From IMG/VR virus record IMGVR_UViG_2835547190_000003, positions 768 through 64,767 of that record: a DNA stretch of 64,000 nt; one strand, 5' to 3'. The notes beneath the pieces are model-generated. The model worked only from the letters and a program-made list of their open reading frames with translations, was not told the DNA's origin and searched no databases. The DNA comes from a virus. Taxonomy: Duplodnaviria; Caudoviricetes. This document shows positions 1-64,000 of the stretch, in pieces (position 1 is the first letter of the stretch; each line of letters begins with the position of its first letter). The position numbers and the translations under genes were made by a program.

Positions 1-39
1 TCATGGCACATGGTTCCGTCTTTTTCTCACCCCTTTAAA

Positions 40-255
40 TTACTGACCATCGCCAGAGGCGGGTGGGACAGGCTGGGTTGTAGCAGGCGGCAATGTCTCC
101 TCGCTGTTGGACGGATTGTCCGGTGCGATTATCTCTCCATAAACCTCCAGCAGAAACCACACGGCAAATGCCGCGACTATGCTCACCAGCAATATGATGA
201 GAACGGGCCTGCCCTCACGGCCCTGCCTTGCCTCCCTCGGACTGATCTGTTTCAT
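40..255 (-). CDS. Small single-pass membrane protein (probably host)
   Basis: 71 aa; ARQGxxGRPVL followed by a hydrophobic helix; GGAGG RBS upstream. Confidence 0.7.
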   Translation of the reverse strand: MKQISPREARQGREGRPVLIILLVSIVAAFAVWFLLEVYGEIIAPDNPSNSEETLPPATTQPVPPASGDGQ

Positions 256-354
256 AGATCAAGGCCTCCTGTCTCGATGAACCGCATAACGTCAGGAATA
301 ATCGTTCAGCAACGAGATAGTTCCATGCAAGGCGGGATGGGTAAATATGATGGA

Positions 355-461
355 TAAAGCATGTCGCCCGAAAGTGGGAACCGGTTTCGGGATAACGACA
401 TGCGTTAAAACAAAAACTGAAAGCGTAAGGAGCGAATCTGAAAGATCGCGACACGCTTTAG
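355..461. repeat. Bru-RS/RIME-like Rhizobiales interspersed palindromic repeat (host DNA)
   Basis: ~105 bp with GCATGTCG..AAAGTGGGAACCGGTTT..CGACATGC and AAAGCG..GAGCGAATCTGAAAGATCGCGAC..CGCTTT hairpins, recognised from memory of Brucella/Rhizobium repeats. Confidence 0.75.
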
Positions 462-506
462 CGGCGCATCTGAAAGATGCTTAACCCGATGGCTGCTTTG
501 GGAAAA

Positions 507-518
507 TGGTACGGTCGG
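507..518 (-). other. Putative att core: duplicated 3' end of a tRNA (CCGACCGTACCA)
   Basis: Minus strand ends in ACCA like a tRNA acceptor arm; lies between the host repeat and an AT-rich region with arm-type repeats. Confidence 0.4.
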
Positions 519-579
519 TTGGTATCAAACTAACCTCTTAGTCATTGTTTTTATTATATTATTTTAATTGCGCATCCGT

Positions 580-627
580 AATTGTATCACAGTTTGTTAC
601 ACAATTAGTTGCACAGGTTGTTGCACG
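580..627. repeat. Four tandem imperfect 12-bp repeats, putative integrase arm-type sites
   Basis: AATTGTATCACA/GTTTGTTACACA/ATTAGTTGCACA/GGTTGTTGCACG at exact 12-bp period. Confidence 0.6.
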
Positions 628-671
628 TTAAAGTACGTCAAATTTAGCGTCTTGACGACGGAGTACAATGA

Positions 672-686
672 GAACAAAATAGGAAC
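672..686 (+). promoter_or_regulatory. Alphaproteobacterial LexA (SOS) box
   Basis: GAAC-AAAATAG-GAAC matches GAAC-N7-GAAC; downstream of CTTGAC (651-656), upstream of gene at 710. Confidence 0.8.
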
Positions 687-709
687 ATATAAATTAGCAG
701 GAGGAAGCC

Positions 710-895
710 ATGAACGCTCTTGTGCAAAATTACGAAGATGAAATTCAGCAGGTTCTCGCCTACCACGGTGGCGATGTGCACGCGGCCATTGAAGCGCTTT
801 TGAAAGACCGCGACTTTCTGGCGCGTGAAGTTGAACTCGCTCGCCTTGCCGTAACACATGGCCAACGCGCCGACCTTTTTAAGAGGGCTGCGTGA
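710..895 (+). CDS. Small hypothetical protein, paralog of 1239-1436
   Basis: AGGAGG RBS; shares HxGDVxAAIExLLKDRDFL with 1239-1436. Confidence 0.85.
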   Translation: MNALVQNYEDEIQQVLAYHGGDVHAAIEALLKDRDFLAREVELARLAVTHGQRADLFKRAA

Positions 896-1143
896 TGAAA
901 ACGTTCCAAGTCGCTCTTCCTGAAGCTTACGCTTTGAAATGTGCCCGGCGCGAAGTGCATCGCGATGCTGACCGTCTTGGCGCCCGTTTGCCTCATCGCA
1001 TGGCGCGAAAGTCGGGCGTGGATTTCTGCGTATTCAGCTTCCCAACAGAAAGGCTCATGGGCGCCTTTATGCGACGGCACGGCGGGAAGCCATTCGGCGG
1101 CTCTGCATCTGCCGACAAGTGGGAAAAAATCGTCGTGCGATAA
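892..1143 (+). CDS. Hypothetical protein
   Basis: GTGA overlap with the previous gene; 83 aa. Confidence 0.7.
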   Translation: MMKTFQVALPEAYALKCARREVHRDADRLGARLPHRMARKSGVDFCVFSFPTERLMGAFMRRHGGKPFGGSASADKWEKIVVR

Positions 1144-1238
1144 TGAATGAGCCTGCGCCTGAAAACAGGGCAGGCACCGGTAATAAAATTTCAGACAGGT
1201 TTGGAAATGAAGATGTCTGCTTATGAGGAGCACGACAA

Positions 1239-1436
1239 ATGAACGCGCTTGCGCAAAAAGAAGGATACCAGGACGAAATTGATCTGGTACTCGCCTTCCA
1301 TGACGGTGACGTGCGAGCTGCAATAGAGACCTTGCTGAAAGACCGCGATTTTCTGGTGAAGGAAATCGAATATGCTAGCCTCACAATGTCGATGGGCTTT
1401 GCCCGCGGATGGAAGCCGACGGTGTTCGTAAAATGA
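1239..1436 (+). CDS. Small hypothetical protein, paralog of 710-895
   Basis: GAGGAG RBS; clear similarity to 710-895. Confidence 0.85.
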   Translation: MNALAQKEGYQDEIDLVLAFHDGDVRAAIETLLKDRDFLVKEIEYASLTMSMGFARGWKPTVFVK

Positions 1437-1732
1437 GCGGCAGGTCACGCGGTGAGCCGCCTAAGACGCTCATCAACAAAGAATATCCGTTTCAAGTCGT
1501 GCTTTACCTCACAGATTGGCACCGAACAAACCTCGTTCAGATGTTGAACGACCGGGAGAGATTAGGCGGGTATCGGCTATGGAGAAGTGTGTATCACGAT
1601 AAGAAAGATTTCAGCTCGGCCATGTTCCAGACCGAGGAAGGCCAGCAAGAATTCATCCGGCTTTATGGCGGCAAGGCACATAACCCGCACGACAAGTCTT
1701 CCAAGCCGTGGGAGACGTATTTTGAGAAATGA
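1433..1732 (+). CDS. Hypothetical protein
   Basis: ATGA overlaps at both ends; 99 aa. Confidence 0.7.
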   Translation: MSGRSRGEPPKTLINKEYPFQVVLYLTDWHRTNLVQMLNDRERLGGYRLWRSVYHDKKDFSSAMFQTEEGQQEFIRLYGGKAHNPHDKSSKPWETYFEK

Positions 1733-1974
1733 GAATAAGACCGACCTTCCTGAAGGAAATGCCTGCTTCAGCACGGATAATGGATCTGTTCGGCTGGTAC
1801 GAGCTTTACGGCTATTGCTGCCGATGCGGCCATATCGGGTCCGTAGACAGAACCATCATTCTGCGAAAGTTCGGTACTCACACCTATTTCGTGGATCTGC
1901 ACCCTCGAATGCGGTGCAAGGCCTGCACGGCCAAGGGCGATGCTCAATTCGGGATAACAAAGGCACCGAGATAA
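1729..1974 (+). CDS. Zinc-ribbon protein
   Basis: CxxCGH ... CxxC; ATGA coupling. Confidence 0.75.
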   Translation: MRIRPTFLKEMPASARIMDLFGWYELYGYCCRCGHIGSVDRTIILRKFGTHTYFVDLHPRMRCKACTAKGDAQFGITKAPR

Positions 1975-1975
1975 A

Positions 1976-2161
1976 ATGAGCGGATATAAGAGCGAGAACA
2001 CCGTCGCAACCAAAGGCGGCAAGCTTTTTGAGCACTACTGTGATTCGAAGGGCTGCAAAGCGTGGGGTTCGTTTGGCTACAAGACGGCCTTTGGACAGCT
2101 CTGGTTTTGCCGTGAGCATAAACAGGAAGGCGAAGACGCGCTGGCTGGCAGAAAGAAATAG
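1976..2161 (+). CDS. Small Cys/His (zinc-binding) protein
   Basis: CxxxxC ... WFCxEH. Confidence 0.75.
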   Translation: MSGYKSENTVATKGGKLFEHYCDSKGCKAWGSFGYKTAFGQLWFCREHKQEGEDALAGRKK

Positions 2162-2188
2162 GCGCCCGTTCACAGGCGCCCGTTGGAA

Positions 2189-2311
2189 TTACCTTCCAGT
2201 CTTGCATCCTTTGCCGGTACGGCAGTGACTTTCTGGCTTCGAGCTAGCCATAGCCGACGCTGTAGATGCCCCAGCCAAGAGTAAAGCCATCGCGATAATT
2301 GCAAATTTCAT
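2189..2311 (-). CDS. 40-aa secreted peptide (signal peptide plus 2-Cys basic mature part)
   Basis: Hand-translated MKFAIIAMALLLAGASTASA-MASSKPESHCRTGKGCKTGR; GGAGG RBS; below the ORF-track length cutoff. Confidence 0.65.
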   Translation of the reverse strand: MKFAIIAMALLLAGASTASAMASSKPESHCRTGKGCKTGR

Positions 2312-2459
2312 AGCACCCTCCAATATTCCCTTCCCCTGCGGAAGGTTGGAGTACATTCAACCAATTCAGGCTTGTAGATTAAATACGCCATCCGCCGTAT
2401 TTCGCGCTGGCTGGACGAAAACAATAAGCGCACTACATTTCCAGCAACCGGAGGCGCGC

Positions 2460-3128
2460 ATGTGCGGACGATTTACCCAGACCTATACGTGGGCTGAAAT
2501 CCACGCGATGTACAATCTGACGGCAGTTACGCCTCGGAATATCCAGCCTCGCTACAATATCGCGCCGACCACGCAGGTTGGCGTAATCACGCAGAAAGAC
2601 GGCGCACTCTACTATTCAGAAATGCGTTGGCGGCTCGTGCCCAACTGGTGGTCGAAGGATTTGAAGAGTGTCCCGGCTACTTTCAACGCACGGTCTGAAG
2701 AGATCGCCAGTAAGCCAATGTTTCGCTCCGCCTTCAAAAGCACCCGCTGCCTCATCCCCGCAACGGGCTTCTTCGAATGGTCAGGCCCGAAAGAGGCGCG
2801 CCAACCCTGGTTCATCTCTGCTAAGGACGGGAAGCCCCTGACCTTCGCAGGCCTGCATGAGACATGGCGCGACCGAACCACCGGCGAAGAGGTGAAAAGC
2901 TGCACGATAATCACCTGTGCCGCTAACGACTTCATGGCAAAAATTCACACCCGAATGCCCGTCATCTTGGACGAGAAGGACTGGCACCTCTGGTTGTCAG
3001 AGCCACGTGAAGATTTGCTCAGACCCGCAAATGACGACGTACTGCAAGCGTGGCGCGTGTCGCCCCAGGTTAACAACAGTCGCTACACTGGCGATGACAC
3101 CATGGAACCTATCAAACCCATGGAATAG
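2460..3128 (+). CDS. SOS response-associated peptidase (SRAP/HMCES-YedK family)
   Basis: N-terminal MCGRF, RYNIAPT, FNARSE, RCLIPATGFFEW, IHxRMPVIL. Confidence 0.95.
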   Translation: MCGRFTQTYTWAEIHAMYNLTAVTPRNIQPRYNIAPTTQVGVITQKDGALYYSEMRWRLVPNWWSKDLKSVPATFNARSEEIASKPMFRSAFKSTRCLIPATGFFEWSGPKEARQPWFISAKDGKPLTFAGLHETWRDRTTGEEVKSCTIITCAANDFMAKIHTRMPVILDEKDWHLWLSEPREDLLRPANDDVLQAWRVSPQVNNSRYTGDDTMEPIKPME

Positions 3129-3157
3129 CCTTTTCTGCGCCAAGGGCATACTTTTCA

Positions 3158-3182
3158 GAAACCTTCTGGGCCGTTCCGCATT
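3158..3182 (+). promoter_or_regulatory. Possible EcfG (general-stress ECF sigma) promoter
   Basis: GAAAC-N16-CATT versus consensus GGAAC-N16-CGTT. Confidence 0.4.
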
Positions 3183-3249
3183 AACCTATATCACTTGAAT
3201 CAATGCCCCACGGCTTTTGCTTTGGTTGAGGACTGAAGGGAGGCTAATC

Positions 3250-3534
3250 ATGCCGTTTTTTAGCGAGGGAAGCCGCATTTATACAATCGAGGAAGTGAAC
3301 TTTATGCGACGGATTTATTCCGATGCTGTTGTCCTGCTCGATGAAAGCGAAAGAGAGTATGTGGGGATAGATCTCTCTGGCACAATTATCATGCTTTATG
3401 AGAGCGGGCTTCGAGACCTCGGCTACATGTCAGAATTGGCCGCCAAATTGACACACCAGAAATATCAATTCCGGCATCCAGAAGATCATTTTCCCGCCGC
3501 AAACTCCAATATGGAATCAGCCGATTATGATTAA
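3250..3534 (+). CDS. Hypothetical protein
   Basis: GGGAGG RBS; 94 aa; AANSN near the C-terminus. Confidence 0.7.
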   Translation: MPFFSEGSRIYTIEEVNFMRRIYSDAVVLLDESEREYVGIDLSGTIIMLYESGLRDLGYMSELAAKLTHQKYQFRHPEDHFPAANSNMESADYD

Positions 3535-3761
3535 CATCATGGACACTTTGCGGAATTCGTTGAAGAACGAGACACGAAAGTCGAAGTAAGCAGTTCGGAC
3601 AGTGCCCACCGACCCGACTAAGTATTTTTAGAATAAATAAAATTCATACTGAATGAAACTTTTTAAGAGCTGCCGAGTTCTCATCTCCAGAGCACAATCC
3701 ATCGATCACTAAAATCCCGACCTTCGGGCATTTTTTTATCTATGCAAAGGAGACAATCAAC

Positions 3762-3836
3762 ATGAACTCTATCATCTATTTAGTAGGACTAGTTGTCATC
3801 GTGTTGTTCATTCTCTCTTTTCTGGGGTTACGTTGA
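3762..3836 (+). CDS. 24-aa hydrophobic membrane peptide
   Basis: MNSIIYLVGLVVIVLFILSFLGLR; AAGGAG RBS; TGATG coupling to the next gene. Confidence 0.7.
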   Translation: MNSIIYLVGLVVIVLFILSFLGLR

Positions 3837-4930
3837 TGGTAGATCCAACTGTCGTAGAAAAGACGTCTGATCGCGGCTATGTAGACTGGGCGGCAATCTT
3901 TGCTGGCGCTACAGTGGCATCAGGTGTGATGGCCGTCCTGACCACATTCGCCGGCGGCCTTGGCTTAAGCTCATTTTCCGTCGATGAAGGCGGGGATATA
4001 AGTACGGTATGGCTCGTTATTACGGCGCTCTTTATCGTCATATCGACGGTCGCCTCTTATATGCTCGGCGGATATATCACCGGAAGAATGCGCCGCCCCG
4101 CTGGAACCACAACTCGTGACGAACTAACCGTTCGGGACGGCCTGAACGGCTTGGTTGTATGGGGTTTGGGAACGATCGTTTCCACGCTACTACTCGTCAG
4201 CGCTATTTCAGGTGGTGCAAAAGCGGTTGGAAGCGCGGCTGAGACAGCAGTACAAACCGCTGGTACAGTTGTTGGCAGCGCCGCTCAGGGCGCCGGTCAG
4301 TTAGCGGGCGGCATCGTTTCAGGTGCAGGGCAAGCTGTCTCGGGGCTTGCGCAAGGCGCAGGGCAAGCGGCCGCTCCATCCGTAGAGCAGATGTTGCCGC
4401 AAGGACTGAAAACCAACCCATTAGACTATCTTACAGATAGCCTGCTGCGCACAGACGCCCAAGGAAGCTCTGTGGCCGGTCAGGAAGCACAGAACTTGGC
4501 GGATTTCCAACGTCAGATAAGCGGCATTCTGGGAAACCTTCTTAGTACTGGCGAAATTTCTGACGCTGACCGCGCTTGGCTCACAAACCAAGTCGCCACG
4601 CGGACGGGACTTAGTCAAAATGACGCCCAGACGCGAGTGAACCAGACCGTTGAGCGCGTTCAGGCCCTGCGCTCCGAAGCTCAGGCGAAAGTGGAAGAAG
4701 CGAAGAAGGCACTCGCCGACGCTCAAGCACAGGCCGAGAAAGCTGCTGAAGAAGTAAAGGCTCAAGCGGCTGAAACTGCTGAAAAGGCCAGAATAACTGG
4801 CATTCTCACTGCATTCCTGCTTGCAGCATCTGCTCTCGTTGCCGCTGTGGCAGCCTACATCGGAGCCATACACGGAGGCCGTCATCGTGACGAAGGCAGA
4901 ATTTGGGGTGGCTTATCTTACCACAGATAA
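3836..4930 (+). CDS. Multi-pass membrane protein with coiled-coil region
   Basis: VDWAAIFAG and GGYITGRMR motifs, several TM helices, Ala/Gln-rich helix. Confidence 0.85.
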   Translation: MVDPTVVEKTSDRGYVDWAAIFAGATVASGVMAVLTTFAGGLGLSSFSVDEGGDISTVWLVITALFIVISTVASYMLGGYITGRMRRPAGTTTRDELTVRDGLNGLVVWGLGTIVSTLLLVSAISGGAKAVGSAAETAVQTAGTVVGSAAQGAGQLAGGIVSGAGQAVSGLAQGAGQAAAPSVEQMLPQGLKTNPLDYLTDSLLRTDAQGSSVAGQEAQNLADFQRQISGILGNLLSTGEISDADRAWLTNQVATRTGLSQNDAQTRVNQTVERVQALRSEAQAKVEEAKKALADAQAQAEKAAEEVKAQAAETAEKARITGILTAFLLAASALVAAVAAYIGAIHGGRHRDEGRIWGGLSYHR

Positions 4931-4946
4931 CCAATCCGCTTAGGCG

Positions 4947-4987
4947 AAAAGGGCTCTGGAGGAATCCGGGGCCCTTTTGATTTTTTT
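4947..4987. terminator. Intrinsic terminator
   Basis: AAAAGGGCTC..GGGCCCTTTT followed by a T tract. Confidence 0.7.
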
Positions 4988-5382
4988 CCTAGACGGACAA
5001 CCTCTTTGGCCGCCGGCCATCGAGCCGCCGAAGAAGGCGGCCTACATCCCTGAAAGGCAGAAAGTTTGAAGCCTGACTTCATGTCAGGCTTTACTTTTTT
5101 GACCAGATGGGTAAATTTTTGTCGCCCTTGGGAGAGAGGGCTCAGTAGCCTTACCCCGCGCGGTTTTCGCTGCGGGGTTCTTTTTGATACGAATTAAACT
5201 TCCGCTAATGAATCAATTGTAGGGCCGTTGGTCCAAAGTACGGTTTGCCCTTAAGTGACCTTAATTGTCCGCTTGCTATTCGCGTGCAGTCCGTCCACCA
5301 TAGGTTGTCAGCTTTTGATTGAATACGGGCTCAGCTGACGCGGGCTGAACTGCCCTTGCCCGCAATTTGAAAGGAGGACGCT

Positions 5383-5607
5383 ATGTCTTCCAACATCCAT
5401 AATATTGATTTTCACTCAAACCATCGCATACTGAAGCAGATGATTATGAAAGCCGGTTATCTAACAGCCAGGATGAAGCCACTGCCGGGTCCTCATTACA
5501 ATGACTCGGTATTGATTTTAAATAGCTTTATGGCTGAGGTCATGGGCGACATTCAAGCGAATGCAGGCCCCCACACTGATGGCTCATTCTCTTACGGCAC
5601 AGCTTAA
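5383..5607 (+). CDS. Hypothetical protein
   Basis: AAAGGAGG RBS; 74 aa. Confidence 0.6.
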   Translation: MSSNIHNIDFHSNHRILKQMIMKAGYLTARMKPLPGPHYNDSVLILNSFMAEVMGDIQANAGPHTDGSFSYGTA

Positions 5608-5905
5608 CAATCATCATTTGAGGGAGCCCGCACCGGGCCTCTCAAGTAACTCGTTATTTCTATATGAAGACAACAGAAATAGTAATAGATTTAAGTTTTT
5701 CTCTCTATGAAAGAGATCGTGAGATATTAATAATTTGACAAAATTTATTTAAGCTGATAGAAGCTAGAAATCGAGATTTTCTTGCTGAGATTTGCTCCCT
5801 GCGCGATTAGCACTGCGCGCCGAACGAAAACTCCCTTTAAAAAATCGTTTCATCTCTGCGTTTAATTCAAACGCGGATATCAATATTGCTATGAAAGGGG
5901 TTCAT

Positions 5906-6115
5906 ATGAGCACCGGCACAGTTAAATGGTTTAACGCAGCAAAAGGCTTTGGTTTCATTCAGCCTGAAAACGGCGGTTTGGATGCGTTTGTTCACATCTC
6001 CGCTGTTGAGCGAGCAGGTATGCATACGCTCAGTGAAGGTCAGAAGCTGACATATGATCTTGAACAGGATCGCAAGTCTGGAAAAATGTCCGTTTGTAAT
6101 TTGCAGGCGGCTTGA
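5906..6115 (+). CDS. cspA: Cold-shock domain protein
   Basis: GTVKWFNAAKGFGFI (RNP1), AFVHISAVE (RNP2); TTGACA promoter at ~5736 with long leader. Confidence 0.95.
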   Translation: MSTGTVKWFNAAKGFGFIQPENGGLDAFVHISAVERAGMHTLSEGQKLTYDLEQDRKSGKMSVCNLQAA

Positions 6116-6179
6116 ATGAAGTTTCTTCTTTCTAGTGACCACGGATGTACTGGCACAATCGGAAGAAGTTGACTTTTGG

Positions 6180-6205
6180 GGTCGGGCAATAGCCCGACCT
6201 TTTTT
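6180..6205 (+). terminator. Intrinsic terminator
   Basis: GGTCGGGC-AATA-GCCCGACC-TTTTT. Confidence 0.8.
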
Positions 6206-6470
6206 ATTGCCCGGCAAGGGAGCCAACACGAAAGAGAGATTAGAATGAATAACCATGAAGTGAATATCGGAATTACCATTCCGAACAGTAACTTTAGCGT
6301 GGTGAAAAATGCTGTTGCTACGCAGCGCGATATTGAAGACGCGCACAAACAGATGTCATCCCCCTCAGAAGATTGGACAAAACTTTCCAATATACTTAGG
6401 CGGTCGTGCGGAGGCTCATCGCGAAAACGTTCTTTTCGTAGATAAGAACCCAAGGGAGCCGCGTTACTGG

Positions 6471-6752
6471 CTACGTTTTTCTTCTCGTTTCCAATGCCTT
6501 CAGCCTCTCAGCGAAATAAATAATCTTATTCAGATCGTACATTCGGCTGGCCGCGTCTTTCTCACCGAACCTATAGCAAGCCTTGAAGATGTTGCCGAGC
6601 GCGAAGGACATGCCTTTGTGCTCGATCAGGTCGTTTAGCTCGGTCGCATGGGGAGGCAGCTCGTAATAGCTCGTGCTGCCGCCGTCGGAGGTGACTGATT
6701 TAAACTTGAGGTCGGCATAAATGGGCGCTGTTCTGTCGACGACGAAACTCAT
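6471..6752 (-). CDS. DUF3310-like phage protein
   Basis: SYY..FALGNIFKACYRFGEK..DLNKIIYF pattern. Confidence 0.7.
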   Translation of the reverse strand: MSFVVDRTAPIYADLKFKSVTSDGGSTSYYELPPHATELNDLIEHKGMSFALGNIFKACYRFGEKDAASRMYDLNKIIYFAERLKALETRRKT

Positions 6753-7078
6753 ACCTCTTCCCTCACCTTCCGCTTCGGCTCTTCAAACTTCTCAGTTACT
6801 GGCCCGCCGGCAAGCAGACCGCGCAGCGACGACAGCTTATCGCGAACAAGCGGCCTAAACCGACGTGCGGCGAACGGCGGGTTCTTGTACCCGAATTGCG
6901 GGCACTCACCGCGATCGATACCCACAAGGCGCACACCGATGTAATTGCCATGAATGTAATGGTCGAACGGGCCGATCCACGAAACGGTGTAAATCGCGCC
7001 TTCCTCTACCTCGACCGTCTGTTCGAAGCCTGCGGCGCCATCGATGCAGACGACTTGCTGGCCTACGTGGAAAGTCAT
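6749..7078 (-). CDS. Hypothetical phage protein
   Basis: FHVGQQVVCID start; ATGA coupling. Confidence 0.75.
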   Translation of the reverse strand: MTFHVGQQVVCIDGAAGFEQTVEVEEGAIYTVSWIGPFDHYIHGNYIGVRLVGIDRGECPQFGYKNPPFAARRFRPLVRDKLSSLRGLLAGGPVTEKFEEPKRKVREEV

Positions 7079-7308
7079 GCGTTTTCTCCTGCAAGGATGG
7101 CGACATAGATCATTGCGCCGGCAGATCGTTGATTGCTGTTGTACTCGTCGCTTCGGAAATACTGGATGGCCACATCTGCGCAGCGTTGGCGCTCTGCGAG
7201 GATGGCCTTCATAACAATCTCGGAAGTAGTCCAGCCAAGGTGCGTATCACATATCTCGATGGCGGTATTTTCTATATCTGCGGGTATCGTCAAGCCGCTA
7301 CCCTCCAT
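7075..7308 (-). CDS. Hypothetical phage protein
   Basis: AILAERQRCA motif common in phage proteins. Confidence 0.65.
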   Translation of the reverse strand: MEGSGLTIPADIENTAIEICDTHLGWTTSEIVMKAILAERQRCADVAIQYFRSDEYNSNQRSAGAMIYVAILAGENA

Positions 7309-7730
7309 CCTTCTAGCCGCCGATACTCGACCGGCACTCCATAGCTACGCGCTCGCGCCGTTCCTTCCGCCATGCCGCGGCTCATCCCGAAATCTTCATA
7401 AACAACGCATTTCTCAGCCACCCGATACCACGCGAGGCCAGCCTCGATGCCGAGTTCACGTTCATCGGGCCGCATATCATCCAGCACTTGCGTATGCAGT
7501 AGATGGCTCGCAATCGGCGCCTCGCCCCGACGCAAGCAGTCCAGAAGACAAGCGCGGGCATATTCGGTGTTGCGAGCGACGTTACCGCCGTACGGGGATT
7601 CTAGGATAACGAGTGGCTTGCGGCTGTCGTGATAAGGTTTTGGTAGGCAACTTATAACTGTCCCACCTGCCCTCATCTGTCGTCCTTCAATTGCCGCTCT
7701 CGCGACCCGGTCTTCTGCTTCTTCAAGCAT
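7290..7730 (-). CDS. Nucleoside deoxyribosyltransferase-like fold protein
   Basis: VILESPY..YARAC..GEAPIASHLL..ER..GI..VVYxDxGxSxGM. Confidence 0.6.
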   Translation of the reverse strand: MLEEAEDRVARAAIEGRQMRAGGTVISCLPKPYHDSRKPLVILESPYGGNVARNTEYARACLLDCLRRGEAPIASHLLHTQVLDDMRPDERELGIEAGLAWYRVAEKCVVYEDFGMSRGMAEGTARARSYGVPVEYRRLEGWRVAA

Positions 7731-7778
7731 ATTCTCTCCTCGTGTTTTGTGGTGTGGTGGTTGGTTAGGGGGTGGGAG

Positions 7779-8432
7779 TTAGGCGGTGGCCTGCATCGAC
7801 TTGTTATCATTGGCGGCCAGCCAAGCCTGTGCACGCTTCACCCTGCCGCCGGCAAGGCTGTATATATACGATGAGGGGATGCCCATATCACGAGCGACCC
7901 GCGACGGGCGCTCTCCGTTTTGCAGCCGTCGCATCACGGTATCTATCAATATATCGGAATATTTTGCACAATGATGGGCCTCACCTGTCGGTACGTGAAG
8001 TGTATATGAAGTCCCGTGCGCGATTGCGTCCGCAACATTTTCCTTCCGGGTGCCCCAATACATATGGGATGGATTTACGCACCCTAGATGCCCATTGCCA
8101 CAAGAGTGGCAGCATTCGTGCTTTGGGGTTGGCTTATCGCCCTTGGCTGCTATTAAAACAGCAACGTCCGCATTAATTGATTTTCCAGCGACCCTAACCC
8201 TGCCTCGACCTTCGGCGTTTTTTCCAAATGGCCATGCAATGCACTCGTCAACATCTTGAAGCAGAGCAGTATCGCGCACAAATTTATTCGCCGCACCATA
8301 ATCGATACCGCCGCCGAGCGGGTCGCCATGACGCAACAGCCTAGCATAATGCTTCCTGCAATAACCTTGCCCGCCTGTTCGGCCTACAGGGTTTTCACAA
8401 CCGTCAACCGCGCAAACGCTGATTTTCCTCAC
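7779..8432 (-). CDS. HNH (His-Cys box-like) endonuclease
   Basis: N-terminal CxxxGC..YCRKHY; HSCGNGHLGCVNPSH..GTRKEN; GTG start after GGAGG. Confidence 0.85.
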   Translation of the reverse strand: MRKISVCAVDGCENPVGRTGGQGYCRKHYARLLRHGDPLGGGIDYGAANKFVRDTALLQDVDECIAWPFGKNAEGRGRVRVAGKSINADVAVLIAAKGDKPTPKHECCHSCGNGHLGCVNPSHMYWGTRKENVADAIAHGTSYTLHVPTGEAHHCAKYSDILIDTVMRRLQNGERPSRVARDMGIPSSYIYSLAGGRVKRAQAWLAANDNKSMQATA

Positions 8433-9675
8433 GCCGCCTCCTCTGCGTTTCGTTATCATTCGTGGCCATAGGCCCATCATCAATCATCGCCACCCGCACC
8501 CGAGAAATCTCGCCGTAGCGCGCATGGTATGTGATCGTCTGCAAGGACCGCCCGGACAGGAAGCCCGCGCCGTAATGCCACGCGTCTTGCGGAATCGGTG
8601 CTTGGTGCGATTCGCAGATTACGCCGCCGCCTTCCGTCGCGAACTTCGACTGGTGATGGATATGAAAGCCATGGCAATAGCGGAACTTCGTCGCGCCCCA
8701 CATCTCGGCCCGCCGGTGCGCCATAATTTGTGGCATGTTCTGAAGTTTGACGGTGTGTCCGTGCGTGGCTGCTAGCATCACATCGCCGTGCTGATGATAG
8801 AAGAACAGCGACGGATCGACGTCAACTGTGACGCGCGACTCATTGCGATACCAGGCAAGCAGGAAATAAGCCACGGCAACGGCGGTGTGCTCGTCATGAT
8901 TGCCCGGCAGAACGCGCACAATCACATGCTGGTTGCGCCGTAGCGCCGCGTCGATGGTGCGGACTTTCAGGCGGCATGCAACCTCGATGCCTTTTGGGTA
9001 GCGCCCATCGACGTCCAGCACATTGCCCGACCGTGCCGTGCGGTTCTCGCTGTTGTCGGAATGAGTCAAGTCACCGCCACCAAGTACAATAGCGACGCCC
9101 GCCGAAGGGCTGCGCGCTATAGCGTCATCAATGCCTCTCCCGATAACCCGCTCTGCGGTTTCTAGATCCCAATTCGTGCCAGTCTCACGCCCCCACGTCA
9201 GCAAATTGATGTGCCAATCATTGCAGGGTATCAACGTCAGAAGGTCCATATCGGAAACGGCTGGCGCAGGCTGCAGCACGGCGAAGGGTTCATAATCGGC
9301 AAAGGCGGCCTTTAGTGTTTCTGCAATGTCGGCGGCAGTAGGCTCAACAGCCGTCTTCTGCCATTGCTGGATGACCCGACCTTCCGCGTCAATCAGCGCC
9401 GACACACCGCGCACGGCGTGGCCTTCCGGCACCTGCCACTTGTCGCCAGCCTCTTTCGTCTGCCGCACATACGTGCCGTTCGGCGTTTCGGTCAGGCTTT
9501 TGATAGAGTATCCGGGCAGGGTCTTTGACGGACCCAACAGCCCAATTTCTGCCGCGCGCTTTACGCTTTCGCCCATGGCGGACTTGCCGATACCAAGCGC
9601 AGCGGCAGCCTTAACCAGCGTACCGTGCTCGCGATAAGCCTCGGCGCGGCGCATGAGTTCTTCGTGTGGAAGCAT
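8404..9675 (-). CDS. Calcineurin-like metallophosphoesterase with N-terminal HTH
   Basis: DWH, GGD, PGNHD, HGH, FHIHH motifs. Confidence 0.85.
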   Translation of the reverse strand: MLPHEELMRRAEAYREHGTLVKAAAALGIGKSAMGESVKRAAEIGLLGPSKTLPGYSIKSLTETPNGTYVRQTKEAGDKWQVPEGHAVRGVSALIDAEGRVIQQWQKTAVEPTAADIAETLKAAFADYEPFAVLQPAPAVSDMDLLTLIPCNDWHINLLTWGRETGTNWDLETAERVIGRGIDDAIARSPSAGVAIVLGGGDLTHSDNSENRTARSGNVLDVDGRYPKGIEVACRLKVRTIDAALRRNQHVIVRVLPGNHDEHTAVAVAYFLLAWYRNESRVTVDVDPSLFFYHQHGDVMLAATHGHTVKLQNMPQIMAHRRAEMWGATKFRYCHGFHIHHQSKFATEGGGVICESHQAPIPQDAWHYGAGFLSGRSLQTITYHARYGEISRVRVAMIDDGPMATNDNETQRRRREENQRLRG

Positions 9676-9882
9676 TTAGTGTCCTCTTGCCGCAAGCATG
9701 GCGTCGGCGAGTGCGTAGCATTTACTGGCTAGATCGGGGCCATGGTCCGTAACCGGCCAACCGGCCAGCGCCTGCCCTGCGAAATAGTCGCGGAGGGACA
9801 TGCCGTGAACAGGCGCGCTCGGTTGCGCGCAGTCATGAATGTGATTAACGTCTGGGAACATGACGGCGTTGCGCGTGCTCAT
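9676..9882 (-). CDS. Hypothetical phage protein
   Basis: GMSLRDYFAGQAL..YALADAMLAAR family motif. Confidence 0.8.
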   Translation of the reverse strand: MSTRNAVMFPDVNHIHDCAQPSAPVHGMSLRDYFAGQALAGWPVTDHGPDLASKCYALADAMLAARGH

Positions 9883-10193
9883 GCCTCACCCCGCGCTTTT
9901 GCTAGGGCTTTATCAGCCATGCTCAGCCAGCAATCGAAACCTGCTTGCTCTTCGAGTCCGGCAAGGCGGCAATCAACTGATAGGCGATACAACGCCTCAT
10001 ACAGATCAGGCGCGGCAGCAAAAAGTTGAGCGTAGTCGGGCCGGCACCGGCACCACTCGCTCGTCCCCATAACTTCATTGCCCTTGCAGTCGGCAATCAC
10101 CGCAGCATCAACAGCGTCAACGCCAGCCTGCGTTACATGCCACGGTGTGTTCTGGAATGCAGGCGCACCCGCGCCCTGTCTGTCATTGGACAT
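9879..10193 (-). CDS. Hypothetical phage protein
   Basis: TPW..LFAAAPDLYEAL..ALAKARGE motif; CACGAGGAG leader. Confidence 0.8.
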   Translation of the reverse strand: MSNDRQGAGAPAFQNTPWHVTQAGVDAVDAAVIADCKGNEVMGTSEWCRCRPDYAQLFAAAPDLYEALYRLSVDCRLAGLEEQAGFDCWLSMADKALAKARGEA

Positions 10194-10364
10194 ACAGTCT
10201 CCTCGTGTTTGGTTGGTGGCCGACTCGCGGCGCGGATTGGTGGTCCGTACAAAGGATGGAAAGAGACTCAGAGCCGACTGTCAAGTGCTGGTTGTTAATC
10301 AACTGAAATTATCGATTGATTTAATCATGCCCTTTTATGATACTCGGCTATCAAATGGGCGGGC

Positions 10365-10718
10365 ATGCTTATGTTTCATGGAATGAACCAAATTGGCAAA
10401 GTAAAAACGTCGCAAAGTGTACTCACGCCGTTCTTTTGGATTTTTAGTGCGTCTCTCACTAGTGCATGCTTTTTATTTTGGTCGGGCAATCAACTGCCTG
10501 CATATATTTTGCTCGGTATTGGTGCCCTTATTATCCTGATGTTCGGCTACGTTTATCTGCATTTTATGAAGAGAGACCCGTCCCGATTGCACTCTGAAAC
10601 TCATATACAGCAAATGTATATGATAGGCACGATTGGAGATCCATTAAGCCAGTCCATGTCAGTTATTAATACTGATGTGAGTTCTAACCCGCAGTTGGAG
10701 AATCAGCATGACACTTGA
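10365..10718 (+). CDS. Two-TM membrane protein (AT-rich moron)
   Basis: Two hydrophobic helices then DPSRLHSE; low GC; opposite strand to neighbours. Confidence 0.75.
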   Translation: MLMFHGMNQIGKVKTSQSVLTPFFWIFSASLTSACFLFWSGNQLPAYILLGIGALIILMFGYVYLHFMKRDPSRLHSETHIQQMYMIGTIGDPLSQSMSVINTDVSSNPQLENQHDT

Positions 10719-11070
10719 TTTGAAAAACGGGGTGAAAACATATTCTATTTACGGGGATTATTCCCATGTCAATATAGCTGCCTTCAGCCAGTATATTATG
10801 GATAGTGTTGATTTCCTCACATACTGGAACAACCTTCCATTGCTCTTTATTGTGAAAACAAAACTTTCAGTTAGCGAGGTTGCAATCAAATGCGCTCCGT
10901 TTTTTTCGAATGCACATTATCTGGTGGCTGAAATTAACCCATTAGGTGTGAACGGCAGATTGCCGACACATGCTTGGAACTGGTTTGCATCGCCAGCGCC
11001 GGCGCAAAAAACTCCCGCGCCCGCGTATGATCTTGCCGCATTATTATCTATCGACCCACCAAAAAAGTAG
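10708..11070 (+). CDS. Small ferredoxin-fold-like protein (AT-rich moron)
   Basis: YxIxxD..YW..FIVKT..LVAEI..GRLP..W pattern; GGAG RBS; overlaps the previous gene. Confidence 0.65.
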   Translation: MTLDLKNGVKTYSIYGDYSHVNIAAFSQYIMDSVDFLTYWNNLPLLFIVKTKLSVSEVAIKCAPFFSNAHYLVAEINPLGVNGRLPTHAWNWFASPAPAQKTPAPAYDLAALLSIDPPKK

Positions 11071-11077
11071 CTGACGC

Positions 11078-11365
11078 CTAACTCCTCAATCGACCCGTCT
11101 TTTGCTCAAACGCCCGATCCAAGCGCTCGTGCAGGCCATCAATGCGGCTCCCTACGCCTTCAATCGCCCGCAGCAACTGGGCCGTCTGCTCCTGCATACC
11201 TTGCTTTGTGGCAAAGGTTTCAGCCGCATGAACCTTGTGCGCAGCCAAGTCGTGCTGCGCTTTCTCGCCCTTCTTGCCAGCGGCGTCGATCAGGCCCCAC
11301 ATGCGCCAGAACGCGGTTGCGATAGCACCGAAGATCGCCAGCGCGATTCCTACTTCAATTGTCAT
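11078..11365 (-). CDS. Single-TM coiled-coil protein (holin/antiholin candidate)
   Basis: N-terminal TM helix; located at the end of the lysis cassette. Confidence 0.55.
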   Translation of the reverse strand: MTIEVGIALAIFGAIATAFWRMWGLIDAAGKKGEKAQHDLAAHKVHAAETFATKQGMQEQTAQLLRAIEGVGSRIDGLHERLDRAFEQKTGRLRS

Positions 11366-11409
11366 ACTTTATCCTAACGCGCCGCCCTTCGCGGTCGCTT
11401 CGCGCTGCG

Positions 11410-12027
11410 CTAACGTGCCAATAAGTCGCAAACAGCCCGCCCCGGTACGACGTAGCCTATCCCGACGATCGAGCGCCCCATGCCTGCTGGCGCAAGCATC
11501 ACGCCGACTGTTATGCCGACAACTTCGCCTTGATCATTAAATACAGGCCCGCCCGATTGCCCCGGCACGGTGGCAATGTCGGTGACAATCACGCTATGCC
11601 ATGGGCCTGCCGTGCGCTCTGCACCGGCCACCCTGCCCCAGACCGTTATGAAATCCATATTGGAAGGATTGCCCTTGGCGTGAATGTGCGTACCTACATC
11701 GGGCACGACGCAAGCCAGTTTCGCGGCAGCTATACCGCTGGCGCTAGCCTTGACCAAAGCAATATCATAGGCGCGGTTCGTCCAAAGCACGTCGCCTAGC
11801 ACCTCACGCCCATCCGTGAAGACTAATGGCGCGGTTTCGTTTTTATCGACCACATGGGCCGCCGTGAGGAAATAGCCATCGCCGATATGCACCGCCGAAC
11901 CGTGGCTGTTGTCATAAACAATCTTTGCAACGGATTCGGCTCGCGACGCTGTCGTGGCGGGCGACAAGACAGTAAACGCAGCCAGCATAGCGACAGCGAA
12001 TGCCGCGGCAATCCAGAAAGCACGCAT
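11410..12027 (-). CDS. Secreted trypsin-like serine protease
   Basis: Signal peptide; LTAAHVV, YDIAL, PGQSGGP catalytic triad motifs. Confidence 0.9.
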   Translation of the reverse strand: MRAFWIAAAFAVAMLAAFTVLSPATTASRAESVAKIVYDNSHGSAVHIGDGYFLTAAHVVDKNETAPLVFTDGREVLGDVLWTNRAYDIALVKASASGIAAAKLACVVPDVGTHIHAKGNPSNMDFITVWGRVAGAERTAGPWHSVIVTDIATVPGQSGGPVFNDQGEVVGITVGVMLAPAGMGRSIVGIGYVVPGRAVCDLLAR

Positions 12028-12036
12028 GACGCCCTC

Positions 12037-12120
12037 CTACCCTATGATGTTATTCGCAAGCACGCCTGCCCACAGGCAGGCTAACCACAGGCAGGTCAGC
12101 CACAGCTTGGCGGCAATCAT
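12037..12120 (-). CDS. 27-aa hydrophobic peptide
   Basis: MIAAKLWLTCLWLACLWAGVLANNIIG; ATGA coupling to o-spanin; explains the CCACAGGCAGG direct repeats. Confidence 0.5.
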   Translation of the reverse strand: MIAAKLWLTCLWLACLWAGVLANNIIG

Positions 12121-12308
12121 GGCCGCACCCCGCACAGCTTTTCCAGTTTCGTGTTCTCTGCCAGGATCTGGCGCTTGGTGCCGTCTGTCAGGCTGTCCTC
12201 GACACTTGGACGGACGGGCCGCGCTACGTCGCAGTAGTTACCGGCTGTCACGCATCCACCGAGACAGAGCAGCGTCAACATCAGCGCCGCCAAGCTTGCT
12301 GGTTTCAT
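12117..12308 (-). CDS. Outer-membrane spanin (Rz1-like lipoprotein)
   Basis: Lipobox LGGC; overlaps i-spanin. Confidence 0.75.
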   Translation of the reverse strand: MKPASLAALMLTLLCLGGCVTAGNYCDVARPVRPSVEDSLTDGTKRQILAENTKLEKLCGVRP

Positions 12309-12474
12309 CTTCGATCTTCCTTGCTTTGTTGGCAGCCTTCAGCCGGTCGGCGGTGGCGCTTGCGGCGTTGTCCGCCCTGCCTTTGAGGTAGGCGCCGAAG
12401 AGGATGGCCAATGCCGCAGCGATAGCCACGGCCCAGCCTGTGATCTTGGAGCGGAGGGTTAAGAGCCAGGTCAT
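12238..12474 (-). CDS. Inner-membrane spanin (Rz-like)
   Basis: N-terminal TM plus helical periplasmic domain. Confidence 0.7.
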   Translation of the reverse strand: MTWLLTLRSKITGWAVAIAAALAILFGAYLKGRADNAASATADRLKAANKARKIEDETSKLGGADVDAALSRWMRDSR

Positions 12475-12638
12475 CGGACCATCTCCGTGAACCGTTTGGC
12501 TACGGCGTACGCCTCGCCGTACGTGTGCCAGAATGCACGCCCACCCTCGCCGACAGTTGCTCCGTCAACGGTCGGATAGTATGGCCCGTCGGGCGTTGTG
12601 TCGCCAAAGGGCAACTTTTTCACCTTTATGCGGTTCAT
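12471..12638 (-). CDS. Hypothetical protein
   Basis: MNRIKVKK start with AGGAG RBS and ATGA coupling. Confidence 0.55.
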   Translation of the reverse strand: MNRIKVKKLPFGDTTPDGPYYPTVDGATVGEGGRAFWHTYGEAYAVAKRFTEMVR

Positions 12639-12826
12639 GTCGGCACTCCTGTCAAAATCAGCATGCGCTGCTGCCCTGTGAGCGGCAGCAGGTAGCCGTC
12701 CCTTGTGGCGGTTGCGTCGCAGACTGTGAGTTTGGCATTGCCCCACTGCTGCGAGCCGTTATCGATCCGCACCGTGGCTGTTCCCGCGTCGCTGTCATAT
12801 TCAATGGCAATCCTTGTGAGGCTCAC
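12635..12826 (-). CDS. Hypothetical protein
   Basis: GTGA coupling to endolysin. Confidence 0.6.
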   Translation of the reverse strand: MSLTRIAIEYDSDAGTATVRIDNGSQQWGNAKLTVCDATATRDGYLLPLTGQQRMLILTGVPT

Positions 12827-13686
12827 GCCGCCACCCTCTTCAGTTCAAGCCTGCCGCTTTTCCAGAGCCAGAACCCTGCGCCTGCTGCGACTAGCAGGAG
12901 CGCGACCGTCGCAAACGCCCAAGGGTTGGAAACCGCACCGATAAGGCCCGTCACAAGCGTGCCGCCCGTGCCTGCGACGATGGTCTGCACCGTCTTGTCC
13001 TGCAACAGCGGCACATCGTCAGGTTTGGCATCCTCAGCGGCGGCAGGCTTCATTTCGCGAGCAGCCACAAGGCTGTCGAGGAAGTTGCGGTAGTAACCGG
13101 CGATGAGGCTGGCCTTGTCGCTGCCGTTGACGATAGCGCGGGCGCCCACTGGGTCAGAGTTACCGGCGCCGAAATAGTCAGCCAGCCGCTTGCCCGTGAA
13201 CTTGCCGTTGATCATCCCGTCAAACAGGATGCGCACTGCGGTGCTGTCCTCAAGCGCCTTTTCGGGCGCGTCGCCGAGACCGTATTTCTTGTAGTTGTCT
13301 CGCCCGGTGATCTGCACCAACCCGCGACCACGGAACCGCCAGCCATCATTGGCGCCGATGTTGCCCATCCTTCCGCCATACACCTTGTTCGCCAAGGCCT
13401 GCGGATTGCGAACGTAAGGCTGGGCGGCAGCAACGGTGCTAAACCGCGACGGCCACGTCTTTTTAATCTGCGCCGCCGTGGTGTAGTTCATGTTTTCACG
13501 CAGTGGCTGCATCTTGCCGCCAGTCTCATGAAATGCCGTGGCCAGCACGTAAGCAGTGTATTCGTCGGGCAGGCGTCGTTTGGCGGCTTCGGCCAGAATG
13601 GCCTCCGTGCCTTCGACCTGCGCTTGGCTTAAACGCCCACCAAAAGGCGCGCGCCTCGCATACGCGAAGAACGTTGTTTTGTTCAT
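12823..13686 (-). CDS. Endolysin, GH19 (chitinase-like) with C-terminal hydrophobic helices
   Basis: AYVLATAFHETG, FRGRGLVQITGRDNY, ARAIVNG. Confidence 0.9.
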   Translation of the reverse strand: MNKTTFFAYARRAPFGGRLSQAQVEGTEAILAEAAKRRLPDEYTAYVLATAFHETGGKMQPLRENMNYTTAAQIKKTWPSRFSTVAAAQPYVRNPQALANKVYGGRMGNIGANDGWRFRGRGLVQITGRDNYKKYGLGDAPEKALEDSTAVRILFDGMINGKFTGKRLADYFGAGNSDPVGARAIVNGSDKASLIAGYYRNFLDSLVAAREMKPAAAEDAKPDDVPLLQDKTVQTIVAGTGGTLVTGLIGAVSNPWAFATVALLLVAAGAGFWLWKSGRLELKRVAA

Positions 13687-13788
13687 TGGGATGTCCTGAA
13701 TTTTTAGGAAAGGCTATTGAAACCGCCGACGCGATCATTAAATTTAAGCCGTCATTCCAACTTTTCGTTCGATCAAATGGAGGTTTCG

Positions 13789-14091
13789 ATGAGCGACCGT
13801 TTGTTTGACAGTCCTGTTTTCGTTAAGGACGGCGAATTTCTGATCAGGGAAATTGCAGGCCCGATGGACGCAATTGATTTTCTTTATGAATGGCCAAAGG
13901 ATGATCGCGACATCATATATGAAGTGGCATGGAGCGCCTGTTGTGACGCTCACAGCGGGCAGAAACCGCTAATCGTGGCGCAAAAAGCCTTTGAAGGCTT
14001 CGCTCGCAAACGCAACATTCTCGAAAAACCCGAAGCCGCCATGCCGTGGATGACATCACTGGACAATGGCGGTGGCCGCATCCCGGTGTGA
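13789..14091 (+). CDS. DUF982 family protein (moron)
   Basis: FDSPVFV..DAIDFLxEWP..AxxACxDA..AFEGFA; GGAGG RBS. Confidence 0.8.
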   Translation: MSDRLFDSPVFVKDGEFLIREIAGPMDAIDFLYEWPKDDRDIIYEVAWSACCDAHSGQKPLIVAQKAFEGFARKRNILEKPEAAMPWMTSLDNGGGRIPV

Positions 14092-14492
14092 CGGAATGCC
14101 AATGAATTGGTATACTCTGATTTAATCCCCCAACCCTCGTCGCATTGGCCTGTGTCATACCTGTGGTTTTCTGTGGCGCCAGACTGCGGCAATAGCTTTT
14201 TAACCCCGGCCCGTCCGGGGTTTTCTATGACCAAACCACCCCATCCAGCGTGACGGATAAACCGCTCCTGCTGGCACGGTTTTACCCATGGTTTGTATCC
14301 TCGTTTAATATATCGTTATGGGCGGCAGGGTTCTTATAGCCAGACAACCAGCCTATGGTCATGATGCGCACCGGCCCCCAAGCCCCCCCGCTTATCGGTG
14401 CGCAACCCCGGCGGGACCTCCCAGCCGGGGTTATTTTTTGATAAGAAAAACCGCCTCAAAGGGCGGTGCGATCAGTCAGATTGTGGCAAGGA

Positions 14493-14825
14493 TTATTCTA
14501 CCGGCCATTCAAATTCCGGCAATTCCGCCAGAAACGCTTCCACGCTCGGCTGCTCGCGCTCGCCGCTCTGCACCTTATCCAGTTCGGCCAGCGCATAGGC
14601 CCAAACGGCATCACGCCATGCGACGAAGGCCACTGCCTCTGCCGCCCATTGCGGAATCGTTGAATTGATATAACTGGCAAGCGTTGCGCCGCTGTCGTAT
14701 TGCTTTTCCTGTGCCTTGGCGTCGATTAGAGACTGGATGGCAGCACGGTATGAGTTGACTGCAACAGCAATTGCATCCGCATGCTTTGCCTCCGGTGTGA
14801 TCATAAGCGATTTATTGAGCGGCAT
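14493..14825 (-). CDS. Tail-fibre-associated protein
   Basis: A+++YDS..SY..S..WAAEA.AFVAWRDAVW motif; downstream of the tail fibre. Confidence 0.75.
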   Translation of the reverse strand: MPLNKSLMITPEAKHADAIAVAVNSYRAAIQSLIDAKAQEKQYDSGATLASYINSTIPQWAAEAVAFVAWRDAVWAYALAELDKVQSGEREQPSVEAFLAELPEFEWPVE

Positions 14826-15138
14826 CGTCAATCTCCACTGTGCGACCTTCTGGCAAGGCGATAACACCGTCACCTGTGACTGTGATCGGATCGGGAAACG
14901 TGACCGCTGTTGGCGCATCTGGATTGCTGTAAGGCAACATAACAGTGATGTGGATCACGCCATCAAGACGCTTTATGCCACCGACTACAAATTCATTGTC
15001 GATTGCTTCGCGTGGGTATTCCCCACCTTCTGGAAGATCAGAGAAATCAAGCGGATCTCCATTGATCGTGAGAGTGTCTCCGCTTTTTGAGATGACCAAG
15101 TCGGCGTCACATCTGATTGGTGAAAAAGAGATAATCAT
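14812..15138 (-). CDS. Tail-fibre-associated protein
   Basis: SPIRCD..GDTLTINGxxxDFSxLPEG motif. Confidence 0.75.
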   Translation of the reverse strand: MIISFSPIRCDADLVISKSGDTLTINGDPLDFSDLPEGGEYPREAIDNEFVVGGIKRLDGVIHITVMLPYSNPDAPTAVTFPDPITVTGDGVIALPEGRTVEIDDAAQ

Positions 15139-16178
15139 TAGAACCACCTTCCAATTGCAGTCATAGAAAATGCAGCGGACGTTCCGGTGTCGGTTATTGC
15201 TGGAGCAACCAAGGCAAATCCATTGTTACCTGGGTAACGTGCCTCCGCTATCCCCGCATAGCCGGGGTCTGGAGGGTTGGATGTTAGCTGTATCGAAGGT
15301 GGCGCAGAAAATGCATGCGCGAATAAAAATGGCGGCCCAGATGTTTTCCATCCGCTACCAGCGTAACTGACCATTCTGGTACATATCAACGTTCCATTAG
15401 TCCATTTTACATACTGACCGTTAGCGTTAGACCCACTCTCAACAATCGCGCCGGTCGGTATGCCGCCAGATTGCGACACTGTACCAACAATAGGGCGGCT
15501 CGCAACCGCACCAGTTCCAGTCATCACGGGGATATTGCCGTTTGTTCCAGTCAATCCTAATAGGGCCGCGCCAAGAGCCGTAATATCCCCCTGAGACACA
15601 TCGCCATTTGCGTCCGTGCGTAAGAATTTATTGACAGCCAGCGCGATTGTCTTCAACGCACCGTTGGCATCAGTCTGCAATATCTGCCTTGCAGCCAGTG
15701 CCAGCCCCGCCAGATCGGTCAGATTGTCAACATCTGTCAGCCCCGCCAACTCGCCAAGATTGCCATTCGGGTCTTGGATGCCGAGGTCACCCTCGTCAAT
15801 CAAGTCCATGGTTCCGGGACCTGTAAAGATAGGCAGCTTGCCATTCTCCCCCACAAGACCAGCCAAAGCATCAACATTGCCTCCCGACAATAGGTACGCA
15901 GCAGCTTTATAAGCGGCTTGAAACCTGCTGCCGTCTGGCTGGAAGCGAATACGTAGGGGCATATTGGTGCCAGCAGCCCCGGCAGGACATGGCAGCATCA
16001 ATGTGCCGCTGTCTTGGCCGGTTATACTGGAAATGACCAACACCGCCCCGGAAGGCGTAATTATGGCATCGCCGGGTTCTATTGCTGCGGTTTCCAGCAA
16101 CGCCCCGGTTGTCGTAAAGTTGGCACTGCTCGCGGTCAGCGTAATAGTGCCAATGTTCCAATCAGGTCTGATCGCCAT
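15138..16178 (-). CDS. Tail fibre / receptor-binding protein
   Basis: C-terminal GAIVESGSNANGQYVKWxNGTLIC..AIGRW typical of fibre tips. Confidence 0.85.
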   Translation of the reverse strand: MAIRPDWNIGTITLTASSANFTTTGALLETAAIEPGDAIITPSGAVLVISSITGQDSGTLMLPCPAGAAGTNMPLRIRFQPDGSRFQAAYKAAAYLLSGGNVDALAGLVGENGKLPIFTGPGTMDLIDEGDLGIQDPNGNLGELAGLTDVDNLTDLAGLALAARQILQTDANGALKTIALAVNKFLRTDANGDVSQGDITALGAALLGLTGTNGNIPVMTGTGAVASRPIVGTVSQSGGIPTGAIVESGSNANGQYVKWTNGTLICTRMVSYAGSGWKTSGPPFLFAHAFSAPPSIQLTSNPPDPGYAGIAEARYPGNNGFALVAPAITDTGTSAAFSMTAIGRWF

Positions 16179-16390
16179 TATTTGCGCCCCTGTTTGCTTG
16201 TGGGTAGTTGATCGCCCAAAGGCTTGCCCTCCAACGCAGCAGCTTGCATGGCTTCTATTTGCTTCCGCAAAGCCATGTTTTCGTTGGCTAGGATAAGATT
16301 TCGGTTTTTGTAAAACTCCGCCAAAATATACGTCTCATTCAGAGCCGCCAGCGGTTCTACCTGCACCTGATGCTTAGTATCTTCAGCCAT
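16178..16390 (-). CDS. Hypothetical tail-region protein
   Basis: GGAGG RBS; coiled coil. Confidence 0.7.
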   Translation of the reverse strand: MAEDTKHQVQVEPLAALNETYILAEFYKNRNLILANENMALRKQIEAMQAAALEGKPLGDQLPTSKQGRK

Positions 16391-16448
16391 AGATTTACCT
16401 CCCCGCGCTCTTCACGCGGATTGCATTGGATTGAGATTGTAAGAGCAA

Positions 16449-19400
16449 TCAGCGGTTCCAGACGAGCGCGCGTAGCAGCCAAGAGCCGCCATTGTAATTA
16501 AATGACAATCCCGTCGTACGTATCACCTGAACTGCGTATGTATTATTGCCTTGGACGGCAGTTGGGTCGATAAACAATCCGTTATTCGTCACTGTGAAGC
16601 TCAGGTTGCCTGTCCCACTCACACCGTTCTCGGTGACCTGAAAAACATGACCAGTTGTCAGATTGATCATCCTTAATTGAGCTATGAAAGTTGTCCCTCC
16701 GCCGCCGCCTGCCGCACCTGTGAAGCCACAGCTTGATCTAACCTCGATGAATGCTGTCCCAGCCTGCGGATTGCTCGTGACAAGCGATCCGACTGTGGTC
16801 CATACATTAGGTGTGGCACCAGATGGAAAGGCACCGCTGTTAGGATAAACCTGCGTCACGTTATGGAAATCGATATTGCTAGTCTTGACCTGCAAATCTC
16901 CGATCTTGGCGCTGGTTATTGCAGCGTTTTCTATTTGCGCTGTGGTGATCTGGACATCAACAATTCTGGCCCAATTGACATAAAGCTGGTTTGCATAAAT
17001 AGCCCCATTCTGCACCAGAAACGGCAGGTAGAACTCGTCCCTGTCGTTCGGGTTCATCACCACAAACTGGTTTGCAACAATCGCAGCCCGACTTTGCCCG
17101 GATGATGTCGCGCTTAATAGGATCGCCGCAGTCTGCGTTGCGCCCGTTGCGGTTGCCGACACACCAATGCCAATTGTCGAAAGCGCACCCGTCTGCGTTG
17201 CTACCTGCTCCGAACGGAAATAACCCCCAGCGGTTACACCATCCACCGTCGCCGTCAATGAAGTGATGCGCGATGCTGTGGCTTGCAGTCCCGTGTCGGG
17301 GTCATTTACCTCAACCAGCACAACGTCGATTGCTTCTGCGGTTGCCCGAAGCCCCGTTACGGGATCGTCAACAGTTGCCTCAAGGCTTTCCACCCTGCCG
17401 ACAAGTGCCGATCCGGGGCCTACCCATGCAACGATTTCTCGCATGTAGTCTGCCGTCAGACCTTCACTGCTGGCTGTTACTGTCTCATAGAGCCGATTGA
17501 CCTCAAAGGTAATAGCACTATCTAGTTCCGTACCAACCTTGCCGAGACGGTCCATCTCTTCTTGCGCGGCACGCTGCGCATTGAACAGCCAACCCATACC
17601 TTGCTTAATGTCGGCGGTAAGTTCGTCAACATCGATTGGGTAGATGTCTTTCAGGCCCAGCCGTATGTTGAATGTCGTTACGGGTAGCCAGCCGGACCAT
17701 AATGTCGGACGTGAGCTGCCGGGGATATACTTCCCCCGAACCACATAATCCGTTAGCGCAACAATTCCCTGAGAAATTAGGGTCGAGCCGACTTCCGGCC
17801 TGTCTGTTCTCCCACGATAGATGACCTCCAGCGTTGCTGCCAGTGCGACCTCAAACTGCACACCGACAACATCCACCTGATCGCCGTCCCACACCAGCCG
17901 GATAGCGGGCCTGCGCGCATCCCCATCGTTGTCGTAAACCGCATCTGGTTCAGCGTACCAATCCACAATCGGCTGCGGCGTAGGATATATTGTTCCTATT
18001 GGTGCAAACACCGGCGGCGTGTAGTCAGTCGATTGGTTCCAATCGTAATCGGACGGGTCGACTTCGGTTAGGTCTACTACCACGTCGAGATTTGCCCGAT
18101 CTCCGACGCCATCAACACGCATGAGCTTGTTGACATAGCCGTTACGCGCGGAAGTCCACGAGATGACATCCCCAGGCTCCAGCGTCCAGTATGCGGGCGG
18201 CAAAACAAACGTATGACGCCGCGCGCGACGAGCCTCATTCAAAGCCGCTTTCATCAAGCGTTGCACCTGCCCCGGCCTATAGACATAATCCATCGGTATC
18301 GCGGTCAGCAGGCGGCGATTTCCGTCTTCAGCCTCAAATGTGCTATTGTAAAGCGGCGGTGCTGCCTTGGTATTCCAGCCTTCTTTCGGTTCTGGATAGG
18401 TCGCGGTGATACCGTTGACCGTCTCTGACAGACCGAAAAATGGTGTGAAAGACTGCTCTTCGGTCGAGATGATTACTTCATCATTGATTGACCCGACTGG
18501 CGGGTCAGGTTCGCCCACACGAATTTTGTATGTGCCCGCGCTTTCGACAAGCCGGGCATTGCCGCCGGTTAGGAGCGTATCGACCACATCGCCAATCGTA
18601 TCATCAACGGTGATTTCGCCGCCAGTGACAAATTGCGGCTCCAATCCGTCCGGCCCTTGCACCTGCTGGCGACACTTATTGATCTGTGCAATCCAGTCAG
18701 CGGTTGGCAGGCGAGGCGTGGTAATAGATTGAATGCCATAGAGCCACGTTGATTGAACATTGATACCAAGCAGCAGATTGTAGACCTGTACGGCTAGTAG
18801 GTCGTCGCCATCGCCGCCCCATGTCGCCGGGTCAGACAGGCGATGCGTACCGATGCCGCCTGCCGTGCTGTCTTTCGATACGTCATAAAGCTTACGACCC
18901 TGCACCTCGAACCTGAAGGACGGGAAGCCGGTGAAAAGCTCGGCCTGATACTGCGAAGTAACGATTGCATAAGCCACGCCTTTGCCGATACGGCGATTGC
19001 TATATGGCCTTTGCGCACTGGAAACCGTACCGACAAGGAATGGATCAGGGGCAGTCTGTGTGCCGTCATACCACCTGATCCACATATTGTTGCCAGAGCT
19101 GCCATAGCGATATTCGGGGATGGCATAGCCCATCGGCTCTTCGTCGTTCATGTCGACGGTTACGGGTTCGCCATTCACCCAAAGGCCGGTAATGTCCCTG
19201 ATGGGGTGGTCCGCAAGCGCAATCACCTGCGTGAAATAAGCGTTCGGCGTTTTGCCGGATTTGCCCCATGCATTGGCGTAAACGAGCGATCCTGCCGTAC
19301 ATGTGCGTCCGAGCACAATGGACCGCGCGACGTCGCCACCGGCTTGCAGCCTGCCATTGATGCCGCCCGATTCTTGCGTCTTGTTGCCTGCCAGAGCGCG

Positions 19401-19520
19401 CGCTGCAAGCGACAGGCCGATGCCAACGGCGGCTTTGAGGATAGCGCCACCGATAGCGCCCGACAAAAAGGTAGACGACAGCAAGCCGCCGATTGCAGCG
19501 GTTATACCAAATACAGCCAT
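16449..19520 (-). CDS. Tail tip / host-specificity protein (J-like)
   Basis: 1023 aa; FEVQGRKLYD, LEPGDVI, C-terminal ITSAKIG repeats. Confidence 0.9.
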   Translation of the reverse strand: MAVFGITAAIGGLLSSTFLSGAIGGAILKAAVGIGLSLAARALAGNKTQESGGINGRLQAGGDVARSIVLGRTCTAGSLVYANAWGKSGKTPNAYFTQVIALADHPIRDITGLWVNGEPVTVDMNDEEPMGYAIPEYRYGSSGNNMWIRWYDGTQTAPDPFLVGTVSSAQRPYSNRRIGKGVAYAIVTSQYQAELFTGFPSFRFEVQGRKLYDVSKDSTAGGIGTHRLSDPATWGGDGDDLLAVQVYNLLLGINVQSTWLYGIQSITTPRLPTADWIAQINKCRQQVQGPDGLEPQFVTGGEITVDDTIGDVVDTLLTGGNARLVESAGTYKIRVGEPDPPVGSINDEVIISTEEQSFTPFFGLSETVNGITATYPEPKEGWNTKAAPPLYNSTFEAEDGNRRLLTAIPMDYVYRPGQVQRLMKAALNEARRARRHTFVLPPAYWTLEPGDVISWTSARNGYVNKLMRVDGVGDRANLDVVVDLTEVDPSDYDWNQSTDYTPPVFAPIGTIYPTPQPIVDWYAEPDAVYDNDGDARRPAIRLVWDGDQVDVVGVQFEVALAATLEVIYRGRTDRPEVGSTLISQGIVALTDYVVRGKYIPGSSRPTLWSGWLPVTTFNIRLGLKDIYPIDVDELTADIKQGMGWLFNAQRAAQEEMDRLGKVGTELDSAITFEVNRLYETVTASSEGLTADYMREIVAWVGPGSALVGRVESLEATVDDPVTGLRATAEAIDVVLVEVNDPDTGLQATASRITSLTATVDGVTAGGYFRSEQVATQTGALSTIGIGVSATATGATQTAAILLSATSSGQSRAAIVANQFVVMNPNDRDEFYLPFLVQNGAIYANQLYVNWARIVDVQITTAQIENAAITSAKIGDLQVKTSNIDFHNVTQVYPNSGAFPSGATPNVWTTVGSLVTSNPQAGTAFIEVRSSCGFTGAAGGGGGTTFIAQLRMINLTTGHVFQVTENGVSGTGNLSFTVTNNGLFIDPTAVQGNNTYAVQVIRTTGLSFNYNGGSWLLRALVWNR

Positions 19521-19542
19521 TTATACCTCGGAGATAGGCGAG

Positions 19543-19977
19543 CTAAAGCCGCTTTAGAAAATGCCGCTCTTGGGCGGTGTAGCCGTGGCGCTCGTAAAGG
19601 CGCATCGTGACAGGATCGGCACCAAGGCCGACCATATTGACGGCATGACAGCCCTTGGACCTCGCCCACGCCTCGTATTCGGCAAGCATTTTGACCGCGC
19701 CACGACCGCGATAGGCAGGCTCAACCCACCAGACGAGTTCCTGCGCACAGCGTTCGATTGAAAAGAAGTGCGGCTGGATGATTGCTGCGAAAACACCGCG
19801 CAGCTTGCCTTCAAGCTCAAGCACCAAGGCGAGAGCGTCATCATCGCCCATCACGCGGTCTATGGTTGCCATCGCCATGGCCGGGCTGAAGCCCAGCCCA
19901 ACCCCACTTTCGGCATGGAAACGCTTGACCATGGATAGGATCGCCATGCGGTCGCTTTGCGCTGCCCGCCGTATCAC
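19543..19977 (-). CDS. GNAT-family acetyltransferase
   Basis: WWVEPAYRGRG acetyl-CoA motif, LYERHGY; GTG start overlapping the upstream stop. Confidence 0.85.
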   Translation of the reverse strand: MIRRAAQSDRMAILSMVKRFHAESGVGLGFSPAMAMATIDRVMGDDDALALVLELEGKLRGVFAAIIQPHFFSIERCAQELVWWVEPAYRGRGAVKMLAEYEAWARSKGCHAVNMVGLGADPVTMRLYERHGYTAQERHFLKRL

Positions 19978-20657
19978 TGATTGGCCGCCTTGATTGACGT
20001 CGCTATGCGCTTGAGCATCGCGCCGCTTGTGCTGACCTTGCCATTTATGCGGCCCCAGAAGTGCTCCCAATCGCCAACCGTCGATGCATCGATAAAAAAA
20101 TCATCATTCGGATCACGCAGCTTCTGATCTTCATGCGATCTTGTCGCCGGGTTATAGCGCGTGAATTCATGGCTATGGCTGGCGCATGTCAGCGTGATCG
20201 CGCCCTCGTCGCCTTCCTTTGGAGTGTTAATCTCCACCTGATCCACATAGCCGATAAAGCGGTTGATGGCAGGAGCAACGATCTGGCGCGATGTGGGCGA
20301 AAACAGGCCGCGATAGACTTCAACCGGGGCCTGCTTGAGATCGTAACCGCGCACGATATTCTGCACCGCGTCATCGATCTGGTTCATTGTGACAGTGATG
20401 GTCTGCACGGTCAGGTTGGCCACAAGCGGAATGTCGCTGATCTGGATAAGCGTGCCCGAGCCTTCAAAGTTGCGCGTTTCAGCCAAGCCGGTATTCGGAT
20501 TCAGGACCGGCGCGGAAACGTCACCTACATCTGACCAGAAGCCATATGGGAACGGCGCTCTTGTTGCCCGGTCACGCGCGACGATCCAGAGAAAGTCACG
20601 CGCCACCAGTTCGCGCGCCTGCAATGCCGCGTAGTTCGCGGCTGAAAGGTTTCTCAT
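19974..20657 (-). CDS. Minor tail / baseplate hub protein
   Basis: Position in tail module; FIGYVD, QKLRxPNDDFF. Confidence 0.75.
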   Translation of the reverse strand: MRNLSAANYAALQARELVARDFLWIVARDRATRAPFPYGFWSDVGDVSAPVLNPNTGLAETRNFEGSGTLIQISDIPLVANLTVQTITVTMNQIDDAVQNIVRGYDLKQAPVEVYRGLFSPTSRQIVAPAINRFIGYVDQVEINTPKEGDEGAITLTCASHSHEFTRYNPATRSHEDQKLRDPNDDFFIDASTVGDWEHFWGRINGKVSTSGAMLKRIATSIKAANQ

Positions 20658-21262
20658 CGGCTTTCAAATCCCTGAAACGTCACCACACCGCGCCCCGTCG
20701 CCAGTTCCGCCGTGGTGCTAATGCTGCCCGGCACGATGGTCATGAGGCAGGATGGCTTAACGAGTGTCACGGCATTGCCGGTTGTGATTGTCGGCCACAG
20801 ATGCGGCCTGATCTCGATTTCGGCCCCGGCCACATTCACGACTTGGTGCAGATTGTTCGGCGCGATCTGAAGATAATCGCCTACGTTGACGACATAACCA
20901 GCCGGCAGTCCGGTCATCGTCATCGTGTTGCGATTTGCGCCGATGGTGCCGACCTTGACGGTGGCAACATTCCCCATGCCCGTGCCGTTTGGATATGCAA
21001 CCGGATAGCAGCGGCTTGTCGGCCTGCCGAAAAACTGTTTCAACCCGCCTTCCAGACCTTTCAATCGTGCGCGCCATGCATCCAGTTCGTTCGGCTTCAT
21101 GCTACGCGACTGATACGTGGCCTGCCACAGCGGCGAGCCAAAGTCCTTGACAAATGTCTGCCCGATAGCCGTTCGGCTGGTTTCCTGCCGGTAAACAAGG
21201 TCAAAGTCAGTTGACCAACCCGGAAAATCGGAAAGGATGTCGTATGGGTACGTGATTGCCAT
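20654..21262 (-). CDS. Distal tail protein
   Basis: Downstream of tape measure; WQATY, GDYLQI, IRPHL. Confidence 0.7.
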   Translation of the reverse strand: MAITYPYDILSDFPGWSTDFDLVYRQETSRTAIGQTFVKDFGSPLWQATYQSRSMKPNELDAWRARLKGLEGGLKQFFGRPTSRCYPVAYPNGTGMGNVATVKVGTIGANRNTMTMTGLPAGYVVNVGDYLQIAPNNLHQVVNVAGAEIEIRPHLWPTITTGNAVTLVKPSCLMTIVPGSISTTAELATGRGVVTFQGFESR

Positions 21263-21324
21263 TGATGCGCCCATAAAAAAGGGCGCTCGAAGCGCCCATC
21301 AATGTTTCGTTTTAGTCGGGAAGA

Positions 21325-21597
21325 TCAGACCTTGGCGGTTGCAATCGCTCCGAAGAGTTTGCCGAGCCGTTCTGCCCCTGCCTGCTCAATTTCTTTGATG
21401 GTCTTACTTTCCCACTCTCCTTGGAGAAGGATCACTGTCATCTCACCGCCTTCGACATACTGAGCATCGTCCACATAACGATCCTCAGCGCCGTAATCGA
21501 TATTGAAGATGACGTACATTACATCGTCGTGCACTTCGGTACGTGAAAGCTTGATGTCAATTCCGGGTTTCATAATCACCTCAATTGAAGCGGCCAA
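21325..21597 (-). CDS. Hypothetical acidic protein inserted after tape measure
   Basis: 90-aa ORF followed by terminator at ~21275-21297. Confidence 0.5.
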   Translation of the reverse strand: MAASIEVIMKPGIDIKLSRTEVHDDVMYVIFNIDYGAEDRYVDDAQYVEGGEMTVILLQGEWESKTIKEIEQAGAERLGKLFGAIATAKV

Positions 21598-24352
21598 ATT
21601 TTACTCGTGTACTATTAGCGTTGCGGACAGCTTCCACAACCCTATAGCTAAACTCAGCCTGTTGGCGCGCAACAACCTGTTCAAGCCGTGCCACCGCTGC
21701 GCTATCCGCACCGCGAGCGTCAATGACAGGTGCAAAGGTGATGGATTGCGTGTTGCTGTTGGTCGGCGCTTGGAGGCGGGGCATAGTCGGCACACTAGGC
21801 AGGCTCGCGCCCACATATCCGCCAGCGGCATAGCCTTTGAGGCCGCGCCGCATAGCGTCTAGCGCAGCCGGGCCACCCGCCTTCTTGACCGCATCTTGGT
21901 CAAAGACATATTCGCCTTTATGCACAACGCCCGCAGGTTCGTACTTGCCGCCGTGGCCGGTATAGCCGCCCTTGTCAAAACCAAAAATGCTGCCAATAGA
22001 GCCGAATATCCCGCCCCCGCCGCCGCTCTTGAACATGCCTGAAAACAGGTCATCAAACGCCATATCCAGCAGCTTATCCGCTATTTTCTGCAACGCGCCC
22101 GCAAACGCTTCCGCTGCCGATTTACCCGCAACGAGATCATCCACGATCCCGCGAAGGGCATCCTTTTGCGTGTCCTGCCATTCTTCGGCGCGCTGCCTGA
22201 TTTTATCCTGTGCCTCGGCAAGTTGATTGGCTTCCACAGTAGCAAGAGCAAACTGCTCTGCCGCCTGATTGATTTCTTTTTTAAGTGCTGGCGTAATTTC
22301 TAAACCAGCCTTCTGGGCCGCATTAAGCAGTTCTTGCTCAGCCCGTGCCTTTTCAAGGGCAAAGCCATAATCGTCAATCGTCGGGTCAAGCTGCCGCAAC
22401 GCTTCCGTTTCGGCAAGTATCGCTGCCGTCCGATCGGCAATCGATTTGGTCAGGCGCTCATAGTCGTTGTCGCGTTCGGCTTTGGGCTTCCTGCCTTCTG
22501 CTGATCGTGCGGCATCACCGGCAAGCTGCGCTTGCGCAATTTCCTTAATCTGCGCATCAGTAAGTTTGCGTCCATCCTTTTCAGCCTGCGCTCGAACTTG
22601 GGCAATCTTACTCTCAAGATCATATTGCGCCTTGCCTAGGCTAGCTCGCTGCTTGGCATTATTGACATATTCATCATTGAGTTGCCGCTCTTCGATCAGT
22701 TCCTGCCGGGCGCGAGTGCGACCGCCTCGGCTGAATGAGGATGATCCAAGACCATCGCCAGAAGTCGCCGCAACTTCTGCTCTGACTTCGCGGAAGCCTT
22801 GAGCGACAAGAGCCAGTCGATCAAGAAGGGGAGCAAGCTGATCTGCTAAGGCTTGGAAATTTGGGTTCGCGTTCGCGAGTGCATAGAGTTCATTTTTGGC
22901 CTCTTCTGCCCCATTTGCATTTTTGGCTAATTCATCGCGCAGACGATTCAAGTCATCCATCTGATCTTGAGACGCCATAGGTTGGCGGGACATATTGCCC
23001 GCCTCATCCGTCACGATTTTGAGCGCCGGAGCTACTTCGATAGCGGCATCCAGCAGCTTCAATGCCGCGGCGTGCGCATCCTCAAACTCTTGTTCAGCCG
23101 CACTGCTCTCATGTCCAAGCGCATTTTTGAGCGCTTCGTTATAGCGCTGCCCCGCCGCTTCGACTTTCTCTGCTGATTTTTCCGCGCGACCTTCAATATC
23201 CTCAAGGCGCTCTGCGAACCGCCGCGCACCCTCGCTAGCCTCCGCCGTCGCGCTGCTGTAAAGCATCAGCGACGAAACAACCGCCCCGCCGATAAGCAGC
23301 CCCACAGGGCCAGCAGCAGCGCCGAGGCCGGTAAATGCAGTGGCGAGGCCCGCCATAGTCCTTGCCGCTGTTAAGGCGCGCGTGAAGTTAATCAGTGCCG
23401 GTCCAGCAAGTCCCAGCGTCGAGATCATCTTGAGTAACGAGCGCCCGATAAGCGCACCGGCGATAACGCCAGCCAATTGCAACGCTACGTCTGCGGTCTT
23501 ATCGAAGTTGTCGGCCATGATGACCAACGCTTCGGAAATTTTAGCGCTTACTCCCGTAGCCTGATCAGCGTTACCGACATATTCGAGCATCGCGTTATTT
23601 AGAAGCGTGAAGCCGTCGCCAATCGTGGCGGGCATGTCTGCCGCCTCTTTACGCAGCACCTCCATCTGGCTAGACAGGGATCGGACAATATCACGGCCCG
23701 TGATCTTACCCTGCTGGCCGAGTGCGCGGAGTTGATTGACGCCTACGCCCAGCCCCTCGGCCAATGCTTCAGCGAGCCTTCCGCCCTGCTCAATGACTGT
23801 ATTGAGGTTGTCGCCTGAAAGCTTGCCACCAGCCATCGCCTTCGACAGCGCGTTCATGACGGCTTCCGCGCGCTGGCCTTTTGCACCGGAGATTACAAGT
23901 GCGTTATTGACGGACTCGGTATAATCCAGCGTCTGATTTGTGCTGTAGCCAAGCTCCTTCATGGCCGTGGCGTTTAGCAAATAGCCCTCTGCCGTCTGCT
24001 CCAACGACGAGTAGGTGCGGCGGGCAACCTCGCCCAGCCTACCCATTACTTCCGCGCCTTTATCCAACCCGCCTGCCGCAAGAGCAACGCGACTATTCAG
24101 GTCGGTCCACGTATCTGTCATCTGGCGTATCTGATCGGCGCCAAGCACCGCACCAATGCCAGCCATAGGGGCAATAAGGCTGCGCGCCATATTTCGGCCG
24201 ATACCGTCGAGGCGCTTATTAGCTGCGCGCCATGTTCCCTCGACTTGCCGCGCGGCTTTTGCACTTACGCCGTTCATCTGCTGCAAATCGCGCATAAACG
24301 GCTTCATCTCCATGCGCAGCGTTGCGCGGAGTTCTTCAACGGTGACGGCCAT
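21581..24352 (-). CDS. Tail tape-measure protein
   Basis: 923 aa, Ala-rich helical; GGYTG..GKYEPAGVVHKGEYV. Confidence 0.95.
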   Translation of the reverse strand: MAVTVEELRATLRMEMKPFMRDLQQMNGVSAKAARQVEGTWRAANKRLDGIGRNMARSLIAPMAGIGAVLGADQIRQMTDTWTDLNSRVALAAGGLDKGAEVMGRLGEVARRTYSSLEQTAEGYLLNATAMKELGYSTNQTLDYTESVNNALVISGAKGQRAEAVMNALSKAMAGGKLSGDNLNTVIEQGGRLAEALAEGLGVGVNQLRALGQQGKITGRDIVRSLSSQMEVLRKEAADMPATIGDGFTLLNNAMLEYVGNADQATGVSAKISEALVIMADNFDKTADVALQLAGVIAGALIGRSLLKMISTLGLAGPALINFTRALTAARTMAGLATAFTGLGAAAGPVGLLIGGAVVSSLMLYSSATAEASEGARRFAERLEDIEGRAEKSAEKVEAAGQRYNEALKNALGHESSAAEQEFEDAHAAALKLLDAAIEVAPALKIVTDEAGNMSRQPMASQDQMDDLNRLRDELAKNANGAEEAKNELYALANANPNFQALADQLAPLLDRLALVAQGFREVRAEVAATSGDGLGSSSFSRGGRTRARQELIEERQLNDEYVNNAKQRASLGKAQYDLESKIAQVRAQAEKDGRKLTDAQIKEIAQAQLAGDAARSAEGRKPKAERDNDYERLTKSIADRTAAILAETEALRQLDPTIDDYGFALEKARAEQELLNAAQKAGLEITPALKKEINQAAEQFALATVEANQLAEAQDKIRQRAEEWQDTQKDALRGIVDDLVAGKSAAEAFAGALQKIADKLLDMAFDDLFSGMFKSGGGGGIFGSIGSIFGFDKGGYTGHGGKYEPAGVVHKGEYVFDQDAVKKAGGPAALDAMRRGLKGYAAGGYVGASLPSVPTMPRLQAPTNSNTQSITFAPVIDARGADSAAVARLEQVVARQQAEFSYRVVEAVRNANSTRVKFGRFN

Positions 24353-24390
24353 GGAAAATCCTGATAAGAAAAAAGCCCGCGTGGGCGAGC

Positions 24391-24663
24391 TTGGAGATGG
24401 GGATGACGATACAACGATATAGATTGACGCGAACGGGATGGATCGGCGCGATTTTGTTTGTAGCGCCTACGCCGCTCGCAGTATGGCTGTCATTGCCGCC
24501 AAAGCTAACCACAGGCGGGGCTATGTTTCAAAAGCGCTTAGCTGAAATTAGCGGCACCATACCAACCCATGGGCCGTCAACTTTCACTTTGACAGCCCTA
24601 GCAACAATGACGCTCATTGGATTGGTTATGGTGCTGATCGGCAGGGAGATTTACACCTACTGA
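24391..24663 (+). CDS. Two-TM membrane protein (moron)
   Basis: Opposite strand between tape measure and chaperones; two hydrophobic segments. Confidence 0.65.
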   Translation: MEMGMTIQRYRLTRTGWIGAILFVAPTPLAVWLSLPPKLTTGGAMFQKRLAEISGTIPTHGPSTFTLTALATMTLIGLVMVLIGREIYTY

Positions 24664-24821
24664 ACCGCCGTTCCCCTCGCCGCCTTCACCATCGCCAGAT
24701 GCTCTTCATAGGACGGCGGCGCAACTTCTTCTTCGGCGCCATTGGCTTTTGCCCAGCCTTTAGCTGCGACGGACAATTCCCACAGCGTCATCGTATCTAC
24801 GTCACGCGGCGTGAAGCCCAT
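24657..24821 (-). CDS. Tail assembly chaperone, GT-type C-terminal part
   Basis: MGFTPRDVDTMTLWE..; in the -1 frame relative to the upstream chaperone. Confidence 0.7.
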   Translation of the reverse strand: MGFTPRDVDTMTLWELSVAAKGWAKANGAEEEVAPPSYEEHLAMVKAARGTAVQ

Positions 24822-24853
24822 AGCCGCGCCAAGCCCGTAATAGGTGGAGAACG

Positions 24854-25324
24854 TCAGGTGTCCGTCGCTGTCGTCTCCACTTTCTGCTCCCCCGGTGCCA
24901 CATCCTCATCAGCCGACAATGACTTGATTAAGATCGCAGCGGCAAGGCCGATATGCTCCGATAATGGCCTGCTATCGACGTAGCTTTGTACGGCAAGGCT
25001 CGCCTCGGTAGGCGTTGCGCCAGCGCCGATCAGGCCCAATCGGATAGGCTCACGCACATCATCCACGCGCCAATCGCCACCGAAAGACCGCAACATACTG
25101 TAAATATTGAAGTCCGCTCGGAAATCTGGATCGTCGCCGCCAAATTCGTAATCCTTGGCGTTCGGGCGCTTCTGGTCTGCGGCCTGTGGCTGAAACGACA
25201 TTAGCCGCCCAAGAATAGTCGCCGGGCCAGCGTTGCATTTCTCTTGTAACTGGCGCAACTCGCCAATGCCGAGGCGGAACTGCCGCTCCACCCCGCCAAA
25301 CTCTTCGGTCAATGTCTGTGTCAT
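24854..25324 (-). CDS. Tail assembly chaperone (GTA gp10-like)
   Basis: FRLGIGELRQLQEKC..IRLGLIGAG. Confidence 0.8.
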   Translation of the reverse strand: MTQTLTEEFGGVERQFRLGIGELRQLQEKCNAGPATILGRLMSFQPQAADQKRPNAKDYEFGGDDPDFRADFNIYSMLRSFGGDWRVDDVREPIRLGLIGAGATPTEASLAVQSYVDSRPLSEHIGLAAAILIKSLSADEDVAPGEQKVETTATDT

Positions 25325-25761
25325 TACGTTGCAGGCACCCACGTAATTTCGCCGTCAGACTGGAGCGCAACGGTCGAAGTAACATAACCCTTGCCTTCCT
25401 TAGCAAGCCCGAGGCTGGTCATGACATATCGCCCTGCGAAGTGCCCGCCTCCCTGCACCGACGTAAGGCCGTCAAGCGTCACGCGTACATTGAAAGGCTC
25501 GCCAGAAAGCATGTGAGTCCGCAGCACGCCGAACGACACCGGGTCCATTGTGCCGGCACCGTTGATATTTGCAGACAGTGTATCAACCGAGCGCAGCACC
25601 CATCCTGGGGCGTTCGGATCTTCACAGTTTGGCTCGGTGGCGTCGGTGGTCGTCGCTTCAATCGAGAAATCCTGCGACGTGTTGATGGTGCAGGAATGGG
25701 TAAATTCTTCAGGAGTTGCGGCGTCGCCGAACTGAATTAGCAATTTCTTGGTCGTAGCCAT
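25324..25761 (-). CDS. Major tail tube protein
   Basis: LLIQFGD..C.IN..PxW..SxNGAG..LQSDG. Confidence 0.85.
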   Translation of the reverse strand: MATTKKLLIQFGDAATPEEFTHSCTINTSQDFSIEATTTDATEPNCEDPNAPGWVLRSVDTLSANINGAGTMDPVSFGVLRTHMLSGEPFNVRVTLDGLTSVQGGGHFAGRYVMTSLGLAKEGKGYVTSTVALQSDGEITWVPAT

Positions 25762-25822
25762 GAACGGCCTCCAAATAAAAATAGCCGCTCATGGCGGCTT
25801 GGTATGTTTTGGGGAGAGCCGT

Positions 25823-26212
25823 TTACGACGGCTGCGTTTCTATCGAGATTGACATGCGCGCGCGATAAAGCGGCGGATCGTCGGTGTAGACGATGCTTTC
25901 AACTCGAATGCGATCTACCGTATGCCCGGCGATGGTCAGATTTTGCTCGTGCAATGCATTGCGGATTGCCGCTGCTACATCTTTGGTCTTGATGTAGTTT
26001 AGCTGATCTGCCCACACGTCGATTTGCATTGTGCTTTCCGTGCGGTCCCAGCATTCTTCATCGATCGGCGTCTCAAATCCGGGCCAAACCTGCACATAAG
26101 GATATGCTGCATTGTCTGGAATGTAGCTGTAGACGCGCGTTCCTGCCGCCGTGTTGATTCCGCGAATAGTGGAGATCAGCGCCGCTTGCAGCGCAAGATT
26201 AGGGCTACCCAT
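25823..26212 (-). CDS. Tail terminator (DUF3168-like)
   Basis: RVY..PYV..QIDVW..IRNALH. Confidence 0.8.
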   Translation of the reverse strand: MGSPNLALQAALISTIRGINTAAGTRVYSYIPDNAAYPYVQVWPGFETPIDEECWDRTESTMQIDVWADQLNYIKTKDVAAAIRNALHEQNLTIAGHTVDRIRVESIVYTDDPPLYRARMSISIETQPS

Positions 26213-26630
26213 TCTTGACGGCCTCCCTCATCGCCCTGCGAATGCCAGTTCTGGCGCGGCTCATAGCTTTTCTTTTGCCAAGCTTATATCCGGGCCAGAA
26301 GAATGATTTGGGCGCGGCGTCTTTCGTGCCGTACTCAATAGCAAGCGCATAATCATACGTGGGCGAGTTGCCCTTTTCGCTATTGCGAACGGGCTTTGTT
26401 GTCGTCGGGCCGCCAGCGGCAACAGATACGCCAACCGTACCATCAGTAAGCGGTTCGGTGCGAATGGATGCCCGCAGAGTGCCATCGTCAACGGGCACGA
26501 ACGTCCGCTGCCGCATATTAATCTCGCGGCCAGCCAGCATAAGGTCGGTTTGAGCGCGCTTCTTTACAGTGTCAGGGATGCGGGCAAGCTTGCGCTTCAA
26601 TCGCTCCATGCCGATTATCGACATTGCCAT
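26205..26630 (-). CDS. HK97 gp10-like neck protein
   Basis: PVDDGTLRASI..YALAIEYGT..FFWP. Confidence 0.85.
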   Translation of the reverse strand: MAMSIIGMERLKRKLARIPDTVKKRAQTDLMLAGREINMRQRTFVPVDDGTLRASIRTEPLTDGTVGVSVAAGGPTTTKPVRNSEKGNSPTYDYALAIEYGTKDAAPKSFFWPGYKLGKRKAMSRARTGIRRAMREAVKNG

Positions 26631-26998
26631 TACGTCACCACTTCCTCGCAAAGCACTTCAAGCCATGCGTTTTTGCCGTCAGGGTCGGAAATCGCCTTAA
26701 TGTCAAAGACACGCTTCGGCTCGCCCCGCGCATTATTGCCAGCGCGCGCGTCAACCAGCCGCCAAGCTGGCGTAATGACGCGCGTTGCTTCGCTGGAGCG
26801 GATTGTCACGACATAGGGCTGCTTGCCTGCCAAACGCGAAGCCATGACGGCCTCGCTGCCCCGCAATGGCAGGAAGCTGGCCGCAACCGTGGCCTTGGTT
26901 TCAAAGCCTAGTTTCGTGCCGCCCCACCCGTCGTCGCCTTCTACCCAATCCTGGCAGTGCACCAGCCCACGCAATGGCCCCGCGCTACGGGTTGCCAT
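26630..26998 (-). CDS. Head closure protein
   Basis: DGWGG..GSEAVMASRL..VTIR..WRLVD. Confidence 0.8.
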   Translation of the reverse strand: MATRSAGPLRGLVHCQDWVEGDDGWGGTKLGFETKATVAASFLPLRGSEAVMASRLAGKQPYVVTIRSSEATRVITPAWRLVDARAGNNARGEPKRVFDIKAISDPDGKNAWLEVLCEEVVT

Positions 26999-27206
26999 CG
27001 CTGGCCTCGTCTCGCGTGGCGTTCGGGTCTGCGCCCGGCTCTGGATCGGCACCACGGCGCGGCGTCGTCACCCGCTCGGCCTTGCCGGCGGCAATAGCAG
27101 CTTCACCGCAGCGCCGCGTCACGCTGCCGGACCAGCCGGCAGGGTAAGCTATCGTCACACCATAGCGCGGCGACCAGTCCATGCTTTCAAGAAAATGGAC
27201 GTGCAT
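26985..27206 (-). CDS. Hypothetical head-region protein
   Basis: AYPAG..V..AIAAGKA motif. Confidence 0.65.
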   Translation of the reverse strand: MHVHFLESMDWSPRYGVTIAYPAGWSGSVTRRCGEAAIAAGKAERVTTPRRGADPEPGADPNATRDEASDGNP

Positions 27207-27643
27207 TAGGTGGTCGCAACTGGCACCGTCGCGTTCGACGCAGCCGTAACGGACCCAGCCGCATTGGTCGCCGTCACGACAACAGTGATAACTGCGCCTT
27301 CTTCGGCGGCGGTCAGTGCGTACGTGGTCGCCGTGGCGCCCTCGATAGCCACATCATCTGCATACCACTGGCGCGCATAGGTTGGCGTCGGTGTGCCGGT
27401 CCAAGTGCCGTTCGTGACGGTCAGCGTCTGGCCCACGGTTGCCGTGCCGGTAATCGCGGGGGCGACCGTATTGGCAGGAGCGACATGCACCGCGCTGATT
27501 TTGAGAGTGCCGCCATCGCTCCAAAGCTGCCCGCTTCCGCTCGGCGCGGAAGTCGGCAACCCTGTGAACTGGACGACGCCGCCAAACACCGAAGTGTCAC
27601 CGCCGTCGGCGTTATAATTCTTTGGTACGTAAGTATCGGCCAT
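27206..27643 (-). CDS. Ig-like domain head decoration protein
   Basis: PAITGTATVGQTLT..GTW..YxxQW..I.GAT..TY. Confidence 0.75.
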   Translation of the reverse strand: MADTYVPKNYNADGGDTSVFGGVVQFTGLPTSAPSGSGQLWSDGGTLKISAVHVAPANTVAPAITGTATVGQTLTVTNGTWTGTPTPTYARQWYADDVAIEGATATTYALTAAEEGAVITVVVTATNAAGSVTAASNATVPVATT

Positions 27644-27671
27644 TTAGCCCTCCAATCTGCTGCGCCCGGCG

Positions 27672-27953
27672 CTACACGCGCAGCAGGCGATAAGGATCAA
27701 GCAATCTGCGTGCGGTCGGGACTTCGGCTTGAATGGTGCCTGTAATGACCGCCTCGCGGTTTTCATACATGCCCGCCATCATAAGCAGCGCGGCGGCGTC
27801 AAACGCGAACTCAGCACCTATCGGCACTTCGCTGCGGTTCGTATATGTCAGCGTCCAGTCTACAGCTGCGGCGAGATACAGCGTGATGGCCGCGTCATCG
27901 TCGCCGAAATCCACCCGCAAGTGCTTTTTGGCGAGCGCAAGGTCTACAGCCAT
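27672..27953 (-). CDS. Head-tail connector (gp6-like)
   Basis: LALAKKHLRVD..YENRE..LLDPYR. Confidence 0.9.
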   Translation of the reverse strand: MAVDLALAKKHLRVDFGDDDAAITLYLAAAVDWTLTYTNRSEVPIGAEFAFDAAALLMMAGMYENREAVITGTIQAEVPTARRLLDPYRLLRV

Positions 27954-28006
27954 TCATGCCTCCATAGGCGGTAGGGCGGCTCGCAAGAGCCGCCCGCGTC
28001 TATTAC

Positions 28007-29212
28007 TTACGCCTCAATCGTGTGATAGCGGAACATCGTAGGGTCGGTGACGCCGCCGCCCACGCGCTTCGTGGTGTAGAACATGACGAAAGGCTTGGAA
28101 GTGTACGGGTCACGCAGGATACGAATACCCATGCGGTCGATCACCAAGTAGCCGCTGAAGTCGCCAAACACGATGGGGATATTGCCCGCGCCGACGTCCG
28201 GCATGGCCGCCATTTCAGTGACCGGGAAGCCGAGCACCGACGCCGGCTGACCAGCCTGAAGGCCGGGCTGCCAGATGAAGTTGCCGTTGCCGTCCTTGAT
28301 CTTGCGGATAGCACCCTGCGTCTTGCGGTTCATGACAAACCGCGCGTTCGGCGTGCGCTCGCTCGGCAGGTCGTAGACCAGATCAATCAGGCCATCCAGC
28401 TTCAGCGCCGTCGCCGCGCCGGACTTCACGGACGGGATAGCGCCCCACGGATGCGCCGGAGTGTCGCCAGCAGCGTACTTCAGGATGCCGCGCGGCTTGT
28501 TAGAACCATCACCGCTCACGAAGGCAAGACCTTCCTGATAGGCGAACTCGGTTTCGACCTCGCCAGCCAGCCACGACTCGATGTTGATTTCGGAGTCGTC
28601 AAGCAGGCGCTGCGTTGCAGCCGGGTTTGCATAGATTTCGCCAGTGGTGAATTTCACCTCGGCGAACTTCGCCGTGGATGTCTCGGGGCGAGCGTCGGTC
28701 TCACCAACCCAGCCCGAGGCAGTGTTGCGGTCATTGTACAGCTTGGAGAAGCCGTTGCCGCTGATCGTCTGTACCGTCGCAATCTGTCGCATCGGAGACA
28801 CGATCTTGAGTTTATCGACAATGGTGCGGTCCCATTCGGTCGGCGCGGTATAGCCGCCGTCTTCAGGCGTACCGACGTTCATGGATGCCTTCGGGCCGCT
28901 GGTCAGCGACTGAAGCTCACGCTCGTCACCCTTACGGAAGAAGCGATCAAACGCCTTGGCGTACTCGCCGCGCTCCGCAGGCTGTTCGTTCGCGCCACTT
29001 ACCTGAAGCGCGCCCAGCTTGGCGTTGGCGTCGTCAATGGCGGCAGTCAGTTTGCCGATTTCGTCATTGATGCGATCGACCTTTTCGGTGCGAACAACAT
29101 CTTCCTGCCCCTTGCGAATATCAGCAAGAGCGGTGTTGTGTTCAGATTTAAAAGCCTCGAAGGCCGCGCCCTGTTTTTCGATCAGAGCAGAAATAGTAGC
29201 GATGTCAGTCAT
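28007..29212 (-). CDS. Major capsid protein (HK97 fold)
   Basis: DGGYTAP, LLDDS, G.G.NKPRG, FGDF, LRDPY..RVGG. Confidence 0.95.
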   Translation of the reverse strand: MTDIATISALIEKQGAAFEAFKSEHNTALADIRKGQEDVVRTEKVDRINDEIGKLTAAIDDANAKLGALQVSGANEQPAERGEYAKAFDRFFRKGDERELQSLTSGPKASMNVGTPEDGGYTAPTEWDRTIVDKLKIVSPMRQIATVQTISGNGFSKLYNDRNTASGWVGETDARPETSTAKFAEVKFTTGEIYANPAATQRLLDDSEINIESWLAGEVETEFAYQEGLAFVSGDGSNKPRGILKYAAGDTPAHPWGAIPSVKSGAATALKLDGLIDLVYDLPSERTPNARFVMNRKTQGAIRKIKDGNGNFIWQPGLQAGQPASVLGFPVTEMAAMPDVGAGNIPIVFGDFSGYLVIDRMGIRILRDPYTSKPFVMFYTTKRVGGGVTDPTMFRYHTIEA

Positions 29213-30098
29213 AATGAGTCTCCATTGCTGACGTTAATTTCGTTAGTGAAGCCGCAAGCGCGGCGTAATCAGACGGTGCAACATCAGCGTTGGAATCCGG
29301 CACAGCGGCATCATCGCGCGCGGCTTTCTTCATGTCTGAGATGGTAGTTTTCGCGTCCTTTGCAGACGCACCAGCCATGCGCAGAGCGCGCTCAGCTTTC
29401 TTTTCGGCCCGAACTACCTGCGCCAAGGCGCGGGCATTGGGATCATTCTTCACGCGGTCAGCGGGCAGCAATTCAGTCGCGAATCCCGCGTCAATTGCCT
29501 CTTGGCCAGAAAACCATGTTTCCGCATTCATCCATGCGGCAACATCATCGGCAGAATTACCCGTGCGGGCCTCGTAAACCGCTGCCATGTTTGCATCGAA
29601 CTGCTCCATGGTCTGCGCCATCTCGGCAAAATCATTCCGATTGCCTATGGCAACAGTCCAACAGTTATGAATCATGATGCTGGCTGCCGCACCGATCTCG
29701 ATTTCATCGCCAGCCATAGCGATAACCGAAGCGGCGCTTGCCGCCAGCCCGAGCACCTTGACTTTGACCGACAGCCCATGTGCCTCGGCGTGATCGCGAA
29801 TCTTGTTGTAGATCGCGACGCCCTCGAACATATCGCCGCCGGGCGAATTAATATGAACCTCAAAGTCACGACGCCCGATCTGGCGCAGCGCGCCGTCAAG
29901 CCTGCGCAGCGTGAAGCCGCCGCCAGTCCAGAAGTCCTCGCCGATCACGTCATAAATACTGACAACATTGTCGCCCACAGCATCAGCAGAACGGACGCCA
30001 GAATCCCATCGATCAAGCACAGTTTCAGGTGTGCGCGCACTGACATTATGCCGGCGGGCTAACACCCCCCCCGGCACCTCAATTCTTGGCATATTCAT
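29205..30098 (-). CDS. Head maturation protease, ClpP-type
   Basis: HINSPGG, GLAASAASVI, IMIHN, ETW..GFA. Confidence 0.92.
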   Translation of the reverse strand: MNMPRIEVPGGVLARRHNVSARTPETVLDRWDSGVRSADAVGDNVVSIYDVIGEDFWTGGGFTLRRLDGALRQIGRRDFEVHINSPGGDMFEGVAIYNKIRDHAEAHGLSVKVKVLGLAASAASVIAMAGDEIEIGAAASIMIHNCWTVAIGNRNDFAEMAQTMEQFDANMAAVYEARTGNSADDVAAWMNAETWFSGQEAIDAGFATELLPADRVKNDPNARALAQVVRAEKKAERALRMAGASAKDAKTTISDMKKAARDDAAVPDSNADVAPSDYAALAASLTKLTSAMETHYD

Positions 30099-30102
30099 AT
30101 AT

Positions 30103-31365
30103 TTAATCCTGTGTCGGCGCGTTGGCCGTTGATGGCTGCGCGCCAATCGGAGCCATGTTCAGCGGCTGCAAATACTCGTCACCACCGTCGATCGGGTTCA
30201 TGTCTTCCAGCGCGCGAATATCGTTGGACGATAGCCAGCCCCACTGCTTGCCGGTAGCGTAAGCCGCGTACCTCGCTGACGTGTCGCCTTTCAAAAGCCC
30301 GGCGATGTTGAATTTGGCGTAGACGTCGGTTTCTTTCTCGTCGATCAGGTCGCGGGCAATCGCCTGCTCCCACATCGTGAGCCAGTCCTGCATCGTGTAG
30401 GTAACAAACCCGATGCCCATCTGCTCGATGCCAGTGCCCCAGCTAGACGCCTTGTCGTTCAGGCCAATCAGATGCAGCGGTACGCCAAAGTACATGCCGA
30501 TTTCTGCCAGAGATTGAACACGCGTCTCGATGAACTGCGCATCAACCGACGTCATAGTGAGGCGCTGGTAATCCATTCCCTCTTCGAGAATTAGATCGCG
30601 CCCTTCAAGCGCCCCGTCGCTGCGGTAATAGTCAAGGCTTTCTCGAAGGGCAACAATCCCCTCCTCATCTAGTTTGCCGGGGTGCTTGATAACGCCCCCT
30701 GCCCGCGTCCCGTTGCGGAACAGCGAGCCAGCGTGCCTCTCGGTGGACAGCGCAAGGTCCATAGATTCCCGCGCATAGGTGATAACCGGCAACCCGGTGA
30801 TCCCGTCCATTGTCAACCCACGGAGATGAAGCATCTTATCTTGCTTCAAAATCTGACGCTGGCCGCTCGGTAGCGTCACCGTGTATATCAGCGACAGGTC
30901 GCGCTCCTGCTTGACCTCAACGTTATCGGCATTGAGCGGGATAAGCTCCAGCAACTTCTTGCCAGACGTTACCTTGTAGGCATAGCCATTCCCGCGAAGC
31001 AGCACCGATGCCTGCAACATGCGCCGAAACTCCGCCGGCGTTTGCCAGCGGTTCGGTTTTCGCCGGAGGATCGACCATAACTGATGGTCCTCGGCATCAC
31101 GTCGCTCGTCGCCAATGCGCCGCTTCAAGTCCAGCGGCAAGGTCGCCACACCGCCAGAAATCAGGTTGACGCACCGCCACACCGCCGAAATCTTCATCGC
31201 CGTGTCAGCGGTCACGTTTGCGCTGCTTGCCGACTGCCCCGCGAGGTAATCGGCAAGCGCCCCTGTCTGGGCATTATAAGCAGGCCCCACAAACGCCGGT
31301 TCTCGTCGTGGCGCAGCAGAAGACGGCGGCCCTTTCGAGCCGCGCCACCAATCCATAAAGCCCAT
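30103..31365 (-). CDS. Portal protein (HK97-like)
   Basis: LRGNGYA, DAQFIETR, FGVP, NDIRALED. Confidence 0.95.
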   Translation of the reverse strand: MGFMDWWRGSKGPPSSAAPRREPAFVGPAYNAQTGALADYLAGQSASSANVTADTAMKISAVWRCVNLISGGVATLPLDLKRRIGDERRDAEDHQLWSILRRKPNRWQTPAEFRRMLQASVLLRGNGYAYKVTSGKKLLELIPLNADNVEVKQERDLSLIYTVTLPSGQRQILKQDKMLHLRGLTMDGITGLPVITYARESMDLALSTERHAGSLFRNGTRAGGVIKHPGKLDEEGIVALRESLDYYRSDGALEGRDLILEEGMDYQRLTMTSVDAQFIETRVQSLAEIGMYFGVPLHLIGLNDKASSWGTGIEQMGIGFVTYTMQDWLTMWEQAIARDLIDEKETDVYAKFNIAGLLKGDTSARYAAYATGKQWGWLSSNDIRALEDMNPIDGGDEYLQPLNMAPIGAQPSTANAPTQD

Positions 31366-31372
31366 GCGGCCC

Positions 31373-32935
31373 TCACATAATTAAAAGGCCGCGGCCTTTG
31401 CGGTAGACGGATTCTTTCGGCTCCCCGGTCTCATAAGTGCCCGACGCGCCCACGGCCATTGCCAGCGCTACAGCACCGTCAATACGCCCACGAGATTTCT
31501 GCTTATCCAGTTTTCGGTTGCCAGACGGGTCCACCTTCACAGTGGAGTTCATCATGCACATATTCAGCAGCGGATGTTCCCCATGCGCCAGTCGCTTATT
31601 GAGGATCATTTCCTCCAAGGACCGCAGCGCAGGCGACATTGAGGCATAACCCTGCCCAAACTGCTCGAATATGGCTTCATCACCCTCTAGATCGCCCTCA
31701 CTGAACCCGGCCTTAAGTAGCCACGGCTTGAAATGGCGCCAGTTCCATCGGTCAAACGCTATCTTACGCAGGTCAAGCTTCTGATGAAGATCGAACAGGT
31801 AATGAGCGACGAATTCGTAATCGACGGTTGGGCCGTCTGGCGCTTCAAGAAAACCTTGATCGTGCCAAACATCATAAGGCACGCGATCATCTTTCGCCTT
31901 CTGCCGCAACCCGTCACCGGGAAGCCAGAACGTCGGACGCACATGCCAGACACCATCTTTCGGCGCCATCAGCACCAAAGCGGTCAAGTCGCTAACTTCC
32001 GACAAGTCCAGCCCACCGAAGACCGGCAGACCTTCAAAACCTGCCAGATCAGCAGTACCGCACTCTTTCCAAACCGCTGGCGTCACAAACGGGGCGGATG
32101 CGTCAATGCGCTGATTTAAATGCAACCATCGAAAGCTTGCTTCCGCCGTAGGCTGTCGCGCTGCGCGAGCCGCGAAATCACGAACATCGCTTACCGCTTT
32201 GAATATACCAAGCGCCGGATTAGCCGCCTTCCACGCATCTTCATCTTGCAGGTCGCACTCCGCCGGGGCGGTATAAACATGGCTAACAATACGGGGGTCT
32301 TTGGAAGTTTCAGCATCATCAAGCCAGCGACTGAACAAATCGTTGTCGGTTGCGGCCTGTGTCGAAATGGCGATTAACAGCGCCAAGCCTTCATAGGCAC
32401 CTTGCGACGTTTCAATCGCCTCAACGAAATCATCATGCGGGCCTTTAACCTGGCCGACCTCATCGAGGATCGCCAAAATTGGGCTGCCACCGTGAGCCGT
32501 CGCAGCCTCTGCTGAAATAGCCTGGTATTCAACGTTCTTAGCGTAACCGATAATGGTTTTGCTGGATGGAACGCACTTCGCCAGCTTACTCAACTCCGGC
32601 GACATCATAATCATTTTGCTGGCGTAGTTAAAAACTTCGGCAGCCTGTTTGCGTGAACGAGCGCCTGAAATAATGCGGCTGTTCTGATACGCCTCCGGGC
32701 CAACGATGTGAGCAAGAAGCAAGCATGCGATGATCGCCGTTTTTCCGTTCTTTCGGGCAATGGACAGATAAGCCCGCGATGTGCCGCTGGGGTTGTCGTA
32801 AATATCCAATATGAACCGCTTTTGGAACGGCAAAAGCACCACAGGCTTACCCAGAAGCGTGCCTTCCGGCACGATGCAATATCGTTCGATAAACGCAATA
32901 ACACGCTCGCCGCGAGTCATGGTCCTTCGCTTCAT
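31373..32935 (-). CDS. terL: Terminase large subunit
   Basis: ARKNGKT Walker A, ILDE Walker B, GGLDLS, RIDGAVA. Confidence 0.95.
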   Translation of the reverse strand: MKRRTMTRGERVIAFIERYCIVPEGTLLGKPVVLLPFQKRFILDIYDNPSGTSRAYLSIARKNGKTAIIACLLLAHIVGPEAYQNSRIISGARSRKQAAEVFNYASKMIMMSPELSKLAKCVPSSKTIIGYAKNVEYQAISAEAATAHGGSPILAILDEVGQVKGPHDDFVEAIETSQGAYEGLALLIAISTQAATDNDLFSRWLDDAETSKDPRIVSHVYTAPAECDLQDEDAWKAANPALGIFKAVSDVRDFAARAARQPTAEASFRWLHLNQRIDASAPFVTPAVWKECGTADLAGFEGLPVFGGLDLSEVSDLTALVLMAPKDGVWHVRPTFWLPGDGLRQKAKDDRVPYDVWHDQGFLEAPDGPTVDYEFVAHYLFDLHQKLDLRKIAFDRWNWRHFKPWLLKAGFSEGDLEGDEAIFEQFGQGYASMSPALRSLEEMILNKRLAHGEHPLLNMCMMNSTVKVDPSGNRKLDKQKSRGRIDGAVALAMAVGASGTYETGEPKESVYRKGRGLLIM

Positions 32936-33396
32936 TCAGGTCGCGCCAATAAATCATCGTCGAGCGGGCTGCCTGCCTCGATCTCTTTTGCAGTCGCACG
33001 ACGCTTCGCCACATCTCTGCTTTCTCCCGCTTGCGCACGCGCGTGAAGCGACAACGACCGGCGAAAGGAGAGGATCGAACTGGCGTGCATCTGGACCAGA
33101 CTTTTGCGCGGGTTAACCACGGGTGTGCCTTTTTCAGAGTAGGCAATACCGCCCTCGCCCCGTAATAAATCCTGCTCGCGCACTAAGTCAGCCATCGTGC
33201 GGGCCAGCATTGCGGCAAGCTCCAATTGATGTGCTGACCATTCAGAACGGGCGTATTCAGCAATCACATTTTCAAAAAATGGAATATCTTTTTCATCAAG
33301 CGGCACATTATAAGGATGGGGGATTTCATTTGCCGCCTTACCCATAACGCGCACGGATTCAGCAGCGCTATCAATACGCGCTTTGCGCTTAGCCAT
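32932..33396 (-). CDS. terS: Terminase small subunit (P27-like)
   Basis: Directly upstream of terL; VVNP motif. Confidence 0.8.
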   Translation of the reverse strand: MAKRKARIDSAAESVRVMGKAANEIPHPYNVPLDEKDIPFFENVIAEYARSEWSAHQLELAAMLARTMADLVREQDLLRGEGGIAYSEKGTPVVNPRKSLVQMHASSILSFRRSLSLHARAQAGESRDVAKRRATAKEIEAGSPLDDDLLARPE

Positions 33397-33558
33397 GGTG
33401 CGCCCTCATAGAAAAAACTGTATTAGCGTTAAATGTCGAGGACCCCGCCGGTCCGCGCCCCATCGGCTTGAGACTTTTGAGGCCCCCTACCGTTGCTGAA
33501 TTGCAACACATTTCAAAATCGTTGCAAAAATGTCACAATATCGATTCTCGATCGGCGC

Positions 33559-33852
33559 TCACTCAATGGGGTATCCGTCATCGCCGAGCCGAATGATCTT
33601 CTGCCCAAGCTCTTCACGCTGCTTATCGCTGTCGTGGCATCGCTTGCATAGCGGCTGCAAATTCGACCCATCCCAGAACATGGCCTCATCGCCCTTATGT
33701 GGTGTGATGTGGTCTACAACGGTGGCAGGCTCAACGTCGCCCGCACGAAGACAGTACATGCAAAGCGGTTGCTCGGTTAGGATGCGCTCGCGGAGTCGCT
33801 GCCAGCGAGCGAGCTTATAAAGGCGCTGCCAAGGGCGAGCGTCATTGGACAT
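33559..33852 (-). CDS. HNH endonuclease (cos-packaging associated)
   Basis: PLCxxC..VVDHITPHKGD..NLQPLCKRCH; adjacent to terS. Confidence 0.9.
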   Translation of the reverse strand: MSNDARPWQRLYKLARWQRLRERILTEQPLCMYCLRAGDVEPATVVDHITPHKGDEAMFWDGSNLQPLCKRCHDSDKQREELGQKIIRLGDDGYPIE

Positions 33853-33916
33853 GATACACCAAATAGTAACCCGCCGGGGTGCGCTTCCATGGAGAGGCGG
33901 GGCAGGTGTTGTTGAT

Positions 33917-33993
33917 TGGTTGCGGCAGGTGGGATTTGCACCCACGACCTCCTGGTTATGAGCCAGGCGAGATAACTACTTCTCCACTCCGCA
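33917..33993 (-). tRNA. tRNA-Met(CAT), initiator-like but atypical
   Basis: Cloverleaf with anticodon arm CCTGG-CTCATAA-CCAGG, T arm GTGGG-TGCAAAT-CCCAC, encoded ACCA end. Confidence 0.85.
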
Positions 33994-33997
33994 GAAC

Positions 33998-34074
33998 TGG
34001 TCAGGGATGATGGATTCGAACCACCGTCTCGCGGGTCCAAGCCGCGAACTTTAACCAGACTAAGCTAATCCCTG
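33998..34074 (-). tRNA. tRNA-Pro(TGG)
   Basis: Acceptor CAGGGAT/ATCCCTG, anticodon arm CGCGG-CTTGGAC-CCGCG, TTCGAAT loop, ACCA end. Confidence 0.9.
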
Positions 34075-34079
34075 TTAAT

Positions 34080-34738
34080 AGACTGCTCCACGTAGAAGGC
34101 TTGAGCGCCGTCCTTCTACGCAACCGCGTAATCGCGCGCTGGCGCGCATCGAAGCAGAGGCCGGAGCAAAGACGCGGATGACATGAGCAGAGCCGCAGAC
34201 ATAAAAACTAACCGCGGCGCGGGAGCCAGAATAACTGACTACAACCGCGCCGCTATCCCGTCTGCTGGAGGAGAAAACAGCGCCGGGGATAATGGATAAG
34301 CCACAAGACACCATTTCACGCGTCGCGCCATAAAGGCCGGTGACTGCGCTACTTCCGCATCGCGGAGGGTCGGCGACTTATTCATGAATAAGTGGACGCG
34401 TAGATTAACGTGGCAGCGCCCAAGCCACATCATAGAGACAGCAAACGAACGACCGTGCACGGCCTTTTCAGCATCCGGGTGCCCATGGTTGTCCCGACCA
34501 CGATGTGACGGTCGCCGCTCCTGCGCATAATGCAGACGGGTTGCGCTCATCCGTATAACGATACTGCGTTTGCTGTTGGCGTCAGCGGCCCATGGGTAAC
34601 TGTGCTGCAAGTGCAGCGTCCATCGCCTGCCGCTGAATAGTTACCCCACACTCAGCGGCTGCAACGAAGTGCAGCATGGCGCAGGGTCCGCTCGATGGCG
34701 GAAACAGTGTGGGGCAACCACAATGGCGGCTGAACCCC
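34080..34738 (-). ncRNA. Putative large structured RNA / late-operon leader
   Basis: No convincing ORF; dense nested 6-13 bp helices (see findings); strand inferred from the adjacent tRNAs and promoter. Confidence 0.6.
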
Positions 34739-34741
34739 TTC

Positions 34742-34772
34742 ACTATACTCCGCACGAGATCGCGTTTTATGG
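34742..34772 (-). promoter_or_regulatory. Putative late promoter
   Basis: TATAGT -10 (34742-34747) without canonical -35, right after a putative regulator gene. Confidence 0.4.
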
Positions 34773-34774
34773 AC

Positions 34775-35689
34775 CTATGCCGCGTATTTTTTTATTGCGG
34801 CGGCAAGGTTGTCATTAGCCGCGAGCAATGCCCGCTTACCGCCTTTTCTACGCGAGTACTCTCCAGCCATACCGATTGACTGGCCCACATCCTTGTAAGT
34901 TTTCGCCTCCAGTGCGGCATCAAGCGCATCTCGGTCCCGGTCTTTTAGTTCCTGCAAGGCGTCAAACCAGACGTCTCGATCAATCATCGCTGACAGTGTG
35001 TCTTCCCATTTTTCACCGCCACCGCCAGCGCAGGTTGTTTTCCTCATGCCGAGGAAACTATCAGCAGCCTTCGGTGAGCCGCACGGCAAGCCCTTCGGGA
35101 AATGCGTATATGTAACTTTCTCCATATCGGTATTTGCGTAAGCTTCAGCCAATATCGCCTTGGATTGCTCCGCGGTGTAATTCTCGCCGTTGCGCCTTTT
35201 ACCATTCGGAATGTAACGGTGCGGGGCCGTACTCAACATATCCTCGAAATACTGGTTGCTGGCCTTGATTTCTTGTGGGTTCGCATCGCCACCAGAAACA
35301 CGGTCAGGCTTATCTCGCATCCCCATCATCGCACCCGCTGGCATTCGTATGTCTGCCTGAATGACCTCGCCGTCGATACCTGTCACGTAGCCCTTCTCTG
35401 TCAACCGTCCATCGCTGAAGCGCAGTCGACCAATGCGCACAATCTGACCATCGCTATTGCGCTCAATGTCGTCTGTTGCAACCTGCCGCATGATTTCCTG
35501 TACCGATGGCGTCTGCCTCCAATCCCGCTCATATCGCATATCGGCAACCTCCTCTGGATCGGCATTGTCATTTGCTGTGGCCACGGCCCAGTTGGTTTGC
35601 AATGGCTCAAATTTTTCTTCTGGCCTGCTGCGATACGCCTTCAATGCCTGAAGCTGATCGGCCATCGACCCGCGTCTGTTTTTGCTCAT
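34775..35689 (-). CDS. Putative late-gene transcription regulator (C-terminal sigma-region-4-like HTH)
   Basis: ALQELKDRDR..KTYKDVGQSIG; last early gene before the late operon. Confidence 0.55.
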   Translation of the reverse strand: MSKNRRGSMADQLQALKAYRSRPEEKFEPLQTNWAVATANDNADPEEVADMRYERDWRQTPSVQEIMRQVATDDIERNSDGQIVRIGRLRFSDGRLTEKGYVTGIDGEVIQADIRMPAGAMMGMRDKPDRVSGGDANPQEIKASNQYFEDMLSTAPHRYIPNGKRRNGENYTAEQSKAILAEAYANTDMEKVTYTHFPKGLPCGSPKAADSFLGMRKTTCAGGGGEKWEDTLSAMIDRDVWFDALQELKDRDRDALDAALEAKTYKDVGQSIGMAGEYSRRKGGKRALLAANDNLAAAIKKYAA

Positions 35690-36219
35690 ACGTTGCCCTC
35701 CGCTCGCTCGATTTCTGTCCGGTCATCATTCCCCGCGAGGAATGCCAGCACGAGTGCGACGGCCTTCTCTGCCGCCTCTTCCTCGCTGGCTGCGGTGACT
35801 ATCTCCACGACATGCCCTAAACGGGCCAAATTCGCGTGCCTGTCGCGTTGTGCTACTGTTGGGCGACTTCCCTTCACCTTATTCTCGATTAGCAGCAGGC
35901 GGCCAAATTTGGCGTAAATACGTAAATCCGGCTCTCCGGCTGTCATCCCGGTGGCTATTGCGATGGTGCGAGCCTTGGGACCGCGACGCTCTGCGTTCAT
36001 GTCGCCAGCAAGGAGAAATTCCCCTCCGTACTGCGGTAGCTGGCGCAAGCGGCGAACCTGCGCCGCTTGTAATTCCCATTCCAGCGGCAGGGCTGGCTTG
36101 GTGGTGACTTTACCGTTGCGTGTCGTGATTTTGGTCCGAACGCCGTTGATGCGGACGGTTTGGGTTTTGGTGGTGGGTCTGGACGTAGGCGAAAGCGCGC
36201 GTGCGCTGCTGCGTGCCAT
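35686..36219 (-). CDS. VRR-NUC domain nuclease
   Basis: EWELQ..GEPDL..IENK..QxxRH..LGH. Confidence 0.85.
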   Translation of the reverse strand: MARSSARALSPTSRPTTKTQTVRINGVRTKITTRNGKVTTKPALPLEWELQAAQVRRLRQLPQYGGEFLLAGDMNAERRGPKARTIAIATGMTAGEPDLRIYAKFGRLLLIENKVKGSRPTVAQRDRHANLARLGHVVEIVTAASEEEAAEKAVALVLAFLAGNDDRTEIERAEGNV

Positions 36220-36399
36220 ATCTGCTCCTCGTGTTATGGTCGTGGCTGGTAAGGCCGGTGGCGCGGAGTTAACGGGCGCCGATCTGCGCGGTATGCAGAA
36301 ACAGTGAAAATGACTCCAACCGATTTAGCAAGTGTTTTTTTGGCGGATGGCGTAACCCGGCCTTTCAGGTTGTATTTTTAAAATCTCTTTTTTCCTAAA

Positions 36400-36556
36400 A
36401 AGCGCACACTTCTCAAATTACTAGAACTGTGCGCTGCACGCTTTGTGCACAAGTTTCTATATAAGAACTCTTGTGCACGAAAAGCAGCGTGTATTTGCAC
36501 AAGTCTTTTGGTGTTTTTTGAGAACTGTGCAAGAAGTCTTGGGCAAACTTCTAGTT
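36400..36556. other. Putative phage replication origin (inverted repeats around TATATA)
   Basis: GTGCACAAG..TATATA..CTTGTGCAC core with flanking inverted pairs; AT-rich. Confidence 0.45.
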
Positions 36557-36640
36557 GCATTTTAATTGTGACAGTCGGTTGTATTAATGGCTAAAAAAAG
36601 AGAGGAAGGTGGCGCCCTTCCTCTCGTTTGAAACAAAAAA

Positions 36641-37114
36641 TTATGCCTTGTTAATTTGGCTGATTGCCAGATTCGTGAGTTTATTATTGGCGGCTTTCTC
36701 CTGGTCTAATATCTGTGTCAGCAAGGTATGGGCTTCGGTGTGTCCAAGTTCCTTTGCCCATTCACGTAGCGAGCCATACCTAGCAATCTCGTAATGCTCC
36801 ACCGCCTGACATGCGGCCAATAGACCGGCGTCGAGAGCCGTTCCGCTTGCCTCTTCCATCAAGCCATCCGCTTCCTTGATTAGCCCTTCGATAGCATCGC
36901 ATTTCTCGGCGGTAGGCTTCAGCTTGAGAGACTTAAACACCTCATTCAAGATCGTGATCTGCCCCTTGGTTTCTTCAAGGTGCTCCTCGGCTGCTTTCTT
37001 CAGTTTGGCACTTTTGGCCGCTTTGGCCACTTTCGGAAGCGCCTTCGTAATGGCATTTTCTGCGTAATAAATGTCCTGCAAGGTATGCTCGAAAATATCA
37101 GACAGAGTTTTCAT
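36641..37114 (-). CDS. yciF: Ferritin-like stress protein (DUF892)
   Basis: LQDIYYAE, HLEET, QAVEHYEIARYG, EKAA. Confidence 0.92.
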   Translation of the reverse strand: MKTLSDIFEHTLQDIYYAENAITKALPKVAKAAKSAKLKKAAEEHLEETKGQITILNEVFKSLKLKPTAEKCDAIEGLIKEADGLMEEASGTALDAGLLAACQAVEHYEIARYGSLREWAKELGHTEAHTLLTQILDQEKAANNKLTNLAISQINKA

Positions 37115-37140
37115 GATCGTCCTCCTGGTTGGAAAGGCGA

Positions 37141-37165
37141 AACGAAACAATCGCTGATATGTTCC
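37141..37165 (-). promoter_or_regulatory. EcfG-type promoter of yciF
   Basis: Exact GGAAC-N16-CGTT. Confidence 0.75.
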
Positions 37166-37480
37166 TTATTAAAAAGCTCGCGACTTGAGCCAAGTCCTGA
37201 TATTTTGGCCAAGTGATTCCGTCGACAATGAATAACATTATCGAGGGTCGATCAGATCGAGAACGCATTTTGCCGCTTTCCTGCCCCAACCGCACGCAAC
37301 AATGGTTATCTTTAGGGCCACCTCCTATGCGGGGGCATGGTTTGAAACGGGCGAAAATCCTCACACACCATCAGAAACAGATGATGGTCAGCTCTATGCA
37401 GTTTGAGGGTAGGCTTTTGCCGCAACAATCTGATAAATAAGACGTATTAATTGGCCTATGTTAAATAATAAAGACATCAA

Positions 37481-37777
37481 TTGCTTATGACACTTTACAA
37501 AAAAGCATGGCTATTTCTGATTATGGTGTCTGTTATCGTGATGACATCCCCTGACTGGACCAGAGGCATCGGTGATGTGATCGGGGTGAGCAACGTTACG
37601 ATTGGATCAGTCGTTTTGGTCTTCGGCGCCCTTTTGTTCATGTTCGTATTTGTATGCCCCAAATGCTCGTTTTCACTTTTCAGAAGCGAGGGTTTTTTTG
37701 GCTTGTATATTTACCATCCATGGCCCAGCAAAGTCTGCTCCAGGTGCGGGCACAATCATTCTAGCGCTGATCGCTAG
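37481..37777 (+). CDS. Membrane protein with C-terminal zinc ribbon (moron)
   Basis: Two TM helices, CPKC..CSRC. Confidence 0.7.
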   Translation: MLMTLYKKAWLFLIMVSVIVMTSPDWTRGIGDVIGVSNVTIGSVVLVFGALLFMFVFVCPKCSFSLFRSEGFFGLYIYHPWPSKVCSRCGHNHSSADR

Positions 37778-37854
37778 AATCCGCGCCCCAAATGGTCACC
37801 TACTCCACTACAGCAAAAGCGGAGCCGAAGCCCCGCTTTTGTTATTCCTGGTTG

Positions 37855-38388
37855 CTAGCGTTTTTGCTCCACCCATAGAATGGAATCTGGGTCAACTCCG
37901 AGCTGCCGTGCAACGCTGATTGCCTTGGCCTTAATTTCCTTAGTCAGCGTGGGCTGACGGGACAGTACCCAGAAATACTTTTCGGGTTTGTCTCCTGCCA
38001 CGATTGACCATTGGTACTTTCTATCCAGTGCGACGACGTTATAACCCCCATAAAACGGCCCGAAGAAAGAAACCTTCAAGGCGCCAACTTCTGAATCACC
38101 CGCAAATTTCGCCTTCCCTGTAGCGCTCCTGAATGAACCCTTTTGCGGGTCATACCCCGCATTAACGACCTTGATTGTTCCATCGGTGTTCATCGAATAA
38201 TGAGCTGTTGTGTGGGTCATTCCTCGCTCAAACCGATTCTCGACACGTCCAAGCTCGTACCATTTTCCAAGATAACGGTCAGGATCAAAACCACTGACTG
38301 CTTGGACCTGCGGCGATCGATTGGTCGTATGGCATGCGGCCAACGCTCCTGCCAGTAAGGTAAAGGCCAGTACTGATCTCTTTTTCAT
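37855..38388 (-). CDS. blc: Bacterial lipocalin lipoprotein
   Basis: Lipobox LAAC, RYLGKWYE, LKVSFFGPFYG, WVLSR; GGAAC-N16-CTTT upstream. Confidence 0.93.
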   Translation of the reverse strand: MKKRSVLAFTLLAGALAACHTTNRSPQVQAVSGFDPDRYLGKWYELGRVENRFERGMTHTTAHYSMNTDGTIKVVNAGYDPQKGSFRSATGKAKFAGDSEVGALKVSFFGPFYGGYNVVALDRKYQWSIVAGDKPEKYFWVLSRQPTLTKEIKAKAISVARQLGVDPDSILWVEQKR

Positions 38389-38474
38389 TAATACCACCAG
38401 TTAATATATCGGCATCGAGTTAAAGCTGAACTCAACATTTGGTTCCATTCCGCTGTGCTGCCGGCTGCTATGTC

Positions 38475-40712
38475 CTAACCCGCCCGCACAAACGTGGCCA
38501 TCTCCCGCCGCACCGGATCCCGCTCCTCGACCTTCGCCAAGAAGCCCTCCTTGAACAGCGCCTTGGTAATGAGGCTGGCACGCTTCTTTTCTGCATCGTC
38601 GTCAAGGTCCAGGCCCAGCGCATAGGCAACCGCGCGCCCTACCCAATCCTTGGCCTGCGGAGCCTGCTTGTATGTACCGCCGTTGACTGTACCCCGTATG
38701 GCTTCTTTTTGCTCAACCGTCAGCGTGTCGGCCACCTCCTCGCTCGTCGGCCAAGCCCATGCCGTCACGACAGGCGCGTGGTCTTGCGGCTGTGTAAGCC
38801 CGCGCCCGTTGCCGAGCGCTACAGACTCAAGTTTGCGCCAATCGGCCTTATGTGAAAGCGCAGAAAGGTTGGACTTGCCGTAGATCATGCTGAAATACGA
38901 AAAGCGGTCTGGAACTGGAAGGCCAGCCTCATTTGCCTGCGCCTCCGTCATACGATTCAGCACGCGCACCGAACGGGCCGCGCCAATCAGGGAAACCGCG
39001 CCGCGCGCATCCTCAACGGTTGCCTCGCGCCCTTCCTGCTGTTTGCGAAGGTGGTGCACAATGTCGATAGCGCAGTTGGTGTGGTCCGCGATCTGTGCCC
39101 ATAACTTCGCCACCTTGTCGATGGCGCCGTTATCATTTTCATTGACCTGGTGCGTTGATACAAATGGGTCCACAATCATCACATCGATACCAAGCTCCTT
39201 GATAGCCGCCACAACGGCCTCAACGACAGGCTCCTGTATTTTGACGCCCTTCTTATCGTCGATCGCAACTACAAGCTCCTGCTCGCGCCCGGTATCGAGG
39301 AACAGATGCCCTTCAATATCCTCCTGCTTTAAATTGAAATGGATGCACGCCGCCATGATACGGCGCTCTAACTCGTCGCGCGGGTCTTCGGCATTAAACA
39401 GCCAGACCTTCATGCGTTTGGGCGGCTTGATGCCGTTCAACGCCTTGCCGGACGCCATGGCGAGGGCCTCCACAATGCTGTTTGCCGTCTTGCCAAGGCC
39501 GCCAGGAGCGACGGTCACCGACACATATTTGCGTATAAAATGCTTGCCGAAAGCAAATTCACGACGCGGCAGCGTGGAGGGGTCTTTCCACTGGAACGGC
39601 GTGGCGATGATCGCGCGTTGGTGTTCTTGCTCAATGGGTTGCGTCGCATTGCTATCATCTTGAACAAGGTCGGTTTTGGTGACGGCTGTGGCGACTGCCA
39701 ACGGGCTGGCGTCGCCGGGGTCTGCGTCTTGCGTCGGCGTATCTTGCGTCGCCTTGTTCCGCTCCGCTTTTGCCAACCCGTTTTCGATCATGCGGCTGAT
39801 GTCTTCAAGCCGGGTGTTGTCATTAGCAGACTGCGGCACCGAACGGGGATGGCTGATTCCCGCGCGCAGACCATTGTCGATCGTTTTCACGCAGCGCGGC
39901 CAGTCCCTGGCCCACCCGCGCGCCACGTCTTGTAGCAAGGCACGCGCTTCGGATTCCGCGAGCGCGGCAGCCCCGACGAACGTGCCCAGCCGAAACGCCG
40001 CGTCGTTCAAGCGGTTGTTGCGGTTTCCCATCGGCTCCATGGCAAGGTCGTCTAGCTCGGATTGCACTGCGCGCTCGACATAACGATCGTTGATCGTACC
40101 GGAGACAGATGGTGCCACCGTGTGGCTGTCGTAAGAACGCGGCAGCACAAGCTCTAGCAACCAGCCCGGGGCATCAGCTGGCTCCATATCGACCAGCCAA
40201 CTATAGGGCTTGCCTACCATTGGAACGCTGCCAGCCGCAATAACGTAACCGCCATCGCCGCGCACATCGATGCCAGCACCCAGAGCGCCACGATTGCGAA
40301 CGCCTGCCTTGTGCTTGAAGAAATAATGGCGGCCGCCGCTTGTGGTTTCAGCGGTTAGCGTGGCGGGCAACGGGCCGTGCTGCTCTTCCAGCGCAACCAG
40401 CGTATCCGGCCCGCCGTGCTTCGGGTCTATGTCCAGCACCCACGCGCCGATAGCCGCCCCCGTCGGCACGCCGATCATTGCACCGGGATTGCGGCGCCAG
40501 AGTTCACGAACAATGCGCTCATTCAGAGTGGCGCCGCGGAAGCCGTTGCTGGTAAGCGGTGTTTTAGTGGCTAGAATTTCCATCTCGCCAGTTTGTGGAT
40601 GGACTAACTCCTCGTCGGCGGCGCGGCATGGGAATACGGGCCAGCCTCTGGCGGCATAGTCGAGGGCGACGTCGAGCATGGGGTCGGTTGTGATGGCTGG
40701 GCTAGGCTGCAA
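38475..40712 (-). CDS. Bifunctional primase/polymerase fused to RecA-family (AAA_25) helicase
   Basis: GWPVFP, VLDID, SGGRHYFF, DVRGDGGYV; APGGLGKT, IVDPF, VHHLRK. Confidence 0.92.
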   Translation of the reverse strand: MQPSPAITTDPMLDVALDYAARGWPVFPCRAADEELVHPQTGEMEILATKTPLTSNGFRGATLNERIVRELWRRNPGAMIGVPTGAAIGAWVLDIDPKHGGPDTLVALEEQHGPLPATLTAETTSGGRHYFFKHKAGVRNRGALGAGIDVRGDGGYVIAAGSVPMVGKPYSWLVDMEPADAPGWLLELVLPRSYDSHTVAPSVSGTINDRYVERAVQSELDDLAMEPMGNRNNRLNDAAFRLGTFVGAAALAESEARALLQDVARGWARDWPRCVKTIDNGLRAGISHPRSVPQSANDNTRLEDISRMIENGLAKAERNKATQDTPTQDADPGDASPLAVATAVTKTDLVQDDSNATQPIEQEHQRAIIATPFQWKDPSTLPRREFAFGKHFIRKYVSVTVAPGGLGKTANSIVEALAMASGKALNGIKPPKRMKVWLFNAEDPRDELERRIMAACIHFNLKQEDIEGHLFLDTGREQELVVAIDDKKGVKIQEPVVEAVVAAIKELGIDVMIVDPFVSTHQVNENDNGAIDKVAKLWAQIADHTNCAIDIVHHLRKQQEGREATVEDARGAVSLIGAARSVRVLNRMTEAQANEAGLPVPDRFSYFSMIYGKSNLSALSHKADWRKLESVALGNGRGLTQPQDHAPVVTAWAWPTSEEVADTLTVEQKEAIRGTVNGGTYKQAPQAKDWVGRAVAYALGLDLDDDAEKKRASLITKALFKEGFLAKVEERDPVRREMATFVRAG

Positions 40713-40771
40713 TTGCGTTATCCTCGTGTGTGGTAGTGGTGTGGCTGTTTAAATGTCGGTACGTGATACAA

Positions 40772-41083
40772 TCAGAACGGTGCCTCCGCTAAAGCCGCAC
40801 GCATCCCCCGCCCGCACCCTTCCCACGCGGCTTTCACCAGCATGCGTGCCTCTAGCTCATCCATGTCGGCAAGGTCGGTCTTTTGGATGGACTGCAAGTA
40901 TTCCCCAACCGCCTCGACGCCTGTATCAAGCGCGCGAAGTTCGTACGGGTCCAACCGACGCCGATGCCTGATATGTTCGGCAATGTCGCCGCATTCCTTG
41001 CATAGCCAGCGGATGGGTTCGCGGCCTTCCTGCACCCCCAGGCCTACGGCATGGCGGGCGCAGACGTGGCAGATGTCGGTCAT
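40772..41083 (-). CDS. Zinc-finger phage protein (DUF6511-like)
   Basis: CHVC..CKEC; GEYL..KTDL. Confidence 0.7.
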   Translation of the reverse strand: MTDICHVCARHAVGLGVQEGREPIRWLCKECGDIAEHIRHRRRLDPYELRALDTGVEAVGEYLQSIQKTDLADMDELEARMLVKAAWEGCGRGMRAALAEAPF

Positions 41084-42468
41084 GCGGCGCTCCTGAAATT
41101 GTCGTTGGCTGGCGCATGCATCTTGAGCATGCCCGTTGGCACATTCGTGCCGGCTTCTGCAAAAGACGCCACCGGCAGATCGCGCCATTCGCCTTTCAAT
41201 TCGCCATGATCGTAATGAGCGGTGGCGGGGAGGATAGACACGAGCGTGCCGCCAGGTTTTAGGAACTTCAAAGCATGGCGAACGTGCTTGACATAGTGCC
41301 GCCCATAGAAAGGCGGGTTCATCACCACTGTGTCGAACTCTGGAGCAGCAGGCTGTTCGAGAAAATTTGCCGTCAGGACATTGTGCCCCTTAGCCCTCGC
41401 TTGCGCCGCCCTGCCCGCATGGTATTCGATGCCGAAGACATGATGTCCACGAGCGCGGATAGCATCCATGATCCGGCCGTCGCCGCATGACGGCTCCAGA
41501 ATATTCGACGGCTCCGGTGGATTGTGCCGCCATTCCGTCAGGTTATAAACACCGGCGAACTCCAGCGCCCGGTCAATAACTGCGTCTGGCGTCCAGTAGA
41601 ATTGCAGGTCTTTGGAAACTGCCGTGCTGGCGCGGGGCTTGGCGTCATCCTCCTCGGCGTCGGGCAGCACGTCGCCGTAGAACTCGGCCAGAGCCATATT
41701 GATGTCGCGCTGTGCGTCTGGCCCGAAATACAGATGGCCGTTGCCATTCGCGTAGCGTTTCAGCCAAACATCGCGCCCGATGATGGTTTCTGTTTCGTCA
41801 CTGCCTGCGCGCTGACGTGCTGTGTTGCCCTTCGGCACTTCTCTGGTTACGCGCAGTGTGTCGCCGTCTTCCAAGATCAGCGACAGCTCATGATACTCAA
41901 TCAGCGGTTTGCCTTGATAGGCTGCCAGCGCATTCAGAACGTCGCGCAGGCGGTCGCGGCCATACCCATGAATACTGCCAAGTCCTGATATAATCACACG
42001 CTTGGGCAGGCCCTTCACGCCAATCTTGACCTTGCTATGAGACTTGTAAGCCGGATCCAGATCGGCAAAGACCTCGGCAAGTCCGCGCAGAATGTGCGAG
42101 CGCGGATTCTCCAAGTATGGCCCGAACGTCGCCTTGGCATTGTCAAAGGTCAGCTCTGGCGGGTCAGCCAGCGTGCGCTCGAATAGCTTCTTGTCCTTGG
42201 CGCTGGCGATGCGGTCGATCTGGCAGCGGTTATAGAGCGTCTTCCAACCAGACGCGCGCAGGTTCTTGCGCATCTCATTGGCAGACACGTGCGCGCGCCC
42301 ACGCAGGACGGGATTGACGTATGTGCCCATGATCGTGCCTGCCATCTCGACGGCGATGCAGGCGCCCTCATACGCCTTGATGGCAGCGTCGACGTTATCG
42401 ATCTTGCGCTCGTACTCGTCGATAATGTCGAGGACTGTGCTTTGGCGCGCAGGTGCGTTGTAGGTCAT
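41080..42468 (-). CDS. DUF4942-like domain plus amino-DNA methyltransferase
   Basis: QFYWTP, ILEPSCGDG, VMNPPF, LKPGG. Confidence 0.85.
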   Translation of the reverse strand: MTYNAPARQSTVLDIIDEYERKIDNVDAAIKAYEGACIAVEMAGTIMGTYVNPVLRGRAHVSANEMRKNLRASGWKTLYNRCQIDRIASAKDKKLFERTLADPPELTFDNAKATFGPYLENPRSHILRGLAEVFADLDPAYKSHSKVKIGVKGLPKRVIISGLGSIHGYGRDRLRDVLNALAAYQGKPLIEYHELSLILEDGDTLRVTREVPKGNTARQRAGSDETETIIGRDVWLKRYANGNGHLYFGPDAQRDINMALAEFYGDVLPDAEEDDAKPRASTAVSKDLQFYWTPDAVIDRALEFAGVYNLTEWRHNPPEPSNILEPSCGDGRIMDAIRARGHHVFGIEYHAGRAAQARAKGHNVLTANFLEQPAAPEFDTVVMNPPFYGRHYVKHVRHALKFLKPGGTLVSILPATAHYDHGELKGEWRDLPVASFAEAGTNVPTGMLKMHAPANDNFRSAA

Positions 42469-43058
42469 GCTGCCACCCTCCCTAACATATCCTGATTGTC
42501 ATTAGCCGCTGCTGAAATAGCCGCCACATACTTCCCCGTTTCATTCCCCCACGCCGACCAACCCGGCCACGCTTGGCGTGCGAACAGTTCAAGGTACGGG
42601 CCGTCGACCAGCGCTTCTATGCGCGCGTATTGCTCGTCTGGCTTGCGGGAGTGCTCCCGCCTAGGCGCACGGATTAGCTGCCGAACGCCTTTGCTCTTGC
42701 GCTTGGGACGACCCCGCTTGAACAGGTGGCAGATTTCGACTTCCTGCCGGGTCCAGTAGCCCATGCCCATCCGGCCTTTATCCCAGACGAGCGCCACAGA
42801 GACAGGCTGGAATCCCCACGCAGCCGCCACGTCAAACGCAGCGGCTTGAAGATGTGAAACCGTCCACATGAACAGCAAGCAGTCCTTGGCCGCGACGTCT
42901 GCAACAGGCAAGGCTTTGATGTCATCCAGCGACATAACCGCGTAGGGTTGCTTGCCCCGCGCTGGCGCAACATTATCATTCGCGTAGGTTCTGAATGACC
43001 ATGGCGGGTCGGCTAAGATACAGCCGTATTGGCCGCTCGGTAGCGGTTCATTCATCAT
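42465..43058 (-). CDS. MT-A70 family adenine methyltransferase
   Basis: ADPPW, HSRKP, LELFAR, WGNE. Confidence 0.93.
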   Translation of the reverse strand: MMNEPLPSGQYGCILADPPWSFRTYANDNVAPARGKQPYAVMSLDDIKALPVADVAAKDCLLFMWTVSHLQAAAFDVAAAWGFQPVSVALVWDKGRMGMGYWTRQEVEICHLFKRGRPKRKSKGVRQLIRAPRREHSRKPDEQYARIEALVDGPYLELFARQAWPGWSAWGNETGKYVAAISAAANDNQDMLGRVAA

Positions 43059-43238
43059 CATAATCTCCTCGTGTTTCGTGGTGGTAACCTGCCAGTTGGT
43101 GGCTGGCGGGGTGTTGTTACTGAAATGGCCAGTAGGGCGGCTGGCTACTGATGCATTGACCGCAGAAATAGTCGGCCAAATAAAGCGGGCCGTAAGTAAG
43201 CGCCACGGCGAGCAGTATATGGCGCGGGCGAATTTTCG

Positions 43239-43415
43239 CTAAGATTGCAAACACGCCGCCATCCTTTCGCCGCCGCCTTGCTGCACAGCAGCAATTGGGC
43301 GGGTAAGGTCAGGAAACCAGTCGTCGTAGGTGGCGACGTCGATCATTGCTTCTTGCAGAGAGTACATGTCATTGATGTACGCGTCATAGTTTGGCTCATA
43401 CTCGTACGTGGCCAT
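43239..43415 (-). CDS. Hypothetical protein
   Basis: Short acidic ORF within the operon. Confidence 0.4.
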   Translation of the reverse strand: MATYEYEPNYDAYINDMYSLQEAMIDVATYDDWFPDLTRPIAAVQQGGGERMAACLQS

Positions 43416-43435
43416 TAGCCATGCGCATCCACCCA

Positions 43436-43969
43436 TCACGCCGCCCTCACCGTAATTGTTTCGGCACCGACGCGCAGCGCTGCACCCGGCACATCTTCGC
43501 CAGCATCCAGCGCGGCCTTAATGGCTGTCTTATCGGGCTCACGCTTCAACTTAACAACGTTATCGGGCAGCAGGCTTTCGTCCATAATCTCAACCCCGGC
43601 GCGACCCTTGCCTATCGACACGGTTGCTTCCGGCAGACTAACCTTGTTCAGGTCGGCGGCTTTCAGCAGCCGCAACAGCAGCGCACGCATGGCGTCCTTG
43701 CGTCTGGCGTAGCGATCCTTTCGCGCGGCCAAGTCCTTGGCGCGCTCGCCAATCGCTTGCACCATCGCGTTTGCATCGCGCTCGATTGCCACGATGCGCC
43801 CAAGCACACGGTGCGCGTCGGTTTCACCCTCGATCATGTCGGCGCGCAGTTCTTCGTCTTCGGCCAGTTCGGGGTATGCCGCAACCAAGTCGGCAAACTC
43901 CCGTTCCAGCACCGTGACGTCATAGGCTAGGTAGTTCTGTACTTTCGTGTTGTCAGCTTTGTTCTGCAT
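43436..43969 (-). CDS. Siphovirus Gp157 family protein
   Basis: Coiled coil; PDKTAIKAAL.AGE.VPGA. Confidence 0.85.
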   Translation of the reverse strand: MQNKADNTKVQNYLAYDVTVLEREFADLVAAYPELAEDEELRADMIEGETDAHRVLGRIVAIERDANAMVQAIGERAKDLAARKDRYARRKDAMRALLLRLLKAADLNKVSLPEATVSIGKGRAGVEIMDESLLPDNVVKLKREPDKTAIKAALDAGEDVPGAALRVGAETITVRAA

Positions 43970-44023
43970 GATTGCTCCTCGTGTTTTTTGGTGTAAAGCG
44001 GCTGGTAAGGCCGCTGCTAGTGG

Positions 44024-45199
44024 TTAATCCTTATACGGGTCTTTTTCTGACTTGCCCGCCATAATCACGCCGAACGGGCGTAGCGTATGCTCAATCGAAA
44101 TGGTCCCGGCGTGTTCTGCCAGCACATCAGGCAGGCGACGATAGGCTTGCGGCGCTTCATCAAGGTCACCACCGAGGACGGTGACGCCCTTGTCGGCTAG
44201 CCATGCCTGCCACTCGTCATGCCGAACCTTACCAGGCTGGCGAACTTTCTTACCCGTCTCTGGATCGCGAACAAATCGCCCTCGCGCTTCGGTGCGCGAC
44301 ATGACGCGACCAGCGCCATGGACTGTTGAATAAAGCGCGGCGCGGCTTTCTTCATTATCAACGCCCCGCAAGATCACCGCGTCATCACCCATGGAGCCAC
44401 CGACGAAGCCATACTGCCCCGGAAAGGCTGGCGTTGCGCCCTTACGAACAACCCACATATCCACGCCGCCATGCGTCTCGCGCCATGCGAAATTGTGGTG
44501 GTTATGGACGCTGAATGTCACGTTGCCGCCGATAATCTGGCGCACCTTCTCGACTACCCATTCACGGCCCGCATAGGCATATAGCCCGCCAAGCGCGGTC
44601 CCGGCCAGATACCCGCGCCCCTGGTCACTGTCGGCCTCCAGCAAGGCAGGCGGAACTTCCATTCCGTCTTTTGCCCCGGCCATAGCGAGATATTTGGTTG
44701 TAATCTTGTGACCGAGACCCCGCGATCCGAAATGGACCCCAATCCAAGTCGCGCCGGCCTCATCTTCAAACAGGTCAACATAATGATTGCCACTGCCGAC
44801 GGTGCCGAGTTGAGCGCGGGCCATAGACTTCAAGTCCTCGACGTCTGCCTCCCCCCAAAGGTCGCTATCGAATAGGTCGTGATCGATTCGCTCATCATTC
44901 TTTCGACCGACGCCGAATGACACGACCGCTGCAATATCTTGCAGGATGGTTGCCACGCGCGGTTTCAGCTCCGCAGCGGGGGTATCAAGCCTCACAGCCA
45001 TATTCCCGCATGCAATGTCAAAGCCGACGCCGCTGATGCTGATATGGTCAGTGTAACCCACTACGCCGCCGATTGGATGGGCGTAACCAAGATGGCCATC
45101 CGCACACAAAACACCGGCAGCAGCACTACCCGTGGCCATGCAGGTCTCCATCTGCTTCATAGTGCGGTCGTCATGCTGGCCGTAAATCTTGTAGGACAT
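44024..45199 (-). CDS. rtcB: RtcB RNA ligase
   Basis: DGHLG, DIACG, GTVGSGNHY, HFGSRG, HNFA, RKGAT, GSMG, HGAGR, DEAP. Confidence 0.95.
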   Translation of the reverse strand: MSYKIYGQHDDRTMKQMETCMATGSAAAGVLCADGHLGYAHPIGGVVGYTDHISISGVGFDIACGNMAVRLDTPAAELKPRVATILQDIAAVVSFGVGRKNDERIDHDLFDSDLWGEADVEDLKSMARAQLGTVGSGNHYVDLFEDEAGATWIGVHFGSRGLGHKITTKYLAMAGAKDGMEVPPALLEADSDQGRGYLAGTALGGLYAYAGREWVVEKVRQIIGGNVTFSVHNHHNFAWRETHGGVDMWVVRKGATPAFPGQYGFVGGSMGDDAVILRGVDNEESRAALYSTVHGAGRVMSRTEARGRFVRDPETGKKVRQPGKVRHDEWQAWLADKGVTVLGGDLDEAPQAYRRLPDVLAEHAGTISIEHTLRPFGVIMAGKSEKDPYKD

Positions 45200-45285
45200 A
45201 TGATTCTCCTCGTGTTTTGGATGGTTGGTTGGGCAGTCCGGTATGCACTCTAACACGCCTCGCAGCCGTTACTGTTAATGGGGTG

Positions 45286-47070
45286 TCAAAATGGTATCTC
45301 GTCTTCCAATAATTCAGCCAGTCCGGCAGACAAGCGGCCATAATTCTCCGCTGGTTCATTGTCATTGCTAGCCTCCGGCGCGTTGTCATTGGCAGCACCC
45401 GCCACAAGCGCACCAACCTTGTAATCTTTCACATTCCAATATCTGCCATTCGGAACGACGCTGATTTCAGCGGTCGGGCCAAGCTCGTTCTGGCGATCCA
45501 GCCATTCCATGACTGTCTTTGGAAATGGCCGCTGACCGCCATGGGCTGCCCACCAGCGATGCGCCTTGGATTGTGCGAAGCCGGTATGTTGTGGGCATAA
45601 CCATTCGTTGATCGACGTGTAGCCGGTCATGTAGCTGCACTTCACTGAGGGCGGCTTGTCACCCTTCCCCTCGTGGAATGTAAAACTGCGGCCTGTTACC
45701 GTGCGCCATTCAGCGGCAGCCACACTGACGATAGGGGCGTCGGCTGCAACGCGGGTTAGCTTTTCTTCCTCATTTGGGGGGAAGTCGTAGCCGCAGCAGG
45801 GGCACTTCATCAGGCTGATATGCACCTTCTCCCCGCAACCGATATTGCCGTTGCTGTCAGTTTCTTGCGGGCAAATCTTAATGGGCGGCTCGCCGTCTCC
45901 CTTGGAAGGCGCTTTTGGCGCAACCATATCGACCGGGCCATGCCGATCAACCAGCTTGGCAAAATCCAGAACCAAGCAGTTCGGCTTAGGTCCGGCTGCA
46001 ATTGCCGCAAGGCGCTCTTCAACCGTATTCAGCGGCATACCTGCTGCGTATAGCGGGCGCGTCCCCCTGCCCGCCATCTGGACATACAGGGCTAAGCTCA
46101 GAGTCGGACGCATGAAGGCAATTAGATCAACACCCTTGTGATTAAAACCGGTAGTCAAAACTGAATTGTTCGTGACGCATTGCAGCTTATAGGACTTAAA
46201 ATCCTCAAGGATGCGCCGACGCTCCTCTTTCGGCGTGTCGCCTGTTACCGCTTCACAAGAAATGCCACGCGCACGGAACTCATCCCGCACATCCAGAGCG
46301 GCCTTTACGCCTGCGCAGAAGCACAGCCAAGAGCGCCGATCCGCGCCTTTAGCAATAATCTCCGAGACAACCGCATCATTCAGGTCGGCACGATTGACCG
46401 CGGCCTCCAGCGCGCCTTGCTTATAATCACCCCCGAGGCGGCCAACGCCTTTTACGTCGTACTCGGTCGCAGTCGGCTTGCTGGTGAGAGGCGCAAGAAA
46501 CCCGTCGCGAATGCCGTCACCGACGCCGTAGGTATAGACGATCTGGTCAAACAGACGATCCTCTCCCTCGTCCAGCCGCCCACTATCAAGGCGATAGGGC
46601 GTTGCAGTGAGGCCCAGGATTTTCATATCTGGATTGATAACCAGCAATGCATCAATGAACCGGCGATACATCGTGTTGTTGTTAACTGGTATCAAATGAC
46701 ATTCATCGACCATAAGCACGTCGACGTGACCAATCTGTCCAGACTTATTATGTACCGTTTGAATGCCAGCAAATACAATCTGACTGCGCGCATCACGCCT
46801 GCCGAGGCCGGCAGAATAAATGCCAGCGGGCGCGAAAGGCCAAACACCAAGAAGCTCAAGATAATTTTGCTCAATTAATTCCGCGACATGCGTCACAACC
46901 ATAATGCGCATATCCGGCCAGCCTTCAACAAGGCGCTGGATAAGGGACGCCATCACCAAGCTCTTGCCCGTCCCTGTCGCGAGGTCAACCAGCGGGTTGC
47001 CAGCCTCCTCTTGCCAATAATCAAAGACACCGGCTATTGCTTCTGTTTGATAGTTTCGTAAGGTTAGCAT
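45286..47070 (-). CDS. SF2 DEAD/DEAH helicase (RadD/YejH-like) with zinc finger
   Basis: LRxYQ, ATGTGKS, DECH, TATP, QMAGRGTR. Confidence 0.93.
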   Translation of the reverse strand: MLTLRNYQTEAIAGVFDYWQEEAGNPLVDLATGTGKSLVMASLIQRLVEGWPDMRIMVVTHVAELIEQNYLELLGVWPFAPAGIYSAGLGRRDARSQIVFAGIQTVHNKSGQIGHVDVLMVDECHLIPVNNNTMYRRFIDALLVINPDMKILGLTATPYRLDSGRLDEGEDRLFDQIVYTYGVGDGIRDGFLAPLTSKPTATEYDVKGVGRLGGDYKQGALEAAVNRADLNDAVVSEIIAKGADRRSWLCFCAGVKAALDVRDEFRARGISCEAVTGDTPKEERRRILEDFKSYKLQCVTNNSVLTTGFNHKGVDLIAFMRPTLSLALYVQMAGRGTRPLYAAGMPLNTVEERLAAIAAGPKPNCLVLDFAKLVDRHGPVDMVAPKAPSKGDGEPPIKICPQETDSNGNIGCGEKVHISLMKCPCCGYDFPPNEEEKLTRVAADAPIVSVAAAEWRTVTGRSFTFHEGKGDKPPSVKCSYMTGYTSINEWLCPQHTGFAQSKAHRWWAAHGGQRPFPKTVMEWLDRQNELGPTAEISVVPNGRYWNVKDYKVGALVAGAANDNAPEASNDNEPAENYGRLSAGLAELLEDEIPF

Positions 47071-47085
47071 TCGGGGGGGCTTTCT

Positions 47086-47682
47086 TTGAAAAGTGACGCG
47101 GACGGTGGTTTTTCTAGCGTAATTCTGGCGCTGGCAGTTGTGCTTTACATTACGATTGTCTGCTTAACTTTTGCTGGCTTGGTCGCGACTAAACCTACGG
47201 TTGGCATCGCCTTTTTGGAATTTGTAAAAGAGTACGGAGCCATTGTTGCCGGTATCCCGGTTTTGATCGCAGTTTTAGTAGCTAAACAGCAGTTGGATGC
47301 TAGTAATAGGCAGCATGTGGCGACATTAAAGAGGTCGTTTCAGAAAGAACTTGATGCACTGAATACTGCTAAATCATCCCTAATCGTCGTTTTAAATTTA
47401 TCAGCACATGAGATTATTAAGAAATGCACTGCTGGCAATATTTTACCCTCTATACTTTCAGGTAATGAAGCGGAGTTAATCATAGACAACCTCCCCAAAC
47501 GCATTGCCGAGGCAATTTTATGGTGCAACGAAGAAATTAATCGCAGCATCGTACGATACGGCCTTGGCCAACTTGATCTTTCCCAATTTGATGAGAGATT
47601 ACAATTTATACAAATACGTGCAAAACTTGCGCTAGGAGATGTTCAGGCAATCTACGATGAAAGGGCGAAATACTGGTCCTAA
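47086..47682 (+). CDS. AT-rich membrane-anchored protein (moron)
   Basis: Two N-terminal TM helices plus helical domain; opposite strand; low GC. Confidence 0.7.
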   Translation: MKSDADGGFSSVILALAVVLYITIVCLTFAGLVATKPTVGIAFLEFVKEYGAIVAGIPVLIAVLVAKQQLDASNRQHVATLKRSFQKELDALNTAKSSLIVVLNLSAHEIIKKCTAGNILPSILSGNEAELIIDNLPKRIAEAILWCNEEINRSIVRYGLGQLDLSQFDERLQFIQIRAKLALGDVQAIYDERAKYWS

Positions 47683-48666
47683 TCACGCCACCCTCCGCTG
47701 TTCATTGTCATTCGCCGCCCCATCCACCCACACACTACCGTCATGCATTTTGTAAGTGACTGTTTCGGCCTCTTCATCGCTATCAATCTGCTCTCCAGCA
47801 ATTAACCCCGGCAGGTATAAATGAGCAGGGCAGCCTGCCAGTTGCTCATCATGCGACAATGGCTTCGCCCACCGGGCGCAAGACCATGAGCCGCCATCCT
47901 CCGGTGTGCTGTATAGGCACGTCCGACAATTCACGCGCGGCCATGCATCTTCGTGGCAAATGGCGCGATGCTTGCACCATCCGCACGCAAACGCCATTTT
48001 TGCATTCGGGTCTTCGTGCAGCTTTGCCGGTGGTTCATGCGCATCAATGATGCGCTGCGCTCGCGCTAGCAGGCGCATGACATATTCCGCATCAAGATGG
48101 ACACGCTCGGCGTAAAGCTCGTCCGTGTCTTTGCAAACTGCCAAGTAGATTCCACGGTCCCGCCCACGCAGATAGCAATAGGTTTGCAACTGGCCGTAAT
48201 GTAAAGGCTTGCTCTCCTTAACACCGCGTTTTTTGAGGTCAGTGAATGACTTGAGATTATGCGACTTGATTTCACCCACATGGATTGTTTTCGGCGCTTC
48301 AGGAAGCCCCAGAATTTCAGAGTCCAGATAACCACGCACATGCTTGCCGCACGCTTCCACCATGATTTGATCCAGCTTGCCGGTGCGCGGATTGTGCTCG
48401 TGCGAAACCACTTCGCAGCCGATCATGCGCAAGTTTTCAATCCAGCGCTCCTCCTCCATGACGCCGGTCTCAAATATGCGCAGTGTTCTACCGCCGATAT
48501 GCTCCGCGTGTGATGCCCAGCGGAATTCATAGAACAGCTTGCGCTCGCATTCTTCTGCGAGCGTACTGACCGATATGGACCGGCCTTCACGCGGATTATT
48601 ATTCGCCTCATAGGCCGCGTAAATCGCGGCCACGGTTGGGGATATGACTTGAGGGAGCGGGGCCAT
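47683..48666 (-). CDS. Cas4/RecB-like PD-(D/E)xK exonuclease
   Basis: CERK, GYLD, EIKS, QLQTY, CxxCxxxxxC..CRTC. Confidence 0.85.
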   Translation of the reverse strand: MAPLPQVISPTVAAIYAAYEANNNPREGRSISVSTLAEECERKLFYEFRWASHAEHIGGRTLRIFETGVMEEERWIENLRMIGCEVVSHEHNPRTGKLDQIMVEACGKHVRGYLDSEILGLPEAPKTIHVGEIKSHNLKSFTDLKKRGVKESKPLHYGQLQTYCYLRGRDRGIYLAVCKDTDELYAERVHLDAEYVMRLLARAQRIIDAHEPPAKLHEDPNAKMAFACGWCKHRAICHEDAWPRVNCRTCLYSTPEDGGSWSCARWAKPLSHDEQLAGCPAHLYLPGLIAGEQIDSDEEAETVTYKMHDGSVWVDGAANDNEQRRVA

Positions 48667-48875
48667 TAGTGCTGCTCCACGCCATGGCCGAGGTGCTCTA
48701 GAATGCGTTGATACACGTCACCTTCTTGGTATGACACACCGTTGTAACAGTGGGCGCTTGGCTGCAAATCTAGCACAAGTAGCCCATCGATATAGACGAG
48801 CGCGCCTTCGGCCCATGACGAGCCGCATGTTTCGCAATCATAAGTGTCGTCAAGCCATTCGATACTGATTTTCAC
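48666..48875 (-). CDS. Hypothetical protein
   Basis: DCETCG; coupled to neighbours. Confidence 0.7.
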   Translation of the reverse strand: MKISIEWLDDTYDCETCGSSWAEGALVYIDGLLVLDLQPSAHCYNGVSYQEGDVYQRILEHLGHGVEQH

Positions 48876-49063
48876 TTAACCACCTCCAACTCGCGCAATA
48901 GACATTTGACGAACGGCATCAAGCTGGACGCCTCGTGGATTTCTACTTCGTATTCGCCATCTTCTGCAAACGCGACTTCGGTCACACCTTCGCGGCGCAG
49001 CGCATATTCAATGGCGTTGAAGATCGCGGTTTCGGTAAGGGTGGGCGGCCCACGCCTTTTCAT
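48872..49063 (-). CDS. Hypothetical protein
   Basis: Coupled to neighbours. Confidence 0.6.
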   Translation of the reverse strand: MKRRGPPTLTETAIFNAIEYALRREGVTEVAFAEDGEYEVEIHEASSLMPFVKCLLRELEVVK

Positions 49064-49075
49064 CGGCGTCCATCG

Positions 49076-50125
49076 TCATGTCCTCATCGGCATCAAGACC
49101 GCAGTCCACTCGCCCTCGCCCTTGATAACGGCAGGCGAGCCTGCATCACCAAAAGCAAAGCGCACGCTCGGTTCATCCAACGCGCCAAGCATGTCGTTGA
49201 CATACCGGCTGTTAAAGCCGATCTCCAAAGGCTCGCCTTCGAACGTGGCCTCAACTTCGTCGCTGGCCTTGTCTGCCAGTGACAGGCGCAGCACATCGCC
49301 GACGGCGAATTTCACGGCACGCGACCTGTCATCAGCAACCGCGGCGACACGCTCCACAGATTTCATGAGGGCTTGCCGATCGACGGTAAGTACATTGCCG
49401 TTGCCGGTGGGAATCACGCGCACATAGTCGGGAAATGTGCCGTCGATCAGCTTGCTCGTGATAACCGTCGAGCCAGACGTGACGCGCACCTTGTTCTGGG
49501 ACAGTTCGACCGTAACCGCACCTTTCGGCAGTAATCCTACGAGCTTGCGCGGCAGAATGACGCCGCCCTCCAACGAGGAAGGCAGGGTACCGGCAGGGCC
49601 GATGTTGCGCATAAGCCGGTGGCCGTCCGTTGCGACAGCAACCAAGCGGCCTTCGACAGCATGCAGATATACGCCAGCCAGATAATAACGGGTCTCTTCG
49701 GTCGAGATGCAGTGCACACACGGCGCTACAAGCGTAGCCAGATCAAGCTCCAGCGTCGTGTCAAACTTACCGGCGCTGAATGACGGAAAGTCTTCTGCAG
49801 GCAAGACGTCGAGCTTATACCGGCTCTTGCCAGACTTGACGATAAGCTGATGACCTTCTGCGGTTAGCGATATATCGCCGGTCGCACGCTTGGCTATGTC
49901 AGCAAGCATTTTGCCGGGAACAGTTACGCTACCCGGCTGGCAGTCCAGCACCGGCAGGCTGGTCGCTATCTCCACGTCCAGATCGGTGCCGGTCAGGCGC
50001 AACTGGCCGTCCTCGACTGCCAAGAGTGCGTTGGCGAGAATAGGGATTGTGTTTCTTGTTTCAATCGCCTTGGTCACAATTGCCAAGGCGTGCGCAAGGT
50101 CTGCGCGGTCGAGCGTGACTCGCAT
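49076..50125 (-). CDS. dnaN: DNA polymerase III beta clamp (phage-encoded)
   Basis: TIPILAN, TDL, ETRYYL, VATDGHRL, LIDGTFPDY, GFNSRY, VLMPMR. Confidence 0.95.
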   Translation of the reverse strand: MRVTLDRADLAHALAIVTKAIETRNTIPILANALLAVEDGQLRLTGTDLDVEIATSLPVLDCQPGSVTVPGKMLADIAKRATGDISLTAEGHQLIVKSGKSRYKLDVLPAEDFPSFSAGKFDTTLELDLATLVAPCVHCISTEETRYYLAGVYLHAVEGRLVAVATDGHRLMRNIGPAGTLPSSLEGGVILPRKLVGLLPKGAVTVELSQNKVRVTSGSTVITSKLIDGTFPDYVRVIPTGNGNVLTVDRQALMKSVERVAAVADDRSRAVKFAVGDVLRLSLADKASDEVEATFEGEPLEIGFNSRYVNDMLGALDEPSVRFAFGDAGSPAVIKGEGEWTAVLMPMRT

Positions 50126-50183
50126 GAAAATCTCCTCGTGTTCGGCAGTGGTAGGCGCGGTGGTGAGCCGCGCCTGTTGGTGG

Positions 50184-50393
50184 TTAGTGACTATACCAAG
50201 TGCGCATAGGCGGTAGGTCGCCGAACCACGGCTTGCCGATTGGCGGGAATGTCTGGGGCGGCTGGCTAATCTTTTCGGCGATTACGCGGTCCAGCTTACT
50301 TGCAATGGCCGCCCACTGCTCTGCATCAGGTGCGCCATCGATAAACGAAGTGCTGAAACCTTCCAGCCATGCCTTAAACTCGGATAAAGTCAT
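50184..50393 (-). CDS. Hypothetical phage protein
   Basis: EFKAWLEGF..PxxEQW motif. Confidence 0.75.
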   Translation of the reverse strand: MTLSEFKAWLEGFSTSFIDGAPDAEQWAAIASKLDRVIAEKISQPPQTFPPIGKPWFGDLPPMRTWYSH

Positions 50394-51226
50394 GCTGCTT
50401 CCTTTCTGCCCTGTAGGACTTCATCGGCGAGAGGCCAGCCGTCTTCGTCAAGCTCTGTCGGTACGAACTCAACGCCATTCAGGTTTGCGATATGCCGCAA
50501 CAAATCTTCCGCATTGCCCGGCATATTGTCATTCGCCGGCTGCACCCATGGCTCGCTTTCTGCGTCCTCGACGGTCAGCGCTTCGATGGCGGCATCAAGC
50601 GTAAACGGCTTGTCCTCATTGCCGAGAACAATCTTGTCGCCGTAAGCGCCGCCAATCTGGTCCTTCAAGTCTTCCCACGATTCTATACGAACCCCGCGAA
50701 CAGCGAGCGCGATTTTCATCATGTCGCCTTTGCCGATCGTATATCCACGCTGCTGGTACTTCAGGACGCGCGTTGCGGACGCCAGTGGGTAACGCGTGCC
50801 GGGATTGAACTTCAAGAAACGCTGGCTATTGTGCTTCAAAAAGTCGGGGTGGAAGATGAACCCGGAATCGGGGTGCCCGTCCCTCTGGTGTACATCCAAA
50901 TCCAGCGCGCCCATGCAGACGGTGTAATCAAAGGCCGCAAAGATGGCATCGGCGGTCGGGAAATAATCAAAGTGCATCAACTGTGCGATGGTGTCGCCGC
51001 TGACGAACGTCACGGCACGCTTGCTGGCAGCAACGCACCACAGGCCGTCTTCGTATGCCTGATAGACGCCGGTCTCGAATGCGCGGCGCGATTTGAAATA
51101 CACGTCCACGTCGTTGATTTTCGCGTTGGTGAACGCGCTCGTGACAGCGCCGCCAGCAATGAAAGCGCCGTCAAAGCGCAGCGGACTTGCCGCCATAATC
51201 AGTTTTCGTTCGGCTTCGTAAGCCAT
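50390..51226 (-). CDS. Class II (CCA/poly(A) polymerase-like) nucleotidyltransferase
   Basis: FIAGGAV..NDVDVYF (GG-DxD) and FDYTVC (RDFT-like). Confidence 0.75.
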   Translation of the reverse strand: MAYEAERKLIMAASPLRFDGAFIAGGAVTSAFTNAKINDVDVYFKSRRAFETGVYQAYEDGLWCVAASKRAVTFVSGDTIAQLMHFDYFPTADAIFAAFDYTVCMGALDLDVHQRDGHPDSGFIFHPDFLKHNSQRFLKFNPGTRYPLASATRVLKYQQRGYTIGKGDMMKIALAVRGVRIESWEDLKDQIGGAYGDKIVLGNEDKPFTLDAAIEALTVEDAESEPWVQPANDNMPGNAEDLLRHIANLNGVEFVPTELDEDGWPLADEVLQGRKEAA

Positions 51227-51300
51227 GCGTATCTCCTCGTGTTCGGTTCGGTGCGATGGTTGCTACCGGCGCTTTCGCGCCAGTAGCAGGTTGGTTTAGA

Positions 51301-51849
51301 TTAACCCCAAGGGCGCTTCTTGCCCTCCGCTGCCGCCGCTGGCTGGTTGCTGTTAGCAGCCGCAGGCCGGTTATCATTGGCCGGGCGCGGCGCGGTGGGC
51401 TGGGTGGCGTCGATCTCCGCAGGAGGCACATTGCCTTCATCTGGATAGTAATAGCGCTTGATCTCCGCACGTGCCGGATATTGCCCGTCCTTTGAAGGGC
51501 GGCCAAGTGCAACGCGAGCCGTGAAGGACTTGAAAAGCAGGTCTTCGGTGTCGTCCACCGCCGACACGCCGATCGCGCGGCAGAGCGACGCAAGTTGGCG
51601 CTGCCCTATCTCCTGCGCTTGCGGGTTTTTGTTTTCGATATTGTAGTTCGTGAAAAGCTTGCGGCCTTCCTGCTCTTGCGGCTCAAGCACCTTCATCGTG
51701 GTCTTGAGAATTGTTCCGCTGCCGGTCGATGTCGCAGCAACGTCCGCCGCTTCAACTTCCATGACATACGTGCCGTTGGGCAACTCCGCATAATCGGATT
51801 GGGTCGTATCGTGATCTGTCGCATTAAATCTTGTGGCTAGTTTCGCCAT
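51301..51849 (-). CDS. DUF669 family (SSB-like) protein
   Basis: LPxGTY, GRKLF..N..N..AQEIG..L..LC.AIG; next to Sak4. Confidence 0.8.
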   Translation of the reverse strand: MAKLATRFNATDHDTTQSDYAELPNGTYVMEVEAADVAATSTGSGTILKTTMKVLEPQEQEGRKLFTNYNIENKNPQAQEIGQRQLASLCRAIGVSAVDDTEDLLFKSFTARVALGRPSKDGQYPARAEIKRYYYPDEGNVPPAEIDATQPTAPRPANDNRPAAANSNQPAAAAEGKKRPWG

Positions 51850-51876
51850 AGGTATTCCTCGTGTTTGTGGTGGTGG

Positions 51877-52047
51877 TTAGAACGGTGAAGGAAAGAAGCC
51901 GCCTGCAATGAGCAGCCATGTTGTGAGGCCGACGGCAATGAGTGACGACCAGATGCTGTAATTTGGTCGTGGCTTTCCGTGCATCGCTGCTGACGCGCCA
52001 AAACCAGTGGCCATCAGAACCAGCATGACTATCTGTGGCCACCCCAT
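51877..52047 (-). CDS. 56-aa two-TM membrane protein
   Basis: Hand-translated MGWPQIV..HGKPR..GGFF; TGATG coupling. Confidence 0.7.
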   Translation of the reverse strand: MGWPQIVMLVLMATGFGASAAMHGKPRPNYSIWSSLIAVGLTTWLLIAGGFFPSPF

Positions 52048-52835
52048 CACGCCGCCTCCTTCTGCGCCGCGTTGTCATTACTAGGCAACCAATACTTGGA
52101 AAGATCAGCGAAGCCCTGCCCTTTGCGATAGAGAACTGAATCTGGATGCGGATAGCGGGTCTTGGCCATAAATCCCGCTCCTTCAGACAAATGAATCTGA
52201 CGCTCCTTGCCGCCCTCAGCTCGCGTAACCTTTGTTTGGCGCGCGACCTCCTTTTCTTTGATGCTGATGCGGTAATTCATGAATGCAACCACATCGGACT
52301 TTTCGCGCACCAAGGCGTTTGCTCGCTTGTGGAGCTTAGGCTGGTATCGTGAATACGGATCGGACGTAGGGCTGTCGAAACGAACGATTTCAGGGTGCGC
52401 CAGCATCACAACATAAATGCCTGCACGTGCGAGCGCAGACACCGCCGCCATGAGTTCATTCCATTCAGTGTCGGCCTCGACGTAGCCTTTCCCGTACCCT
52501 GCGTCCTCGACACTGTTAATGCCAAGACGCGCTGCCGTCGCCCGCCAGACAAGCGGCTCCAGCCCGTCAAGGCTATCGATAATGACGGTCTGGCGGTCGT
52601 GGTCTTCGGTCAGCAGTTCGCCAATGATGTTCAACAGATCATCAAAGCTTTCGATGGTGCCCGGCGTTGCAAGTTCAATGTCAGACGGCGGGCGCTCGCC
52701 TTCCGTGGCCAGATAGATCGGGTTCGGAAATTCGGCGGCAAGGCTGGTTTTGCCGATGCCGTCCACGCCATAAAGCAGCATGACTGGTGGGTCGTGTCTC
52801 TTTGTGGATTTCAAGCTGGATAGGCTGATCGCCAT
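52047..52835 (-). CDS. Sak4-like AAA_24 ATPase (ssDNA annealing)
   Basis: YGVDGIGKTSLA, IIDSLD, GYGKGY, AKTRY. Confidence 0.88.
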   Translation of the reverse strand: MAISLSSLKSTKRHDPPVMLLYGVDGIGKTSLAAEFPNPIYLATEGERPPSDIELATPGTIESFDDLLNIIGELLTEDHDRQTVIIDSLDGLEPLVWRATAARLGINSVEDAGYGKGYVEADTEWNELMAAVSALARAGIYVVMLAHPEIVRFDSPTSDPYSRYQPKLHKRANALVREKSDVVAFMNYRISIKEKEVARQTKVTRAEGGKERQIHLSEGAGFMAKTRYPHPDSVLYRKGQGFADLSKYWLPSNDNAAQKEAA

Positions 52836-52935
52836 CGTGCTCTCCTTTTTTAGATGATAGCCAGTATGAAGATGGTGACGAGGAACAGCACGGTTCCTGC
52901 CAGCGCGTACCCGCTGGGGTCTGGGCCGGCTGTCA

Positions 52936-53190
52936 TCACCCACCCCACAGATAAAGCAGCCCATAAAAGGGCAGAATGCCGTTCCAGAACACGACGCCCA
53001 TGGCGACGAAGGCGAGCACCAAGGCAAGGGCAGCGTGCGCCAGCGACCGGCCTACGCGCCCCCCGCCGGGGATGCGTCCGGGTTGGATTAGGATGCGGTC
53101 GTCCTCGACGCGGTATTTGCTCCATGGGCTGTTGCGGCGTGTGTTGCCGGGGCGGTCGTTGACGGCGTAGTCTTTGTAGGGGTTAATCAT
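52936..53190 (-). CDS. Small membrane protein
   Basis: C-terminal hydrophobic helix; coupled. Confidence 0.6.
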   Translation of the reverse strand: MINPYKDYAVNDRPGNTRRNSPWSKYRVEDDRILIQPGRIPGGGRVGRSLAHAALALVLAFVAMGVVFWNGILPFYGLLYLWGG

Positions 53191-53467
53191 GGCTCACCTC
53201 CAACTGATCCAGCTTGGCGCGGGCCTGCGGGATGCTGTAGCTGCGGCCGACATTGGTGGCCTTGGCCGAGATCGTGATAAACGCGATAATCGCGCCTACC
53301 CATTGCAACGCTACGCTCTGCAATAGGACACCAATACCTATGAGCGCAGCGAACAAGATAAATGTGCTTGCATCGCGCATCCACGACTTGAGCACCGTTT
53401 CGTGCACAATAATGACTTCGGGCTTCGACGTGGCTCTGCCGCCGCCCTCGTTGGGTTCTCTAAACAT
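53183..53467 (-). CDS. Two-TM membrane protein
   Basis: Hydrophobic hairpin; GAGGAGG RBS. Confidence 0.7.
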   Translation of the reverse strand: MFREPNEGGGRATSKPEVIIVHETVLKSWMRDASTFILFAALIGIGVLLQSVALQWVGAIIAFITISAKATNVGRSYSIPQARAKLDQLEVSHD

Positions 53468-53535
53468 AATTCCTCCTCGTTCCCCGCCGCGAATGCAGCG
53501 GGGCTGGTAGGGTTGGCTGTGGTTGCTGTTGCGGG

Positions 53536-54423
53536 TTAGGCGGCGACTAGCTTGCTAGTTGCGATGATGACGGGCTGGTTGCCTCCGGTGTCAACAAATG
53601 ACCATTTGTCGAACCGTGCCAGTTCATAGCCGTATCCCCGATGCGTCTTGACGAAGCGGACCTTAGTCACCGTAGGGGGCGTGGGGTCTACCGTATTCTC
53701 CAGCCACGATTTTGTTGCGTCTGCAACAACGCCCATGAGGTCGTCAAACGCTGACGAAACATTATCGTTATCGTTGCTGGCGGCTTCCTGTGAGGCAACC
53801 TGTGGCTCGTCGGCCCATTCGGCGATGAGGTCGGCGCTGGTTTCCATAGTGCTATTGGCTCGCCCATCGCACCACCAGTCCGCCCCGTTATGCGTCGCGC
53901 GGTCTGCTGTCGTACGCATCGGCCCTACCTTGCGCCCGTCGCGGGTGCGGTAGTATTTTCCTGATTGGATGCTGAGGACCGGCTCAATGCAGTCAGGCTT
54001 TGCACGTGTGTACTGGGGCTCCACAGACAACGTCTGATAGTTATATGGTGGGTCTATATTCAGCAGGTATTCGCCGTTGTTCATGAGCTTGCCGTCCCAC
54101 GATTCAATCGTAGCCAGTTTTCCAACCGCGCCTATGGTGGATTTGCCGTCCTTTACCAATCGCACCCGGTCGCCGACCTTGAAGCGCGGTTCGTCGGACA
54201 CGGCCCATTCACCGGTGTCCAAAGGATAGGCTTCACCTGCATCATCAGTAATGATCACGCAGTTCCCACATGCGCCAGAAACGACATATTCTTTACCCGC
54301 GACAACATCCATTTCAGTCACAAGGCTTTTGACCCTATCCCCGACCTTCACGCGTCTTGCGCCCTTGCCGTATTCATCAGCCTGCACATCGACCTGCGCA
54401 GCTTCCATTGTTCGCGTGACCAT
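53536..54423 (-). CDS. Mosaic phage protein with repeated KVGDRV (KOW/SH3-like) modules
   Basis: Two KVGDRV modules plus GKYYRTRDGRKVGP module. Confidence 0.75.
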   Translation of the reverse strand: MVTRTMEAAQVDVQADEYGKGARRVKVGDRVKSLVTEMDVVAGKEYVVSGACGNCVIITDDAGEAYPLDTGEWAVSDEPRFKVGDRVRLVKDGKSTIGAVGKLATIESWDGKLMNNGEYLLNIDPPYNYQTLSVEPQYTRAKPDCIEPVLSIQSGKYYRTRDGRKVGPMRTTADRATHNGADWWCDGRANSTMETSADLIAEWADEPQVASQEAASNDNDNVSSAFDDLMGVVADATKSWLENTVDPTPPTVTKVRFVKTHRGYGYELARFDKWSFVDTGGNQPVIIATSKLVAA

Positions 54424-54722
54424 TAGGCGGCTCCCCTCGTTTTTGTTTTCGCCGTCAGCTTCACCTTCTTTGTGAAATCGACCGGAATGATGTTGTCTTC
54501 TGGTTCGGCTTGGCTACCACCCCCGCCGTCTTCATCATCAAACGGCTCGACTTCAAACCGCGATACTTCGGCGGCAACCAGCCCTTGGCCGGGGACTAAA
54601 AATCGCACAGTCAGCATCCTGCCAGCGTCACGGTCGCCAATGATGACGCCAAGCCAGCCTGTCAGCCGGTGGCGTACAAATTCGCCGGGCAAGTCCCAGC
54701 AATCTCCACAATCGCAGGTCAT
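54423..54722 (-). CDS. Hypothetical protein
   Basis: Coupled; 99 aa. Confidence 0.7.
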   Translation of the reverse strand: MTCDCGDCWDLPGEFVRHRLTGWLGVIIGDRDAGRMLTVRFLVPGQGLVAAEVSRFEVEPFDDEDGGGGSQAEPEDNIIPVDFTKKVKLTAKTKTRGAA

Positions 54723-54922
54723 GCCGCACCTCTTTTCTGTCTGCTGTAGCTAACCGGCGAGCCGGACACATAGCGCCCGTCAACCAAGCGCGCTGTGCGC
54801 CGGGCGTCTTCTTTCTGCGCAGCGGTGCGATAAGGCTTGCGGTTTGTCATGTCCCGCGTGCCAGTTCGTGTGTACTGCGTTTGGTGCGCCGTTTCCGGTC
54901 GCGTGTATTTATGGGATTTCAT
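54719..54922 (-). CDS. Basic hypothetical protein
   Basis: GGAGG RBS; ATGA coupling. Confidence 0.65.
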   Translation of the reverse strand: MKSHKYTRPETAHQTQYTRTGTRDMTNRKPYRTAAQKEDARRTARLVDGRYVSGSPVSYSRQKRGAA

Positions 54923-54988
54923 AGTTCCTCCATGCTGGAGGTTAATCTTCGGCCCCGTTCCCTAGGCGGTCGGCCCTGCCTTAAAAGG

Positions 54989-55297
54989 CTAGTGGACGGT
55001 GGCTGTGCCTGCGCTAGCAGGGGCGCCGATAAAAGGCCCGTCCAGTAAGGTAATGCGCGGCATTGCGATATACATGTCGCGGCATAATGTTGAGCATCCA
55101 CCGTTATGCGTGGAGCGTTTAACAACCGTGCTTTCTGTCGGCGTTGGCGGCGGTAGTGCGGGCACTCTGTCTGCGAGCAGAGACCAAGCGTGGCCTCTGG
55201 TAATGCCCATCATTTCCGCGATCTTCCCGAATGACGCACCTTTTTTACGATGCGCGGCGGCTTTCGCCTGCAATTCCTGTCGTGGTGAATACTGCAT
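54989..55297 (-). CDS. HTH DNA-binding protein
   Basis: GASFGKIAEMMGITRGHAWSLL; CACGAGGAG leader. Confidence 0.75.
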   Translation of the reverse strand: MQYSPRQELQAKAAAHRKKGASFGKIAEMMGITRGHAWSLLADRVPALPPPTPTESTVVKRSTHNGGCSTLCRDMYIAMPRITLLDGPFIGAPASAGTATVH

Positions 55298-55559
55298 AAC
55301 TCCTCGTGTTTGGTTGGTGGTGGTTGACAAATGCCGCGACTGGCGGCATCTGTCTGGCTGGCTGGGGTGGTACCCGGCAAGGAACGGGAGGGTTGGAGTT
55401 TTACTCCTCGTGGCCCGAACTAGTACGGGCAGGCTGGCGAAGGGTGGTACCGGAGCATAACAGCCTGCTTTTTGTTTGGCGTGGCATCTGGCGCAGGGCG
55501 TTTCCTCGTGTTTGGTCACATGCCAGATCATGCGTTCTGCAGGTGAGGCAGAATGGGGG

Positions 55560-56408
55560 TTAGGCCGCTTTATACTGCGACCAGATAATCGCGGCGAATT
55601 CCTGCCGGTCTGTTTCATCCAGCGCGGCCCACGCATCCCAGAACACTTGACGCTTTCTGTCCTTATTGGACGCCGTCGCCTTGGCTCCGCCAGCGGCGAT
55701 AATTCCAAGCGCCTTATCGGCGGTTATTGGTTTGGTTTCGGGGGCTGGCCGCGCGCTAACCTTTTCGCCACGCTCCGCTCGACTGATAAGGCTTTCGCGC
55801 TCATCCGATGGCAGCTTAGCGAGCGCGTCCATCTCGACACCCTTATCGAGGCTGGTGCCAACAATGCGGTGAATGTCGGGGCCGAGCACCCTGCCTCTCG
55901 CCGCGGCCATCCTGATCGCGCGGTCGGTCTTGCCAGATGCCGAGGCTGTTTCTTGGACGAATGATGCCTTATCCGTGTGGAAAAATTTGCCAGACGGTGA
56001 TTGATTCCCACCGTGCTTTGTCTCCGGGTGGATCTCCTCATAAATAGCCTTACGCCGAGCAATGTGCGCCGCCTCTTCGGCTGGAGACAGTTCCGAACGG
56101 GCCAGATTCTCGTCGATTTCCATGAGCTCGGCATGAAGATCGTCAACGTCATGAACGACGCATTCTACATATTCTTCACCGTTCATTTTGAGTGCTGCCA
56201 AGCGGTGGCGGCCATAAATCAAAACCGCCACCCCGTCGCACAACTCTCCGTCATCCATGACGATTTCGTCACGGATGCAGACCGCCGGCGGGTTCATTAG
56301 TCCGACTTCGGCAATGCTCTTCGCAATCTCTGCAACTTTATCTCCATCAGCATTACGATGGCGATTGCCGATAAATATGTCGTCAATGAATAACCGCCGA
56401 CGCTCCAT
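55560..56408 (-). CDS. ParB N-terminal domain protein
   Basis: SIAEVGLMNP, LIYGRHRLAA, EIDENLARSEL. Confidence 0.88.
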   Translation of the reverse strand: MERRRLFIDDIFIGNRHRNADGDKVAEIAKSIAEVGLMNPPAVCIRDEIVMDDGELCDGVAVLIYGRHRLAALKMNGEEYVECVVHDVDDLHAELMEIDENLARSELSPAEEAAHIARRKAIYEEIHPETKHGGNQSPSGKFFHTDKASFVQETASASGKTDRAIRMAAARGRVLGPDIHRIVGTSLDKGVEMDALAKLPSDERESLISRAERGEKVSARPAPETKPITADKALGIIAAGGAKATASNKDRKRQVFWDAWAALDETDRQEFAAIIWSQYKAA

Positions 56409-56410
56409 AG

Positions 56411-57511
56411 TCAGATCACCTCAGGCAAAGATGCGGGGGAAGTAGCTACAGCTAGGGACCGCCCTGCGCGCCAGATCAGGAAGTGGTGCACGATCCCACG
56501 TGTCCACTGCTGGCGTGTCCACTTGACTGTCTTTTCGCGCAAAGCCTCGCGAAGCGTATAAATTGGGTTGCGACGCTTAAGCATCTCACCAGTACGGAAT
56601 GCGGTGAAGAAATGACGAATGTCGTCTTCGTTCGCACCCAAGGAAAGAAGGTGGAGCGCGGCAACACCAGGCGCAGCAGCCCCAAGCCCCTTCTGTGGAT
56701 TTCCGATAAGGGAATTGGCAAGAACGATGTGCTCTTGGTTCTCGAAATAATAGTCTTGCGCTTCTGCAGGTGTGGCCGCGCGACCATTGTACATCTCGAA
56801 CGCAAGGTTTGAGATAGCGGACATATGCACGGCGTTAGGAATGCTTGCGATATTCAACCGATCAACGCCGGTGCGCTTACGACCGATATTAACGGTGCGC
56901 ATCGATTCCTTGGTGACGCCGTACGAGACGACCGATTCAATTGGCTGGCCAGTCAGCAAGACGCCGAATGTGCGGTGCTGACCATCGTTCACCGTTCCGT
57001 CCTGGCATACAACGATTGACTCGCCGTTCAAATCAAATCGATGGGTCGCAATATCCCGCATAATAGCGGCGAGGTTCGCGGCATTAACTCGGCGGTTGCC
57101 GATGTTATGGACGAGTAGGATCTGCGCGCGTTCTGGCGAAATGATATGCACATTGGCGCGAGCGTCGCCATCGCGAACAAGGCGCTGATGCCATTCCGAT
57201 GCCTTGGTGAACTCCGGCGTCCCACCGTAAATATAAAAGCCTTCATCCTTACCCGCGTTGATAAGGCGAGCGGCGATGCGCGCTGCATCTTCAAACCGGC
57301 CTTCACGCACAAGACGAAACACTTTTTCATGTTCGGTTTCTTCTGTAGCGGCAGCGCGAACTACCACCTTCGGCGCATCTTCCAGAATGCGCGGCTTAGG
57401 AACCGATGTTGGTTTATTGAATAGCGCCTCCGCGCGAGCGCGCTCTGGTGTGTATCTCTTTCGACGGTGCTCAACGGGGACCGTGCGGCTATTGGCCTGT
57501 ACAATCTGCAT
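56411..57511 (-). CDS. ParB/Srx-like domain protein
   Basis: NRRV, NGESI, DGQHR. Confidence 0.7.
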   Translation of the reverse strand: MQIVQANSRTVPVEHRRKRYTPERARAEALFNKPTSVPKPRILEDAPKVVVRAAATEETEHEKVFRLVREGRFEDAARIAARLINAGKDEGFYIYGGTPEFTKASEWHQRLVRDGDARANVHIISPERAQILLVHNIGNRRVNAANLAAIMRDIATHRFDLNGESIVVCQDGTVNDGQHRTFGVLLTGQPIESVVSYGVTKESMRTVNIGRKRTGVDRLNIASIPNAVHMSAISNLAFEMYNGRAATPAEAQDYYFENQEHIVLANSLIGNPQKGLGAAAPGVAALHLLSLGANEDDIRHFFTAFRTGEMLKRRNPIYTLREALREKTVKWTRQQWTRGIVHHFLIWRAGRSLAVATSPASLPEVI

Positions 57512-57675
57512 GTCATTCTCCTCTATAGGTTGAAAATTCTCGTATTACGTGCTTATGTGAAGGGACTGGCGGCTTTCTTCGCGTGCTCGCTGTGTGTCGT
57601 GTTGGCGACCATTGGCCCTCTATAAGACGGCCTTTTCACCAAAACCGACCACCACGACACGAGGAGGCAAAGCAC

Positions 57676-57798
57676 ATGAAAAAGATTATCGAACGTCTGG
57701 TTCACGTACGCGCCTATGTTCGCTTACGGTTCGGGAAGATTGAGTATGTCCGGGAGCACACACGCTCTTGGCCCAATCAATTATCCTTCGAGTTCTAA
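57676..57798 (+). CDS. 40-aa basic peptide ending QLSFEF
   Basis: CACGAGGAGG RBS; VHVRAYVRLRFGKIEYVREHTRS. Confidence 0.65.
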   Translation: MKKIIERLVHVRAYVRLRFGKIEYVREHTRSWPNQLSFEF

Positions 57799-57878
57799 TA
57801 ATGTAGCCGCCAGCACCCACTAATAAGCATGTCAAACGCGCCAGCCGCGTTTTCAGCGGCCAGCGTCCCTTGTTGATT

Positions 57879-57932
57879 CTACGGTGGGTGATTGTCGTTG
57901 TCGGCGAAATAATGTCTGTCAGAATTTGTCAT
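57879..57932 (-). CDS. 17-aa mini-ORF MTNSDRHYFADNDNHPP
   Basis: CACGAGGAG leader 7 nt upstream of ATG. Confidence 0.4.
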   Translation of the reverse strand: MTNSDRHYFADNDNHPP

Positions 57933-57993
57933 TGTGTTTCTCCTCGTGTTTTCTAGCTGGTCAGTCTTGGGGCTAATTAAATCTTCAGGCTAG

Positions 57994-58029
57994 CTATCTG
58001 TCCGGCTTTGGTAACTCCGGCTTCTGCAT
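57994..58029 (-). CDS. 11-aa mini-ORF MQKPELPKPDR
   Basis: Strong AAAAGGAGG RBS; first ORF after the leftward promoter. Confidence 0.4.
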   Translation of the reverse strand: MQKPELPKPDR

Positions 58030-58080
58030 ATTGGCCTCCTTTTCGGTTGGCACCGTCTTTCTGTGGGGCGGTATGGAGTT

Positions 58081-58109
58081 ACAATAGTAGCACTACTACT
58101 TTATGTCAA
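58081..58109 (-). promoter_or_regulatory. Leftward early promoter/operator
   Basis: TTGACA-N17-TATTGT; near-palindrome AGTAGCACTACT in the spacer. Confidence 0.75.
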
Positions 58110-58158
58110 CATTAAAATGTAGCAACACGACATTATTTTTTTGTGGTAGTGATCCGCC

Positions 58159-58842
58159 ATGACTAGGTTTGGGAAAAGGCTCACAGCCGCTCGTTTGGAA
58201 AAAGGTTATACGTCGCAGGCAAAAGCCGCTGCGCTCGTAGGGCTTGCTGCCGCCACATTTGGAAAGATCGAGCGCGGAGAAACCGTCCGCCCGAACAATT
58301 GGCGGCAGATCGCGCTCGCATTTGATATTCCTATCGATGAGGCGGACGAACTGATGAACCTGGACGCTCTGGACGCAGGCAAGGCATCTAAGCTGACAGC
58401 AGATATTCAGCCGGCTCAGCCCATTGTGCCGCGCCGGGCATTTAAAGGCGTGTCACCGGGGAAGACACCTGTTCTTGGGTATGCCGCGGCGGGCGATCCC
58501 GATAGGCTCGTGATGCTTGCCGATATAGTAGACCAGATTGATACACCATATCAGTTAATTGGCGTTGAAGGCGCATATGCGCTCTACGTCTATGGCACAT
58601 CAATGATCCCGCGCTATTACCCCGGCGAACTAGTCTTCGTTCACCCGAAGAAGCCTCTAACCGCAAATTGTTTTTGCGTTGTTCAGGTTGGTGCTGGCGC
58701 GCCAGAAGGCGCCTTTATAAAGCAGTTCAAGTCATGGAATGACATACTGACCGTTGCCCAATTCAATCCGGCTGAAGATATAACCTTTACAAGCGACGAG
58801 ATATTTGACGTACACCGGATCGTTGGGGCGGGCGACGATTAA
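58159..58842 (+). CDS. cI: CI-like repressor (XRE HTH plus S24 peptidase)
   Basis: HTH ..KIERGE; AAG cleavage site; GTSMIPRY Ser; FIKQ Lys. Confidence 0.92.
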   Translation: MTRFGKRLTAARLEKGYTSQAKAAALVGLAAATFGKIERGETVRPNNWRQIALAFDIPIDEADELMNLDALDAGKASKLTADIQPAQPIVPRRAFKGVSPGKTPVLGYAAAGDPDRLVMLADIVDQIDTPYQLIGVEGAYALYVYGTSMIPRYYPGELVFVHPKKPLTANCFCVVQVGAGAPEGAFIKQFKSWNDILTVAQFNPAEDITFTSDEIFDVHRIVGAGDD

Positions 58843-58904
58843 CCCCTTGCCCTTATGGCCGCAACTTGGCAGGGTGGCATCGTAGCAATCATAAGGGGGT
58901 GTAA

Positions 58905-59117
58905 ATGGCATTGCCGGATAATATTGCTTTAGAAAAACGTACTCAGGTCGCGTTTGTTGCGCAGCAACATATGATATTTTCGCTGTACTCAATAGCTTTA
59001 ACGCGCGGTCTAATCCAAAAATCGGACTTGGACCGCGTTTCTGAAGTTATTGACGATGAAGATGTGAAATCATTTATCAACGCCACCTTGGAGCCACTTA
59101 AGAAGGCTGGCAATTAA
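58905..59117 (+). CDS. Hypothetical protein in the immunity region
   Basis: AAGGGGG RBS; follows cI. Confidence 0.55.
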   Translation: MALPDNIALEKRTQVAFVAQQHMIFSLYSIALTRGLIQKSDLDRVSEVIDDEDVKSFINATLEPLKKAGN

Positions 59118-59275
59118 TTCATCGCTGGTTTCGCGTAAGCGATCCCAGAAATCTTCTGAAAGCGGTTCATACTCATGGACCGCTTTTTTGTTGCCATTTC
59201 TCTGCACCCCGATTCTCCTTTTATCCGCCCATCTATTGCTGGCAGCAACAAGTATGCCCTATCACCACCACCCTT

Positions 59276-59319
59276 GCTACTTTTTATTGTTGACTATCGC
59301 TACTTTCTTCGCTACTACT
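59276..59319 (+). promoter_or_regulatory. Rightward early promoter/operator
   Basis: TTGAC-N17-CTACTA; three GCTACT repeats also present at the leftward promoter. Confidence 0.65.
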
Positions 59320-59389
59320 CTTCTCAACAGCACGAAGACAGCCACGCGGCCCGATCTGCTGACAGACCAAAACACGAGGAGACTTCAAC

Positions 59390-59683
59390 ATGAGCGACAC
59401 ACCAAAGAGAAGAAGACCGTTCACCCGCAAAAACGAAATTATCGGCGGCGGATTCTTTGTATTTCGCCGCGGCAAGAAGACTGGCCGCATAGGCCGCACC
59501 AAGTTCCCATACGAACACGGCTCGTTTGCGTCTGCGATGGCAGAAGCGACGCGCCTAGCAGCCCTGTGCCCCGGCGAGACGTTCGAAGTTTTCCAGACGA
59601 GCGGCGCTGTAGCGCGAGGCGAGCCGGTAGATGCGCCTGCACCGGCTGAATTGGCCGAGATCTCCGTAAAGGAGGCAGCGTGA
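59390..59683 (+). CDS. Hypothetical protein
   Basis: CACGAGGAG leader; PYEH..AMAEATRLA..PGETF. Confidence 0.8.
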   Translation: MSDTPKRRRPFTRKNEIIGGGFFVFRRGKKTGRIGRTKFPYEHGSFASAMAEATRLAALCPGETFEVFQTSGAVARGEPVDAPAPAELAEISVKEAA

Positions 59684-60021
59684 TGAAGCGGAACCCCACA
59701 GAAGAACTTGCGAACATCCCGCTGTCGCGCGGACAAAAGAACATAGTCGATGCATTGGCAGCGATCTACCCGCGCCGCATGCATATCTTCGATCTCGTCA
59801 ACCACGTCTATGCGCTAGACCCGAATGGCGGTCCAGATAACGCCATGGGATCAGTGCGCACACAAATTTGCAACATCCGGAAGCGCCTGCCCGGCTTTGG
59901 CTGGACGATCCCAAAGACGTTCGACGTGCAAGGTCAGCATGGATGGTATCGACTGGAACCAGTCGCAAACGACAACACCTCGGCGAGCGAACAACAGGCA
60001 AGTGTAGGGAGGGCAGCATGA
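59680..60021 (+). CDS. Winged-helix DNA-binding protein
   Basis: LVNHVY..SVRTQICNIRKRL..I..GWYRL (OmpR C-terminal-like). Confidence 0.75.
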   Translation: MMKRNPTEELANIPLSRGQKNIVDALAAIYPRRMHIFDLVNHVYALDPNGGPDNAMGSVRTQICNIRKRLPGFGWTIPKTFDVQGQHGWYRLEPVANDNTSASEQQASVGRAA

Positions 60022-60284
60022 TGGCCCGCTGCAATCACAGCAACCGCTACACCCACGACCTTATCCCAGAGCGCGAATTTGACACAGAAGTCCTCGTTGA
60101 CGACGTACGCAGCACAGCGCGTGCTGGCAGTGTAGAGCCAATGCGCCGCCCTGATTACCGCGCCAAGAAACACGCAAAGCCCCAACCGTGGATAAGATAC
60201 GCACTGCGCGAAGCCGTTGAAATGACAGTCGTTGTCGCTTTCTGCGTGGCTGTGTGCGCCGTAGCTGTGGGGGTGGCGGCGTGA
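60018..60284 (+). CDS. Small membrane protein
   Basis: C-terminal TM; coupled. Confidence 0.65.
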   Translation: MMARCNHSNRYTHDLIPEREFDTEVLVDDVRSTARAGSVEPMRRPDYRAKKHAKPQPWIRYALREAVEMTVVVAFCVAVCAVAVGVAA

Positions 60285-60506
60285 TCAGGGTTGCCATAGC
60301 CACCGACGCGCTGCGGACGATTTTTGCACGTAGCAACAACGACCCGCTTGGCACCAGCAAAGTCAACGATATGCGCCGAATTGCGGAAGAAGCGCTGGCA
60401 AGGCTGGGCGAGCACGGAAGATAGCGACGGGGCGGCAAAGCCCCCCCCATACCCCTCTTTTTTGCGCGCTCACCAAGCGCACCACCCCGACCATGAGGAG
60501 ATTTTT

Positions 60507-60806
60507 ATGCGTAACCACAACGCCAACCGCCCGCGAGCCAGAAGACACGGAACAAGTAAGGCAAAGCCCAAAGTATACCGCACGCCAGAGCGCATCTTGA
60601 CCGCCGCCGAGTTCCAGGCGCAAGGCACCAGCGCCGCAGCGGTTCTGTCAATCGCCAATCTGCACGCACCCAGAGCCGCCGACGAATTGCGCAAGACGGC
60701 AATTGAGCTTGCCCGCATGACCGGCGAGCCTCTTGGACGGGGCTTGACGCAGGGCGGCGCGAAGCCCGCCAATGACAACCGTACGCCAGTACGGAGGGCA
60801 GCGTGA
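60507..60806 (+). CDS. Basic hypothetical protein
   Basis: CATGAGGAG leader; ends PANDNRTPVRRAA. Confidence 0.7.
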   Translation: MRNHNANRPRARRHGTSKAKPKVYRTPERILTAAEFQAQGTSAAAVLSIANLHAPRAADELRKTAIELARMTGEPLGRGLTQGGAKPANDNRTPVRRAA

Positions 60807-61114
60807 TGGACGCCGTCCTCCACCAGCAGCGCGGCGTCAATGTCCGCGCACCGATAAATGTCCGCACCCGCAACCATTCGCGCAGACCAGTGAATTGCCG
60901 CGCTACCCACCCTCTGGTGCGGGAGTTATTCCGCGTTATCGACGCCACGCCTATAGCCTTGTCGGACGTGGCGCGCCTTTCTGGTGTTAATGACGCAACG
61001 ATTAACGCATGGCGCAATGGCTATCGCCTGCCAGCCATCGACAAGCTGGATGCCGTCGCGCGGGTGTTTGGCCGCAAGCTGGCGATTGTTGAGGGAGGCG
61101 GTCATGGTGAGTGA
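60803..61114 (+). CDS. XRE-family HTH protein
   Basis: LSDVARLSGV..TINAWRNG..P. Confidence 0.85.
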   Translation: MMDAVLHQQRGVNVRAPINVRTRNHSRRPVNCRATHPLVRELFRVIDATPIALSDVARLSGVNDATINAWRNGYRLPAIDKLDAVARVFGRKLAIVEGGGHGE

Positions 61115-61568
61115 TGAAGCCGTGAAGGCGGCAGATAAATCAATGGCTGATAGCATCGGTCATGGGATGCGGGAAAAGTGTTTAGATCACGCTCTCGCCG
61201 CCCTCACCGCTGCCGCACCTTATATGCAGGGAGCAGCGCGTGAACAGGCGTTGGACCTATCGGTACTAGAACGCTTGGCGAAAGTCGCTGACGACTATGA
61301 TGAACCGGATGAGATCGGCCCGTTTCCTGACATTCAGGATGCGATGATAACCGTTCGCGATCTACGGCAAATCCGTAAGCTTCTCGCCGCCATCCGCGCC
61401 CTATCCTCCCCGGACCATGCCGACGCCGGTAAGTCGGTCGAAGCAGAAGCAGCCCGCACCTTACTGAACGGGGACCAAGGCAAGATTTATGCAGCGTGTG
61501 AGGGCATCAGCCGTGTTTATAAATTCACGGAAGTTCTCGAACGTATAGCTTTGGAGGGCGCGGAATGA
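61104..61568 (+). CDS. Hypothetical phage protein
   Basis: GGGAGG RBS; coupled. Confidence 0.7.
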   Translation: MVSDEAVKAADKSMADSIGHGMREKCLDHALAALTAAAPYMQGAAREQALDLSVLERLAKVADDYDEPDEIGPFPDIQDAMITVRDLRQIRKLLAAIRALSSPDHADAGKSVEAEAARTLLNGDQGKIYAACEGISRVYKFTEVLERIALEGAE

Positions 61569-61873
61569 GTAAGCCAGAATTTACGCCGGGGCCGTGGTCA
61601 TTCCGCCAAAACCGCAATTGTTCGTTGGATTTTTTTGGTGAAGGTGGACAGAGGTTAGTACTCGGCAACACGTTCTTAATAAACCAAGACGCCAACGCCC
61701 ATCTAATCGCCGCAGCGCCAAGTCTTTACCGATGTTTGGCAGAGGTCAGAAAGTGGATGGACACCGATGAATTTGGTCCGTGGGAAGCCGCATTCTGCGC
61801 TGAAATAGACGCAGTGCTCGCAAAAGCTCGCGGAGAAACCCACCCATCAGGAGGCGACCGTCATGGCGAGTGA
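61565..61873 (+). CDS. Hypothetical phage protein
   Basis: FTPGPW..ANAHLIAAAP..LAKARGE. Confidence 0.8.
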   Translation: MSKPEFTPGPWSFRQNRNCSLDFFGEGGQRLVLGNTFLINQDANAHLIAAAPSLYRCLAEVRKWMDTDEFGPWEAAFCAEIDAVLAKARGETHPSGGDRHGE

Positions 61874-62459
61874 AATATGCATGATGTGCAGACCGTTCCT
61901 AAGAACCACAGGATTTCATCCTGATTGCGCGTGGCATGGAACGAAGGCTCAAGAGCGGAACACCCGCCCCGCGCCTGCCGCTACAGATACGGGACTGGTG
62001 ACGGTGGCATACTATCGAGTAAACCGAACACATCTTACGCATATTCCCCACAAAGGGTATGACGAACTCGTCACCCGCCAGAATGCCGAAGAACTATTGG
62101 CGGCGGTACGGGCGGAGAACGGAAAACTTGAAGCAGCATGGTTGAAAGCCGAAGGGATTATCTCTGACTTGAAAGCCGACAACGCGGCGAAGGAAGCGCG
62201 GATTAAGGAGTTGGAGAAGATCAACGCCATCCTGATGGGCGACGACGAGGACAAGCCGCGTTACACAACCAAGCGGCTCAAGCAGGAAATTGCCCGTGCT
62301 ACCAAAGCCCTCGAAACCAAACTCGCCGCTGCTGAAAAGGCGCTGGAGCCGTTTGCCAGACTTGAAATTCCATCTAAGCCGCAAGGTAATGCGGGAGCCT
62401 ATTCAATCCGTCACAAGGATATTCTTGAAGCCCGCGCCGTGCTGGGAGGGAAGTTATGA
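61863..62459 (+). CDS. Ead/Ea22-like coiled-coil protein
   Basis: Coiled coil, ALEPFA..EARAVL. Confidence 0.6.
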   Translation: MASEICMMCRPFLRTTGFHPDCAWHGTKAQERNTRPAPAATDTGLVTVAYYRVNRTHLTHIPHKGYDELVTRQNAEELLAAVRAENGKLEAAWLKAEGIISDLKADNAAKEARIKELEKINAILMGDDEDKPRYTTKRLKQEIARATKALETKLAAAEKALEPFARLEIPSKPQGNAGAYSIRHKDILEARAVLGGKL

Positions 62460-62605
62460 TGATGCCGATCATTACCATCATCTTTCTTATTCCAGTTATC
62501 TTGTTCACAGCCATATTCTTGCGGGCAGTCTCCGCAAGAGTAGTGACGGGAAAGTGGCCACATCAAGATGATGTATCCCGACAGGTATTCGAGGATTTGC
62601 CATGA
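62456..62605 (+). CDS. 49-aa single-TM protein
   Basis: Hand-translated; ATGA overlaps at both ends. Confidence 0.6.
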   Translation: MMMPIITIIFLIPVILFTAIFLRAVSARVVTGKWPHQDDVSRQVFEDLP

Positions 62606-62928
62606 CCGACCTCATTACCCGCCTCTCCAAGCTAGACGCACCTGACAGGGAAGCGGATGTCAGAAAAATCGTCTGTCAACTGCTGGTTCAAATAGAAAGC
62701 AAGATCATCCGCTTCAAATTGCGTGAGACCACATACCAGTTGTCCGCCGAGCTTGGGAAACTCTCCCGTTCGGGCGTCAAATACGGACCATGTGCCGTCC
62801 GGTTCGCAGCGAGTGAAATAGCGTGTTCTGGGCATAGGCTTAGTCTCTTAATGCAACACATTTAACCCAGAGATTCGGCACTTTCAACCGCCATCTTGCG
62901 CGCAAAGGAGGCCAACCATGGCCAGTAA
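62602..62928 (+). pseudogene. Phage gene apparently interrupted by an antisense insert
   Basis: Phage-like N-terminus (MTDLITRLSKLDAPDRE) and in-frame C-terminus (AILRAKEA) separated by a stop at 62863-62865. Confidence 0.4.
62632..62835 (-). CDS. Small hypothetical protein
   Basis: RY..EPDGTWSVFD..TG..GL..EADDL..LN pattern. Confidence 0.55.
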   Translation of the reverse strand: MPRTRYFTRCEPDGTWSVFDARTGEFPKLGGQLVCGLTQFEADDLAFYLNQQLTDDFSDIRFPVRCV

Positions 62929-63172
62929 GGAACTGATCGAGAAGATGGCTCGGGCAATAGCTGATGCCGACATGGAAGATTACAGGGAGTTTTCGATTCT
63001 TTATGACGCAAAAGCTCAGGCCGCCATCTCCACCATCCGCGCCTCGTACCGCCAAGCAATCGTTAATCTAGTTCAAGTGGATAGTCCCGGCGAATACAAC
63101 CAAGGGCTTTTTGATGCGATTGATGCCATAGAATCTCTTTCCGCCTCCGCACTTGGGGAGCAGAGCGAATGA
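62918..63172 (+). CDS. Hypothetical protein
   Basis: AAGGAGG RBS; LIEKMARAI. Confidence 0.75.
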   Translation: MASKELIEKMARAIADADMEDYREFSILYDAKAQAAISTIRASYRQAIVNLVQVDSPGEYNQGLFDAIDAIESLSASALGEQSE

Positions 63173-63366
63173 AGCTGACAGTGGCACAGATACTAGCCTT
63201 GCAGAAAGTGGAGCGGCGCGATTGGCCTGCCGGAGAACCTCGCAGAAGCTGGATCAATAAGGCAACTCTTTCAGTCCTAGAGCGGTTAGGGCTAGTTGAA
63301 GAGCACTTTCCAGACATTTTGCACCTAACGGACGCGGGACGCCAAGACCTGAAAGGCGGCGAGTGA
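63169..63366 (+). CDS. Small winged-helix-like protein
   Basis: LERLGLVE..LTDAGR. Confidence 0.7.
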   Translation: MKLTVAQILALQKVERRDWPAGEPRRSWINKATLSVLERLGLVEEHFPDILHLTDAGRQDLKGGE

Positions 63367-63806
63367 TGGCCCTATCGAGATTAGACAATGCAATCCGAAT
63401 GGCAGTTGTGGCTCATGCAGGGCAAACTGACCTAGCTGATCAGCCATATATTCTTCATCCGCTTCGCGTCATGCTTGCGATGGAGGCGGAAGATGAGCGG
63501 GTTGTAGCCGTCCTGCATGATGTTCTTGAGGACTGCTCTTGCTACACGGAGGGCGATATTCGTTTTCTGTTCGGCGATACGGTGGCCGATGCTGTAAGTG
63601 CGCTCACCCGCCAAGAGGGCGAAACCTATTCTGATTTTATTATTCGGTGCCGGGAGAACCCAATCGCAGCAAGAGTGAAGCTTGGCGACATAAAAGACAA
63701 TATGTCTCCATCGCGCTCATCATCGCTGAAATTAAGCCATAAAATGCGCTACGAGGCGGCAATAAAAGTCCTGTCAGGCCGCGCCGCACTGCGGGAAAGG
63801 GAGTGA
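63363..63806 (+). CDS. HD-domain hydrolase, small alarmone hydrolase (SpoT/MESH1-like)
   Basis: AHAGQ..PYILHP..LHDVLED..VKLGDIKDN. Confidence 0.85.
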   Translation: MMALSRLDNAIRMAVVAHAGQTDLADQPYILHPLRVMLAMEAEDERVVAVLHDVLEDCSCYTEGDIRFLFGDTVADAVSALTRQEGETYSDFIIRCRENPIAARVKLGDIKDNMSPSRSSSLKLSHKMRYEAAIKVLSGRAALRERE

Positions 63807-64000
63807 GGATGGCGGCATATACTTACGCGGACACTGAGCGGTGGCTCAGCGACATTGCCGGCATCATCGGCGCCTACCCAGAAACGGAAGCGCGCTTGAT
63901 ACCGTTGTACGAACGGGTAGAGCAGATGCAACGCAAACTTGTTGCGAACGACAATGTGCGGGATCGCATCAGATCACGGCTGCGTCAAACGGCAGCGTAA
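63803..64000 (+). CDS. Hypothetical protein
   Basis: Coupled; ends VANDNVRDRIRSRLRQTAA. Confidence 0.7.
   Translation: MRMAAYTYADTERWLSDIAGIIGAYPETEARLIPLYERVEQMQRKLVANDNVRDRIRSRLRQTAA

Follow-up and report, generated by a model that had tools for sequence, protein, structure and literature searches.

A candidate translation-initiation cassette at non-structural gene starts of a phage 16-3-like prophage

Results

Distribution of the motif

The DNA analysed here (the window, a stretch of 64 kb) comes from a temperate siphovirus, similar to phage 16-3, that is integrated in a genome of the Brucella/Ochrobactrum group. The 8-mer CACGAGGA recurs in it, 14 of the 16 copies being on the minus strand and the remaining two on the plus strand (57658 and 59373), always in the local direction of the genes (Table 1). 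A preliminary description had listed at least 16 copies against about two expected by chance. We confirmed all 16 positions and obtained a mean of 1.67 copies and a maximum of 5 in 100 dinucleotide-preserving shuffles, none of which attained 16. The whole 3.84-Mb genome contains 87 copies, which corresponds to about 1.20 per 64 kb outside the window. The longer forms of the motif are almost private to the window, where 13 of 20 genomic copies of CACGAGGAG and 13 of 16 copies of AACACGAGGA are located.

As had been described, a start codon (13 ATG, one TTG) follows 14 of the 16 copies, although its distance from the 8-mer is 3-10 nt (2-9 nt from GAGGAG) instead of the 5-9 nt given before. All 14 precede non-structural genes of the prophage, with early functions or functions in replication, recombination and nucleotide metabolism; the 26 kb with the head, tail and lysis genes (10208 to 36225) are entirely free of copies, in agreement with the proposed confinement to non-structural genes. 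The best sigma-70-like promoter match faces the early operon bearing most of the cassettes, the first of which, downstream of this early promoter, is the one with the mini-ORF. The two copies without a gene start, at 55405 and 55503, share a single non-coding region of 260 nt; of the loci read, the window, L003/L133 and L077 alone have the latter copy.

Host genes almost never carry the motif at their starts: CAC occurs in 1 of 715 GAGGA-type starts in the host versus 12 of 25 in the prophage, in line with the suggested phage specificity and tie to translation starts and contrary to an equal frequency before host genes. In the window and five related prophages (L001-L005) together, CAC abuts GAGGA at 57 of 102 sites with GAGGA and a start codon. 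Many of the other 45 looked intragenic by eye, a judgement made without formal classification.

Table 1. Positions of the motif copies and associated features in the window.
Feature	Positions	Strand	Start codon	Gene or remark
Motif	7737-7744	-	ATG 7730	7290-7730, DUF7768 / nucleoside 2-deoxyribosyltransferase-like, 146 aa
Motif	10200-10207	-	ATG 10193	9879-10193, 104 aa, phrog_1273, function unknown
Motif	36226-36233	-	ATG 36219	35686-36219, 177 aa, phrog_824
Weak hairpin	36244-36256			GGC-CTTACCA-GCC, beside motif 36226-36233
Motif, CACGAGGAT	40721-40728	-	TTG 40712	38475-40712, primase-polymerase/helicase, 745 aa
Full cassette	43066-43110	-		hairpin 43091-43107 (CCACCAA), A/C leader, motif 43066-43073; MT-A70 methyltransferase, 42465-43061
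Cassette	43976-44015	-		hairpin 43997-44015 (CTTACCA), leader, motif 43976-43983; Gp157/Gam-like, 43436-43969
Motif	45207-45214	-	ATG 45199	44024-45199, RtcB RNA ligase, 391 aa
Cassette	50133-50175	-		hairpin 50153-50175 (CTCACCA), leader, motif 50133-50140; phage DnaN sliding clamp, 49076-50125
Cassette	51234-51288	-		12-bp hairpin 51261-51288 (GAAA loop), leader, motif 51234-51241; 50390-51226, 278 aa, phrog_18122
Motif, CACGAGGAA	51856-51863	-	ATG 51849	51301-51849, DUF669 single-strand DNA-binding protein
Structured leader RNA	55293-55489	-		197 nt, two motif copies
Real ribosome-binding site	55301-55308	-	ATG 55297	54989-55297, HTH protein
Hairpin in structured leader	55326-55354	-
Invariant UUUCCUU	55378-55385	-		UUCCUU within GTTCCTTG; predicted partner: real Shine-Dalgarno
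Decoy motif copy	55405-55412	-		non-initiating
Covarying outer helix	55429-55468	-
Copy, CACGAGGAA	55503-55510	-		unconserved ATG 15 nt downstream; not start-associated
Motif	57658-57665	+	ATG 57676	57676-57798, 40-codon ORF
Motif with mini-ORF	57879-57948	-		motif 57941-57948; conserved 17-codon mini-ORF 57879-57932, ending Pro-Pro-stop
Sigma-70-like promoter match	58081-58109	-		TTGACA-17-TATTGT, 10/12
Motif	59373-59380	+	ATG 59390	59390-59683, 97 aa

Shine-Dalgarno core and leader

The 3' tail of the 16S rRNA of the same genome reads GGATCACCTCCTTTCT and pairs with GAGGAG over 6 bp, one G-U pair included, while CAC is unable to pair with it. The 22 nt upstream of the prophage motif are rich in A+C (0.79) and poor in G (0.12) compared with those of the 715 host GAGGA starts (0.50 and 0.28), which bears out the G-poor, ACCA-rich leaders described earlier, and the prophage has 8 A/C-only runs of at least 14 nt versus 1.41 expected at host density. 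The AAACAC preceding GAGGAG is the terminal part of this G-poor, A/C-only leader, and ACA is found within -12 to +3 of the motif at all 14 start-associated copies. The preliminary description had considered the CACG part unexplained by anti-Shine-Dalgarno pairing. This is correct in that CAC cannot pair, but the puzzle largely dissolves when CAC is taken as the 3' end of the leader, forming ACA directly 5' of the Shine-Dalgarno sequence at each of the 14 start-associated copies. According to the parts consulted of two studies, ACA just 5' of the Shine-Dalgarno sequence raises initiation up to 100-fold (PMC3879156) and single-stranded CA-repeat tails of 16-18 nt serve as ribosome standby sites (PMC5934652); this literature concerns enterobacteria, whereas the present host belongs to the Alphaproteobacteria. 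For the stretch from -18 to +6, the predicted opening energy was lower at the 14 motif starts (6.1 kcal/mol) than at 47 other window starts (10.1 kcal/mol; Mann-Whitney p = 3.6e-5), a gap that is partly compositional and based on start codons called in-house.

Hairpins upstream of the cassettes

Among the four ACCA-loop hairpins named initially, three are solid, whereas the one beside the phrog_824 gene has a stem of merely 3 bp. The window taken by itself shows no enrichment of ACCA-loop hairpins (6 of 441 versus 393 of 30977 in the host). Across phages, an ACCA loop was present in 22 of 40 cassette-upstream hairpins, a count that includes orthologous and hence non-independent sites, versus 86 of 8609 other hairpins at the same loci. 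The loops CCACCAA, CTACCAA and CTCACCA are kept although the stems differ, a pattern typical of a partner that recognises the loop and not of a mere insulator. For the hairpin of the DnaN cassette, the stem is constant and the loop variable (CTACCAA, TTGCCAG, CCACCAA, TCACCAG and others) in 11 related loci. Several cassette hairpins contain G-U pairs, which are A-C mismatches on the opposite strand, indicating that the folded species is the coding-strand RNA. The leader between hairpin and motif measures 12-19 nt, plus AAACAC.

Structured leader of the HTH gene

The 197-nt leader of the HTH gene displays strong covariation and has no match in Rfam, and its G-U pairs indicate folding on the sense strand. 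The pairing of UUUCCUU with GAGGAG is kept through one-sided changes (five changes from UG to UA and five from CG to UG), with 98.7% of cells paired. The predicted sequestration suggests that to the phage itself this GAGGAG is a ribosome-binding site that it pays to mask. The decoy copy, lying inside a covarying helix, is conserved without a start codon, and of 26 distinct leaders nearly all retain ACACGAGGAG in it.

Related phages and mosaic boundaries

The prophages L001-L005 carry 9-12 motif copies per 20 kb, with a fixed core and differing leaders and spacers. Rhizobium/Sinorhizobium phage 16-3 (NC_011103) and Rhizobium phage RHph_TM3_3_14B (MN988496) have the replication module in common with the window phage (DnaN 46-50% identical) and the same layout of ACCA-loop hairpin, ACCACCAC leader, GAGGAG and ATG, but their core is (A/C)AGAGGAGAC where the window phage has AAACACGAGGAG. 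There are 14 copies of AGAGGAGA in 16-3 and 12 in RHph_TM3_3_14B (0.77 and 0.62 expected), and 10 and 15 copies of ACCACCAC, respectively. The model of the structured leader (R1) gave zero matches in these two phages. A search of the literature outside the 16-3 genome paper found no description of the 16-3-type cassette.

The comparison of the early region with L001-L005 gave 75 blastn segments. The 10 motif cassettes contained the beginning of 17 of them, against 1.95 expected from their length, and 3 of 75 began in the 75 nt preceding one of 20 other gene starts. Homology blocks thus start much more frequently at the cassettes than at gene starts of other kinds, and the link to gene shuffling suspected from the outset is real.

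Discussion

On the evidence of sequence and its conservation, we lean towards the motif being the core of a cis-acting, lineage-specific translation-initiation cassette (CACGAGGAG) for non-structural genes. In our best reading, the cassette would combine GAGGAG, an unstructured ACA/CA-rich standby leader, from which most of the CAC would derive, and an insulating hairpin. The leader, unable to fold on itself, would give the 30S subunit ACA/CA-type enhancer and standby contacts; the frequent GC-rich hairpin upstream would shield the ribosome-binding site from pairing with upstream coding RNA and may also stabilise the upstream cistron. The outcome would be efficient, context-independent initiation wherever, in the long early operons, a gene comes after an intergenic gap. 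The cassette looks like a built-in translation booster marking the starts of early and DNA-replication genes. Because the same short cassette heads each exchangeable block, it would also mark mosaic boundaries and may help to create them. Several observations count against this reading: the C at -1 provides one 16S base pair fewer than the A used by 16-3, the decoy copy is retained, and the register of CAC is fixed where a pure enhancer would be expected to tolerate a loose one.

The fixed register, together with a core specific to the lineage (CACGAGGAG here, AGAGGAGAC in 16-3-like phages), would also be expected of a post-transcriptional regulon, in which the early genes are jointly controlled by a dedicated trans-acting factor that recognises ACAC-GAGGAG, the ACCA loops or both; this factor could be a protein of the phage or of the host, a small RNA or an endoribonuclease. 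In that case the sensor or autoregulatory operator would be the HTH leader, which holds the decoy copy and two G[CU]ACCACC loops. A trans-factor regulon is the usual proposal for mycobacteriophage SAS and resembles T4 RegA/RegB, which likewise involves a site at the ribosome-binding site common to many early and replication mRNAs, RegB cutting GGAG. The loops kept on unrelated stems, the decoy preserved in a covarying helix and the restriction of the motif to a single functional class of genes favour such a factor. However, Pfam and PHROGs searches of the early-region proteins found no RNA-binding or RNase family, which weakens the RNA-binding protein and the RNase processing site proposed before, and no RegA or RegB homologue was recognised in the prophage. 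Neither of the binders then named could be upheld: among the 25 of 50 matched families listed (82 ORFs) the cold-shock domain is the sole nucleic-acid chaperone, yet its gene is outside the early region and adjoins the prophage, and the KOW-like structural similarity of the 295-aa protein is sub-threshold (TM 0.23-0.34). Furthermore, no anti-motif copy away from gene starts could encode an antisense RNA, and the HTH leader folds on the sense strand. We regard a trans-acting factor as possible but rather unlikely.

The excess of homology blocks beginning at cassettes could instead mean that the 10-60 nt shared at block heads provide the homology by which co-infecting or resident phages exchange modules, the translation link being secondary. 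In L001-L003 the methyltransferase-gene cassette (43056-43119 in the window) forms an island of 52-65 nt with 92-98% identity between unrelated flanks, followed by different genes in different prophages, and in three loci the structured leader stands in front of a different 150-aa protein. Conservation, however, extends over only about 10-12 nt, which is short for homologous recombination, with leaders and spacers varying within one genome, and the strict distance to the start codon and the strand bias are demands of translation, not recombination. Since motif genes are the first after intergenic gaps, block boundaries are expected there anyway, and we consider this explanation improbable.

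It is very doubtful that the cassettes are Rho-loading or antitermination signals (nut/rut-like) setting temporal polarity in the early operon, as had also been suggested. Their leaders are C-rich and G-poor, hairpins lie between A/C-rich stretches, and the conserved mini-ORF heading the operon recalls, by its Pro-Pro-stop ending, tnaC-type control of Rho; loop-specific hairpins in early operons are also known from lambda nut (boxB). Nevertheless, the G-poor spans (median 23.5 nt, maximum 63 nt) are short for Rho loading, a usual rut site having roughly 60-80 nt, and the adjoining strong ribosome-binding sites would block Rho. The sites number at least 10 per genome, many in one operon instead of one or two, and their 7-nt loops differ from boxB-like pentaloops and lambda nut; neither an N-like nor a Q-like protein was recognised. 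A DNA-level site, either a promoter element used by a phage factor or a methyltransferase/restriction-type site, is scarcely credible: CACGAG is an asymmetric hexamer of the type such enzymes read and the prophage has two DNA methyltransferases, but a DNA site would be expected also in genes and on both strands, whereas all 16 copies are oriented with the genes and 14 lie close before start codons, and the 10 sigma-70-like promoter matches (12.8 expected) include none beside cassettes.

For a translation-initiation cassette, the closest known analogue, judged by its likeness, is SAS/ESAS of Cluster K mycobacteriophages. In the parts consulted of two reports (PMC3203893, PMC12699233), this repeat is short and asymmetric, has an AGGAG-type core and lies 3-7 bp ahead of start codons, with a strong preference for ATG; it occurs in 11-19 copies of single orientation, only in the non-structural half of the genome, and is virtually missing from the host. 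Certain conserved positions are likewise unable to pair with 16S rRNA, an inverted repeat lies just upstream of about half the copies, and different gene families carry the repeat in each phage; its function was still unexplained in the consulted part of the 2025 survey (PMC12699233). The sequences are unrelated (GGGATAGGAGCCC gave 0 matches at up to 2 mismatches), the host there is actinobacterial and here alphaproteobacterial, and the extra conserved bases here prolong an A/C-only leader. The ESAS arms are conserved and, in the same parts of these reports (PMC3203893, PMC12699233), judged DNA-binding sites, whereas the inverted repeats in the window have variable arms and conserved loops, and their G-U pairs indicate RNA hairpins.

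The leader itself resembles the Salmonella GcvB targets (Yang et al. 2014, PMC3879156), which, in the portion consulted, have ACA and a C/A-rich stretch immediately 5' of the Shine-Dalgarno sequence, several ACA per leader and higher expected initiation. Those are enterobacterial host genes with a flexible position of the element; the window cassette has a fixed register and is a trait of a phage lineage, and no G/U-rich silencing RNA was found for it. The standby sites of Sterk et al. (2018, PMC5934652), as far as the consulted text goes, also have an unstructured CA-rich stretch adjoining a hairpin, with an optimum of 16-18 nt. That model was made for structured ribosome-binding sites, whereas most of those in the window are predicted to be open and only that of the HTH-gene leader to be sequestered.

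A start-associated motif before the non-structural genes

The 16 copies of CACGAGGA, which joins CAC to the Shine-Dalgarno core GAGGA(G), are all at the positions listed in the preliminary description, and the excess it had noticed was borne out by dinucleotide-preserving shuffles of the window, which contained 1.67 copies on average and five at most. The whole 3.84 Mb genome (56.9% G+C), in which the window lies on contig C12, holds 87 copies in all, which leaves 1.2 per 64 kb outside the window. Longer forms are near-exclusive to the window, with 13 of the 20 genomic copies of CACGAGGAG and 13 of the 16 of AACACGAGGA. Every copy is co-directional with the local genes (16/16), and a start codon, ATG in 13 cases and TTG in one, follows 3-10 nt after the motif in 14 of the 16. 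The own-strand consensus reads (A/C-rich leader)-AAACACGAGGAG-N2-9-ATG. We refer to this arrangement, which frequently includes an upstream hairpin, as the cassette. The window represents a prophage.

Equal frequency before host genes had been named in the preliminary description as evidence against its proposal. Where GAGGA and a start codon open a coding ORF of 60 or more codons, CAC stands in front of GAGGA in 12 of 25 cases in the prophage and in 1 of 715 in the host, so that this objection does not hold. The 22 nt upstream of the motif contain 79% A+C and 12% G (50% and 28% at host sites), and A/C-only runs of at least 14 nt occur eight times in the prophage versus 1.41 expected at host density. 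No motif copy was found between 10208 and 36225, the block of head, tail and lysis genes. Two copies, at 7.7 and 10.2 kb, stand before genes of nucleotide-metabolism type, the counterpart of the non-structural right arm of phage 16-3. The long early region encodes a ParB-like protein, Sak4, a DUF669 single-strand-binding protein, the DnaN clamp, a Cas4-like exonuclease, a helicase, RtcB, a Gp157/Gam-like protein, two methyltransferases and a primase-polymerase.

Features in and beside the prophage, with their positions in the window
Feature	Position	Strand	Remark
Cold-shock-domain gene	5906-6112	+	
Endolysin gene	12.8-13.7 kb	-	
Tape measure and tail fibre genes	16-24 kb	-	
Terminase, portal and capsid genes	28-33 kb	-	
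tRNA-Met (CAT) and tRNA-Pro (TGG) genes	33917-34074	-	between early region and packaging genes
DUF892 gene	36641-37150		no motif
Lipocalin gene	37855-38397		no motif
Early/replication region, long	38-57.5 kb	-	
RtcB RNA ligase gene	44024-45199		
Gene of 295-aa protein	53536-54423	-	SH3/KOW-like repeats (VKVGDRV...)
Structured leader RNA, 197 nt	55293-55489	-	covariance model, 26 distinct versions
Mini-ORF, 15-17 codons, conserved	57879-57932	-	behind the early operon's first cassette
CI-like repressor gene	58159-58842	+	

The cassette in related phages

The nearest relatives, whose DnaN is 73-87% identical, are prophages in genomes of the Brucella/Ochrobactrum group, and the replication module is like that of Rhizobium phage 16-3, with DnaN 46-50% identical; 16-3-like prophages have been described as common in Ochrobactrum (PMC5492332). 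A megablast search of the phage collection with window positions 40000-58000 gave zero matches. The loci of five related prophages (L001-L005) contain 9-12 motif copies per 20 kb. Sites before orthologous genes (those of DnaN, the single-strand-binding protein, Sak4 and a small HTH protein) keep a constant core and differ in leader and spacer. Screening of viral contigs added further multi-copy relatives (L057, L058, L071, L073, L077, L079 and L093) and a lineage of 69% G+C, L090, that carries ACCACA-CACGAGGAG-CAAGCC-ATG. The copies in L006, L007, L060, L111 and L117, from actinobacterial or other high-GC sources, lie inside coding sequence as His-Glu-Glu codons and were discarded as chance matches.

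CACGAGGAG is absent from 16-3 and from the related phage RHph_TM3_3_14B, yet the architecture of their cassettes is the same: a hairpin, a ACCACCAC leader, (A/C)AGAGGAGAC, N4-6 and ATG. The top over-represented words in these two phages are AGAGGAGA, with 14 and 12 copies versus 0.77 and 0.62 expected, respectively, and ACCACCAC, which occurs 10 times in 16-3 and 15 times in RHph_TM3_3_14B. AmM-1 and RR1-A, two more distant phages bearing DnaN, do not have the cassette. These comparisons make the cassette a trait of the 16-3-like lineage, and its core varies by sub-lineage.

At the Sak4 gene, seven related loci have the motif as CACGAGGAGACCT-ATG, immediately behind the stop codon that ends a gene for a small membrane protein. 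The Sak4 gene of the window (52835) has AAAAGGAGAG in its place, so that an orthologous gene can lose its cassette or have it replaced. The palindromic ACAAATTTGT occurs 11-12 times per genome in 16-3 and RHph_TM3_3_14B, often within TTGACAAATTTGTAAAAC just upstream of cassettes, and is not among the enriched words of the window prophage; it is probably a lineage-specific promoter or operator. Outside the window, contig C1 has at about 294,404-294,460 (minus strand) a lone hairpin with the loop CTCACCA followed by AACACGAGGAGCAAGCC, with no start codon. The same extended core is used four times by L090 as CACGAGGAGCAAGCC-ATG, and the contig C1 site may be what is left of a second element with cassettes.

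Hairpins upstream of the motif

Of the 14 cassettes in the window, six have a hairpin that precedes the motif by 10-19 nt; four of these hairpins, counting a weak 3-bp stem at 36244-36256, have the loops CTCACCA, CTTACCA, CCACCAA and CTTACCA. In a comparison limited to this genome, the prophage shows no excess of hairpins with an ACCA loop. Across eight loci, 40 of 87 cassettes have a GC-rich hairpin at most 30 nt upstream, and ACCA is found in the loop of 22 of these 40 (CCACCAA eight times) versus 86 of 8609 other hairpins in the same loci, a comparison inflated by orthologous sites. The stems are unrelated from site to site, and several contain G-U pairs, which points to RNA hairpins on the coding strand that are defined by their loops.

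A putative cis-acting initiation region

The 3' end of the 16S gene in this genome is GGATCACCTCCTTTCT. The preliminary description had stated that the CACG part of the motif is not explained by anti-Shine-Dalgarno pairing. This is correct for CAC, which cannot pair with the 16S tail, and inspection of the 16S 3' end also ruled out extended CAC pairing; GAGGAG can pair with the tail, however, and CAC is the end of the A/C leader. It is close to certain that the core of the motif is a ribosome-binding site, and less certain that it is read by nothing else. As the end of the leader, CAC creates an ACA directly 5' of the Shine-Dalgarno sequence, and ACA is present within -12 to +3 of the motif in all 14 start-associated copies. 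In Salmonella, ACA at that position strongly enhances initiation, according to a published study (PMC3879156), and the cassettes share this placement of ACA or C/A-rich stretches next to the Shine-Dalgarno sequence (A+C 0.79 over 22 nt); such a leader would raise initiation. Opening positions -18 to +6 is predicted to cost 6.1 kcal/mol at the 14 motif starts and 10.1 kcal/mol at 47 other start codons of the window (p = 3.6e-5, with start calls made in this analysis and a difference partly due to composition). The predicted cost is low because the A+C leader cannot self-pair.

The distance between hairpin and motif also recalls ribosome standby sites, which have been described as single-stranded CA-repeat tails of 16-18 nt (PMC5934652). 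The tails here are 12-19 nt long; most ribosome-binding sites here are predicted to be open, and a sequestered one is predicted only for the structured leader RNA before the small HTH gene. Together, these predictions lead us to lean, with some reserve, towards the cassette as a cis-acting, context-insulated initiation region of high efficiency.

A structured leader with a putative decoy motif

The two motif copies not at gene starts are both within the 260-nt gap between the ParB-like gene and the small HTH gene, about 200 nt of which are conserved in related prophages. A covariance model of this leader, for which 12 sequences were used, identified 30 instances, including 26 distinct ones. 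In the alignment, 90.2% of cells pair (41-49% with partners slid), changes on both sides occur at 29 pairs (9-17 when slid), all eight pairs of helix 1 show compensatory changes, and none of 500 shuffles reached the observed covariation, all measured on an alignment fitted to its covariance model and hence biased towards the structure. The real GAGGAG has a predicted pairing partner in an invariant UUUCCUU, and this pairing survives one-sided changes. The non-initiating copy ACACGAGGAG (55405-55412) tops a covarying helix in nearly all versions, and two loops display G[CU]ACCACC. The model makes a well-supported case for a new structured leader RNA, predicted to mask a ribosome-binding site. 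This RNA has the appearance of a translational switch that includes a decoy ribosome-binding site.

At the gathering score, Rfam recognized only two tRNAs in the window, and nothing in 55200-55650 at E up to 1. Of 44 genomes of the genus, 19 have the leader, and among 300 genomes sampled in the family it was found in no other genus; in three loci it precedes a different protein of 150 aa. An antisense small RNA from 55.3-55.6 kb was rejected, since the G-U pairs and one-sided changes fit the sense strand, as was a conserved upstream ORF in the leader, the frames of which differ among relatives. The AlphaFold model of the HTH protein, a three-helix HTH with a beta-hairpin, is of low confidence (mean pLDDT 65, pTM 0.41).

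The best promoter match (58081-58109) is followed after about 150 nt by the conserved mini-ORF, which ends in Pro-Pro-stop in all six versions read (MTNSDRHYFADNDNHPP* here). It is a candidate for a ribosome-stalling leader peptide.

A trans-acting factor, recombination or transcription as alternatives

The post-transcriptional regulon proposed in the preliminary description would require a putative factor that recognizes, in all early mRNAs, both the 7-nt loops of ACCA type and the ACAC-GAGGAG core, the cassettes being operators of a phage-wide translational regulon. Such a factor would set the timing or level of replication-gene translation, and the 197-nt covarying leader would be the switch that senses it, by combining the decoy, the anti-Shine-Dalgarno UUUCCUU and the two ACCACC loops. 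Several observations favor a factor. Over the window and L001-L005 together, CAC directly abuts GAGGA in 57 of 102 sites with GAGGA and a start codon; of the remaining 45, many are seemingly gene-internal, as judged by eye without formal classification, and several apparently real ones are one base off (CAT, TAC or AAC). The C at -1 sacrifices a base pair that 16-3 keeps, the loops are conserved although the stems are unrelated, and a motif copy that starts no gene is conserved. On the same arguments, Pope et al. suspected a binding factor for the start-associated sequences (SAS) of Cluster K mycobacteriophages (PMC3203893).

However, we found no candidate factor, and we consider such a regulon rather unlikely. 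Neither binder suggested in the preliminary description could be upheld. The cold-shock-domain gene adjoins the left side of the prophage genes in a stretch of 50-51% G+C (1-6000; genome mean 57%), and it may lie outside the prophage. For the KOW-like protein of 295 aa, the structural similarity to Spt5 KOW domains is sub-threshold. It has 611 homologues, many in Brucella/Ochrobactrum/Rhizobium prophages, and is a lead only. Some sources call the homologues 'ribosomal protein L7/L12' because of a marginal C-terminal-domain match, seen in 5 of 10 tested homologues (23-29 bits over about 28 residues; curated cut-off 25.9) and absent from the protein of the window itself. No RegB-family endoribonuclease was among the matches listed (25 of 50 matched families, 82 ORFs). 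The genome search found no stray anti-motif copy; a GcvB-type G/U-rich silencing RNA was considered at one G/T-rich island only (52943-52994), where it was dismissed, as this conserved island codes for two small membrane proteins. If true, the regulon would be the first tractable Gram-negative counterpart of SAS and their extended form, ESAS, in phage 16-3 of Sinorhizobium meliloti.

The preliminary description had also linked the motif to gene shuffling, and here we found agreement. Among 75 blastn segments between the early region of the window and L001-L005, 17 begin inside 10 cassettes versus 1.95 expected by length, and 3 begin upstream of 20 other gene starts. The cassette at 43056-43119 is an island of 92-98% identity amid unrelated DNA, and the genes that follow it differ from prophage to prophage. 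Module boundaries, the points of gene-block exchange between these prophages, are thus marked by cassettes. A cassette that serves primarily for recombination is nevertheless improbable, as the conserved core has merely 10-12 nt and the distance to the start codon is a requirement of translation. The boundary role is perhaps a by-product, a consequence of cassette position.

A Rho or antitermination signal, another suggestion of the preliminary description, is very improbable. A rut site needs about 60-80 nt of C-rich, G-poor, unstructured RNA, whereas spans with at most 10% G extend here to no more than 63 nt (median 23.5 nt), three sites have none, and the sites abut strong ribosome-binding sites. 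Against a lambda-type nut site, the loops are mostly of 7 nt (CCACCAA and similar) instead of the boxB pentaloop, the window alone has 5-6 hairpins instead of one or two per operon, and no N-like protein was recognized. A role of the motif at the DNA level is hardly credible given its orientation and spacing to start codons, and promoter-like sites, 10 versus 12.8 expected, show no enrichment; a promoter at each cassette is likewise unsupported.

Comparison with mycobacteriophage start-associated sequences

Like the cassette motif, SAS is a short asymmetric repeat with a Shine-Dalgarno core, placed in one orientation a few nucleotides before starts with a preference for ATG; both keep to the non-structural genes and are scarce in the host. 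Its consensus GGGATAGGAGCCC, however, has no match in the window at up to 2 mismatches. ESAS consist of paired 17-bp imperfect inverted repeats with conserved arms and without support for RNA pairing, whereas here the arms differ, the loops are conserved and G-U pairs occur. By analogy of function and layout, we regard the motif cassettes as a start-associated sequence system. Their sequence, host and hairpin type place them outside the mycobacteriophage SAS family.

The Cluster K repeats have been known since 2011 and are still functionally untested, according to a recent survey (PMC12699233). Our literature search, the scope of which excluded the 16-3 genome paper and its supplements, found no description of the cassette for 16-3 or of the motif. 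The same logic in an unrelated alphaproteobacterial phage lineage shows a recurrent phage strategy rather than a mycobacterial oddity. Phage 16-3 in S. meliloti offers a tractable model, in which simple reporters could separate a cis enhancer from a trans-regulated regulon. The hairpin, G-free CA leader and GAGGAG would also constitute a natural, compact design for a context-insulating ribosome-binding site.

Other observations on the prophage

The 600-nt gap between the Cas4-like exonuclease and helicase genes (47071-47682), where 16-3 has two sigma-factor genes, contains a sole ORF of 198 codons on the plus strand without a Pfam match. The lipocalin and DUF892 genes lie on an island of low G+C (36400-38400; 0.487) and look like cargo genes. 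The RtcB RNA ligase is encoded by the same prophage as the two tRNA genes.

Follow-up and report, generated by a model that had tools for sequence, protein, structure and literature searches.

The put RNAs of phage HK022 are cis-acting antiterminators, two stem-loops of about 70 nt that need no phage protein. In the lambdoid phages the late region is laid out as the Q gene, a late promoter with its leader, tRNA genes and the late genes. The c4 antisense RNA of phages P1 and P7 is processed by RNase P, and GOLLD and ROOL are conserved RNAs of 500-800 nt. How late genes are switched on in the 16-3-like temperate phages of rhizobia and their relatives is a subject for which we found no published description, and the accessible parts of the literature, including those of PMC10460002, held no account of late regulation or of a non-coding RNA in these phages. 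A 2023 catalogue drawn, as the present work is, from IMG/VR data and from covariation in intergenic regions of viral contigs contains 8495 unnamed candidate structured RNAs of 29-151 nt (PMC10690425); it may hold the motif described below among those candidates, and the accessible part of its text describes no motif of this kind.

In this study, we analyse a 64,000-nucleotide stretch of phage DNA (the window) in which a gap of 700 nt, untranslated DNA, separates the last replication-side gene from the packaging genes. We find that the minus strand at 34753..34635 encodes a conserved, base-paired RNA domain of about 120 nt with three helical units, that this motif and the gene upstream of it form one evolutionary module, and that the motif is kept in 16-3-like temperate phages and prophages of the host's bacterial family. 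We class it as a new family within a generally known kind of RNA, conserved phage non-coding RNA, because it is absent from Rfam 15 and unannotated in three GenBank phages. A preliminary description of the gap had seen in it one large RNA of about 660 nt, for which it named GOLLD and ROOL as comparison. That view has to be given up, and the annotation of an apparent 660-nt 'giant RNA' corrected to a mosaic: only about 120 nt are conserved, no Rfam family matches, and the remaining ~540 nt are exchangeable spacer modules that lie outside any single large RNA. The companion claim of an undescribed structured RNA on the strand of the phage genes, for which covariation among homologues was the proposed test, holds for the ~120-nt core and fails for the 660 nt as one molecule. 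What is gained is an RNA of sharply drawn limits whose secondary structure has been tested, together with a candidate protein partner, and since three cultured or inducible phages of non-pathogenic laboratory hosts (AP-16-3, NV1.1.1 and RHph_TM3_3_14B) carry both motif and gene, the question of late-gene switch-on becomes directly testable.

The motif resembles HK022 put in being a non-coding, multi-hairpin phage RNA that follows a gene and stands ahead of a long operon, but at about 120 nt and with three helical units it is the larger of the two and, unlike put, always lies beside a gene whose product has a predicted likeness to sigma-factor region 4 (sigma4-like hereafter) and sometimes abuts a tRNA, the two architectures being compared by eye. 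With the lambdoid late region the locus shares the succession of a regulator gene, a short non-coding leader, optional tRNAs and late or packaging genes; it differs in that neither a Q-family match for the upstream protein nor a conserved promoter or terminator near the motif turned up, and in that the conserved object is an RNA structure. The c4 RNA regulates a phage and is released from a longer transcript, as is proposed for the motif, for which RNase P is a plausible maturation enzyme; no Rfam model matches the motif, that of c4 included if it is present in Rfam, and no antisense target was found. GOLLD and ROOL share the location in phages or prophages and the nearby tRNAs (48 of 69 testable contexts here), but differ by their far greater length and, again, by the lack of any Rfam match to the motif.

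The gene order on the minus strand is the 304-aa gene (35689..34775), the gap (34774..34075), tRNA-Pro, tRNA-Met, HNH, terS and terL, with a VRR-NUC-like gene 5' of the 304-aa gene and, in relatives, a primase gene as well (Table 1); ARAGORN, Pfam and PHROG bear out the tRNA-Pro, tRNA-Met, HNH and terS context given in the preliminary description. When the whole gap was compared by blastn with 50,697 phage records it found three matches, all confined to query positions 12-139, in Sinorhizobium phages NV1.1.1 and AP-16-3 and Rhizobium phage RHph_TM3_3_14B, and in each of the three GenBank records the matched stretch is without an annotated feature. Other motif copies used as blastn queries against the same 50,697 records brought up no additional record. 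Among 400 genomes of the host's family, 15 matched, the window's own included, and eight of these share the same ~130 nt, the others matching short unrelated pieces of the gap; outside these, the motif pattern matched none of 400 genomes from the same class. Loci fetched by means of the upstream protein have the motif directly 3' of the gene in 21 of 21 cases (18 viral contigs and three genomes). In most relatives the conserved part is query positions 12-138 of the 700, and in a subset similarity reaches to about position 339. A 27-nt piece of the gap, 34196..34170, is also present in chromosomes of other genera.

Table 1. Features of the gap and its flanks in the window, with the inverted repeats that correspond to helices of the preliminary description in the last rows.
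Feature	Position	Strand	Evidence and remarks
phrog_36072 gene, 304 aa	35689..34775	minus	PHROG E 4.8e-112; PHROG of unknown function
A-tract in last codons of phrog_36072 gene	34793..34787	minus	second hexamer of a promoter-like match
Conserved structured RNA motif	34753..34635	minus, sense to phage genes	119 nt here; covariance model R1, 110.9 bits
P1 domain	34746..34704	minus	outer and inner helix, conserved unpaired GAA
P1 outer helix	34746..34741 (AUAGUG) with 34709..34704 (CACUGU)	minus	covarying partners
P1 inner helix	34738..34734 with 34715..34711	minus	closes variable hairpin 34732..34715; 94.5% paired
P2 hairpin	34702..34687	minus	UCCGC / GCGGA here; inner part varies in length between relatives
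P3	34686..34679 with 34651..34644	minus	88.4% paired; 6/11 pairs change on both sides
P4 hairpin, 6 bp	34675..34670 with 34663..34658	minus	99.5% paired; 4/6 pairs change on both sides
Tail GUAACUA	34644..34638	minus	invariant in 15-sequence alignment; unpaired in consensus fold
Hairpin module directly 3' of motif	34634..34583	minus	inverted repeats I4, I10, I11
Spacer module A	34578..34438	minus	88% identity to loci L190, L202, L248
Spacer module B	34297..34214	minus	folding z -3.82; common to different loci than module A
tRNA-Pro(UGG)	34074..33998	minus	ARAGORN; Rfam tRNA 62.3 bits
tRNA-Met(CAU)	33993..33917	minus	ARAGORN; Rfam tRNA 53.3 bits
HNH endonuclease gene	33852..33559, start inferred	minus	Pfam HNH; PHROG HNH
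terS	33396..32932	minus	PHROG small terminase
terL	32935..31373	minus	Pfam TerL_ATPase and TerL_nuclease
Helix	34091-99/34112-20		inverted-repeat search; 9 nt, 100%
Helix	34214-22/34245-53		inverted-repeat search; 9 nt, 100%
Helix	34318-24/34395-401		inverted-repeat search; 7 nt, 100%
Palindrome	around 34371-34398		inverted-repeat search
Helix	34438-56/34558-76		inverted-repeat search; 19 nt, 79%
Helix	34450-56/34508-14		inverted-repeat search; 7 nt, 100%
Helix	34640-52/34706-18		inverted-repeat search; 13 nt, 92%

The extent of the motif is that of the match to a covariance model, R1, whose seed alignment holds 15 of 25 distinct copies, near-identical ones being left out; RNAalifold on these 15 sequences gives 25 pairs, 10 with compensatory changes. 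Run at E up to 0.001 on 96 stretches fetched by a pattern of the invariant boxes, which from this step on required the GUAACUA tail, R1 matched 94 copies, 69 of them distinct, in 100 sources. An earlier and looser pattern had picked 120 stretches from viral contigs, only six of them real by R1, and a metagenome scan gave at least eight real copies among the 118 matches listed, at least four of them new. One of the six real loci from the looser pattern, L055, shares its contig with locus L030. A second R1 match in the window, at 60414-60520 (15.9 bits, E 0.014), lacks the boxes of the motif and was taken as chance.

The alignment of these copies was fitted to the model, which favours structure, and many of its rows come from close relatives, so that the pair counts do not stand for independent events. 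In it, standard pairs fill 92.9% of 1705 pair cells; shuffling partners among sequences leaves 82.3 +/- 0.5%, and sliding them by 1-3 columns leaves 31-43%. Changes on both sides occur in 17 of the 25 pairs across the 69 distinct copies (22 of 31 with the outer P1 helix added), and the covariation score of 0.304, against 0.118 after shuffling, was reached in 0 of 500 shuffles. G-U pairs are frequent, and only on the minus strand; they would read A-C on the other, and the strand is therefore fixed as minus. The folding energy of positions 34635-34753 agrees: z is -3.84 on the minus strand, where one shuffle in 200 does as well, against -1.23 for the plus strand, and the window copy folds at -55.5 kcal/mol. 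Against the 4227 families of Rfam 15, only the two tRNAs pass the gathering score in the window, nothing within 34075-34774 matches at E up to 10, and six other copies of the motif have no match at E up to 1; no ribozyme or riboswitch model of Rfam matches, so that the Rfam search asked for in the preliminary description leaves the motif outside every described family. By ARAGORN, which calls only the two tRNAs in the window, and by the Rfam tRNA and tmRNA models the motif is not tRNA-like. The host's own permuted tmRNA sits elsewhere, on contig C40.

The three helical units are P1 with its inner hairpin, P2, and P3 closing P4. Across 15 diverse copies some 35 positions in loops or otherwise unpaired do not vary. 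The motif's invariant unpaired nucleotides include GAA, CAUG, CYSCUGAR and GUAACUA. The inner helix of P1 has the consensus GGGG(U) with (N)CCCC and closes a hairpin that varies in length. The outer helix is about 65% paired in fixed columns, a figure due to its register, which differs between subfamilies; one of its fixed-column pairs, 10-93, is AU in 26 copies, GC in 11 and UA in five. A register-free test on 66 of 69 rows (52 distinct pairs) puts the cognate duplex at -5.62 kcal/mol; duplexes of swapped partners come to -3.74 +/- 0.24, and none of 300 swaps is as low. In P2 the outer three pairs (CCG/CGG) are 93.6% paired and all three change on both sides, one pair of P3 shows six pair types, and P4 is found in four covarying versions, its loop taking an insertion of 25-30 nt in some copies. 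Between P3 and P4 lies an internal loop whose two sides carry CAUG and CYSCUGAR, both invariant. TAGTTAC, complementary to the tail, occurs twice in the 64-kb window, one occurrence being the motif itself, against 2.07 expected by chance. Two elements read differently in the preliminary description belong here: its 'TATAGT -10' element (34748..34743, minus) turns out to be the 5' strand of a covarying helix and is not conserved as a promoter element, and its perfect helix 34640-52/34706-18 is peculiar to the window copy, the conserved pairing being that of P3 (34686..34679 with 34651..34644). Relatives pair the 3' segment of that perfect helix with the sequence following P2.

The placement of the motif is as constant as its fold. 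The phrog_36072-family gene ends, in all 67 distinct ORFs, with a stop codon 16-27 nt (median 22) 5' of the start of the model, 22 nt in the window, and the order VRR-NUC-like gene, phrog_36072-family gene, motif, spacer, HNH, terS and terL is constant in 94 copies and kept in the four new metagenome copies. Identity of the motif to the window copy follows identity of the phrog_36072 protein with a Spearman rho of 0.83 (n=69), a value that linkage alone could explain, motif and gene being 22 nt apart, while the corresponding values are 0.62 for HNH (n=66) and -0.20 for terL (n=47), and at least three unrelated terL types stand behind similar motifs. These correlations make the motif part of the module of the upstream gene and not of the packaging module.

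For the 304-aa product itself there is no match in Pfam and no Q-family match in Pfam, PHROG or NCBIfam, and a protein-atlas search with it returned only clusters of 'hypothetical protein'. An AlphaFold2 model built from 53 of the 67 family ORFs (three ORFs known only from GenBank stretches and near-duplicates were left out) has a mean pLDDT of 70, and in it residues ~223-304 superpose on sigma-factor region 4. Foldseek aligns the model with 3hug (SigL region 4) at probability 1.0 and TM 0.76-0.77, VIA-align places it on SigL region 4 with Z 8.9 and an rmsd of 2.7 A over 77 residues, sigma factors make up 23 of the top 24 VIA-align rows, and the NCBIfam model sigma70-ECF is hit below its threshold (E 0.0062; 16.2 vs 42.9 bits). 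Residues 46-222, refolded from 46 sequences with the seven most divergent left out, match no fold above Z 2.7 among 48,161 chains, nor any BFVD entry at E < 0.001. From the modelled fold, a role for the protein in transcription is thus plausible, as a factor that binds DNA or as one part of a sigma-like factor.

What follows the tail varies by subfamily and may be a tRNA, a GCAAGGCAG...CCUUGC hairpin (16 of 81 distinct contexts), a GUUACCC hairpin (9/81) or unrelated sequence, and the distance from motif to HNH runs from 221 to 2230 nt (median 906). In the window it is the hairpin module of Table 1, whose GUUACCC (34600..34594) is complementary to the tail of the motif; GTTACY lies 21-36 nt 3' of the motif in 9 of 81 distinct contexts, the window included. 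A tRNA abuts the motif (at most 2 nt away) in 11 of the 81, at least ten of them with tRNA-Met, which makes the earlier suggestion of a release by tRNA processing plausible; it lies 3-300 nt away in 14 and further off in 23. With 12 of the 81 loci too short for judging whether a tRNA precedes HNH, 48 of the 69 testable distinct contexts have one between motif and HNH and 21 have none, so that RNase P cannot generally define the 3' end of the motif.

An extension of the upstream gene from its A-run, by read-through or by a frameshift, was rejected, the TAA of GUAACUA falling at random in the three phases, 23:23:19, relative to the upstream ORF; the frame through the motif stays open for anything from 1 to 96 codons across 65 contexts. 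A short ORF starting at the invariant CAUG was likewise set aside, for in several copies it stops in the hairpin insertion or runs into the tRNA. In the 70 nt 5' of the motif there are no conserved promoter hexamers, the information being below 1.1 bit at every position, and the sole sigma-70-like promoter match, ATGACA-18-AAAAAT at 34815..34786, lies inside the end of the gene. In the 67 family genes Lys is encoded by AAA in 80 of 96 cases within the last eight codons and in 352 of 1249 (28%) elsewhere, a bias that implies some constraint at the nucleotide level on the A-tract. This tract forms an A AAA AAA run ahead of the stop codon. Between motif and HNH, hairpins resembling intrinsic terminators are not enriched, with 12 in sense and nine in antisense over 57.9 kb, in 10 of 62 contexts. 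Of the sequencing runs listed as containing the stretch none is recorded as RNA; three raw RNA runs under the same species label gave 0 reads on it and run X1, whose kind is only guessed, gave seven contig pieces, results that do not bear on expression either way.

From comparison of sequences, we tentatively take the motif for an RNA that regulates the late operon together with the neighbouring regulator and is probably cut from a precursor transcript; of the readings weighed here this is the likeliest, possible and well short of established. The motif would be transcribed along with the phrog_36072 gene, or from a promoter within the 3' end of the gene, and would stand at the head of the untranslated leader of a late operon that comprises tRNAs, HNH and terminase. 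Where a tRNA-Met abuts, RNase P would release it from the precursor; elsewhere a single-strand-specific endonuclease may cut at the invariant tail. The RNA would then control late-gene expression with a protein partner, most likely the sigma4-like neighbour, or RNA polymerase itself. In a more specific version, to which we give little credence, the RNA and the sigma region-4 protein would make up a ribonucleoprotein switch for the late genes, the RNA being a cofactor or scaffold that loads the protein on RNA polymerase or else the RNA recognition site of the protein, as nut is for N; if true, this would be an RNA-dependent control of late transcription of a class not yet described in phages. 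Several points would suit a purely cis-acting role as well. A put- or nut-like processive antiterminator, in which the nascent RNA stays on its polymerase and secures read-through of the leader and the late operon, would fit the position of the motif at the early/late boundary in the orientation of both gene blocks, the compact multi-hairpin form with conserved loops, an order of late regulator, leader and tRNAs comparable with that of the lambdoid phages, and the 221-2230 nt of DNA between motif and HNH that are without a protein-family match where searched. Such a leader, untranslated over 0.2-2.2 kb, is the type of stretch in which Rho normally terminates, as it does in untranslated transcripts, and the terminators to be passed could be of the Rho or the intrinsic kind. 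Intrinsic terminators are not enriched downstream, however, which leaves a terminator-override role without a visible target; no boxA or boxB likeness was apparent by eye, and in the 11 of 81 contexts with an abutting tRNA, RNase P would sever the RNA from the polymerase, to which it must remain tethered for put and nut action. We regard the purely cis-acting role as doubtful, if a serious contender.

A small RNA that acts in trans seems unlikely to us. It would come from a 3' UTR or be tied to a tRNA, and would use GUAACUA or another loop to pair with mRNAs of the host or the phage without involving the neighbouring protein. The motif does begin directly behind a stop codon, where small RNAs derived from 3' UTRs also begin, its predicted single-stranded tail is invariant and RNase P can set its 3' end, but most copies have no terminator hairpin and U-run at their own 3' end, TAGTTAC is at chance level in the window, 7 nt are short for a seed, and the number of invariant bases in the internal loop points to tertiary structure or recognition by a protein. 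Invariant unpaired positions also weigh against a passive element of processing or stability, one that shields the 3' end of the upstream mRNA from exonucleases or punctuates the boundary between the early mRNA and the tRNA/late precursor. The constant distance to the stop codon and the stable fold would be expected of it, yet a hairpin would suffice for the purpose, and here about 35 unpaired or loop positions are invariant in 15 copies and a three-unit architecture is kept in 69 distinct ones; such a role is improbable. Covarying helices around invariant junction nucleotides are typical also of ligand-sensing riboswitch aptamers and self-cleaving ribozymes, and GUUACCC can pair with the tail, overlapping the end of P3, as an alternative pairing in 9 of 81 contexts. 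An undescribed class of either kind is nonetheless very unlikely, given the absence of Rfam matches (E up to 10 in the window, up to 1 in six copies) and of a constant expression platform, the sequence after the tail being a tRNA, hairpin modules or unrelated. Least credible of all, and highly unlikely in our estimate, is that the conservation is not of RNA at all and stems from a site in DNA (an operator of the regulator, a packaging or replication signal) or from a short coding or frameshift extension. P4 does look like an 18-bp palindromic site beside the gene of a DNA-binding protein, and the A AAA AAA run stands at the end of that gene; against this, the frequent G-U pairs would be A-C on the other strand, the P4 loop takes its 25-30-nt insertion while the stem covaries, the phases of the tail TAA and the erratic length of the open frames speak against coding, and the divergence of the motif is unrelated to terminase type.

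All the helices that the preliminary description listed exist, most of them recovered by the inverted-repeat search (Table 1) and one, 34084-89/34163-68, below its threshold and readable in the sequence. The folding excess it asked about is present and modest over the 700 nt: the minus strand folds at -293.4 kcal/mol against -272.7 +/- 5.8 for dinucleotide shuffles (z -3.55, from only 20 shuffles), and the plus strand has z -2.22. Of the dense pairing said to extend over 660 nt, two structured modules stand, and by folding z-scores the rest is ordinary spacer. The 560 nt 3' of the motif, folded as one, give z -1.61 with 5 of 100 shuffles as good; by segment (100-200 shuffles each, both strands), the values are -3.82 and -4.15 for 34205-34300, an excess on both strands, 0.06 and -0.05 for 34436-34580, and -0.20 and -0.76 for 34075-34204. 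The absence of a credible ORF holds insofar as a 123-aa ORF at 34610..34239 (minus) has no match in Pfam, PHROG or NCBIfam, and is qualified by a weak synonymous bias left in 34578..34438, that is, in module A, which is common to only three to four loci, has a folding z of about 0 on both strands and shows synonymous to non-synonymous changes of 8:4, 7:6 and 6:5 in one frame, with an indel. Module B combines two hairpins, first one with UUUCUCCUCC as its loop (34290..34255) and then one that is GC-rich (34253..34214), with a U-rich tail, and the UUUCUCCUCC loop motif recurs in 23 of 81 distinct contexts, on different stems.

The variable, mosaic spacer that follows the motif, a conserved structured RNA of about 120 nt encoded just downstream of the phrog_36072 regulator gene, holds a recombination junction. 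Among the compared loci, regulator-plus-motif modules that closely resemble one another are linked to terminases of at least three unrelated types, whose terL proteins have, according to type, about 25%, 41-49% or 71-91% identity to that of the window, which places the junction in the spacer 3' of the motif.

The sequence directly 3' of the motif is itself variable. In 16 of the 81 distinct contexts (non-redundant loci carrying the motif), spread across subfamilies, this position is taken by a hairpin module of about 60 nt, GCAAGGCAG...CCGUUCCUUGC, which was seen in the relatives' loci L190, L198, L004, L139 and L189, among others, and is absent from the window. The window copy carries, just 3' of the motif's tail, the sequence UCAGCGGC, which has two possible pairing partners: the conserved GCCGCUGA found in the internal loop of the motif, and a second GCCGCUGA lying 40 nt downstream. 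This alternative pairing was not shared by one relative, compared by eye.

Features of the region from the end of the regulator gene to HNH, in window coordinates
Feature	Position	Strand	Description
C-terminus of phrog_36072 protein	34775-34822	-	terminal residues ...AANDNLAAAIKKYAA
Seven-A run, last codons of phrog_36072 gene	34787-34793	-	codon counts
Alternative pairing around motif tail	34582-34659	-	inverted repeats I10, I11
Spacer module common to three to four loci	34438-34578	-	88% identity
Second conserved structured module	34214-34297	-	hairpin with loop UUUCUCCUCC, then GC-rich hairpin
27-31-nt stretch	34170-34196		96-100% identity to intergenic chromosomal sites
Hairpin between tRNA-Met and HNH	33869-33906	-	sub-threshold abiF RNA motif match

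Farther into the spacer, the module common to three to four loci lies within an ORF of 123 aa, in whose frame the ratios of synonymous to non-synonymous changes are 8:4, 7:6 and 6:5; the module also shows an indel, as well as a stop in one relative, and no family match was found in Pfam, PHROG or NCBIfam. The module may represent a remnant, or else a gene of very small size. The second structured module (folding z of -3.8, without an Rfam match) presents a loop that resembles the anti-Shine-Dalgarno sequence, and this loop motif recurs, with covarying stems, in 23 of the 81 contexts, often 30-40 nt ahead of the first tRNA. The module is possibly a small RNA or an element that sequesters Shine-Dalgarno sequences.

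The 27-31-nt stretch, which may be a short dispersed repeat, has its matches in chromosomes from five further genera in the host's family; it does not correspond to any RNA of Rfam. The hairpin ahead of HNH scored 26.2 bits with the abiF RNA motif, against a threshold of 37 (E 0.041).

At the end of the regulator gene, AAA accounts for 80 of 96 lysine codons, compared with 352 of 1249 in the remainder of these phrog_36072-family genes; the A-tract is under constraint at the nucleotide level, and it may form the -10-like part of a candidate promoter. The end of the encoded protein looks like a built-in mimic of the ssrA tag, a putative signal that would direct the regulator to ClpXP. The host's own tmRNA (on host contig C40) encodes the tag ANDNKAQGYALAA, and ANDN falls within the last 25 residues in 58 of the 67 distinct family ORFs, starting exactly 14 residues from the C-terminal end in 42 of them, while 35 of the 67 terminate in AA. 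Phage regulators with ssrA-like tags are known from mycobacteriophages. Another ANDN is found near the N-terminus of the phrog_36072 protein.
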